DNA of 41,538 bases from Thermoplasmatales archaeon SW_10_69_26 (GTDB lineage Archaea; Thermoplasmatota; SW-10-69-26): NCBI GenBank assembly GCA_003009755.1, contig PXUB01000020.1:1-41538 (forward strand). Reading direction: 5' to 3'. Under the pieces are notes generated by a model. It ran no database searches, was not told the DNA's origin, and saw only the letters and a list, made by a program, of their open reading frames with translations. Of this stretch, positions 1 to 41,538 are shown one piece after another. Each line of letters begins with the position of its first letter. The first letter of the stretch is position 1. Made by a program: the position numbers and the translations under genes.

Positions 1-40
1 GCGGATCCTCGCGAGAGTCCGGATCTTCGATCCGGGCGAA

Positions 41-113
41 CCTTCGTCTCGGCTCCGCGCTTTCACCGCCTGAGGGCGGCGAGAGCTTAACCCAAGCATA
101 GCCGGCAGTCTAG
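41..113. mobile_element. Right end of CTAG-bounded hairpin-rich repeat element (family B), truncated by the window edge
   Basis: 41-113 (ccttcgtctcggctccgcg...gagagcttaacccaagcatagccggcagtctag) closely matches 13570-13643. The terminal CTAG at 110-113 contains the stop codon of the minus-strand CorC/HlyC gene. Confidence 0.8.
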
Positions 114-1456
114 CCGTCGTCGGCGTCCTCGTCCGCGTCGGTGTCCGCCTCGGTGGGGATCTCGGTCGCGATGACCTCGCGCACCTGGCGCTCGGTGCGG
201 TCCATGACGGTGAACCGCCAGCCGCCGATCTCGACGGACTCGCCGCGGGCGGGGACCCGGCCCTCGACCTTGACGATGAGGCCGCCGACCGTGGCCACGT
301 CGGGGTCCTCGCTGGTGAGGCCGATCAAGTGCTCGACGTCGTGCAGGGGAGCATCGCCGCGCAACAGGACCCGATCGCCCGGCAGGCGGACGTAGTCGGC
401 CGGCTCCTCGTCGAAGGTGTCCTCGATCTCGCCGACGAGCTCCTCGAGCAGGTCCTCTGTCGTCACGATGCCCTCCATGCCGCCGTGCTCGTCGGCGACG
501 ATCGCCATCTTCTGGTTGGCGTCGAGCAGGCTCACCAGCGCTTGGTCGAGCGTCGCCGTCTCCGGGACGACGACGGGGGGGTGAGCCAGCGATCGGAGGA
601 GATCGGGGTCCTCGTCCTCGGCCAGGAAGGCGATGTCCTTGAGGTGGACGACGCCGACGACGTCGTCGATGTCGCCGTCGACGACCGGGAAGCGGGCATG
701 CCCGCTGGCCCGGGCACGGTCGAGGTTCTCGGGCAGCGGGTCCCCGAGGTCGAGGGCGACGACCTGGGTGCGGTGAGTCATGATCTGTCGAACGGTGAGG
801 CGTCGCAGGAAGAACACGTTGGAGAGGACGTCCCGTGCCAGGGAGGAGGACATCTGGCTCTCACCGAGACGTGTGACGATGTGCTCGATCTCCGCCTCGC
901 TGTGCAGCGACGTCGTGGCCGCTTCGGGATCGACGCCCAGTGCCCGCAACAGCAGCAGGGCCGATCCGTTGAACAGCTTCATCGCCGGCCACGACAGGTA
1001 GTAGAAGACCTGCATCGGGCGGGCGACGTGCCGTGTCGTGCCGACCGTGTGCCGGATGGCCAGGCTCTTGGGTGCCAGCTCGCCGACGACGACGTGCAGG
1101 AACGTGATGATGCTGAACGCGATCACGAATGCGGTCGAGTGCAGCACCGTCGGGTTCGTGATGCCGCCGGCGGCCAGCACGGGCTCGATCAGGCTGGCGA
1201 TCGCCGGTTCGCCGACCCATCCCAGGCCCAGGCTGGCCGCGGTGATGCCGAGCTGCGTGACGCCGAGATAGGCGTCGAGGTTGTCGAGGATCGACTGGGC
1301 CACGTTCGCCCGAGGGTCGCCCCGACGATGGAGGGCCTCCACCTGGGTGGGACGGATCTTGACGATCGCGAACTCGGCCGCGACGAAGAACCCGTTGAGG
1401 AAGACCAGGAAGGCGGCCAGAGCCAGGTAGAGGGCGTCGATGCCGCTCAGGACCAC
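110..1456 (-). CDS. HlyC/CorC family (CNNM-CBS-CorC) transporter
   Basis: N-terminal LNGFFVAAEFA and QLGIT...LGLGW...GELAPKS (DUF21), tandem CBS motifs (HARFPV, DEHGGMEGIVTTEDLLEELVGEI) and a C-terminal CorC domain. Confidence 0.93.
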   Translation of the reverse strand: MVLSGIDALYLALAAFLVFLNGFFVAAEFAIVKIRPTQVEALHRRGDPRANVAQSILDNLDAYLGVTQLGITAASLGLGWVGEPAIASLIEPVLAAGGITNPTVLHSTAFVIAFSIITFLHVVVGELAPKSLAIRHTVGTTRHVARPMQVFYYLSWPAMKLFNGSALLLLRALGVDPEAATTSLHSEAEIEHIVTRLGESQMSSSLARDVLSNVFFLRRLTVRQIMTHRTQVVALDLGDPLPENLDRARASGHARFPVVDGDIDDVVGVVHLKDIAFLAEDEDPDLLRSLAHPPVVVPETATLDQALVSLLDANQKMAIVADEHGGMEGIVTTEDLLEELVGEIEDTFDEEPADYVRLPGDRVLLRGDAPLHDVEHLIGLTSEDPDVATVGGLIVKVEGRVPARGESVEIGGWRFTVMDRTERQVREVIATEIPTEADTDADEDADDG

Positions 1457-1523
1457 GCGCCCATGTCAGGTCAGAACCCTGTGAAGTGCCTTCCCCTGGT
1501 TACGCGTGATCCGGGCGCGGGCC

Positions 1524-1886
1524 TCACGCATCGGGGTCGTCGGCCTCGTCGATCGCCTCGGCCATGTCGGCCGCGGCGCGGTAGGCCTCGGCGGCTTGAT
1601 CGAGCGCGCTGGCGGCCTCGCGCAGCTCGTCGGCGCCGCGCTCGTCGCCGGCGATCGGGTGGTCGAGGGACATGTCGGCGTTCTTCACGCTCTCGGCCTT
1701 GCGCTGGGCGGTCTCGACGAGCGTGCGCGCCTCGTCGACGCCCTGGGCCCGCACCGCGCCGGCCATCCCGCCGACGAGCGAGTACGCCATGCGGGCGCTG
1801 AGACCGGCCTGCACGATCGCGTCGACGACGGCTCGGTCCTGCTGGGTCTCCTCGATCCCGGAGCTGGGCTGTTCGGGGGAGGGCAT
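1524..1886 (-). CDS. Hypothetical acidic alpha-helical protein (about 120 aa)
   Basis: Acidic, Ala-rich stretch from ATG 1886 (MPSPEQPSS...) with host-like composition. No family recognised. Confidence 0.65.
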   Translation of the reverse strand: MPSPEQPSSGIEETQQDRAVVDAIVQAGLSARMAYSLVGGMAGAVRAQGVDEARTLVETAQRKAESVKNADMSLDHPIAGDERGADELREAASALDQAAEAYRAAADMAEAIDEADDPDA

Positions 1887-2307
1887 CGAGGCGGGCACGC
1901 GGCACGGGGCTGATAAGCGTTCATGCGGCGACGGACAGCGAACGTGCATCCATCGTTGGCAAGGCTCACAGAGGCGCAGAGGAGGCGAGGCAGGGAGGCA
2001 GAGGCAACATGAGGGTGGAGAGCCGACGGACCGACGATCGCGAAGCCGCTCTCGCCCACGGAGACGCCCGGCGCGATGGCGCCGCCCTCGAAGCGGACCG
2101 CGTCGTCGCTCGACGCCGACGACAGGGAGCGTTGAGTGCTCAGCTCTGCGTCGACGTCGAGTCGGACGTTCTCTCGCCTCTTCCCCCTCGGCTTCATCGA
2201 CGGCGGGGTGCGGGTTAAGGATCACAGAACAGGCGGGCCAGGGAGAAGGAAAGGGGAAGACTCCGCAACGGGGATCCGCTGCGGAGCCGGGGGACCGATG
2301 GCACCGG

Positions 2308-3144
2308 TCAGCCGCGCCGCACGCGCAGCGCCCCGACAGCGCCCACGCTACCGAGGGCCGCCATCGCGACCAGCGCCGGGTTCCCGAAGAACGGGATCGC
2401 CGTCACCTCGACGGTGTGACAGTCCTCGGCCTCGCCGGCCCCGTTGGCCGCCGTGACCTCGTAGGTGTACGTGGTCTCGGCCTCCGTCTCGGTGTCCGTG
2501 TAGCTGGTATCGTTGACCTCGGCGACGTGGGTCATCTCGCCATCCGCCTGAGCACGGTAGACGTGGTACGCGCTCGCGTTGGCGGAGGCCTCCCAGTCGA
2601 GGCGGATGTTCTCGTTCTGCTGGGCTTGCGCCTTGAGGTTCTCCGGGCAGGCCGGCGGCTGGTCCTCGGCGGGCTCTTCGTGGTCGTCAGGGCATTCCGC
2701 GTAGTCGAAGGTGTGGGATTCGGTCTCGTGGGCGCGGGTCTCGCCGGCGGTGGACTGGATCCTCCACTGCCCCGAATCGTGCAGCGTGATCGGGCCGACC
2801 TCGAAGTCCCAGCCGCCGGATGCGTTCTCGGTACCGGTCCAGTTCGCGACCTCGTGCGTGTGGGCTGTCGGTCCACCCAGCTGGTGGTGGGCAACGATCG
2901 TCCCGTTCGGGTGGCTCATGTTGTACCCTCGGATCCAGAACTCGCATCCGAGTTGGCCCTGCTCGAAGGCTCCATCGGCCGTCTCGGGCTCGCCATCTCG
3001 GCTATCGTGGAACGTGAGCGTCCCGTGCTCGTCCGTCTCAGTGTGCGCGGCCGCTCCGCCAGCCATGGCTCCGAACGCCATCAGCGCCACGAGGGCGAAA
3101 CCGATGCCCCGACGCAGTTCGTTGTTGATTCGATCGAACATCAT
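2308..3144 (-). CDS. Exported surface protein with fibronectin type III domain and C-terminal sorting/anchor signal
   Basis: Signal peptide (RRGIGFALVALMAFGAMAGGAAA), FN3 pattern (PENLKA..IRLDW...YHVYR...YTD...YTYEVTAAN) and C-terminal IPFFG + TM helix + RVRRG. Confidence 0.85.
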   Translation of the reverse strand: MMFDRINNELRRGIGFALVALMAFGAMAGGAAAHTETDEHGTLTFHDSRDGEPETADGAFEQGQLGCEFWIRGYNMSHPNGTIVAHHQLGGPTAHTHEVANWTGTENASGGWDFEVGPITLHDSGQWRIQSTAGETRAHETESHTFDYAECPDDHEEPAEDQPPACPENLKAQAQQNENIRLDWEASANASAYHVYRAQADGEMTHVAEVNDTSYTDTETEAETTYTYEVTAANGAGEAEDCHTVEVTAIPFFGNPALVAMAALGSVGAVGALRVRRG

Positions 3145-3429
3145 CGCCACCTGCGTCACCCCGTCCCCGGACAGGTGAGATAAGGGTGCTGAGGGACAGA
3201 GATGATGCCCCTCAGGTCTGTCCACGACCTCGGGGTAACCCCTGGGCATATCTCGGAGAGGCAGACATCGTCGCGGGCGAACACGTTGGGACGCCCGCGT
3301 GAGGGTGACCTCTCACGAAGTCGTGCTGGCCGGGGTCTGAACCGCTGGGGTGGACGAGTGGGTCGAACCTCTCGACCCTTGGGCGCCCGTGCCAGAACTT
3401 TTGATTCTATGGCGCCGTGTACATCCTTT

Positions 3430-3690
3430 TGTGCGTCCCATCGCCAGTACTGCTCCTCGACCCCCTCGGGCTCCTTGATCCCGGTCTCCACCAGCGGCTT
3501 CGAGACGTTGGCGATCTTCTCCTCGTCCCGAGCGTCGACGGGGGCGAAATCGACCTCGACGTTGATGCCGAGGACGTCGTGGTACAGCTCGGGCGCGAAC
3601 TGGCGCACGCGGCGCTGGTAGGGTTGGATCCTCTCGGCGAGCAGCATCTTGCGCTGGACCTGGCTGGTGGCGCAGTTGCTGTCGTCGGGG
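3430..3690 (-). pseudogene. Probable fragment of a phage portal protein (C-terminal part)
   Basis: Translation SNCATSQVQRKMLLAERIQPYQRRVRQF..ELYHDVLGINVEVDFAPVDARDEEKIANVSKPLVETGIKEPEGVEEQY resembles HK97-type portal C-termini. No intact N-terminus. Boundaries approximate. Confidence 0.5.
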
Positions 3691-3723
3691 TGGTCGGCCG
3701 TGCCTGCGTGACGAACCGCCGCT

Positions 3724-4035
3724 TCAGGCCCGTACGCCCTCCTCCTCGATGATGCTCGGCAGCAGGCCATCCTGGCCCGCCTCGTACTCCTCGGGGGTGT
3801 AGCAGACGACGTCGAGGGGCACAACGCCGAGGGCCTGACGCACGAGGCGGCGGACGAGACGCTGCCGCTGGGGGAACCGCATCTCTTGGAAGTCGGGCGA
3901 GACGACCGCGACGTCCCAGTCGCTGTCCTCGTCGTGCGTCCCGCGGACGCGGGATCCGAACACGATCACGTCCTGGAGGTCGAGCTCCGTCGCTAGTTCC
4001 GCTTGGATCCGTTCGACAGCGTCTTCCGGGTCCAG
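3724..4035 (-). CDS. Minimal nucleotidyltransferase (MNT) antitoxin
   Basis: FGSRVRG...DSDWD motif. The frame extends to a CTG at 4035 preceded by GGAGGTGA and overlaps the HEPN gene end. Confidence 0.88.
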   Translation of the reverse strand: MDPEDAVERIQAELATELDLQDVIVFGSRVRGTHDEDSDWDVAVVSPDFQEMRFPQRQRLVRRLVRQALGVVPLDVVCYTPEEYEAGQDGLLPSIIEEEGVRA

Positions 4036-4379
4036 GTGATCACCTCCTCGGCGGCGGCGACCAGCGGGTCGACGTCTTCGGCCGTCAGCTCCAAGTCCGT
4101 CGCGTCGGGATATCGGCTTCGGACGTAGTAGGGGGTGACGGTGTCGGCGGCGTCAAGGATCCCCTGGGGGGCCTCCAGCGTCTCGGCGAGCACGAAGCAG
4201 TCGTGGGTCCGGACGAGGTCCTCGCCTCGGTCCACCAGCCCCGCCTTCAACGCCTTCTCGACCGCCTGCTGGAGCAGGAAGGCGGCGTGCTCGAAGCGCC
4301 CCTCGCGGGCGAGCAGCTGCCCGACCTCCAGGTCGTCCTGGGCTTGGTCGAGCCACTCCTCGGCTCCGGTGGAGCTCAC
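3993..4379 (-). CDS. HEPN domain protein (HEPN-MNT module)
   Basis: WLDQAQDDL...AAFLLQQAVEKALKA...RTHD...YVRSRYPD, typical archaeal HEPN. GTG start at 4379. Confidence 0.9.
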   Translation of the reverse strand: MSSTGAEEWLDQAQDDLEVGQLLAREGRFEHAAFLLQQAVEKALKAGLVDRGEDLVRTHDCFVLAETLEAPQGILDAADTVTPYYVRSRYPDATDLELTAEDVDPLVAAAEEVITWTRKTLSNGSKRN

Positions 4380-4540
4380 GGGCCCGAAGGCGGCCGGACC
4401 GCCCAAGAAGCCTTCGATGGGTCGCGACCGGAACAACGGACTCCCTTCAGCCATCATGTTCCCCTCCGCCGACCGCTCCCTCATCCTCCTCTTCCCCTTC
4501 GGCCTCCTCGAGCCTCCCGTCTTCCCCTTCCTCCCCCGCC

Positions 4541-4580
4541 CTCTGCTGCCCTCTGCTGCCCTCTGCTGCCCTCTACTTCC
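4541..4580. repeat. 10-bp tandem repeat (CTCTGCTGCC x3 plus one degenerate unit) in a pyrimidine-rich tract
   Basis: Directly visible at 4541-4570, plus ctctacttcc at 4571-4580. Confidence 0.85.
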
Positions 4581-4624
4581 CTGCTCCTCTGCGTGTTCGC
4601 TTTGACGACGGAGCCCCCTTCCCC

Positions 4625-5428
4625 TCACCCCAACGCCACGTCGAGCACCATCATGATCGTGAAACCGAGCATGGTGGCGATCGTGACGGTGTCCTCGTAC
4701 CCGTGGCGGTGGGCCTCGGGGACGACCTCCTCGACGACGACGTAGATCATGGCGCCGGCCCCGAACGCGAGCGCGTAGGGCAACAACGGGTCGACGATGG
4801 ACACCAGCAGGGCGCCGGTGACGCCGGCGACGACCTCGACGATGCCGGAGAACTGGCCCAGGCCGAAGCTCTTGGCGCGGGACAGCCCCAGCCGGCGGAA
4901 GGGGACGCTGACGGCCATGCCCTCGGGCATGTTCTGGATGCCGATGCCGATGGCGAGCGCGGTCGCGGCCGCGATCGCTTGCGGGTCCCCGCCGGCGGCG
5001 CCGAAGGCGACCCCGACGGCCAGGCCCTCCGGGATGTTGTGCAGGGTCATCGCCGCCCACAGCAGCGTGGTGCGCTCCCAGGTCGTCTGCAGGCCCTCGG
5101 CCAGCTGGCGAGGTTGGCCCAGGTGCAGGTGCGGGACGACCTTGTCGAGGCCCCAGACGAAGGCACCGCCGAGCAGGAAGCCGATCGCGGGCGGCACCCA
5201 GACGGGCAGCGCGCTGTCGAGGGCGTGCTCGAGGGCGGGCGCCAGCAGCGAGAAGTAGCTGGCGGCGACCATGACGCCGGCGGCGAAGCCCAGCGCTCCG
5301 TCGAGCAGGCGCGGGGAGAACTCGCGCTTGAGGAAGACGGTCGCCGCGCCGGCGGCCGTCAGCGCCCAAGTGAGCGTGGTGCCCATGAGGGCGAGCAGGA
5401 CCGGGTGAGCGTCGGGGAGCCAGGCCAA
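4625..5428 (-). CDS. ZIP family metal transporter (ZupT/GufA-like)
   Basis: LGFAAGVMVAAS, HNIPEGLAVG, IQNMPEG and GAMIYVVVEEVVPE motifs. Probable TTG start at 5428. Confidence 0.93.
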   Translation of the reverse strand: MAWLPDAHPVLLALMGTTLTWALTAAGAATVFLKREFSPRLLDGALGFAAGVMVAASYFSLLAPALEHALDSALPVWVPPAIGFLLGGAFVWGLDKVVPHLHLGQPRQLAEGLQTTWERTTLLWAAMTLHNIPEGLAVGVAFGAAGGDPQAIAAATALAIGIGIQNMPEGMAVSVPFRRLGLSRAKSFGLGQFSGIVEVVAGVTGALLVSIVDPLLPYALAFGAGAMIYVVVEEVVPEAHRHGYEDTVTIATMLGFTIMMVLDVALG

Positions 5429-5531
5429 GCATGCCGGGCAACCCGACCGCCTGGCATGAAGATGTGGGCGGGCCGGCGAGGGTCGCTGGCGGCCCGCAAC
5501 GTTCATGCCTCGAGCGTGGGTCCCCGACGCG

Positions 5532-6215
5532 ATGGACACGGCCAACGATCCCCGGCTGAGGGTCGTCGAGCAGGCGCTGGTGGACGTCGAGGAGCGGATC
5601 CGCCACGGTCACATCAAGGCGCAATACGACCGCGATGGCGCCCAGGCGGCGATCGAGGCGGGGTCCTCGGCGCTGCAGGAGCTGAAATACACCTACGCCG
5701 ACCCCGACCAGCTGGTGTCGATGGAGGCCTTCGACCGGCTGGAGACCAGCGCCGACGAGCTGGAGGCAGCGATGGGCGGGGACAGCTTCCACGAGGAGAT
5801 CGAGGAGGACGCGTTGGCCGTCGCCCGGCTGCGCTGGACGATCGACCAGATCCGGTCGCTGGCCGACCGGCTGTCCCTGGACAGCGACGAGCTGGAGACC
5901 GCCGTCGAGGTCCGCCCGGGCCGCGTGATCAGCGTGCGCGAGCACCCCGACGGCGACATCTGGATGACGCGCGTGGCGGCCGGGCGCTCGCTGCCCGTCG
6001 TGACCAACGATGGATCCGTCGACGACGACGATCAGGTCGGCGTGGCGCTGCTGCCGCCGACGGAGATCCACGGCGCCGTGAGCGAGGGCATGTTCCTCGG
6101 CGACGCCGACGGCGTCCTGACGGGCGTCGAGGAGGGGGCCGAGGGTCGGCCCGACGTGCCCGCGGGGGCCTACGCGGAGACGCGGAACACGCTCGACGGG
6201 TTCCTGCAGGATTAG
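5532..6215 (+). CDS. Archaeal tRNA-binding (Trbp111/CsaA-like OB-fold) domain protein
   Basis: MDT..DPRL N-terminus. C-terminal OB fold with SVREHPDGD..VVTND...VALLPP..HGAVSEGMFLG. Confidence 0.85.
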   Translation: MDTANDPRLRVVEQALVDVEERIRHGHIKAQYDRDGAQAAIEAGSSALQELKYTYADPDQLVSMEAFDRLETSADELEAAMGGDSFHEEIEEDALAVARLRWTIDQIRSLADRLSLDSDELETAVEVRPGRVISVREHPDGDIWMTRVAAGRSLPVVTNDGSVDDDDQVGVALLPPTEIHGAVSEGMFLGDADGVLTGVEEGAEGRPDVPAGAYAETRNTLDGFLQD

Positions 6216-7270
6216 GAGGCGTCCACGAACCCGGACGCGACCAGGTCCTGGGGTCCGAGGCTGGCGTAGTTGCTCACGAAGAACGTCGTGTCGCCGCTCG
6301 CGCCGGGCACGGCCACGATGGCTTCGTTCGGCGAGGCGCCGGAGACGATACCCACCCCGGTGCCGGTCCGAAGGTGGCCGGGCCACTGGGCGCCCCATTG
6401 ACCGACGAACGTGGCCGGGATCGGCCCGAAGCAGCCCTCGCAGTACCCGTCGGTCGGGTCGACGTGGAGGTTGTAGAACCCGTTCTGGCCGGGCCCGATG
6501 GCGCCGAACACCTGCTCGTCGCCGGTGACGGGGACGGTCACCTCGCCGCAGCCTTGCCCGCAGACCAGCCCGTAGCCGGTGTAGGCGTTGCCGAGCGCGG
6601 TGTGCGTGCCCGCGGCGCGCATGTCGTCGATCCAGTGGGCGAAGCCGGCGTCGGTCACCTCGCCGGAGCCGACGGTGACGTCACCGCTGAGCGTGACGTC
6701 CAGGTTGGCGCTGATGCTGTCGGCGCCGGGCACGGTGATGTACAGGTGGTAGGTGCCGGCGTGGCGGAAGCTCTGGTGCCCCGGATCGTAGGACACGGTG
6801 ACGCCGCTGAAGCTGTCGTGGTCGTGGCCGGTCTCCAGGGCCACGTCGAGGCCGGGCCCGGTGTCGACGCGCAGGTCACCGTTGCCGTCCGGGTCGGCCG
6901 CCACCGCGGCGTCCTCCATCGTCCAGGCAGCCATCTCCGTGAAGCAGGGATCGTCGCCGCCGCCGGGGCAGGCGTTCCCCTGGCTGTCGTGGACGAGGCC
7001 GCCGGTGAGGGAGACGCGTTGGGTCCCGTCGGGGAGGTCGGCTTCGGCGGTGAGCGAGCTGGGCTGTTTGGTGTCGAACTTGCTGGGCGTCGTGATCTCG
7101 AACACGACGGTGTCACCGGGCCCGCCGAGCGTGCGCTCGACCGTGCGCGTGCTGTTGTCGGCGGCCGCTGGCGGACCCAGCGCCGGCACGGTCGCGGTCA
7201 CGAGAGCCAACGCCACAGCGATCGCCGTCCATCGAGAGCCTCGCACGGGGAACCTCCGATCGCGAATCAC
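6212..7270 (-). CDS. Exported hypothetical protein
   Basis: Signal peptide ([25 protein letters not shown]) and a Thr/Gly/Asp-rich, beta-type mature region. Exact start uncertain. Confidence 0.75.
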
Positions 7271-7443
7271 GCCCCGGCGGCATAAGGGTGGCGGGGCGCC
7301 AGCCTCGGGGTTGGTCGGATCGCGGGCACCGAGCCCGGCGACGCCGTCAGCCCGCCCTCGGGCCCCAGCGTTCTTATAGGGGATGGTCTATCCCAGGATA
7401 CCACCCCGAAACCGGGGACCCAGACACGCTGGAGGAGAACCCC

Positions 7444-8709
7444 ATGGCGGACGACAAACCCCACCTCAACCTCGTATTCATCGGTCACGTTGACCACGGC
7501 AAGTCGACCACGGTCGGTCGATTGATGCTCGAAACCGGCCACATCCCGGAGCACCTCATCGAGAACCTCAAGGAGGAGGCCGAGGAGAAGGGCAAGGGCG
7601 GCTTCGAGTTCGCTTACGTAATGGACAACCTGAAGGAAGAGCGCGAGCGCGGCGTCACCATCGACATCGCCCACAAGGAGTTCGACACCGACGAGTACTA
7701 CTTCACGATCATCGACGCTCCCGGCCACCGGGACTTCGTGAAGAACATGATCACGGGCGCCTCGCAGGCCGACGCGGCCGTGCTCGTCGTCGACGCCAAG
7801 GACGGCGTCATGGCTCAGACCAAGGAGCACCTCTTCCTCGCCCAGACGCTGGGCGTCGAACAGCTCATCGTGGCCATCAACAAGATGGACGCGGTCGACT
7901 ACGACGAGCAGCGCTTCGAGGAGGTCAAAGAGCGCGTCGGCAAGCTCGCCAAGGGTATCGGGTTCGACCCCAGCGGTCTCCCGTTCATCCCCGTCTCCGC
8001 GCTCAACGGCGCCAACGTGGCCGAGGTCCACGACGACATGCAGTGGGCCGACCAGACCCTGCTCGAGGCCCTGAACGACCTGACGGTCCCCGAGAAGCCG
8101 GTCGACAAGCCGCTGCGGATCCCGATCCAGGACGTCTACTCCATCACCGGGATCGGCACGGTCCCCGTCGGGCGCATCGAGACGGGCGTGCTGAAGGTCG
8201 ACGACGCGATCACCTTCCAGCCCTCCGACGTCGACGGCGAGTGCAAGTCGATCGAGATGCACCACGAGGAGGTCCCCGAGGCTGAGCCCGGGGACAACGT
8301 CGGGTTCAACACCCGCGGCATCGGCAAGGACGACATCCGCCGCGGGGACGTCGCCGGTCACCCGGACGACCCGCCGCGCGTGGCCCGCACGTTCAACGCT
8401 CGCGTGATCGTGCTCAACCACCCGAGCGTGATCGCCGAGGGCTACACCCCGGTGTTCCACATCCACACCTCGCAGGTGGCCTGCCAGTTCGAGGAGCTGT
8501 TGACGAAGATGGACGCCAAGACCGGCGAGGTCAAGGAGGAGGACCCCGACTTCCTCAAGACCGGCGACGCTGGCATGGTGAAGATCCGACCCACTCGCGC
8601 GGTCTCGATCGAGACCACCGACGACAACCAGCACATGGCTCGCTTCGCCATCCGCGACATGGGGCAGACCGTCGCGGCGGGCCTGTGCACCGAGATCGAG
8701 GACCGCTGA
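7444..8709 (+). CDS. tuf: Translation elongation factor EF-1alpha (archaeal EF-Tu)
   Basis: [42 protein letters not shown] and [14 protein letters not shown] motifs. SD-like GGAGGAG before ATG 7444. Confidence 0.99.
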
Positions 8710-8725
8710 ACCTCGCTCCCACGGC

Positions 8726-8767
8726 CCCCTGAGGGGGGCCTGTTTCCCCTTCTTCTCCTCTTCTCCG
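8726..8767 (+). terminator. Putative terminator after tuf
   Basis: Short C-run/G-run hairpin (ccccctgagggggg) followed by a T/C-rich tract. Confidence 0.5.
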
Positions 8768-8849
8768 CTCGCCGGCCAGCGGCGCCTGGGTCCGGCCCCG
8801 CGTTCCGCTGCCCTAGGCCCTTTCCGGGTGGTCGGTGTTGCAGGGCTCG

Positions 8850-10442
8850 ATGCCGGAGGATGCGGACCCGTTCGCGTTGCCCGAGCGGTGGGTCCACGCC
8901 GACGCCTCGCCCACCTGGTCCCAGCTCGGCGAGGGCACCGTCGCCTTCGTCCGCTGGCGGTTGGATCGGTGGTCGAGCCTCGAACGCCTGCACGAGCTGG
9001 ACCTGGCCACCCGCGAGATGGATCGGGAAGCCGTCACCGTCGGCCTCCACCTTCCCAAGCGAGGCGCCGATCTCCAACGGGTGCGGACCGTGCTCTTGGC
9101 TCGGGGATCGAGGACGCCGACCGGGCTCGTAGACGAGGCCGAGGGCGGCGGCCCGCCGGGCACCGTGACGTTGGTCGTCGACGGCGAGATCGTCGACACC
9201 TTCGGCCCCGGGACCCCCGTTGAGGCGATCGTCGACCACGTCCAGAGCCTCGACAGGTCGTCGTCGCCCCGTTGGGAGCCGAGAGGGGACGCCCCCGGGC
9301 CCTGGCCGCTGGCCTTCCCCCACGACGTGGACGTTGGCGGATCGCGGGTCGCGGTCGCCGACACCGGGCACCACCGCGTGCTCGTCGCCCGCCCCGGCGG
9401 TGACATCCTCCACCTCGTCGGCGACGGCGTCCCCGACCACCGGGACGGCGAGCTGTCGGCGGCGCGCTTCCACTCGCCCCGCAGCCTCTGCTGGCGAGGC
9501 GAGGAGCTGCTCGTCGCCGACACCGGCAACGACCGGATCCGCTCGGTCGACCCGGTGCACGGCGAGGTGACCACGATCGCCCACGCCCCCGAGGGAAGCC
9601 TGCCGGTCGGTCTCACCGAGCGGCCCACCGGCGAGGTGATCGTCGCCCTGCCGGGCGAGGGCCAGCTGGCCCGCCTCGAAGAGGATGACCTGGCCGTGCT
9701 CGATGAGTGTTCGGCCGTGGTCGAGCACCCTGTGGATCTGGCCCAGCGCGGGGAGCGGCTGCTCGTCGCCGACCTGGCCGGCCCCTCGATCGAGGCGATC
9801 GGTCCCGAGGGGTCAGCCGACACGCTAGCCGAGGGGGGCGAGATCGTCGAACCGCTGGGTGTGTTCGCCGACGACCGTGTGCTCGTCGCCGACGCGGGCC
9901 GGGGCGAGGTGCTCGCGCTCGCGGACCCAGGTGATGGCCCGCTGGGCCCCAGCCAGGGCGTGCAGGCGCCGGCGGCGCTCGACCGCGAGGGCGAGCGGTT
10001 CGTCGTCGCCGACGGCGGCGGCCACCACCTGTGGCGGCGGCTGGCCAGCGGCGAGGCGTCGCCGGCGCGCATCCGTCTCACTGAATCGCCGCTGTCGCTG
10101 GCCGAGCACATCCGCCTGGATCCGGTGGAGATGGCGCCGGGCGGCCGCCTGGAGCTGTCGATCTCCTACATGTTGAGCGGTGGCACCGACCCGGACGAGG
10201 TGCAACCGCCGACGGCTCGGGGTCCGGTCGTCGGGCTGTCCTCCCCCGAGGGACCCGTCAGGGAGGAGGGCCGGATCCGGACGGAGGTCACCGGCCAGGT
10301 GGCGGGCAGCGGCAACCTGCGCATCCGTTGGAGCCTCACCGAAGGCGAGCTCGGTCACGAGGCCGCCTGGGATCTGCCGATCGTGTTGCGGCCTGGCGCC
10401 GGGGATCGGTTGCGGTTGGCGTTGTCGACGAGTCCGCCGTGA
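8850..10442 (+). CDS. NHL-repeat protein with degenerate N-terminal thioredoxin-like domain (NHLRC2/SOQ1-like architecture)
   Basis: NHL repeats (LAFPHDV, VADTGHHRV, ARFHSPRSL, VADTGNDRIR). N-terminal VGLHLPK resembles the IGVHSPKF segment of NHLRC2-like proteins. Confidence 0.8.
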   Translation: MPEDADPFALPERWVHADASPTWSQLGEGTVAFVRWRLDRWSSLERLHELDLATREMDREAVTVGLHLPKRGADLQRVRTVLLARGSRTPTGLVDEAEGGGPPGTVTLVVDGEIVDTFGPGTPVEAIVDHVQSLDRSSSPRWEPRGDAPGPWPLAFPHDVDVGGSRVAVADTGHHRVLVARPGGDILHLVGDGVPDHRDGELSAARFHSPRSLCWRGEELLVADTGNDRIRSVDPVHGEVTTIAHAPEGSLPVGLTERPTGEVIVALPGEGQLARLEEDDLAVLDECSAVVEHPVDLAQRGERLLVADLAGPSIEAIGPEGSADTLAEGGEIVEPLGVFADDRVLVADAGRGEVLALADPGDGPLGPSQGVQAPAALDREGERFVVADGGGHHLWRRLASGEASPARIRLTESPLSLAEHIRLDPVEMAPGGRLELSISYMLSGGTDPDEVQPPTARGPVVGLSSPEGPVREEGRIRTEVTGQVAGSGNLRIRWSLTEGELGHEAAWDLPIVLRPGAGDRLRLALSTSPP

Positions 10443-10550
10443 GAGCCCATCGCGTGCCCCGACCTCCCGAGGGACGACGTCCCTCGCGCTCACAATCGGT
10501 CGAGGTGCGGACCCCTCAAGCATATGTAGAGGGCGCCCCTCCGTGACACC

Positions 10551-10754
10551 ATGGGCAACGAAACCGAGGTCACCTGTTCCGATTGCGGCAAGGAGACGAC
10601 CGTCCCCTTCGAACCGACGAAGGGACGACCGGTCTACTGCAAGTCCTGCTACGAGAAGCGCCAGCGCGGCGGCTCCGGCAACAAGCAGCAGAAGTGGGAT
10701 CGTAGCGACTACGCCGGCTACGACCCGGACAAGCACGCCGCTGACGTCTCCTAG
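10551..10754 (+). CDS. CxxC-x17-CxxC domain small protein
   Basis: CSDCGKETTVPFEPTKGRPVYCKSCY is the family signature. Confidence 0.92.
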   Translation: MGNETEVTCSDCGKETTVPFEPTKGRPVYCKSCYEKRQRGGSGNKQQKWDRSDYAGYDPDKHAADVS

Positions 10755-11229
10755 GCATCTAACCCACCCCTTGGGGGGCCACCACCCCCGACAGACTTCT
10801 CTCCTTCATCCAGCTCCAGCGGTGACCGACAGCTTCGGCCGATCCACCGCCCGACACCCCTCGCCGTCGTCCAACGCACCGAAGCACCGGTTTACGCGGG
10901 TGTGTTCTGCCACAGCTCCCCCGAGTGCCCCCAAGGCAGCGAGGAGGTACCGATGACGGAGTTCCTCTCTATGGCATGGGGCCCCCAGGGCGCTGTACAC
11001 GGCCTTCACCGACGCGACGGTCGAGGAACAGGACGATGTGAGGGACCCTGACGTGGGAAGCCTCGAGGGCGGGCGGTTGACGGTTCGGCACCTCGACGTG
11101 GCGGGGCCCCGGCCGAGACCGGCGAGGAAGAAAGCTCCGCGCCGCGGGGGCCCTCGCTTCGGGGCCCGTCGACCGTTGATGCTCGAACGATCGTCTCCCG
11201 TCCCCCTTGCGGGCCTCCGGGCCCCACGC

Positions 11230-11260
11230 CCAACGCTGAAGAAGGAGCCCCTGCTACTGG
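11230..11260 (+). promoter_or_regulatory. Putative promoter of uvrB (motif shared with uvrA)
   Basis: ccaacgctgaagaaggagcccctgctactgg is 23/31 identical to 19360-19390 and ends 6 nt before the GTG start. Confidence 0.55.
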
Positions 11261-11266
11261 GGGACA

Positions 11267-13291
11267 GTGGGAAGTTTCGACCTCCAGGCTCCCTACGAGC
11301 CAGCCGGCGACCAGCCCGAGGCGATCGACCAGCTGGTCGAAGGCCTCGAGGCGGGCTACGATCGGCAGACGCTGCTCGGCGTCACCGGCTCCGGGAAGAC
11401 GTTCACGATGGCGAACGTGATCGAAGAGGTCGACCGGCCGACGCTGATCCTGTCCCCGAACAAGACGCTGGCCGCCCAGCTGTACGACGAGTTCATGAGC
11501 CTGTTCCCGGCCAACCGGGTCGAGTTCTTCATCAGCTACTACGACTACTACCAGCCCGAGGCCTACGTCCCGCAGTCGGACACCTACATCGACAAGGAGA
11601 CCGGCATCAACGACGCGATCGAGCAGTACCGGCACTCGGCCACGCAAGCGCTCGCGATGCGCGACGACGTGATCGTGGTCGCCAGCGTCTCCTGCATCTA
11701 CGGCCTCGGTGACCCTCACGAGTACCGCGACCAGCACGTGTTCCTCCGCCGCGGCGAGGCCTTCGACCGCGACGAGCTGCTGCGCAAGCTCGTCGACATC
11801 CTCTACGAGCGCAACGACGTCGAGCGCGAGCCCGGCAGCTTCCGAGCCAAGGGCGACACGGTGGAGATCGCCAGCCCCGACGGCGAGACCGTCTGGCGGA
11901 TCGAGTTCTGGGGCGACGAGGTCGACCACCTGTCGCGCATCCACCCGGTCACCGGCAAGGAGCAGCAGGCGCTCGACGAGCTCGTCGTGCCGCCGGCCGA
12001 GCACTTCGTGACGCCGCCGGAGGAGATGGAGTCGATCCTGCACAACATCGAGCACGAGCTCGATCAACGGGTCGCCAAGCTGGAGTCCAAGGACAAGCTC
12101 GTCGAGGCCCAACGCCTGGAGAACCGCACCCGGCAGGATCTGGAGATGATCCGCGAGATCGGGTACTGCAACGGGATCGAGAACTACTCGCGGCACTTCA
12201 CGGGGCGCGAGCCCGGCGAGCCGCCGTTCACGCTGCTCGACCACTTCCCCGACGACTTCCTGCTGTTCGTGGACGAAAGCCACGTCGCCGTGCCGCAGGT
12301 CGGCGGCATGTTCAAAGGCGACCGCTCGCGGAAGGAGACCCTGGTCGAGCACGGGTTCCGGTTGCCGTGCGCGCTCGACAACCGGCCGCTCACGTACGAG
12401 GAGTTCGACGAGACGATCGACCGGGCGGTCTTCGTCTCGGCCACGCCGGGCCCCCACGAGCGCGAGGTCTCCGAGCAGATCGTCGAGCAGATCGTGCGGC
12501 CCACCTACCTCGTCGACCCTCCGATCGACGTTCGGCCGCGCGAGGACCAGGTCGACGACTTGCTCGCCGAGATCCGCGAGAAGACGGAGGCCGGCGAGCG
12601 CGTGCTGGCGACCACGCTGACCAAGCGCATGGCCGAGGAGCTGACGACGTACTTCCGAGACGCCGGGGTCGACGTGCGCTACCTCCACAGCGAGGTCGAC
12701 ACGATGGAGCGCGTCGAGCTGCTGGAGGGCCTGCGACAAGGCGAGTTCGACGTGCTCGTCGGCGTGAACCTGCTCCGCGAGGGGCTGGATCTGCCCGAGG
12801 TGGGCCTCGTGGCGATCCTCGACGCCGACCGCTCGGGCTATCTGCGCTCGGATACGGCGCTCGTGCAGACGATGGGACGGGCGGCCCGCAACGTCCGCGG
12901 CGAGGTCGTCCTCTACGCCGACGAGAGGACGCCGGCCCTGCAGCGCGCCGTCGCCGAGACCAAGCGCCGGCGCCGCATCCAGCAGGCGTACAACGAGGAG
13001 CACGGCCTCGAGCCGCGCAGCGCCGAGTCGGGCCGCGACAGCGGCGTGTTCCCGATGCCGTTCGGCCGCGACGAGGAGATGGAGATGACCAGCGAGCCGG
13101 ACGTCGAGCCGGAGCCGGCCCCGGGCGAGGAGGCCGTGGACCTCGACGAGGAGGAGCGCCGGGAGCTGATCGCCCACCTCACCCGGCGCATGGAGAAGGC
13201 CGCCGGGGATCTGGACTTCGAGAAGGCGGCCGAGCTGCGGGACCGAATCGGGGAGCTGAAGGCGGCCGGCGAGGACAAGGTCGAGGCCTAG
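11267..13291 (+). CDS. uvrB: Excinuclease ABC subunit UvrB
   Basis: GVTGSGKTFT, NKTLAAQL, YYDYYQPEAY, DESH and NLLREGLDLPEV motifs, plus a C-terminal UVR domain (LDFEKAAELRDRI). Confidence 0.99.
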   Translation: MGSFDLQAPYEPAGDQPEAIDQLVEGLEAGYDRQTLLGVTGSGKTFTMANVIEEVDRPTLILSPNKTLAAQLYDEFMSLFPANRVEFFISYYDYYQPEAYVPQSDTYIDKETGINDAIEQYRHSATQALAMRDDVIVVASVSCIYGLGDPHEYRDQHVFLRRGEAFDRDELLRKLVDILYERNDVEREPGSFRAKGDTVEIASPDGETVWRIEFWGDEVDHLSRIHPVTGKEQQALDELVVPPAEHFVTPPEEMESILHNIEHELDQRVAKLESKDKLVEAQRLENRTRQDLEMIREIGYCNGIENYSRHFTGREPGEPPFTLLDHFPDDFLLFVDESHVAVPQVGGMFKGDRSRKETLVEHGFRLPCALDNRPLTYEEFDETIDRAVFVSATPGPHEREVSEQIVEQIVRPTYLVDPPIDVRPREDQVDDLLAEIREKTEAGERVLATTLTKRMAEELTTYFRDAGVDVRYLHSEVDTMERVELLEGLRQGEFDVLVGVNLLREGLDLPEVGLVAILDADRSGYLRSDTALVQTMGRAARNVRGEVVLYADERTPALQRAVAETKRRRRIQQAYNEEHGLEPRSAESGRDSGVFPMPFGRDEEMEMTSEPDVEPEPAPGEEAVDLDEEERRELIAHLTRRMEKAAGDLDFEKAAELRDRIGELKAAGEDKVEA

Positions 13292-13643
13292 CCTGCCGGA
13301 CTCGATGTGCGCAACATCTCGCGGCGGTCTCGGGAGACCGGCCACGGTCTTCCGAGAGTACGGGCGCAAGCCCGTGCGAGGGAGCGAGGCAAGGTCAAAG
13401 AGGCCGACGCAGGAAACCCCCTGCGGGGTTTCGATGCAGGCCGACGATGAGATCGGCCGCTCAGGCCGCCGCCCGAAGGGCCGCCCTCAGCAGGCCGACG
13501 CCGACGGGAACGCCCTCGCCGCTGCCGCAAGCGTTGTCGCCGTCGACATCGAAGTAGCCTCCGGCTACGCCTTCGTCTCGGCTCCGCGGTTTCACCGCCT
13601 GAGGCCGATCGAGAGCTTAACCCAAGCACAGCCGGCAGTCTAG
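13288..13643. mobile_element. 356-bp CTAG-bounded, hairpin-rich non-autonomous repeat element (family B)
   Basis: Left end CTAGCCTGCCGG; right end reverse-complements to CTAGACTGCCGG. Second partial copy at 41-113. At least 7 internal hairpins and no credible ORF. Confidence 0.75.
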
Positions 13644-13718
13644 CCTGCGGCCTCGCCGCGACCCAGGCGTAGGCGTGGACCGCCCCGACACCCAGCCCCG
13701 CAACCGCGGCCCTGACAG

Positions 13719-13889
13719 CGGGCTGTCTCGTTAAGCAGGGGCCGCGAAGGACACGAAGGATCGCCAAGGCCACGAAGGGCCGGTGACTCGCCGCCGGGCG
13801 GCCTTGTCACAGCAGCTGCTCGCCGTTGTGCCCTGGCGTCCCGTCGCGTACTTGGTGGCCCCCCGCCCGTTTCATATCCTTACAGCGCG
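13719..13889. mobile_element. MITE-like element family A, copy 1 (171 bp)
   Basis: Ends CGGGCTGT...ACAGCGCG. Flanking direct repeat GCCCTGACAG (13709-13718) / GCCCTGACGG (13890-13899). Homologous to 26642-26806 and 39261-39428. Confidence 0.88.
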
Positions 13890-13952
13890 GCCCTGACGGT
13901 GCGAAAAAGTTTTCCTATTGTGATTTCCTATCATATCAGAGGAGGCCATGGT

Positions 13953-16385
13953 ATGGCGAGGAGAGCAGTAGCGGTAGTCGCATGCGTATTGTTGATCGCC
14001 TCGGTCCTTCCGACGGCGCTGGGGAGGCACTTCAGCGTCGGGACGCGGGACTCGGTCGGAACCGAAGCGGTCGAGACACCGAACGAGAAGAGCGTCACCG
14101 ACGCCAATCACGCCACGGGCGTGAGCGAGGAATGCTACGAGCCGGATGGCAACCTGACCCAAGACCAAGCCCAACGCTCGCTAGAGACAGACCCGTTCTG
14201 TGGGAAACTGATCTACCAGAGCAACTTCCCCGAGCTGGAGCACTCCAGCTCCCGCGACCAGGACCTGCGGTCCACGTCCGAGCTCACGATCGGGCAGTTC
14301 GACGTCATCGCGACTAGCGTGATCGACGAAGACGAGGAGCCCTGCGCGCCCTTCTGCCGGGACCAGCCGGCTGAGACGGGCAATCTCACCTGGCAAGCCG
14401 TCCACGAGTTCGGATCTGATGCCGGACTGACCGAGGATCCCGATTCGGCGGACGAGCAGAACGAGGGCCCGCGCGACCAGTTCTACGGGGCCTCCATCCA
14501 CATCCCGAAGGCATCCTACGTCCTCCAGCAGAACACCGATGCCTGGCGGATGAACGGCTGGTGGTCGCCGGACGTCACGCACAACTACGTCGCGTACCTG
14601 TACGACAGCGAGGGCAACCCCATCGGTGACGACGACCTCCAGCAAGACGTCCCCAAGCTGCAGGAGAAGAGTGAGCTGTCCGACGCCGCCGAACCGCGCG
14701 TGTGCGGTTGGTCGGAGGACTTCGAGTTCACGTCGCTCAACTTCGAGGGCGCCAACTGCGAGATCCTGTTCGAGTACCGGGAGCCCGGGAACCGAGCTCC
14801 CGAGGACTCGGATTACGATGAGGGGTACAACGATCCGTGCAAGTCGCCGACGTGGGTCTGTGGCGGGTTCTCCGGCGGAGCCTGGTACTCGCAAGCGTAC
14901 TGCCTCAATTGCCAGGCCTCGCAGGTGACCGGCCCCAGCGAAGGCACCTTCCAGTTCATCGAATGGCACTGGCTGGTGGCGCCTGCCCCATCGGACTGCG
15001 GCGGCACCGTCCAACCCGGCGTTGCCTTCGAAACCGATGCCGAGAACCCGTACCTGGCGCACGATCTCGACGTCTGGACGCAGCCGACGGATCTCAAGAG
15101 CAGCGGGACGGCTCGCTCGACCGCGAACGCGGAGGACTTCGCCTGGGACAGCGCGAACGCCGAGGCCGACCGGGCTGTGGAGGGGGTCGTCGACCAGCTC
15201 CCGACCATCCCCAGCGGACCGGACAACCCCGTGAACAACGCGACGGACGTCGAGGTCCCCTCCCAAGTCAGCAAGGCAGACCGCGTGGAGCCGAACGCGG
15301 ACCCCGTCGCTGGGCTCGGCGACACCAGTCAGTCGTTGCCCGAGAGCGGCGGCACGCTCGACCGCAACCTGGAGAACGCTTGCCAGAACCTCAATAGCAA
15401 CGAGGAGCCCGACACGGTCGATCCGTGGGTCGACCTCGTCGACGGCGAGGTCGACTCCCCATCCGAGCAAGGTAGCGACAGCGTCGCGCTATACGCCAAC
15501 GGCGACGAGACGCAGGACAACGAGAACAAGCCCGGACCCAACCTCTTCCGGACCGAGGGCAACGTGGGCTTGTTCACCGACAAGAACGACGACGGCGACT
15601 ACGACACGCTGAGCGGGAACCCGACCGTGCTCAGCACCCGATCGCCAGCCTCGCTCTCGAGCGACAAGTACGACGACAACAACATCAAGACGACCGGGGC
15701 TTACCCGATGCTCTGGGACGTCTGGCTCACGGAGAACGACAACGGTCAGACCGTCGTGGACGAGACCGGCGGCTGCCAGCTGTCCGACACGGTCACGATC
15801 TCCGGAGAGGCCAAGGCCGCTGGCTACGGCCCCAACACGGGTCTCTTCCAGGTGGTCTACCTGAACGAACCGACCACCGTCGTCCGCTCTGACACGGGGG
15901 AGACGCGGTCCTATCCCGGCGGGGACAACATCTACCTGTTCATGAGCCAGAGCGCTCGGCAGCAGTACAACCCGGACGACAGCTCGGCGAACGCCCTCGA
16001 CACGGCGATCGAAGACGCCATCCGTGCACTGCGGCTCGACATGGCCGACGATGCCGAGATCCAGATCCCCGGGGAGGACCTCGGCCTGGACTCCGACTAC
16101 TTCGGGCAATGTAGCGAGGACACGGGTGGCTTCACGCTCGAGTTCTCGTTCACGCACGACTGCAGCCTGGACTGCTCCGGCGACACCATCGTGACCGGCT
16201 ACACGTTCGAGGTCGAGCGACTCGACGGTACCCTGGGCGGTCGCGACGCGAGCTCGATCCCGCTGTTCGAGGTCGACAACCAAGCCTACGACTTCGGTCA
16301 GGGCGCCCAGACCTGGACCGACGTGGACCCGTTCGACAACAACCCCGATCGACAGGACGACGAGGACGACAGCCCACCGACGTGA
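13953..16385 (+). CDS. Large exported, highly acidic, Cys-containing protein (810 aa); candidate cell-surface/S-layer-like protein
   Basis: GGAGG SD, signal peptide MARRAVAVVACVLLIASVLPTALG and a D/E/N/S/T-rich mature region. AT-rich upstream region with TTTCCTAT twice. Confidence 0.85.
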   Translation: MARRAVAVVACVLLIASVLPTALGRHFSVGTRDSVGTEAVETPNEKSVTDANHATGVSEECYEPDGNLTQDQAQRSLETDPFCGKLIYQSNFPELEHSSSRDQDLRSTSELTIGQFDVIATSVIDEDEEPCAPFCRDQPAETGNLTWQAVHEFGSDAGLTEDPDSADEQNEGPRDQFYGASIHIPKASYVLQQNTDAWRMNGWWSPDVTHNYVAYLYDSEGNPIGDDDLQQDVPKLQEKSELSDAAEPRVCGWSEDFEFTSLNFEGANCEILFEYREPGNRAPEDSDYDEGYNDPCKSPTWVCGGFSGGAWYSQAYCLNCQASQVTGPSEGTFQFIEWHWLVAPAPSDCGGTVQPGVAFETDAENPYLAHDLDVWTQPTDLKSSGTARSTANAEDFAWDSANAEADRAVEGVVDQLPTIPSGPDNPVNNATDVEVPSQVSKADRVEPNADPVAGLGDTSQSLPESGGTLDRNLENACQNLNSNEEPDTVDPWVDLVDGEVDSPSEQGSDSVALYANGDETQDNENKPGPNLFRTEGNVGLFTDKNDDGDYDTLSGNPTVLSTRSPASLSSDKYDDNNIKTTGAYPMLWDVWLTENDNGQTVVDETGGCQLSDTVTISGEAKAAGYGPNTGLFQVVYLNEPTTVVRSDTGETRSYPGGDNIYLFMSQSARQQYNPDDSSANALDTAIEDAIRALRLDMADDAEIQIPGEDLGLDSDYFGQCSEDTGGFTLEFSFTHDCSLDCSGDTIVTGYTFEVERLDGTLGGRDASSIPLFEVDNQAYDFGQGAQTWTDVDPFDNNPDRQDDEDDSPPT

Positions 16386-16403
16386 TGGCCGTCCGCGGAT
16401 CGT

Positions 16404-16445
16404 AGGGCCCCACGGGCCCCTCCCCTCTTCTCCGTTCTCTTCTCG
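16404..16445 (+). terminator. Putative terminator
   Basis: GGGCCC-cac-GGGCCC hairpin followed by a T/C tract just after the stop of the 810-aa gene. Confidence 0.5.
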
Positions 16446-16479
16446 ACCCCACAGCGGCGGCTGGGGACGGACACCCGCG

Positions 16480-16700
16480 CGCCTCCGGCTCAGCGCTCGA
16501 AACGGGTTGCCGAGCACGGTGCCGAAGGCGAGCACGGCCCTCCGGGGTCGAGGATGCCGGTCAACGGACCCGGGACGAGGTCGAGCCCGATCGACAGCAA
16601 GGGGCCGGACGGGCGTCGCTTCGAACACCTGGCTGCCGACGGAGCCCAGCCCGATGACGGCAGGCAAGCCGGCGAAAACCGTCGTCGGATCCAAGGCCAC
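16480..16700 (-). pseudogene. Frameshifted N-terminal fragment of a cation:proton antiporter (CPA1/NhaP-like)
   Basis: MALDPTTVFAGLPAVIGLGSVGSQVFEAT in one frame continues as LLSIGLDLVPGPLTGILDP in another, resembling the first two TM helices of NhaP-type antiporters. Confidence 0.45.
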
Positions 16701-16766
16701 GGCTGGTCGACGACGAAGCCGCGGAAACCCGCCGCGACCCTGCTCGGGCAGCCGGGGCTTCGGGTC

Positions 16767-17156
16767 CTAAGCGATCCCGAGGACCTCGCGGGCCTGATCC
16801 GCGTCGTCAACCTGGATCACGATCTCGGGCTCCTTGTTGGAGCCGTTGGCCGTGCCGTACATGTTCTCGATGTTGATCCCCTCCTTGGCCAGCCGCTCGA
16901 GCATGCCGTGGAGGGCACCCGGTTGGTTGGGCAGGCCCAGCGTCAGCACCTCGCCGGTGCGGATCTGGAAGCCGGCCTCCTCGAGGGCCTCCTCGGCCTC
17001 GTGGAGGGGATGAGCACGGATGCGGGCGAACCCGAAGTCGTGCTCGCCTTCGACCATGATCGACTCGATGTTCACGTCCTCGTCGGCCAGGACGGCGGTG
17101 ATCTCCGACAAGGCGCCCGGTTCGTTCTCGATGAAGACGGTGAGCTGTCGGCCCAT
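16767..17156 (-). CDS. Tandem ACT domain protein
   Basis: QLTVFIENEPGALSEIT..L...VNIE and LPNQPGALHGMLERLAKEGINIENMY. Confidence 0.9.
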   Translation of the reverse strand: MGRQLTVFIENEPGALSEITAVLADEDVNIESIMVEGEHDFGFARIRAHPLHEAEEALEEAGFQIRTGEVLTLGLPNQPGALHGMLERLAKEGINIENMYGTANGSNKEPEIVIQVDDADQAREVLGIA

Positions 17157-17315
17157 GGAAAACGCAACATCGAACGGTAGTTGCGCTTTGGCCTTGAACG
17201 CATCGGTGGTGGCCGCGTCTCGACCACCTCGTGCCCGGCGTCGGGACCTTCCCTCGGTCCCTACGTCAGGCCCTCGACCCGGAGTATAAGGACGGGTAGG
17301 CACTCGTCGTCGCCG

Positions 17316-17849
17316 ATGGCGAAAGCTACGCTCGGCGGCGGCTGCTTCTGGTGCATCGAGGCTGCCCTCCAGCGGATCGAGGGCGTCGAGGAGGTCGTGC
17401 CCGGTTACGCCGGCGGCGAATCGGAGGATCCAACCTACCGCGAGGTGTGCGCGGGCGAGACCAGCCACGCCGAGGTCGTGCAGGTCACCTTCGACGGGGA
17501 CGAGCTCGGGTTCCGCGAGCTGCTGCACGTGTTCTTCTCGATCCACAACCCGACGACGAAGGACCGGGAAGGCAACGACGTGGGCTCGCAGTACCGCTCG
17601 ATCGTGCTCACGCACGACGACGATCAGCGATCGATCGTCGAGGACGTCATCGACGAGCTGGAGGAGGCCATCTACGACGACCCGATCGTGACCGAGGTCG
17701 AGCCCATAGAGACCTTCCACGTCGCCGAGGACGAGCACCAAGACTACTACGAGAAGAACCCCAGCCAGGGCTACTGCCGCGTCGTCATCGACCCCAAGAT
17801 CGAGAAGCTGCGCGCCCAGTGGAAGGACAAGATCGTCGAGGGCGCGTGA
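17316..17849 (+). CDS. msrA: Peptide methionine sulfoxide reductase A
   Basis: GGGCFWC, GYAGG..PTY.EVC, HAEVVQV, GNDVGSQYRS and AEDEHQDYY motifs. Confidence 0.98.
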   Translation: MAKATLGGGCFWCIEAALQRIEGVEEVVPGYAGGESEDPTYREVCAGETSHAEVVQVTFDGDELGFRELLHVFFSIHNPTTKDREGNDVGSQYRSIVLTHDDDQRSIVEDVIDELEEAIYDDPIVTEVEPIETFHVAEDEHQDYYEKNPSQGYCRVVIDPKIEKLRAQWKDKIVEGA

Positions 17850-17867
17850 GGGCGGACGAAGACGAGG

Positions 17868-18248
17868 TCACAGGCCCTCGACGGCGAGCCCGGGCACCAC
17901 CTCGAAACGCTCGTCGGACGAGAAGAGCACCTCGTCGTAGTGCAGCGCCGTCGTGGCGACTTGCAAGTCGTGCCATCCGAGGGTCCCCCCAGCCCTCATC
18001 AACTCGTGTTGGATGCGGGCGCTCTCGTCAGCCATTTGGCGGGTGAACGGCTCGAAGCCGACCGCTGCCTCCAGCGTCTCCCGAGCCTCATCGCGCTCTC
18101 GTGGTGGGAAACCCGAGAGGTACTCCGTCCAGACCGCCGCGGGAACCCTGACCGGCTCTCGACCGGCTTGGAGATCGAGGTATCTCTCCTCGGCCTTCCC
18201 CTTGCCTTGCTCGAGGGAGACGAGAAAGGTGGTATCGAGAACGGCCAT
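17868..18248 (-). CDS. vapC: PIN domain toxin (VapC)
   Basis: MAVLDTTFLV, E in TEYLSG, DLQVATTA and SSDERF. Confidence 0.9.
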   Translation of the reverse strand: MAVLDTTFLVSLEQGKGKAEERYLDLQAGREPVRVPAAVWTEYLSGFPPRERDEARETLEAAVGFEPFTRQMADESARIQHELMRAGGTLGWHDLQVATTALHYDEVLFSSDERFEVVPGLAVEGL

Positions 18249-18250
18249 CC

Positions 18251-18457
18251 TCAGGCCCCCGGACGATCGAGTCGATCGGCCTCGCGGATGTTCTCGCGGG
18301 CGTCCTCGATCTCCGAGGGTGAGCGCAGATCCTGGAGGTCCCTCAGATCCCCTCCCCCGAGCAGCCTCATGACCGTGTCGCTGTAGCTTTCTCCCGGACG
18401 TTTGGCGTTCGTGAGTCGCCGATACGCATCGTCCGAAAGCTGGACCATCCGAGTCAT
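18251..18457 (-). CDS. vapB: Archaeal VapB antitoxin (DUF217-like)
   Basis: MTRMVQLSDDAYRRLTNAKRPGESYSDTVMRL, directly upstream of the PIN gene. Confidence 0.88.
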   Translation of the reverse strand: MTRMVQLSDDAYRRLTNAKRPGESYSDTVMRLLGGGDLRDLQDLRSPSEIEDARENIREADRLDRPGA

Positions 18458-18603
18458 TAGAGACAACATACGTTTACGCCGTATATTGGTTTTATGCGTG
18501 GTGTGGAACGGGCGCGGCAGGTCTGCTGCGGTCCGCCGCCTGCCTCGGGCCCCTCTACCTTTCCTGCTCGTCGTTCGTCGCGGCTCCCGGAGGTCTGAGG
18601 GGC

Positions 18604-18981
18604 TCAGCCGTAGGTGATCGTCTCCTGGGCCGGGAAGTGGTGGGCGTTGCCCGTCACGATCGGGAGACCACCGCGGTTCTCGGCCACTCCTCCGATCAGC
18701 ACGTCGCTCCAACCCGGGAAGGTTCCCTCATCGAGCGTGCGCCCAGCGAGGGCGGCGGCCTCGCGGGCGTCCCCGGTTCGCAGCTCGACGACCTCACCGG
18801 CCCCTCGGAGCTGGTCGACGTCGCTTTGCGGATCCGAACAGCCGGCCAGGTACTCGGCGACCACGACCGTCGGGATGACGAGCAGCTCGTGGTCGGCCGC
18901 GAAGCGGTCGGCCAGGTCCCTGGCACCGTCGTTGCCTTTGGCGATGTCGACGAGGAAGGACGTGTCGACGACCACCGCCAT
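18604..18981 (-). CDS. vapC: PIN domain toxin (VapC)
   Basis: MAVVVDTSFLVD, VVAEYLAG, SDVLIGGVA and VTGNAHHF. Confidence 0.9.
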   Translation of the reverse strand: MAVVVDTSFLVDIAKGNDGARDLADRFAADHELLVIPTVVVAEYLAGCSDPQSDVDQLRGAGEVVELRTGDAREAAALAGRTLDEGTFPGWSDVLIGGVAENRGGLPIVTGNAHHFPAQETITYG

Positions 18982-19218
18982 TCAATCGTCTCCCTGACCG
19001 AACAGCTCGTCCAGCTTGGCCCGATCGGAGGCTCGGCCGCGGGCCCGCAGTTCCTCGAGGTCGAAGTCCTCGCTAGGCTCGCTGAGTTCCAACAGCTTGC
19101 GGGGATCGCGTCGCTCGGCGGCGATCCGGATCACGGTGTCGCTGTAGGACTCGTCCTCGCGCTTGAGGGCCGTCAGTAGGCCGTAGGCGTCCTCGCTGAG
19201 GTGAACGGATCGCGCCAT
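18982..19218 (-). CDS. vapB: Archaeal VapB antitoxin (DUF217-like)
   Basis: MARSVHLSEDAYGLLTALKREDESYSDTVIRI; paralogous to 18251-18457. Confidence 0.88.
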   Translation of the reverse strand: MARSVHLSEDAYGLLTALKREDESYSDTVIRIAAERRDPRKLLELSEPSEDFDLEELRARGRASDRAKLDELFGQGDD

Positions 19219-19359
19219 TCTACACACCTGTGGTGTGTGGAACATCTTGAATGTTCTGACGGATCGGGGACGAAACTGCGACTGTTGTTCTCGGCGCGAC
19301 GATCCGTCCTCCATCCCGCCGCCTCGACCGGCCTGTCGAAGAGCACGCCCTCCCGGGAG

Positions 19360-19390
19360 CCAACGCTCAAGTACGGGGGCCCGCTACCGG
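19360..19390 (+). promoter_or_regulatory. Putative promoter of uvrA (motif shared with uvrB)
   Basis: ccaacgctcaagtacgggggcccgctaccgg; see 11230-11260. Confidence 0.55.
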
Positions 19391-19403
19391 CGAGTTGCAC
19401 ATC

Positions 19404-22262
<2,859 letters not shown>

Positions 22263-22322
22263 CCGGTCCGCTGGGTTCGGTGGACGCTCGGCTGCCTCCT
22301 CGCGGGTCCAGGGTTGTCCTCG

Positions 22323-22442
22323 TCAGGGACCGGTGTCGGGGTTGCAGCTTCGGCACACGCTGGCCGAGACCTGACGGGCGACAGCCTCGGGGACCCGGGA
22401 GATCGTCGCCCCGCACGACCGACATCGGAAGGTTCCGCTCAC
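22323..22442 (-). CDS. Putative 39-aa zinc-finger microprotein (CxxC-x19-CxxC)
   Basis: (M)SGTFRCRSCGATISRVPEAVARQVSASVCRSCNPDTGP*. GTG start preceded by SD-like GGTGAGG. Confidence 0.55.
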   Translation of the reverse strand: MSGTFRCRSCGATISRVPEAVARQVSASVCRSCNPDTGP

Positions 22443-22588
22443 GGTTGCCTCACCGAGGCTCACCGCGTGGTCCCGGTTAACGAGGGCTTGGAGTGCCCCA
22501 GGCCCGCGCCACCCCCAGCGCCCAACCGACCCTCGCCCACGGACGGGCAAACAGACCATTTCCCCTCCGTAGGGGTCCACCTTGACGC

Positions 22589-22801
22589 TCATCCGTCCTG
22601 CCGGCGGGTGCCCATCCCCCAGCCCATGATGACCATGCCGAGGAGGAACAACGTGGCGCCCCCGACGAGGGCGGTGCGATCCTGGCCGCCGGCGGCCAGG
22701 TCCACCCCCTGGAACAGCCACCACATCCCGCCGACGGTCATCAGCCCGCCGGTCCAGAAGACCCAACGCACGCCAGCGCCAGCGCCCGGCCGAGGTTTCA
22801 C
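22589..22801 (-). CDS. Small two-TM membrane protein
   Basis: WVFWTGGLMTVGGMWWLFQG and ALVGGATLFLLGMVIMGWGM hydrophobic helices. Start uncertain. Confidence 0.6.
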   Translation of the reverse strand: MKPRPGAGAGVRWVFWTGGLMTVGGMWWLFQGVDLAAGGQDRTALVGGATLFLLGMVIMGWGMGTRRQDG

Positions 22802-22886
22802 GGTTTCGGCCCCGAAAGGACCCAAACGTGGGTTTGGTGGGGGCCAAGCTTGACGATGCGGCCCCCGTATGCGGGCGCGAGCCGCC

Positions 22887-23270
22887 ATGGACGACGTCAA
22901 CGAGATGTTCGAGGAGAGCTTGGACGAGCTGGCCGACGTGCTGGCCGCCGACAACGTGGTCGGCAAGCCGGTGGAGACCGAGTTCGGCGTGATCGTCCCC
23001 CTCCTGAGCGCGGGCTTCGGGTTCGGCGCCGGGGGTGCCAACGGCGACGGGAACAGCAAGGGCACCGGGGCCGGGGCCGGCGGTGGCATCAAGCCGGTCT
23101 CCGTCGTGGTGGTCGGACCCGAGGGCGTCCGCATCGAGCGCCTGGACGACAACCTCTGGGGTCGCCTGGGCGACACCGCCGCCCGCCTCATCGAACAGCA
23201 GCAGCGCCAGGCCGGTGGCTTCTCGATGCCCGGCGAAGGCGGGGGCTCCCCGGTCGAGGGCGCGGACTGA
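22887..23270 (+). CDS. GerW/YtfJ family protein
   Basis: VVGKPV....IVPL...GFGFGAGG...GAGAGGGIKPVSVVVV signature. Confidence 0.9.
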   Translation: MDDVNEMFEESLDELADVLAADNVVGKPVETEFGVIVPLLSAGFGFGAGGANGDGNSKGTGAGAGGGIKPVSVVVVGPEGVRIERLDDNLWGRLGDTAARLIEQQQRQAGGFSMPGEGGGSPVEGAD

Positions 23271-23273
23271 GCC

Positions 23274-24065
23274 GTGTCCGCCTGGCTCTGGCTGGCGGGC
23301 CTGGCCCTGTTGCTCGTCCTCCTGGCGGCGCTGGCCCTGTCCTCCCCGATCGAGGTGGAAGCCTACGCCGCCTACCCCGCCCAGCCGCCCGTGCAGGTCG
23401 ACGTCCGATGGCTCTACGGCGTCGTCAATCTCGAGGGCCTGGGCCCCTCCGCCGAGGAGGAGCCCGAGGCCCACCCCGAGCCGGAGCCCAAGCCGCCGGC
23501 CGAGTCTGCCCAGCCGGCCCCCGAACGGCAGGCCCCTCCCGAGCCCGAGCCGGGGCCGGCACCGGAGGCCGAGACACGGCCGGAAGCCGAGGAACGCGGC
23601 CCCGAGCCGGGGCCCGAGGACGAGGACGAAAGCCGCCTCGAGAGCGCGCTCGACCAGGGCGTCGAGTACCTGGAGACGCGCAAGGACGTCGAATCGAAGG
23701 TCCAACGCGCCCTGGCCGTCCTCCGCACCGAAGACCTGCCGCTGGCTGTGACACGCATGCTGCGGGACCTCGTGCACGCCGTGCACGTCGAACGGATCGG
23801 CGTCCAGGCCGGGTTCGGGTTCGGCTCGCCGGCCCAGACCGGCAAGGTCTTCGGCCAGCTCACGGCGGCGTTCGCGTGGACGCACGCGACCGACAAGATC
23901 CACGTGGACCTGCAACCGGATTTCCACGCGGTCGGCTTCGAGGCCGGCGCCGACGCCCACGTTCACGCTCGCACGTGGAAACTGCTCCGCCCCCTGATCG
24001 TGTTCGCGCTGGCTCCGCCCGTCTGGCAAGCGATCCGGAACGCGCGAGGCGGCAGCGATGGATGA
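23274..24065 (+). CDS. DUF2953 (YtfI-like) membrane-anchored protein with Pro/Glu-rich linker
   Basis: N-terminal TM and FGFGSPAQTGKVFG...VDLQPDF motif; adjacent to ytfJ. Confidence 0.78.
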   Translation: MSAWLWLAGLALLLVLLAALALSSPIEVEAYAAYPAQPPVQVDVRWLYGVVNLEGLGPSAEEEPEAHPEPEPKPPAESAQPAPERQAPPEPEPGPAPEAETRPEAEERGPEPGPEDEDESRLESALDQGVEYLETRKDVESKVQRALAVLRTEDLPLAVTRMLRDLVHAVHVERIGVQAGFGFGSPAQTGKVFGQLTAAFAWTHATDKIHVDLQPDFHAVGFEAGADAHVHARTWKLLRPLIVFALAPPVWQAIRNARGGSDG

Positions 24066-24297
24066 GGGCGATCTCGAGCTGGGCGACCCGATCGTCGCCG
24101 GCGACACCGTGCTTCGTCCGATCACCCGCCGCCGCACCCTGGCTCACACGGGGGACGAGGGCGGGGGTCTGGTGGCTCGGTTGGCGCCCGTGGGGATCCT
24201 CGTCGAGCGAGACGGCTCGATGCGGGCCCTCGATCTCGACGGGGACGTGTTGCCGGAGGGCGTCCTCGACGATCTGAGGGATCGCGAGAGCGGCTGA
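24058..24297 (+). CDS. Small YtfJ-like protein
   Basis: GDPIVAGDTVLRPI...PVGILVERDG resembles the YtfJ core. Overlaps the upstream stop. Confidence 0.65.
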   Translation: MDEGDLELGDPIVAGDTVLRPITRRRTLAHTGDEGGGLVARLAPVGILVERDGSMRALDLDGDVLPEGVLDDLRDRESG

Positions 24298-24298
24298 G

Positions 24299-24619
24299 TC
24301 ACTCGCGGGCGCGGACGTGCTCGGGGTCGAGCTGGGTCCCCTCGGCCCACAGCGAGCGCTCATGGAGATCCAGGCGCAGCTCACGCAGCGTCAAGGCCAA
24401 GATCATCCGGTCCGGGCGCACGCTGCGGACGTCGTCGGCGGACAGCCAGGCCCGCCTCAGATCGGTGTCGAGCAGGGACCGGGCTTCGTCCTCGAACTCG
24501 ATCTCGATCCCGAGACCACCGGTGGCGGGATCGGGGTGGAACCCGTCGCACTCGCCTAGCATGTGTCCGTGGCTGTCCAAGACGCGACGGGGTTGTTCGA
24601 TGGAGGGGGCCTTGTACAT
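24299..24619 (-). CDS. PRC-barrel-like protein
   Basis: RVLDSHGHMLGECDGFHPDPATG...WLSADDVRSVRPDRMIL pattern. Confidence 0.6.
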   Translation of the reverse strand: MYKAPSIEQPRRVLDSHGHMLGECDGFHPDPATGGLGIEIEFEDEARSLLDTDLRRAWLSADDVRSVRPDRMILALTLRELRLDLHERSLWAEGTQLDPEHVRARE

Positions 24620-24774
24620 CGACGCCACCGACCCCACTTGGGCAGCCACAGTATAAAGTCACACGGGCCATCGGCTGTCCTGGAACCCTCCAAGGTGAGG
24701 GTCCCCCCGCCCGGGACTGGTCGTCGGTCCTTCTCCCGGGGGTTCCTCGGTACTTCGACCTCCACCTGTGGGGA

Positions 24775-25074
24775 TCACACGATGCCGGAGCTGGGGGTCG
24801 ATCGATCGCCCGCGAGCTCGACCTCGATCTCCAGCTCGGGCTCGTCGCCGCCCTCGAACTCGATCTCCAGCTCGACCGGTTCGCGGTAGGTGAACGGGAT
24901 CCGCCAGCCCTCGCCGGTGAGCTCGATCTCCCGACCGGCTTGCAGCTGTTCGCCGAGCTCGACCAGGAACGCGCCGACGCTGTCGGCGTCGACGTCCAGC
25001 TCCTCTTCGAAGGAGCCGTCGACGATCGTCTCGGCTGCGGGCCCGGGCTCGCCGATGGGCGGGGCTTCGACCAT
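24775..25074 (-). CDS. Amphi-Trp domain protein
   Basis: VGAFLVELGEQL..G..IEL...PVELEIEF...ELEIEVEL. Confidence 0.78.
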   Translation of the reverse strand: MVEAPPIGEPGPAAETIVDGSFEEELDVDADSVGAFLVELGEQLQAGREIELTGEGWRIPFTYREPVELEIEFEGGDEPELEIEVELAGDRSTPSSGIV

Positions 25075-25185
25075 GGCCGGCTTCAGGGACCCTGGACGGG
25101 AAAGCCCCGTTGAAGGCGGGCATGTGAGGGACCCAGGCGTCCCTACCCCGAACGCCCAAGACCCCCTTTCCGTCTACCGGGAACC

Positions 25186-25935
25186 ATGGAGATCCTCGGG
25201 GCGAGCCAGCAGGCGGCCGAGCGCTGCCAGGCGTTGGACTTCGACGAGCCGGTCACCTGCACGTACAACCCGCTCGACTACGCCTGGGAGGGCTACCGCG
25301 CCTACCTCGAGCGCTTCGCGGACGAGCCCAAGGACGTGCTCATGGTCGGCATGAACCCCGGCCCGTGGGGGATGGGGCAGACCGGTGTCCCGTTCGGCGA
25401 CGTCGACCGCGTGCGCGAGGGCATGGGCATCGCCGACATCGAGGTCGACACGCCCGAGACCTACCTCGAGGACGAGCGACCCGTGCACGGGTTCGACTGC
25501 CCGCGCAACGAGCGCTCGGGGACGCGACTGTACGAGGGCCTGGCCGACCGCTTCGGCACGCTCGAGGACGCCTACGAGCACCTGTTCGTCGCCAACTACT
25601 GCCCGCTGTTGTTCTTCGACGACGAGGCCTCGAACATCACGCCGCCTCGGCTGCGGAAGGCCGACCGCGAGGCCCTGTTCGCCATCTGCGACGAACGCCT
25701 GTCGCGCTTGATCGACCACCTGGACCCGGACGCGCTCGTCGGCGTCGGCCGCTTCGCCGAGCGCCGGATCGAGGCCGTGCTCGCGGACCGCGGCGAGGAC
25801 CGGCAGGTCGAGTACCTGTTGCACCCGAGCCCGGCCAACCCGATGGCGAACAAGGACGGCGGCGAATACTGGCAGGCTCAGCTCGCCGAGACGCTGGAGG
25901 CGTGCGGGCTGGAAACCGAGGCGGTCGAGGCCTAG
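25186..25935 (+). CDS. SMUG1-like (family 3) uracil-DNA glycosylase
   Basis: YNPLDYAW, GMNPGPWGMGQTGVPFG, E.SG.RL, NYCPLLF, NITP and HPSPANP motifs. Confidence 0.92.
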   Translation: MEILGASQQAAERCQALDFDEPVTCTYNPLDYAWEGYRAYLERFADEPKDVLMVGMNPGPWGMGQTGVPFGDVDRVREGMGIADIEVDTPETYLEDERPVHGFDCPRNERSGTRLYEGLADRFGTLEDAYEHLFVANYCPLLFFDDEASNITPPRLRKADREALFAICDERLSRLIDHLDPDALVGVGRFAERRIEAVLADRGEDRQVEYLLHPSPANPMANKDGGEYWQAQLAETLEACGLETEAVEA

Positions 25936-25959
25936 ATCGGCGGGAGAGGGTCCGAGAGC

Positions 25960-25990
25960 CATAGAACTATATATCTATAGATTCATCGAT
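25960..25990 (+). promoter_or_regulatory. AT-rich promoter/operator of the TA pair
   Basis: atagaactatatatctatagattc contains the palindrome TCTATAGA, just upstream of the antitoxin ATG. Confidence 0.55.
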
Positions 25991-25996
25991 CACGCG

Positions 25997-26200
25997 ATGG
26001 CAGCCACCACCGTGTCCGTCTCAGAGGAAACGCGACGCGAGCTGATGGGGCTCAAGCACGAGAGGGGCAAGGGCAGCGTGGACGAGCTGCTCCAGGATCT
26101 CCTCGTCGAGTACCGCAAGATGAGGTTCCACGAGGCCGCCGGTCTCTTCCGCGAGCGACTCTCCGAGAGCGACCTCGACGTCGAGGACCTGATCGAGTGA
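25997..26200 (+). CDS. Putative antitoxin (RHH-like)
   Basis: TTVSVSEETRRELMGLK....SVDELL; overlaps the PIN start (GTGA). Confidence 0.8.
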   Translation: MAATTVSVSEETRRELMGLKHERGKGSVDELLQDLLVEYRKMRFHEAAGLFRERLSESDLDVEDLIE

Positions 26201-26613
26201 CCGAACTCGTCGTCGACACGAACGTCCTCTTCTCGGCTCTCTACGATCCCGAGTCCCCGCCCGGTCGAATCGTGGAGTTCGCCCTCGAGGGCACGGTCGA
26301 GCTCTACGCCCCCGAGACGGTCCGAGCCGAGCTCCGAGACGTGCTGGTGCGGAAGCTCGACTATACGAAGGACGAGTGGAGCGAGACGAAGCAAGCACTG
26401 CCGGTCGAGTGGATCGACGAGCCCGTCTACGAGGGCGAGATCGAGGAGGCGCGCTCGGCGATCGCCGACGAGGACGACGCACCCGTAGTCGCCGCGAGCC
26501 TCGTGACGGGCGCTCCCGTCGTCAGCGGCGACGGCGACTTCCACCCGCTCGAGGAGGCCGCCGTCGAGACGTACCGACCGCGAGCCAGCGTCGACGAGAT
26601 CGACGGCGGATAG
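26197..26613 (+). CDS. PIN domain toxin
   Basis: LVVDTNVLFSAL, DEDDAPVVAAS and VVSGDGDF. Confidence 0.9.
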   Translation: MTELVVDTNVLFSALYDPESPPGRIVEFALEGTVELYAPETVRAELRDVLVRKLDYTKDEWSETKQALPVEWIDEPVYEGEIEEARSAIADEDDAPVVAASLVTGAPVVSGDGDFHPLEEAAVETYRPRASVDEIDGG

Positions 26614-26641
26614 CCGCCCTCCTCCGCCGCTCTCCCGCCCA

Positions 26642-26806
26642 CGGGCTGTCTCGTTAAGCAGGGGCCGCGAAGGACACGAAGGATCGCCACGGCCACGAAC
26701 CTGTGACTCGCCGCCGGGCGGCTTTGGCACGGCAGCTGCTCTCCTTTGTGCCCTGGCGTCCCGTCGCGTACTTGGTGGTCCCCCCGTTTGTTATCCTTAC
26801 AGCACG
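26642..26806. mobile_element. MITE-like element family A, copy 2 (165 bp)
   Basis: Ends CGGGCTGT...ACAGCACG. Perfect 9-bp flanking duplication TCCCGCCCA (26633-26641 / 26807-26815). Confidence 0.9.
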
Positions 26807-26858
26807 TCCCGCCCACCCCGCAACCTTCTTGATGCCCAGGCCGGGATAGCTGTCCCAC

Positions 26859-28637
26859 GTGGTGTCGGATGAGCTGGTCGAGCGGGCTCGCGAGCTGCCG
26901 ACCGAGCCCGGCGTCTACCGGTTCGTGGACGCGGACGGCCAGGCCCTGTACATCGGGAAGGCCGCCGACCTGCGCGACCGGGTGACCAGCTACTTCACGG
27001 CGGGCACGCACGGGCACGGCCCCCGCATCGACCGGATGCTTGCGGAGGCCGAAGGGATCGAGACCGTGCTCGTCGACAGCGAGCAGGAGGCCTACCTGCT
27101 CGAGTCCAACCTGATCAAGGAGAAGAAGCCGCGCTACAACGTCCGCCTCACCGACGACAAGCGCTACCCGTGGATCCTGGTCTCCGACGAGGAGCACCCC
27201 CGGATCGACATCACGCGGGACAAGGCCGAGGAGGGCGACTACTACGGGCCGTTCCCCGACGTCGGGTCGGCGCGCGAGCTCGTGAACCTGCTGCGCGAAG
27301 CCTTCGGCGTCCGCGATTGCCCGCGCGAGCTGCCCGAGGGCTGCATCAAGCACGACATCGGCCTGTGCAAGGCGCCCTGCATGCTGGACATCGAGGAGAC
27401 CTACGCCGAGGCGGTCGAGCGCGTCCAGCACGTGTTGAAGGGCAACCCCCAGCCGGCGATCGCCGTGCTCGAGGAGCGCATGCACCAGGCCAGCGAGGAG
27501 CGGCGCTTCGAGCAGGCGGCCCGGCTGCGGGACGAGATCGAGGACATCCAGCGGTTGCTCGACGAGCAGGCGATCTTCGCCAGCGACCGCGAGGACCGGG
27601 ATGCCATCGCGATCGAGGGCACGCCCGAGCACGGGGTTGCGGTCGTGTTGCCGCGCCGCAGCGGGCGCGTGATCGACGCCCAGGACTTCCGCCTGCCAGG
27701 GTTCGAGGAGGCCGACCGCGCCGAGCTGTTGGCCGAGTTCCTGGCCCGCTACTACGAGGATCGGCCCTCGATCCCGCACCGGATCCTCGTGCCCGAGATG
27801 CCGACCGGTCACGAGGAGCTGGCCCAGGCCTTGGGCGCCCAGGCGGGGCGCAAGGTTCGCTTTCGGGTCCCCCAGCGCGGCAAGGGCAAGCGGATGCTGG
27901 ACCTGGCCGAGAAGAACGCCGGCTTCCAGCTCAAGCAGCTGCAGACCGAGCGCGGGCCCGACCCCGGCGTCGTCGACCTCAAACAGCGCCTGGCGCTGGC
28001 GGAGATGCCGCGCCGCATCGAGTGCGTGGACGTCAGCCACCACGGCGGCGAGGGCGTCGTGGCCGGCCTGGTCACCTTCGAGGACGGTCACGCCGACAAG
28101 TCCGGGTACCGGCGCTTCGATCTCTCGATCGAGAGCAACGACGACGTGGCCGGCATCCGGGAGGTCACCCGCCGCCGGTTGCGCCGGTTGACCGAGGAGG
28201 GCAAGGGCCTGCCGGACCTGTTCCTCGTCGACGGCGGCCGCGCCCAGGCCGACGCGGCGCGCGAGGCCGCCCGCGAGCTGGGGCTCGAGCTGGCGATCCT
28301 GGGCCTGGCCAAGGAGGAGGAAGCCGTGCACCGGCCGGGCTGGCGCGATCCCATCGATCTGCCCAACGAGGCGGCCGGGCTCAAGCTGTTGATGCGGGCA
28401 CGCGACGAGGCCCACCGCTTCGCGAACCAGTACAGCTCGACGAAGCGGACGAACACGCTCACGGACAGCGTGCTGGACGACGTGCCAGGGGTGGGCCCGG
28501 AGCTGCGGCGTCGGCTGCTGCGGGAGATGGGCAGCGTGGACGGGATCCGCGAGGCCACGGCCGAGGAGCTGACCGCCATCGACGGGGTCGGCCCCAAGCG
28601 GGCCCGGCGCATCAAGGCCACCCTGGGCGAGGGCTGA
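26859..28637 (+). CDS. uvrC: Excinuclease ABC subunit UvrC
   Basis: GIY-YIG domain (PGVY...LYIGKA..LRDRV.SYF), Cys cluster, UVR domain, RNase H-like domain (ECVDVSH, VDGG, RDEAHRFA) and tandem HhH. Confidence 0.98.
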   Translation: MVSDELVERARELPTEPGVYRFVDADGQALYIGKAADLRDRVTSYFTAGTHGHGPRIDRMLAEAEGIETVLVDSEQEAYLLESNLIKEKKPRYNVRLTDDKRYPWILVSDEEHPRIDITRDKAEEGDYYGPFPDVGSARELVNLLREAFGVRDCPRELPEGCIKHDIGLCKAPCMLDIEETYAEAVERVQHVLKGNPQPAIAVLEERMHQASEERRFEQAARLRDEIEDIQRLLDEQAIFASDREDRDAIAIEGTPEHGVAVVLPRRSGRVIDAQDFRLPGFEEADRAELLAEFLARYYEDRPSIPHRILVPEMPTGHEELAQALGAQAGRKVRFRVPQRGKGKRMLDLAEKNAGFQLKQLQTERGPDPGVVDLKQRLALAEMPRRIECVDVSHHGGEGVVAGLVTFEDGHADKSGYRRFDLSIESNDDVAGIREVTRRRLRRLTEEGKGLPDLFLVDGGRAQADAAREAARELGLELAILGLAKEEEAVHRPGWRDPIDLPNEAAGLKLLMRARDEAHRFANQYSSTKRTNTLTDSVLDDVPGVGPELRRRLLREMGSVDGIREATAEELTAIDGVGPKRARRIKATLGEG

Positions 28638-28701
28638 GGGGCCAGCCCGGCCAAGGCCGAAACGCCTAGCCTTAAAGGTCACCTCTCGGCGGACTGGACC
28701 T

Positions 28702-29769
28702 GTGGCTACCGCCACCGGGCCCCCGGATCGCGGCGAGGGCAGCGGTGGCTCTCCCGCGAGCACCCTCTCGTCGGCGAGGCAGCGTCTGCGGGGCCGGTGC
28801 CTGACGCTCGTGTTCGTCGCGTTGGCGGGCTTCGGCTTGACCTACGTCTACCTCCGCGTGGTCGGCGCCGGCTCGAGGGCACAGGTCCTGGGGGCCCTCG
28901 GCGGGCTGTTCATCGTCTTGACGATCGTCGGGATCGGTCTCCTGGGCCCGGTGCTGCGCCAACAGCAGGACCGGGAGTCCGTCTACGAGTTCCCTGGCTC
29001 CTCGACCGGCGGGGGGCAGCTCGACGTCACGCGGACCTGGACGCCGGCGGACGAGGAGCTGCGGGAGTTCACGTTCCTCGTAGCGCACGATCTGCGGGAG
29101 CCGGCGCGGACGGCGGCCACGCACGCCCGCCTGGCGCAGCGGGAAGCCGGCGAGGAGCTGTCCGACCAGGCCAACGACGACATCGAGACGGCGGTCTGGG
29201 CGGCCAAGCGGGTCGACACCCTCCTCGACGACCTGCTCACCTACGTCAGCCTCGAGGATCCAAGCCCCGAGCCGATGGAGGTCGAGGACGTCGTGCACGA
29301 CGTCATCGCCCGGTTGGGCGCCCGGATCGAGCGGTTCGAGGCCGAGATCGAGGTCGCCGGATCGACGACCGTGCACGGTGACCCCGACCAGATCGGCCGT
29401 CTGCTGGCGGAGCTGATCGACAACGCGATGAAGTTCGTCCCGCCGGGACAACGGCCCCGCATCGAGATCACCGGCGAGGCCACCGAGCAGGGCGCCCGCA
29501 TCGAGGTGGCTGACAACGGGATCGGGATGGACCCCGATCACGTCGACCGGGCCTTCGCGATCTTCCAGCGGTTGCACGCTCCCCACGAGTTCCAGGGGAC
29601 GGGCACGGGGTTGGCGATCTGCCGGCGCATCACCGAGCTGCACGGGGGCTCGATCGACGTGGAGAGCCCTCCCGGCGACGGCACCCTGTTCCGCATCCAC
29701 CTGCCTGCCCAGGCCAGGGCCGCCGAGGCCGAGGCCTTGGACGCGTCCCGCGATGGCTCTTCGCCGTGA
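28702..29769 (+). CDS. Membrane sensor histidine kinase
   Basis: Two TM helices, H-box AHDLREP, N-box LIDNAMKF, DNGIG and FQRLH...GTGTGLAIC. Start uncertain. Confidence 0.92.
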   Translation: MATATGPPDRGEGSGGSPASTLSSARQRLRGRCLTLVFVALAGFGLTYVYLRVVGAGSRAQVLGALGGLFIVLTIVGIGLLGPVLRQQQDRESVYEFPGSSTGGGQLDVTRTWTPADEELREFTFLVAHDLREPARTAATHARLAQREAGEELSDQANDDIETAVWAAKRVDTLLDDLLTYVSLEDPSPEPMEVEDVVHDVIARLGARIERFEAEIEVAGSTTVHGDPDQIGRLLAELIDNAMKFVPPGQRPRIEITGEATEQGARIEVADNGIGMDPDHVDRAFAIFQRLHAPHEFQGTGTGLAICRRITELHGGSIDVESPPGDGTLFRIHLPAQARAAEAEALDASRDGSSP

Positions 29770-31524
29770 TCACGTGCTCCAGGGGACCTGGCCGCGCTCG
29801 GGCGCCGGCTCGAACCCGGGATCGTCGAGATCCGTGAACGACAGCTGGGCCGGGTCCTCGCCGCCGAGCTGCACCTCGTAGGTGGGGCTGAACGGCGACG
29901 GGTGGATCCAGTCGGGCGCCTCGGGTCGCAGCTCGAGCCTCAGGCGGTGGTCCTCGGGCACGAAGCTGTTCATCGGGAAGAACTGCATCTCGACGGACAC
30001 GAACTGGTCCTGCGGGACGGGGGTGCGGGCGTCGCGCGTCTGCCGGTGGGCCAGGTTGAGGATGGCGTGGCCCAGCCACTTGGGCCCGTCCTCGGCGTCC
30101 TCGTCGTAGAGGTCGGCGACGAGGTGGCCGTCGGGCTGGTCGATGGCGACGTCGAGCGAGAGCGTAGGTCGGCCCGTGACCAGCGTGTCCTCCGCGAGCG
30201 GGTCCGAGGTGAATCGCAAGGACTCGGGGCCGCGGGCTTGCTCGGCGTCGGTGGGCGCTTCGGTGGCCGCGTTCGAGGGGTCCTTGGCCATGCGGCGGAC
30301 CTCGCTGGGCGGCGCCTCGTCCATCAGGCGGCCGTCGCCGGCGAGGAACAGCTGGCGGGGCTCGCGGTCCTCGGGCGGCCACGTGTCCGCGCGGTACCAG
30401 TGGCCGGCGTCGTCCTGCACGAGCACGGGTTCGCGCTCGGTGACGCCGTTGTCGACGCCCTTGAGCCATCGGTCGAACCAGGCCACCATCGTCATGTTCC
30501 AGTCGTGGCGCGACCAGTCCTCGTTGTAGGTGTTGGCGAAGGGGATGTTGTGCTCCCACTGCCCGATCCAGGTCTTCGAGTTCGCGGGCAGATCGTCGAC
30601 GAGGGGGACGCCGTTGTCGGGGTCGACGTTCCAGTCCTGGAAGCCGTGGACGAGGAACACCGGCACGTCGACCTGGTCGAGCTGGGCCTCGTACTCGCGC
30701 TCGTCCCAGAACTCGTCGTGCGTGCCGACGGCCATCGTCTCGTAGCCCTTCTCGATGCGATCGGCGGCGCCCGGGCAGAAGGCGTCCAGGGGCGGGAGCA
30801 GGTGCTGGGGGCCCTCGGCGTTCCCTGGCACGAGGGTCCAGTCGACGAGCGCCGTGTAGTATGTCGGGAACGCGGGCCCGTGCGTGTACGAGGCCCCGTC
30901 GACGTGGTCGTAGCGGTACATGTCCGAGATGCCCTGCATCGGGACCACGGTCTTCAGCCCGGGCGGGTCGGTGATCGCGGCTTGCCAGGGCGTGGTGCCC
31001 GGGTAGGAGATCCCGATCATGCTGACGTTGCCGTTCGACCAATCCGCCTCGTGGTAGTGCTTCACGATGTCGTGGGCGTCCTGGATCTCGTCCTCGCCGC
31101 CGAGCTGGAAGCAGCCCTCCGAGTAGCCGGTACCGCGCACGCTGGCGTGCACGACGGTGTAACCGCGCTCGACGAGCACCTGGGTCCAGTAGGAGCCGTG
31201 CTGGGCCTGCGGTTCGGCGTCGAGGTTGCCGAAGTAGGGCGACAGCTGGATGACGACGGGCGTCTCGCCGGAGGCGTTGGGATGGTACTCGGCGGTGTGG
31301 ATCTGCGTCCCGTCGTGGGTGGGGAGGAACGTCTCGACCATGCGATCGAGCTCGTGCACCGGCTGGCTGAGCTCGCCGGGCTCGACCGGGCCGGTGAACG
31401 CCCCGGCGGGATCGGTCGCCTCGACCGAGGCCTCGTCCAGCTCCCCGTCGGAGCTGGGCACCCCGATGCAGCCGCTCGTGACCATCGCCAGCGCCAGCAG
31501 GACCGCGAGACCGCGTTCGAGCAC
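29770..31524 (-). CDS. CocE/NonD (peptidase S15) family hydrolase, probable lipoprotein
   Basis: Lipobox-like VTSGC, SPY, RGTGYSEG, nucleophile GISYPG, HGFQDWNV and GQWEH. Confidence 0.92.
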   Translation of the reverse strand: MLERGLAVLLALAMVTSGCIGVPSSDGELDEASVEATDPAGAFTGPVEPGELSQPVHELDRMVETFLPTHDGTQIHTAEYHPNASGETPVVIQLSPYFGNLDAEPQAQHGSYWTQVLVERGYTVVHASVRGTGYSEGCFQLGGEDEIQDAHDIVKHYHEADWSNGNVSMIGISYPGTTPWQAAITDPPGLKTVVPMQGISDMYRYDHVDGASYTHGPAFPTYYTALVDWTLVPGNAEGPQHLLPPLDAFCPGAADRIEKGYETMAVGTHDEFWDEREYEAQLDQVDVPVFLVHGFQDWNVDPDNGVPLVDDLPANSKTWIGQWEHNIPFANTYNEDWSRHDWNMTMVAWFDRWLKGVDNGVTEREPVLVQDDAGHWYRADTWPPEDREPRQLFLAGDGRLMDEAPPSEVRRMAKDPSNAATEAPTDAEQARGPESLRFTSDPLAEDTLVTGRPTLSLDVAIDQPDGHLVADLYDEDAEDGPKWLGHAILNLAHRQTRDARTPVPQDQFVSVEMQFFPMNSFVPEDHRLRLELRPEAPDWIHPSPFSPTYEVQLGGEDPAQLSFTDLDDPGFEPAPERGQVPWST

Positions 31525-31585
31525 CGCGAGGCAAGGCCTCGCACGGGGCCATAAATCTTCTTGCGGACGAGGCGTTCGGTGGACG

Positions 31586-32053
31586 ATGAGCGACGACGCC
31601 CAGCACTGGCTCGTGAAGGAGAGCCCGTCCAGCTTCTCGATCGAGGACTTCGCGGAGAAGGGCTCGACGCCCTGGTACGGGGTGCGCAACTACGAGGCGC
31701 GCAACAACATGCAGGCGATGGAGGAAGGCGACCTCGTCCTGTACTACCACTCGAGCGCGAGCCCGCCGGGCGTCGTCGGTCTGGCCCGCGTCGCAGAGGC
31801 GGCCTACCCCGACCCGACGCAGTTCGACGAGGACAGCCCCTACTACGACGAGGACGCCACCGAGGACGACCCGACGTGGTACCGCGTGGACCTGGCCTAC
31901 GAGGCGACCTTCGACCGCAAGGTGCCTCTCAAGGAGATCAAGGCCGAGGACCAGCTGCAGGACATGACGCTGGTCAACCGCTCGCGGCTGTCCGTGCAGC
32001 CCGTCGAGGCCGACGAGTACGAGCTCGTGCGCGAGATGGCGAACGCGGATTGA
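31586..32053 (+). CDS. EVE domain protein
   Basis: WLVK..P..FSI, WYGVRNYEARN, GDLVLYYHS, AYPDPTQFD and SRLSVQPV. Confidence 0.95.
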   Translation: MSDDAQHWLVKESPSSFSIEDFAEKGSTPWYGVRNYEARNNMQAMEEGDLVLYYHSSASPPGVVGLARVAEAAYPDPTQFDEDSPYYDEDATEDDPTWYRVDLAYEATFDRKVPLKEIKAEDQLQDMTLVNRSRLSVQPVEADEYELVREMANAD

Positions 32054-32248
32054 CGACCGGTTGCGCACTACCGAACGCGACGCCCAGCCCGGCGAGCCGC
32101 GATGTCGGCGGCGACCGCGACGACGATCGTCGCCAGCGGTGGAGGCGTGACGCGGAGGATGATGCACCCAGCCCCGAAGTATTTGTAGCGGGGGTGGGGG
32201 AGGTGGAGGAAGCGACCGAGCCCACGCTCGGCGCGAGAGGAAACCACC

Positions 32249-33022
32249 ATGGGCCCAGGGACCCCGAGCGGACGAACGAAGCAACACGAGGAGCCGGGCG
32301 TCGAGTCGACGAAGGCCGCGCTGACCGGCGACCTCGAGGTCGACCTCGAGCCCGACGACGTGTGGACGCTCGGCCAGCTCATCGAGGCCGACGTGGCCAG
32401 CTTCCCCCCAGGGATCGCGCAGGAGATCGTGACCGGCTACCGGATCCTGCAGGGAGCCGGCTACCAGCCGGCCGGCGACACCGAGGTCCAGCTGCAGGGC
32501 GCCGGCGACGCGACCGGCCTGCCGTTGCCGGAGGGGGCCCTCGACGAGGACGAGGGTAGCATCTTCTCCCGCCAGATCGTGGTCACCGAGCTGACCGAGA
32601 CCGAGCCGGCCGAGGAGGAGGCAGAGACCGAGCCCGCCGCGCCCACGCGTCAGGAGGCTGCCGGTGCCGGGGGCCAGCCGGCGGCTGGGGCCGCCCCCGT
32701 GGCCGGGGAGCAGGCCGAGCGCCTGGCCGACGCCGTCGAGCAGCTGGCCGAGGGACTCGAGCGCTCGGCCGCCGACCTCACGCAGGACACCCAGGCCGCC
32801 ACCGACACCCAGGTGGTCCCAGCCACGGACACGCGGCTGGCGAGGGTGACCGTGGACTGGGCGTTGATCGGGCTGGGGCTGACCGTCTCGACGATGTTCG
32901 TCATCGCGGCCGGGTTCCTGGCCGATCCCGTGTTCGCCATCCTCGGCCTGGCGCTGCTCGGGTTCGCCGCCTTCCAGTCCTACCCCTACCTCGCCGACAC
33001 CGACCGAGGTGATCGCCCGTGA
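32249..33022 (+). CDS. Hypothetical membrane protein (two C-terminal TMs)
   Basis: Acidic soluble region followed by two hydrophobic helices. SD-like GAGGTGA at the 3' end couples it to the next gene. Confidence 0.75.
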   Translation: MGPGTPSGRTKQHEEPGVESTKAALTGDLEVDLEPDDVWTLGQLIEADVASFPPGIAQEIVTGYRILQGAGYQPAGDTEVQLQGAGDATGLPLPEGALDEDEGSIFSRQIVVTELTETEPAEEEAETEPAAPTRQEAAGAGGQPAAGAAPVAGEQAERLADAVEQLAEGLERSAADLTQDTQAATDTQVVPATDTRLARVTVDWALIGLGLTVSTMFVIAAGFLADPVFAILGLALLGFAAFQSYPYLADTDRGDRP

Positions 33023-33270
33023 CGCGCGAGAGCCCAGCCCCCGAGCCGGTGGCCGGCACGGAGATGCCCCTGCGCCACGCCGGCACGTTCTTCGTGTTCT
33101 GCGTGGCCGGCGCGGTGATCGTCGCGTTGGTCACCGGTGATCCCTCGCTGCTGTGGGCCTACGTCGGCGCGTTCACGCTGACCGTGGCGATCGGGGTCGG
33201 GCTGGCGTTGCGCGCCGACCAACACAACCGATCGCTGGCCGCCCGCCGCTCACAGCCGCCGCTGCCGTAG
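33019..33270 (+). CDS. Small two-TM membrane protein
   Basis: GTGA overlap with the upstream gene; two hydrophobic segments. Confidence 0.7.
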   Translation: MTRESPAPEPVAGTEMPLRHAGTFFVFCVAGAVIVALVTGDPSLLWAYVGAFTLTVAIGVGLALRADQHNRSLAARRSQPPLP

Positions 33271-33356
33271 GCGATCAATCGAGGCGCGTCGTGGTGGGTG
33301 ACCCCACGTTGCCATCAAGCAAGGACTTATGTAGCAGCCGCGAGCGTCTTCGGAGC

Positions 33357-33647
33357 GTGAGCGAGGCGGCGCTCGAGTCCCCTGGTCTGACGCCGAGCCC
33401 TCCGGAGGGGCTGCCCCCTTCGTCACAGGAGGTCTTCGAGCTGCTGGCGCTGGAAGGCCCCATGACGCACCGGGAGCTCGTCGAGCACACCGAGATGCCC
33501 GCCCGCACGGTCCGGTACGCCGTGCGGCGCCTGAAGGAGGCCGACTGTCTGGGGGAGCGCGTCAACCTCAAGGACTGCCGCCAGCGGTTCTTCTTCGTGA
33601 AACGCGAGGCGTCGGCCGAGGGCGGCTCGGCGCGGGCCGCGATCTGA
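33357..33647 (+). CDS. Archaeal winged HTH (MarR-like) regulator
   Basis: LPPSSQEVFELL..EGPMTHREL..T.MPARTVRYAVRRL...DCRQ. Confidence 0.88.
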   Translation: MSEAALESPGLTPSPPEGLPPSSQEVFELLALEGPMTHRELVEHTEMPARTVRYAVRRLKEADCLGERVNLKDCRQRFFFVKREASAEGGSARAAI

Positions 33648-33650
33648 GCC

Positions 33651-34859
33651 TCAGCCGGCGACGGCGGTGCGGATCTCCGCGAGCGTGTCGAGGATCGTCT
33701 CGACCTCGTGCATCGTGTTGTAGGCGTACAGCGAGGCCCGGCACGAGCCGCCGAGGCCGCGAGCGTTGAACCAGCTGTCGAGGCAGTGCAGGCCGGCGCG
33801 CACGCAGACGTCGGCCTCGTCCTCGAGCACGACGGCCAAATCGTGGATGTCCAACCCGTCCATCGCGAAGGACACGATGCCGTTGCCCTTGGCCTCCGGC
33901 GCGCCGTACACATCGCAGCCCAGCGCCTCGATGCCCTCCTGCAGACGCCGGGACAGCTTCTCCTCGTGGTCGCTGACCGCGGCCCGGTCCATCTCCTCGA
34001 GGTAGGTCAGCGCGGCGTGGGTGGCTTGGATGCCGGCGAAGTCCTGCAGCCCGGCCTCGAAGCGGCCCGGTGCATCCAGCAGCTCGTGGTCGGTCAACGT
34101 CGTCGATTCGATCGTGGCGCCGCCGGCGACGAGCGGGTCCATCTCGTCGAGGATCTCGGCCCGGCCCCACAGGACGCCGACGCCGGTGGGCCCCATCGCC
34201 TTGTGGACGCTGAACGCGAACAGATCGACGCCCAGCTCGGCGACGTCGACGGGGACGTGGGGGGCCGACTGGGCGCCGTCGGCGAGCACGAGCGCGTCGT
34301 GGTCGTGGGCGATCTCGGCGACGGCCTGCATCGGGGTGATGTAGCCGTCGAGGTTGCTCATGTGCACGAGGCTGACCAGGGAGACGTCGCCCTCCTCCAT
34401 GCGGGCCTTGTACGCCTCGAGGTCGAAGGCCCCCTGCTCGGTCGAGCCCACGGCCTCGTGGTGGACGCCCCCCTCGGCCAGTCGTTGGGCCGGGACCAGC
34501 CCGCTGTTGTGCTCGCGGTCGCTGGTGAGCACCGTGGAACCGGTGGGCAGGTCCAGGCCCTTCGCGGCGAGGTTCATCGCCTCCGTCGTGTTCCGGGTGA
34601 ACACGCACTCGTCGGCGCTGTCGGCGCCGAGGAAGGAGGCCACGGTCGCTCGCGAGCGCTGCACCGCCTCGTCGACCTCGCCGGCCAGGCGGTAGGTCGA
34701 GCGGCCGGCGCACACCGGCGTCTGCTCGTAGTAGCGGTTCAGCTCCTCGATCACCGGGTCGGGCTTGAGCGTCATGCAGGCGTTGTCGACGTAGATCGGC
34801 GGCTCGTCGTCCTGCAGCAGCGGGATGTCCTCGCGGACGTCGTGGGGATCGAAGCTCAC
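33651..34859 (-). CDS. Cysteine desulfurase-like, SufS-type (class V aminotransferase)
   Basis: YVDNAC, FTRNTTEA, EHNS, DGAQS, SVHK (PLP lysine), RFEAG and RAGLHC. Confidence 0.93.
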   Translation of the reverse strand: MSFDPHDVREDIPLLQDDEPPIYVDNACMTLKPDPVIEELNRYYEQTPVCAGRSTYRLAGEVDEAVQRSRATVASFLGADSADECVFTRNTTEAMNLAAKGLDLPTGSTVLTSDREHNSGLVPAQRLAEGGVHHEAVGSTEQGAFDLEAYKARMEEGDVSLVSLVHMSNLDGYITPMQAVAEIAHDHDALVLADGAQSAPHVPVDVAELGVDLFAFSVHKAMGPTGVGVLWGRAEILDEMDPLVAGGATIESTTLTDHELLDAPGRFEAGLQDFAGIQATHAALTYLEEMDRAAVSDHEEKLSRRLQEGIEALGCDVYGAPEAKGNGIVSFAMDGLDIHDLAVVLEDEADVCVRAGLHCLDSWFNARGLGGSCRASLYAYNTMHEVETILDTLAEIRTAVAG

Positions 34860-34937
34860 CGTGGGTCCCTCCAGGCCCCAAGGGGCCAGAGCACACGCCG
34901 GTTAGCGCCGCGGGGCCTTCAACCTGCTGGCGGGGCC

Positions 34938-35225
34938 TCAGCTCTCGGCCAGCGCAGCGAGGATGGCGCGGGCCGCCTCCTCGGCCTCGCCCTGGTCGTC
35001 GGTCTTGGCCAGCAGGCGGCCGGATTCGAACACGGAGACCTCGCAGGGGCCGGGATCGACGACGAGCAGCACGCCCGCGTCGGTCACGATCTCCACGCCG
35101 GCGTCCGCCAGCCGCTGGCTCTCGGTGGAGAGATCGAGCTCGCGGGCGTCCTCCGGGGTGACCTCGTAGCCGCCCTTGCCCGAGCACAGTTCGACCGTGT
35201 GACCGGCCAGCGGGTCGGGGCCCAT
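34938..35225 (-). CDS. Small hypothetical protein resembling the C-terminal domain of long MoeB/ThiF proteins
   Basis: ELCSGK..YEVTP...LDL...VSVFESGRLLAKTDD..EA; same strand and immediately upstream of the desulfurase. Confidence 0.65.
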   Translation of the reverse strand: MGPDPLAGHTVELCSGKGGYEVTPEDARELDLSTESQRLADAGVEIVTDAGVLLVVDPGPCEVSVFESGRLLAKTDDQGEAEEAARAILAALAES

Positions 35226-35673
35226 CGAAGTCGTCTGAGGAGGCCATGGGCCTTCAAGCTACGGGGAGGCCTCGACCCGCGGAGCGCGGGCTACTCCTCG
35301 AGCTCTCTCACTCGCGCCGGACGAAAGCGCGGATCCCTCGGCCTGCGATAACAGCGATCGTCTGGGGGGCTACGACGGACACTGCTGCCCCCCTTTTTGA
35401 TGAAAATTTCCTGGCCAACCGCTTGACGCGGATACCACGGAACCCGGAAATTTATCGAAGGAACGGGTTGCCCGGCGAGCGGGCCCCGACACGGGAGCGC
35501 TGGGGCTCGTAACCGGGGCTGTCGGCAGCGGCGGGCTCGCGCACGGCCTCGTCGAGATCGTTCACGCCGGGCATGGGTGGACTCCCCGTCCTCCCCCACC
35601 CCCTCAAGAACGGATATGGTACAGCCGTTCACCAGGAGTGGCGAACAGGCCACCTCAACGCTGAAGTACGCCC

Positions 35674-38082
35674 GTGGGTCTCCCTGGCGCGGGTGGCACA
35701 CTGAGGCGAGCCGTCACCGTCCTCCTGGCGCTCACGCTCGTGACCGTCCCGCAGGCGCTTGCCGGCACGTCCGGCGGCCAGGACGGTCCCGCCATCGACT
35801 GGTCCCCCGGGCCGGTCGTCCTCGCGAACGACGAGATCCGGTTCACGACCTCCGCCGACGCCGACGAGCTCGTGTGGCGGTTCCCGGACGGATCGCAGGC
35901 GACCGGGGCGAGCACGACGCACGCCTTCGACGAGCCGGGCGAGGCGACGGTCGAGCTCACGGCCGTGCGCGATGGCGAGCGGTCCACCACGAGGGCGACG
36001 GTGCCCGTGCAGGGCTCCTACCGCCAGGATCAGATCGTCAAGGAACAGGTCTTCGTCGAGACCTCGGGCCGGATGGACCTCGAGGCCGAGCACGCGGGCG
36101 AACAGCACGCGTCGACGAGCGACGCGGCCCCCGAGGACACCCCATTGGCGAACGACGACATCCTGATCGACGCCACGATCTACCACCCCGACCCGGACGT
36201 GGCCGAGGGCCCGTTCCCGGCGATGATGGCCACGCACGGCTGGGGTGGCCACAAGTCCCAGTACGAGGGCTACGGCGGCTCGTTCGCCGAGGAGGGCGTG
36301 GGCGCCTACGCGCAGGAGGGCTACGTCGGCGTCGTGTACAACACGCGCGGCACCGCGAACTCGACCGGCTACCAGCGGGCCTACGACCCCCAGCAGGAGA
36401 TGCAGGACGCCCGCGATGTCCTGACGTGGCTGGCCGACAACGACGCCCACGACGGCGACGTGTACTCCGGCCACGGGATGCGGTCGAACACGACCGTGGA
36501 CTTCGAGGTCGAGCTGGACGGTCCCGGCGACCCGCACGCGGGCATGTTCGGCCAGTCCAACGGCGGCATCACGACGCTGCTGCTCGCCGGCCAGGACGAC
36601 CGCCTGGACGCGGCCGCGCCCGGCGGTGTCTACCACAACCTCACGTTCTCGATGCTGCCCAACGGCGTGCCGAAGTCGGTGCTGATCGCCGGCATCGCCG
36701 CCGGCGCCGCTGCGAACGTCGGGGTCGAGCAGCTCCAGCGCGGCCACACCGAGGCGTTCGCGACGAACCCGGGTCTGTGGGGCACCGTCGACACCGAGAT
36801 CCCCAGTTGGATGGTGCAGGGCTTCACGGGCGCCGAGACCGACGTCCGCCAGGACTTCCGCGACCGGTCACCGATGACGTACAACGACGCCATCGACGTC
36901 CCCACGTTCCTCTCCCACGGCTGGATGGACCAGTTCTTCGAGCCGCCGAACCCGCTGCACAACTACCAGCAGATCGCCGAGAACCCCTACTTCTCGCAGT
37001 TGGAGGAGCCCGAGCGCGAGCGGCAGCTCAAGCTCGTGATGCAGCCGATGGGGCACGACTTCTACGAGCACAAGGTCCAGGACATGCGCGTGCCGTGGTT
37101 CGACCACTTCCTCAAGGGCCACGACCTCGACGACACCTACCACGGCGTCGTCGACCGCTACAACGGCGACAACCCCGAGGACGTGATCGACGAGCCCGCG
37201 GCCACGTACAGCCACGTCGTCGACCAGCCGCCGATCCTCTTCCACGAGGACCACCCCGACGACGAGCGCTGCGTCTCGATGGGCGTCCCCCAGGGCTGCA
37301 GCCACCCCGGCACCGAGTACGCCTGGTACGAGGAGGCCAGCCTCGAGGGCTGGATCGCCGACAGCCCCGACCACTGGCAGGACCCCTACACGGGCTTCCA
37401 CTACCGCGCCTACGACGACGCGATCTGGACACAGGACAGCCCCGAGCGGTTCCACCTGCGCGCCGACAACGGCCTCTCGCGGGAGGCCCCCAGCCAGTCG
37501 CTGCTCGCGCAACCCGACCGCGGCGACGTGATCGCCAACGTGCCCGGGCCCGGCTGGACGACGTGGAACCCGGCCAGCGACTTCCAGGGCACGCCCTGGG
37601 AGCAGCTCGACCACGCCCCCGCCGCCACCGTCAGCTACGAGAGCCCACCGCTGGCGGAGGATCTGACCGCGATCGGGCACGGCGAGGCCAACCTCGACGT
37701 CGTCGTCAGCGCCAACGGGCCGCTGGACTCCGGCACGGGCGACGTCCACTTCGTGGTGAAGGTCTGGGACGAGACCCCCGAGGGCGAGCGCGAGCTCGTG
37801 ACGCGCGGCTACCAGGCGATCGGGCTGGAAGACCGGATCGAGGATCCCAGCGCCGAGATCGCGCGCGAGGTCACGGTGCCGCTGTACTCGATGGATCGCG
37901 TGATCCCGGAGAACCACCGCCTCGTCGTCCAGGTCACGCACTCCGACATGACCTACGTCGCCCCCTCGCTCGTGCCGCACACGACGCTGATCCAGCACAC
38001 GCCCGAGAACCCCTCCTGGGTGGACCTGCCCACGCGGACCGACGCCGAGCTGGCGGAGGCCGCCTCGCCCGTCGCCGGGTGA
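35674..38082 (+). CDS. Exported PKD-domain + CocE/NonD (S15) family hydrolase
   Basis: Signal peptide, PKD-like WRFPDG...TTHAF..PG...VELT, THGWGG, NTRG, nucleophile GQSNGG, HGWMD and a C-terminal PepX-like domain. True start may be CTG 35701. Confidence 0.88.
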   Translation: MGLPGAGGTLRRAVTVLLALTLVTVPQALAGTSGGQDGPAIDWSPGPVVLANDEIRFTTSADADELVWRFPDGSQATGASTTHAFDEPGEATVELTAVRDGERSTTRATVPVQGSYRQDQIVKEQVFVETSGRMDLEAEHAGEQHASTSDAAPEDTPLANDDILIDATIYHPDPDVAEGPFPAMMATHGWGGHKSQYEGYGGSFAEEGVGAYAQEGYVGVVYNTRGTANSTGYQRAYDPQQEMQDARDVLTWLADNDAHDGDVYSGHGMRSNTTVDFEVELDGPGDPHAGMFGQSNGGITTLLLAGQDDRLDAAAPGGVYHNLTFSMLPNGVPKSVLIAGIAAGAAANVGVEQLQRGHTEAFATNPGLWGTVDTEIPSWMVQGFTGAETDVRQDFRDRSPMTYNDAIDVPTFLSHGWMDQFFEPPNPLHNYQQIAENPYFSQLEEPERERQLKLVMQPMGHDFYEHKVQDMRVPWFDHFLKGHDLDDTYHGVVDRYNGDNPEDVIDEPAATYSHVVDQPPILFHEDHPDDERCVSMGVPQGCSHPGTEYAWYEEASLEGWIADSPDHWQDPYTGFHYRAYDDAIWTQDSPERFHLRADNGLSREAPSQSLLAQPDRGDVIANVPGPGWTTWNPASDFQGTPWEQLDHAPAATVSYESPPLAEDLTAIGHGEANLDVVVSANGPLDSGTGDVHFVVKVWDETPEGERELVTRGYQAIGLEDRIEDPSAEIAREVTVPLYSMDRVIPENHRLVVQVTHSDMTYVAPSLVPHTTLIQHTPENPSWVDLPTRTDAELAEAASPVAG

Positions 38083-38121
38083 CCCCAAGCCTCAGGCGCG
38101 TGGGTGGCCTACCCCGATGCG

Positions 38122-39258
38122 ATGCGCCGCCCGCTCGCGTTCCTGCTTCTCCTCGTCGTCGTGGCCGGCTGCACCCAGGCTCCGCCGCCGACCGACGGGG
38201 ATCTGCCTCGCGTGGACGAGGCCGACCCGGACGAGATCGCCATCCTCGCTGGGGACCGCGACACGATCTGGGAGCTGGCCTTCGCGCCGGACGGGCGGGT
38301 GTTCTTCACCGAGCGCGGCGGCACGATCGGCGTGATCGCGAACGGCGAGGCGGAGACCTGGCGCGAGATGCCCCAGACCGTCGAGCGCGGCGAGTCGGGC
38401 CTGATGGGGCTGGCCTTGCATCCCGACTTCGAGGACGAGCCGTGGCTGTACGTCTGCCAGACGTACCGAGACGGAGACGACGCCTTGCGCAACCGCGTCG
38501 CCCGCGTCCCGGCCGACGACCGCGAGGCCGTCCCCGAGCCCGTCGTGCGCGGCATCGACGCCAGCCAGATCCACGACGGCTGCCGGCTCGGGTTCGGGCC
38601 CGAGGGGCTGTTGTACGTCACGATGGGCGACGCCGCCGACGCCTCGCGCGCCCAGGACGAGGGCAGCCGCAACGGCAAGGTGCTGGCCTACACCGCCGAG
38701 GGCGAGCCAGCCGGCGCCGGCGAGGAGGGCTGGCATCCGGCCGTGTTCACGATGGGCCACCGGAACCCGCAGGGCCTGGTCTTCCACCCCGACACGGGCA
38801 CGCCCTACGCGAGCGAGCACGGGCCCGAGAACCACGACGAGGTCAACCGGCTCCGCGAGGGCGCCAACCACGGCTGGCCCGAGGTCCGCGGCATGGACGA
38901 GGGCGGGGGCGCCTACGAGCCGGCGGTCTGGACCACGGGGCCCGACGCCGACGAGAACGTCGCCCCGGCCGGGGCCGCCTTCGTCGACCAGCCCAACAGC
39001 TCGCTGCACGGGGCCCTGCTCGTGGCGACGTTGAAACAGGCCCAGCTGCAGGTCCTCGAGATCGACGAGGCGGACGGCGAGGCCGAGGTGGTCGACGAGC
39101 ACGTGCTCTTCGACGAGCGCTTCGGTCGGCTGCGCGCCGCCGTCTGGGAAGACGATGCGCTGTACGTGTCGACGAGCAACCACGACGGGCGCGGCACGCC
39201 TGGGCCGACCGACGATCGGATCTTGCGCATCCCGTTGCCCGCGATCGAGGACGGGTAG
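38122..39258 (+). CDS. PQQ-dependent aldose sugar dehydrogenase (YliI/Asd-like) lipoprotein
   Basis: Lipobox VVAGC, FAPDGRVFFTER, GESGLMG, HDG.RL.FGP.G.LYVT.GD, GHRNPQG, EHGP and GANHGWP. Confidence 0.93.
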   Translation: MRRPLAFLLLLVVVAGCTQAPPPTDGDLPRVDEADPDEIAILAGDRDTIWELAFAPDGRVFFTERGGTIGVIANGEAETWREMPQTVERGESGLMGLALHPDFEDEPWLYVCQTYRDGDDALRNRVARVPADDREAVPEPVVRGIDASQIHDGCRLGFGPEGLLYVTMGDAADASRAQDEGSRNGKVLAYTAEGEPAGAGEEGWHPAVFTMGHRNPQGLVFHPDTGTPYASEHGPENHDEVNRLREGANHGWPEVRGMDEGGGAYEPAVWTTGPDADENVAPAGAAFVDQPNSSLHGALLVATLKQAQLQVLEIDEADGEAEVVDEHVLFDERFGRLRAAVWEDDALYVSTSNHDGRGTPGPTDDRILRIPLPAIEDG

Positions 39259-39260
39259 CC

Positions 39261-39428
39261 CGGGCTGTCTGGTTAAGCAGGGGCCGCGAGGGACACGAAG
39301 GATCGCCAAGGCCACGAAGGGCCTGTGACTCGCCGCCGGGCGGCTCTGTCACGGCAGCTGCTCCCCTTTGCACCCTGGCGTCCCCTCGCGTCCTTGGTGG
39401 TCCCCCCGTTTCTTATCCCTGCAGCGCG
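39261..39428. mobile_element. MITE-like element family A, copy 3 (168 bp)
   Basis: Ends CGGGCTGT...GCAGCGCG. 8-bp duplication GGGTAGCC (39253-39260 / 39429-39436) contains the upstream gene's TAG. Confidence 0.9.
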
Positions 39429-39475
39429 GGGTAGCCGGCAGGCAAGCCTTTCCGGGCGACCGGGCTAGGCCATCC

Positions 39476-39901
39476 ATGTTCACGAAGACCCAGAAGGTCT
39501 ACTTCGGCCACATCGACAAGGCCGGCATCGTCTACCACCCCCACTTCATCGACTACTTCAACCAGGCCTACGAGGACTTCCTCGAGGAGCTGGGCTTCGA
39601 CGAGAAGAACTTCCGGTCCGACCACGGGGTGCGGGTGCCGGTCGTGAACGTCGACGTGGACTTCGAGGAGCCGATGGGCAGCGGCGACCGGCTCGAGATC
39701 CACGTGACCGTCCGCAAGCTGGGTCGCTCCTCGATGGTGTTCCACTTCGACACGACCGACGCCCGCGAGGACCACACCGTCGTCGAGGGCGAGGTGACGC
39801 GGGTCACGGTCGACGACAGCTTCCAGCCGACCCCGATCCCCGAGGCGATCCGGCAGGCGCTGGAGCCCCACCTCGAGGACGACGACGAGACTGCCGCCTA
39901 G
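39476..39901 (+). CDS. Acyl-CoA thioesterase (4HBT/YbgC hot-dog fold)
   Basis: VYFGHIDKAGIVYH motif, PVV...DF..P...GD and LGRSS. Confidence 0.92.
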   Translation: MFTKTQKVYFGHIDKAGIVYHPHFIDYFNQAYEDFLEELGFDEKNFRSDHGVRVPVVNVDVDFEEPMGSGDRLEIHVTVRKLGRSSMVFHFDTTDAREDHTVVEGEVTRVTVDDSFQPTPIPEAIRQALEPHLEDDDETAA

Positions 39902-39952
39902 GTCGTCGCGGGGTTGAAGGCCTGCCGCGAGCCTGCCGAACCACCCCCGAGC

Positions 39953-40870
39953 ATGCCAGAGGCCACCTCGCGCCGCGAGGACCGAGCCCCGTCGGGCGAG
40001 GGATCGTCCCGGGAGCCCGGGACCGAGCGCAGCCCGATCCTCGTCCCGCTTCTCACCTACGTCACGCTCCGGTTCTACCTCTACTACTGGGTGTGGACGG
40101 CGAGCGAGGAGGTCGAGCGCTTCGACCCGTACACGCGGTCCCCGCACGCGCCGGCCCGCTGGGGCGTACCCTTGGCGATCGCTGGCCTCGCGGTCGTCGG
40201 CACCAGCCTCGCCGTGGTGGTGCTGAGCGACGTGCTCGTGCCGGTCGAGCAGATCCTGCAGGGCCAGCTCGGGCTCTCGCTGGCGCTCGTGGGGATGGCG
40301 ATCTTCCTCGGTGGGGTCGCCTACCTGGCGGGATCGGTCCTGCTGTGGGTGGCCTACTGGCGGATCTGGCGGAGCCTGGAGACGCACGAGCGCAACCTCG
40401 GGTACGAGCCGGTCACGCCCGGCGCGATGCTGGCCGTGTGGGTCGGTGCGATGTTCGTCGTGGGCCTGATCCCGTTGGTCGGGTGGGCCATCCAGCTGGC
40501 AGCTCGCTCCTACGTCCTCTACCGCACGCAACGCGGCCTCAACCGTGTGTGGACCGGCGCCGGGGGCGGTTACGAGGCTACGCCGCCCACGACGCCTTTG
40601 ACGCCGATGACGCCGATCGAGCCGGGCTCGGATCCGCGCACGCCGACGCCGCGCTCGCCCGATCGGCCGCCGCTGCGAGCCGGCGAGACCGGCGTGGCCC
40701 CGCCCTCGGCCGTGGGCACCGACGACGGCCACGGCAGACCGCGCGAGGACCGGGTGCCGTTCACGTGCCAGGCGTGCGGCAACCACGAACGGATCCCGGC
40801 GCGTCGGCCGCTAAGGGTGAACTGTCCCAGCTGCGGGGAGAGCGAGGTGCTGCGGGAGACGGAGGGATAG
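39953..40870 (+). CDS. Membrane protein (DUF4234-like) with C-terminal zinc ribbon
   Basis: LLTYVTL.FY.YYW....EE motif, 4-5 TMs, Pro-rich linker, CQAC...CPSC. Confidence 0.75.
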   Translation: MPEATSRREDRAPSGEGSSREPGTERSPILVPLLTYVTLRFYLYYWVWTASEEVERFDPYTRSPHAPARWGVPLAIAGLAVVGTSLAVVVLSDVLVPVEQILQGQLGLSLALVGMAIFLGGVAYLAGSVLLWVAYWRIWRSLETHERNLGYEPVTPGAMLAVWVGAMFVVGLIPLVGWAIQLAARSYVLYRTQRGLNRVWTGAGGGYEATPPTTPLTPMTPIEPGSDPRTPTPRSPDRPPLRAGETGVAPPSAVGTDDGHGRPREDRVPFTCQACGNHERIPARRPLRVNCPSCGESEVLRETEG

Positions 40871-40882
40871 GGGACGATCAAG

Positions 40883-40912
40883 GCACGAGGGAACGCGAAG
40901 GAACCACGAAGG
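40883..40912 (+). repeat. 9-11 bp periodic CACGAAGG-like repeats upstream of the GxxExxY gene
   Basis: gcacgaggg-aacgcgaagg-aaccacgaagg; same unit as inside MITE family A. Confidence 0.6.
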
Positions 40913-41040
40913 CCCCAGAGACGGCGGACGGGAACAAGCGGGGGTCCCGATGGGACGGGGAGTTCCCTCATCGCTCCCGGATAGGAGCGAAGGATGCCTC
41001 GTCCGCCGGCTCGTCCACGACGGATGCCGAGAGCCCGGGC

Positions 41041-41421
41041 CCGCTGCCCGAGGCGGTCGAGGAGACGGCGAGCGACTGCCTCGAGGCCGCCTTCCGGGTT
41101 CAAAGCGACCTGGGATCTGGACTTCTGGAGAAGGTGTACCGGGACGCGCTAGCCGTCGAGCTCCGGCATCGCGGCCTCGACGTGGGGACCGAGGTGACCG
41201 TTCCGGTCTCGTATCGCGACCAAGCTCTCGGCGTCGGCCTTCGCCTCGACATTCTGGTCGCGGACTGCGTGGTCATCGAAGTGGAAAGCGTGGATGCTTT
41301 CGCGTCCGCTCACACGGCTCAGACCCTCACGTATCTGGAGGCCACGGGGAAGCGTCTTGGCTTTCTGCTGGGTGCTGAACGCGGCCTTTCAATCGGGCTT
41401 CGTGCGGCCAACGGGCCGTGA
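41041..41421 (+). pseudogene. GxxExxY protein (PD-(D/E)XK nuclease superfamily), probably degenerate
   Basis: AFRV...LGSGLLEKVY..AL..EL, VPVSY, RLDILV..CVVIEVES and H.AQ.LTYL. No in-frame ATG (SD+ATG at 40994 is out of frame); ExK is ExE; the usual L.NF motif is absent. Confidence 0.8.
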
Positions 41422-41538
41422 CCCGTCCATCTACCCCATCAAGCCAACCGGGAGAGACGGGTTGACCGAGAACGAAGAGGGCGCTCGGTGCCGCCGATCA
41501 CCAGCTCGACCGTCCGGTCACGGACGACAAGGGCCCTT

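Follow-up and report, generated by a model that had tools for sequence, protein, structure and literature searches.

The window analysed here, the whole 41,538-nt stretch of DNA, comes from a salt-rock archaeon in which a repeat of ~170 bases (family A) is dispersed. It holds three family-A copies and, near its end, a GxxExxY gene preceded by an array of short repeat units. The main features are as follows.

13719–13889, + strand: family-A copy 1, with an IS-type left end, four units (13742–13778), a centre of ~45 nt, four inverted units (~13823–13858) and an IS-type right end
26642–26806, + strand: family-A copy 2, with the 9-bp duplication TCCCGCCCA at 26633–26641 and 26807–26815
39261–39428, + strand: family-A copy 3, flanked by duplicated GGGTAGCC
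40869–40912, + strand: upstream GxxExxY cassette arm, consisting of AGGGG and four CACGAAGG-type units, collinear with the left arm of the MITE
41026–41370, + strand: GxxExxY pseudogene (PF13366/TIGR04256), in a frame running from 40996 onward, its 3′ end lost at 41370
41371–41538, + strand: dispersed repeat “X” (~170–260 nt), which interrupts the GxxExxY gene; the contig end falls inside X

PF13366/GxxExxY is a widespread family of small nucleases, listed with unknown function (PMC3424549). The window ORF matched TIGR04256 at 107.6 bits (cut-off 35) and PF13366 at 105.3 bits, and its GxxExxY motif read GLLEKVY. ATG, GTG and TTG were all absent from 40846 to this motif, the catalytic Lys was replaced by Ser (ExS, not ExK), and the frame was cut at 41370; judged from these sequence features, the gene is dead. 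A 3′ remnant of the gene and its downstream arm were located on contig C8, and contigs C20 and C8 shared identical overlaps of 72 nt and 64 nt. In the stretch from the C8 gene fragment to the end of that contig (C8:19955–22809), the ORFs tried gave no Pfam match. One contig from halite run X2 tracked the gene to 41370 and then continued for 102 further letters. The upstream arm began at the stop codon of the previous ORF, and its three-unit array (40883–40912) lay 153 nt ahead of the start of the PF13366 match (41065). An earlier note on this DNA had located this array, the four units of copy 1 and the degenerate inverted stretch of copy 1 at 13831–13858, and all three positions were exact.

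Across the 2.8-Mb genome 47 BLAST matches to family A were detected, of which 38 were full length, with a mean pairwise identity of 0.907. The consensus was 168 nt, non-coding and dispersed, and its interior consisted of four C-R-C-G/C-A-A-G-G units and four inverted units. Target duplications of 9 bp matched at 9/9 positions in 22 of the 38 full-length copies and at 8/9 in another 10, compared with 3 and 14 out of 2000 controls, respectively; a fixed-length duplication was thus present at 32 of the 38. Copy 1 was bracketed by duplicated GCCCTGAC, and copy 3 sat immediately past the stop codon of the ORF at 35577–39258. Family A is a genuine MITE. The whole element was not found in the 40 relatives searched, a set with no close relative of this genome; three of the four short matches in these relatives were chance matches in coding DNA. 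Its left-end motif gave 0 matches in each of two public collections (genome contigs and metagenome contigs). Contigs from four halite-metagenome runs ended at MITE copies, and no piece or joint shown bridged or skipped a copy.

A strict tandem of the unit (CRCGAAGG-N1-3-CRCGAAGG) occurred 35 times on both strands of the 2.8-Mb genome, against ~0.06 expected by chance (arithmetic from base composition). Thirty-four matches fell within family-A copies, and the remaining one stood at 40894–40912, upstream of the GxxExxY gene, whereas CACRGAGG units took its place at the genome's three other GxxExxY loci. Chance origin of this distribution is excluded at the genome level, and the proposal of the earlier note that the MITE interior is built of the same repeat that precedes the GxxExxY gene was confirmed. 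Single units within the window were only modestly enriched (13 observed, 6.4 expected; at least 13 in 2 of 100 shuffles), which is weaker evidence than the genome-level count.

Outside family A, the left-end motif had three matches in the genome, two of which stood at the start of a ~800-bp repeat, designated IS-A.

C38:59696–60500: IS-A, 805 bp, single ORF
C41:50946–51749: second copy of IS-A
C36 and C37: further remnants, a copy without its left end (C36) and fragments (C37)

Two copies of the IS-A transposase gene were open, a third was frameshifted, and two more were fragments. Its ORF encoded 238 aa and matched the IS6 family transposase model NF033587 (E 6e-21) at 75.1 bits, below the curated cut-off of 125, and PF13610 at 14.5 (cut-off 27, E 0.038); the motif DET...D...N-x2-E was found, with K seven residues beyond E. 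Like IS6 elements, IS-A is ~800 bp long and has a single ORF for a DDE transposase. Duplications of 8 bp are described for IS6 elements (PMC7986276), whereas the derived MITE shows 9 bp; on inspection, no target duplication was seen at the C38 and C41 copies. IS-A is IS6-like, if distantly, and not a certified IS6 member.

The first 39 nt of family A aligned with the left end of IS-A at z 5.7–6.3 (0 of 200 shuffles as high). The right end aligned weakly with the IS-A terminus on C38 (z 2.2, 12 of 200 shuffles as high) and did not match the C41 copy (z −0.6). The interior did not align inside this insertion sequence (z ~0 against the whole of IS-A), and the array alone scored against the IS-A subterminal region no better than shuffles (score reached by 411/500 and 209/500). 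Two other candidate partners were rejected: a single PF01609 element on C32 had unrelated ends, its 12-nt family-A match falling within its ORF, and a PF00872 transposase gave no match. No IS-A copy carrying the hairpin was found as an intermediate. Family-A ends around a GxxExxY ORF, which the earlier note had suggested looking for, were likewise not found.

The two halves of the element were each related to an arm of the window's GxxExxY gene. Its left half was collinear with the upstream arm (z 6.8, 0 of 300 shuffles as high), its right half aligned with the downstream arm of the 3′ remnant on C8 (z 4.4, 1 of 300), and the score of the array alone against the GxxExxY arm was reached by 0 of 500 shuffles. 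Since arrays of one unit always align, this collinearity is firmer evidence for a shared kind of repeat than for direct descent. A ~105-nt hairpin with its units in the same order as in family A, and without IS ends, was found in a genome of the same family. Family A might be seen as an ordinary IS6-derived MITE whose interior resembles the GxxExxY arm by a coincidence of G+C-rich short repeats, a view in keeping with the match of its termini to IS-A, with one ACACGAA word shared by the MITE and the left subterminal region of IS-A, and with the modest single-unit enrichment in the window. It is disfavoured, and we consider it unlikely, because the tandem unit is confined to family A and the gene, both arms are collinear with the two arms of that gene, and the array fits IS-A no better than shuffled sequence does.

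Another explanation is that the hairpin acts as RNA, its arms pairing in a transcript as a processing site, stabiliser or terminator, like those of ORF-bearing intervening sequences in 23S rRNA, so that family A spreads a regulatory hairpin. A long imperfect stem is possible between the arms, and the copies are intergenic and adjoin gene ends. Against this, copy 1 folded no better than its shuffles (+ strand z −0.27, − strand z −1.10), and a search of the window with Rfam at gathering thresholds was negative. Arm mismatches at 25 loci showed no sense-strand bias for G-U (32 sense versus 35 antisense, p 0.81) and included 109 transversions, a pattern that conserved units fit better than conserved pairing; a role as RNA is accordingly improbable.

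Repeat units also bracketed GxxExxY genes elsewhere. The bracket, in which one oriented core (conserved as C-R-C-R-R-A-G) forms an array upstream and an inverted array downstream, was found at 25 of the 29 GxxExxY loci from this genome and relatives, all 25 scoring above the maximum of 1000 controls. The search for related loci used a single protein as query. Of 22 bacterial GxxExxY loci, 10 outscored every one of 80 shifted controls, and 13 exceeded the 95th percentile. Core matches in the right and wrong orientation numbered 40 + 47 versus 7 + 7 in the archaeal set and 39 + 51 versus 11 + 17 in the bacterial set, against a background of 0.17 per 250 nt per strand. Clear arms were missing within 250 nt at 4 of the 29 loci and at 9–12 of the 22 bacterial loci. 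The statement in the earlier note that such repeats often flank GxxExxY genes is thus supported. Versions of the bracket without an ORF also exist, and CACRGAGG-type hairpins lacked IS-type ends and, on inspection, clean duplications. A tree of 30 proteins was poorly resolved, with 13 of its 27 inner branches open; most sister pairs in it had units in common, but the pair L030/L045 did not. A literature search found no paper on a link between GxxExxY and repeats.

The D...ExK residues were conserved in the GxxExxY family alignment. No sequence match to any solved structure was found. The fold predicted for an intact paralogue (pLDDT 95) had its best Foldseek matches in Cas4 SSO0001 (E 5e-4), Cas4 Pcal_0546, lambda exonuclease and archaeal Hjc; these matches of a model are weak and point to a generic PD-(D/E)XK fold.

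Taken together, family A is probably a chimeric non-autonomous transposon, in which the ends of IS-A enclose an ORF-less GxxExxY-type hairpin that was moved by IS-A and spread as a passenger. IS-A termini would make up the outermost ~22 nt at the left end and ~27 nt at the right end, and the DDE transposase of IS-A would move the element in trans, making the 9-bp duplications. The interior (approximately positions 19–146), with its four oriented units of 8–10 nt, short centre and four inverted units, would not be IS-derived. It is most closely related to the bracket around the window's dead GxxExxY gene, so it may be either a deleted copy of that cassette or an empty version of it. This interior would have become enclosed by IS ends and then reached ~47 copies as a passenger. 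For GxxExxY genes at large, we infer that the nuclease recognises its flanking units in double-stranded or hairpin form, and that a gene and its arms travel together, by descent or by movement, as a single selfish cassette. The match of the termini to IS-A explains why family A has transposon-type ends and many copies, and the spread of such a chimera says nothing about GxxExxY activity. The idea in the earlier note of an empty GxxExxY cassette inside transposon-type ends therefore stands for the anatomy of a direct and an inverted arm, but not for mobility driven by GxxExxY: termini and duplications are accounted for by IS-A, and the cognate gene is a pseudogene.

A further possibility is that family A is moved by GxxExxY in a REP/RAYT-like manner, the arrays being the working sites of the nuclease and the 47 copies the outcome of nuclease-driven spread. 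This would agree with the bracketing of GxxExxY genes by the same oriented units in both Archaea and Bacteria, with the existence of ORF-less versions and with the failure to find a Y1 transposase in the genome (95% complete). It is nevertheless very improbable, as the ends and 9-bp duplications belong to a DDE-type IS in the same genome, the CACRGAGG-type hairpins have neither such ends nor, on inspection, clean duplications, and the cognate gene is truncated and lacks both a start codon and the catalytic Lys.

Beyond the chimeric origin of family A, a broader reading may be offered tentatively. GxxExxY nucleases and C-R-C-R-R-A-G arrays could form a nuclease-plus-iteron selfish cassette common to Archaea and Bacteria, the protein recognising its own flanks and gene-less hairpins, and one such hairpin having been captured between IS6-type ends, in this archaeon, whereupon a second, unrelated transposase would have scattered ~47 potential nuclease sites across the genome. 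The oriented repeat bracket in Archaea and Bacteria provides a concrete candidate substrate for the GxxExxY family, and the family-A MITE shows that the hairpin can exist without its gene. It also calls for caution when repeats are paired with enzymes, since a repeat may become abundant by riding on the ends of another element, and its copy number does not by itself identify the acting enzyme.

Several known systems resemble parts of this arrangement. Two MITEs derived from IS6-family insertion sequences are listed by ISfinder (PMC7986276). Family A is likewise small, non-coding and multi-copy, with target duplications and with terminal inverted repeats matching a ~800-bp single-ORF IS in the genome; it differs in having 9-bp rather than 8-bp duplications, a foreign array hairpin inside instead of joined IS ends, and a partner transposase that is only distantly IS6-like (75 bits versus the cut-off of 125). 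The GxxExxY proteins share a predicted PD-(D/E)XK fold and the D...ExK residues with Cas4/RecB-like and Hjc-type nucleases, but are ~130 aa long and have no further Pfam/NCBIfam domain reported. Some 23S rRNA genes contain ORF-bearing intervening sequences, in which a long inverted repeat encloses a small ORF within its loop. The GxxExxY cassettes have this same layout, but the elements described here lie outside rRNA, and the arm mismatches gave no evidence of pairing at the RNA level.

REP/REPIN-RAYT systems differ in their enzyme, a Y1 HUH transposase (PF01797, with no match in this genome) as opposed to a PD-(D/E)XK nuclease; in their repeat, one palindrome as opposed to arms that are arrays of 3–6 units of 8–10 nt; and in that the amplified copies here bear DDE-type ends and duplications. 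In both, a short repeat flanks a single small gene in inverted orientation and recurs without the gene as dispersed intergenic doublets that form hairpins, and a putative REP/RAYT-like role for GxxExxY and its arrays is plausible.

Three copies of family A, a MITE of ~170 nt, lay in the window:

13719–13889, family-A copy 1
26642–26806, family-A copy 2
39261–39428, family-A copy 3

Genome-wide (2.82 Mb in 49 contigs, numbered Cn here; 69% G+C, 95% completeness), 47 BLAST matches were obtained, of which 38 were full-length (mean pairwise identity 0.907). Their 168-nt consensus consisted of:

left end, ~22 nt
AGGGG and four units: CGCGAAGG, CACGAAGG, CGCCAAGG, CACGAAGG
centre of ~45 nt, containing a small hairpin
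four inverted units: CCTTTGTG, CCCTGGCG, CCTTCGCG, ACTTGGTG
right end, ~27 nt

The unit strings and coordinates of the earlier note proved exact on re-checking against the sequence. The strict tandem unit (CRCGAAGG-N1–3-CRCGAAGG) matched the genome 35 times, 34 of them within family A and one upstream of the GxxExxY gene of the window, against ~0.06 matches expected by chance from base composition.

The 9-mers abutting the full-length copies were identical in 22/38 and matched at 8 of 9 positions in 10/38; in a control with the same ±2-nt slack, the corresponding numbers were 3/2000 and 14/2000. The other six copies comprised two with swapped half-sites, one beside an N run, one tandem member and two without a good match. 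The swapped copies (C29:70403–70573 and C38:104297–104470) each had the other's flanking 9-mers (GCCCACCGG / GCCTCCCGG), which points to recombination between copies, by inversion or translocation. The tandem (C6:21088–21387) was a one-and-a-half element, with positions 1–134 fused directly to a full copy and one GGGTTCCCC duplication flanking the whole; its inner member was the unmatched one. Family A showed every MITE property tested and is a true MITE.

The genome encoded ribosomal protein L31e, which was archaea-only in the control panel, and the public runs containing the window sequence were labelled halite metagenomes. A dispersed repeat of ~75–84 nt (window 41–115 and 13570–13645) gave 42 BLAST matches in the genome; many copies lay 40–270 nt from contig starts, and therefore the assembly was probably broken by this repeat. 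A tRNA with a four-base anticodon, called by ARAGORN at 25615–25691 (minus strand), is probably false, because it fell within long ORFs and had no tRNA match in Rfam. A 259-nt direct repeat (20918–21176 and 21941–22199; 70% identity, spacing 1023 nt) inside ORFs of ~1000 codons at 19173–22262 looks like an internal gene duplication.

Beyond the family-A copies, an end-motif search of the genome detected three left ends, two of which headed an ~800-bp repeat, the insertion sequence IS-A (C38:59696–60500 and C41:50946–51749); a further copy, on C36, had no left end, and fragments were present on C37. The inverted termini of IS-A (~20 nt) and the family-A ends shared one sequence type. Against the IS6-family transposase model, the single ORF of IS-A (238 aa) scored 75 bits (E 6e-21), below the cut-off of 125 bits, and it matched PF13610 only weakly. 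Positions 1–39 of family A aligned with the IS-A left end (z 5.7–6.3; score reached by 0/200 shuffles). The last 27 nt aligned with the right terminus of the C38 copy at z 2.2 (12/200 shuffles) and did not align with the C41 copy. The ends of family A are those of IS-A. PMC7986276 puts the length of IS6 elements at ~800 bp, with 8-bp duplications and rare MITEs; the family-A duplication, in contrast, was 9 bp, and IS-A, although IS6-like, gave negative results in two tests of IS6 membership. An IS5-like element was rejected as the partner, its ends being unrelated, and neither an IS256-type nor a Y1-type transposase was found in the genome.

Genes of the GxxExxY family (small PD-(D/E)XK nucleases, PF13366/TIGR04256) were located in this genome by PF13366, together with their arms, arrays of short tandem units:

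C36, upstream array and downstream inverted array, 8–10-nt units of CACRGAGG
C30, upstream array and downstream inverted array, 8–10-nt units of CACRGAGG
C35, gene split by another MITE, both arrays present, 8–10-nt units of CACRGAGG
C20 (window), 41026–41370, plus strand, pseudogene, upstream arm only, CACGAAGG type as in family A
C8, 3′ fragment, downstream arms only, CACGAAGG type as in family A

By its sequence, the window gene is dead. No in-frame ATG, GTG or TTG was present from 40846 to the motif, and the ExK motif, whose Lys is otherwise almost invariant, had Ser in that position. From 41371 the gene was interrupted by a dispersed repeat, X (~170–260 nt, 13 BLAST matches, ~80-nt indel between copies), inside which the contig stopped; this copy (41371–41538) was 99% identical to C2:59653–59820, and six other contigs also gave matches. 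In a public halite-metagenome run, a related strain had a contig that tracked the gene to 41370 and continued with 102 letters not aligned to the window. The C8 fragment was 100% identical to window 41299–41370 over 72 nt, and its 3′ end, read by eye, showed a frameshift and then the canonical C-terminus. The MITE splitting the C35 gene (C35:11510–11724; ~180–200 nt, inverted ends, CCCTTGCGC duplication) differed from family A and had four other near-full copies.

PF13366 matches were found in 14 of 41 genomes (this one and 40 relatives). Arms were scored as the best inverted match between 250 nt upstream and 250 nt downstream. In 25 of the 29 archaeal loci with enough flank, the score was higher than in any of 1000 control intervals from this genome; the four others were the truncated gene of the window, one locus with a downstream array only and two without a nearby array. 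A search with the window protein gave 25 independent bacterial loci (including MAGs labelled Brevundimonas, Bacteroidota, Ignavibacteria, Anaerolineae, Verrucomicrobiota and Abditibacteriota), 22 with enough flank; 10/22 scored above all 80 shifted controls and 13/22 above the 95th percentile. The statement in the earlier note that such repeats often flank GxxExxY genes was thus borne out. The unit core was strongly oriented relative to the gene, against a background in this genome of 0.17 matches per 250 nt per strand.

Orientation of the core C-R-C-R-R-A-G relative to the GxxExxY gene
Archaeal, 29 loci: right, 40 upstream + 47 downstream; wrong, 7 + 7
Bacterial, 22 loci: right, 39 upstream + 51 downstream; wrong, 11 + 17

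On these comparisons of loci, the proposed nuclease–array partnership is a well-supported association.

Outside family A, 43 clusters with at least two loose units each were found in the genome. Few had a strong partner arm: three GxxExxY cassettes and the following two.

C36:36926–37199, ORF-less hairpin, arms ~215 nt apart
C29:20677–22135, well-matched CACRGAGG arm pair, 1.4 kb apart, enclosing a 215-aa ORF without family assignment

The other clusters were solo or decayed, and some adjoined unrelated genes, such as a solo CACRGAGG arm (C17:9284–9319) after a nucleotidyltransferase/HEPN-like pair (assigned by eye, without family search).

The left half of family A was collinear with the upstream arm of the window gene over AGGGG, the four units and ~20 nt further (z 6.8; 0/300 shuffles), and the right half and the downstream arm on C8 also aligned (z 4.4; 1/300 shuffles). 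Alignment of the array with a GxxExxY arm persisted without the AGGGG anchor (0/500 shuffles). In one genome from another genus of the same family, the same unit order occurred in a ~105-nt hairpin without IS ends. By these alignments and the IS-free hairpin, the family-A interior is an ORF-less hairpin of the GxxExxY-bracket kind (upstream array plus downstream inverted array). The interior did not align with the inside of IS-A (z about 0), and the unit array alone did not align with the IS-A subterminal region (score reached by 411/500 and 209/500 shuffles). No family-A ends around an ORF, GxxExxY or other, were found by the end-motif search of this genome. The anatomy of an empty cassette within transposon ends, as proposed earlier, therefore stood, by the aligned arms and the IS-A termini; its movement is accounted for by a DDE insertion sequence, and the MITE therefore did not support a GxxExxY-driven mobile system.

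Of the arm mismatches at 25 loci, 32 were compatible with wobble on the sense strand and 35 with wobble on the antisense strand (binomial p 0.81), and 109 were transversions; folding energies of family-A copy 1 were unremarkable, and Rfam gave no match in the window. Indirectly, this pattern favours conserved units, predicted to be DNA binding sites, rather than conservation of pairing in RNA. The fold of an intact GxxExxY paralogue was predicted at pLDDT 95; in structure this model came closest to Cas4 (E 5e-4), lambda exonuclease and Hjc, which are generic PD-(D/E)XK folds, and no solved structure matched the protein by sequence.

A literature search under GxxExxY, PDDEXK_3, PF13366 or TIGR04256 found no paper on the flanking repeats, and the function of PF13366 is given as unknown in an excerpt of PMC3424549. 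In layout the GxxExxY bracket resembles the REP/RAYT system, from which it is excluded by its different class of enzyme.
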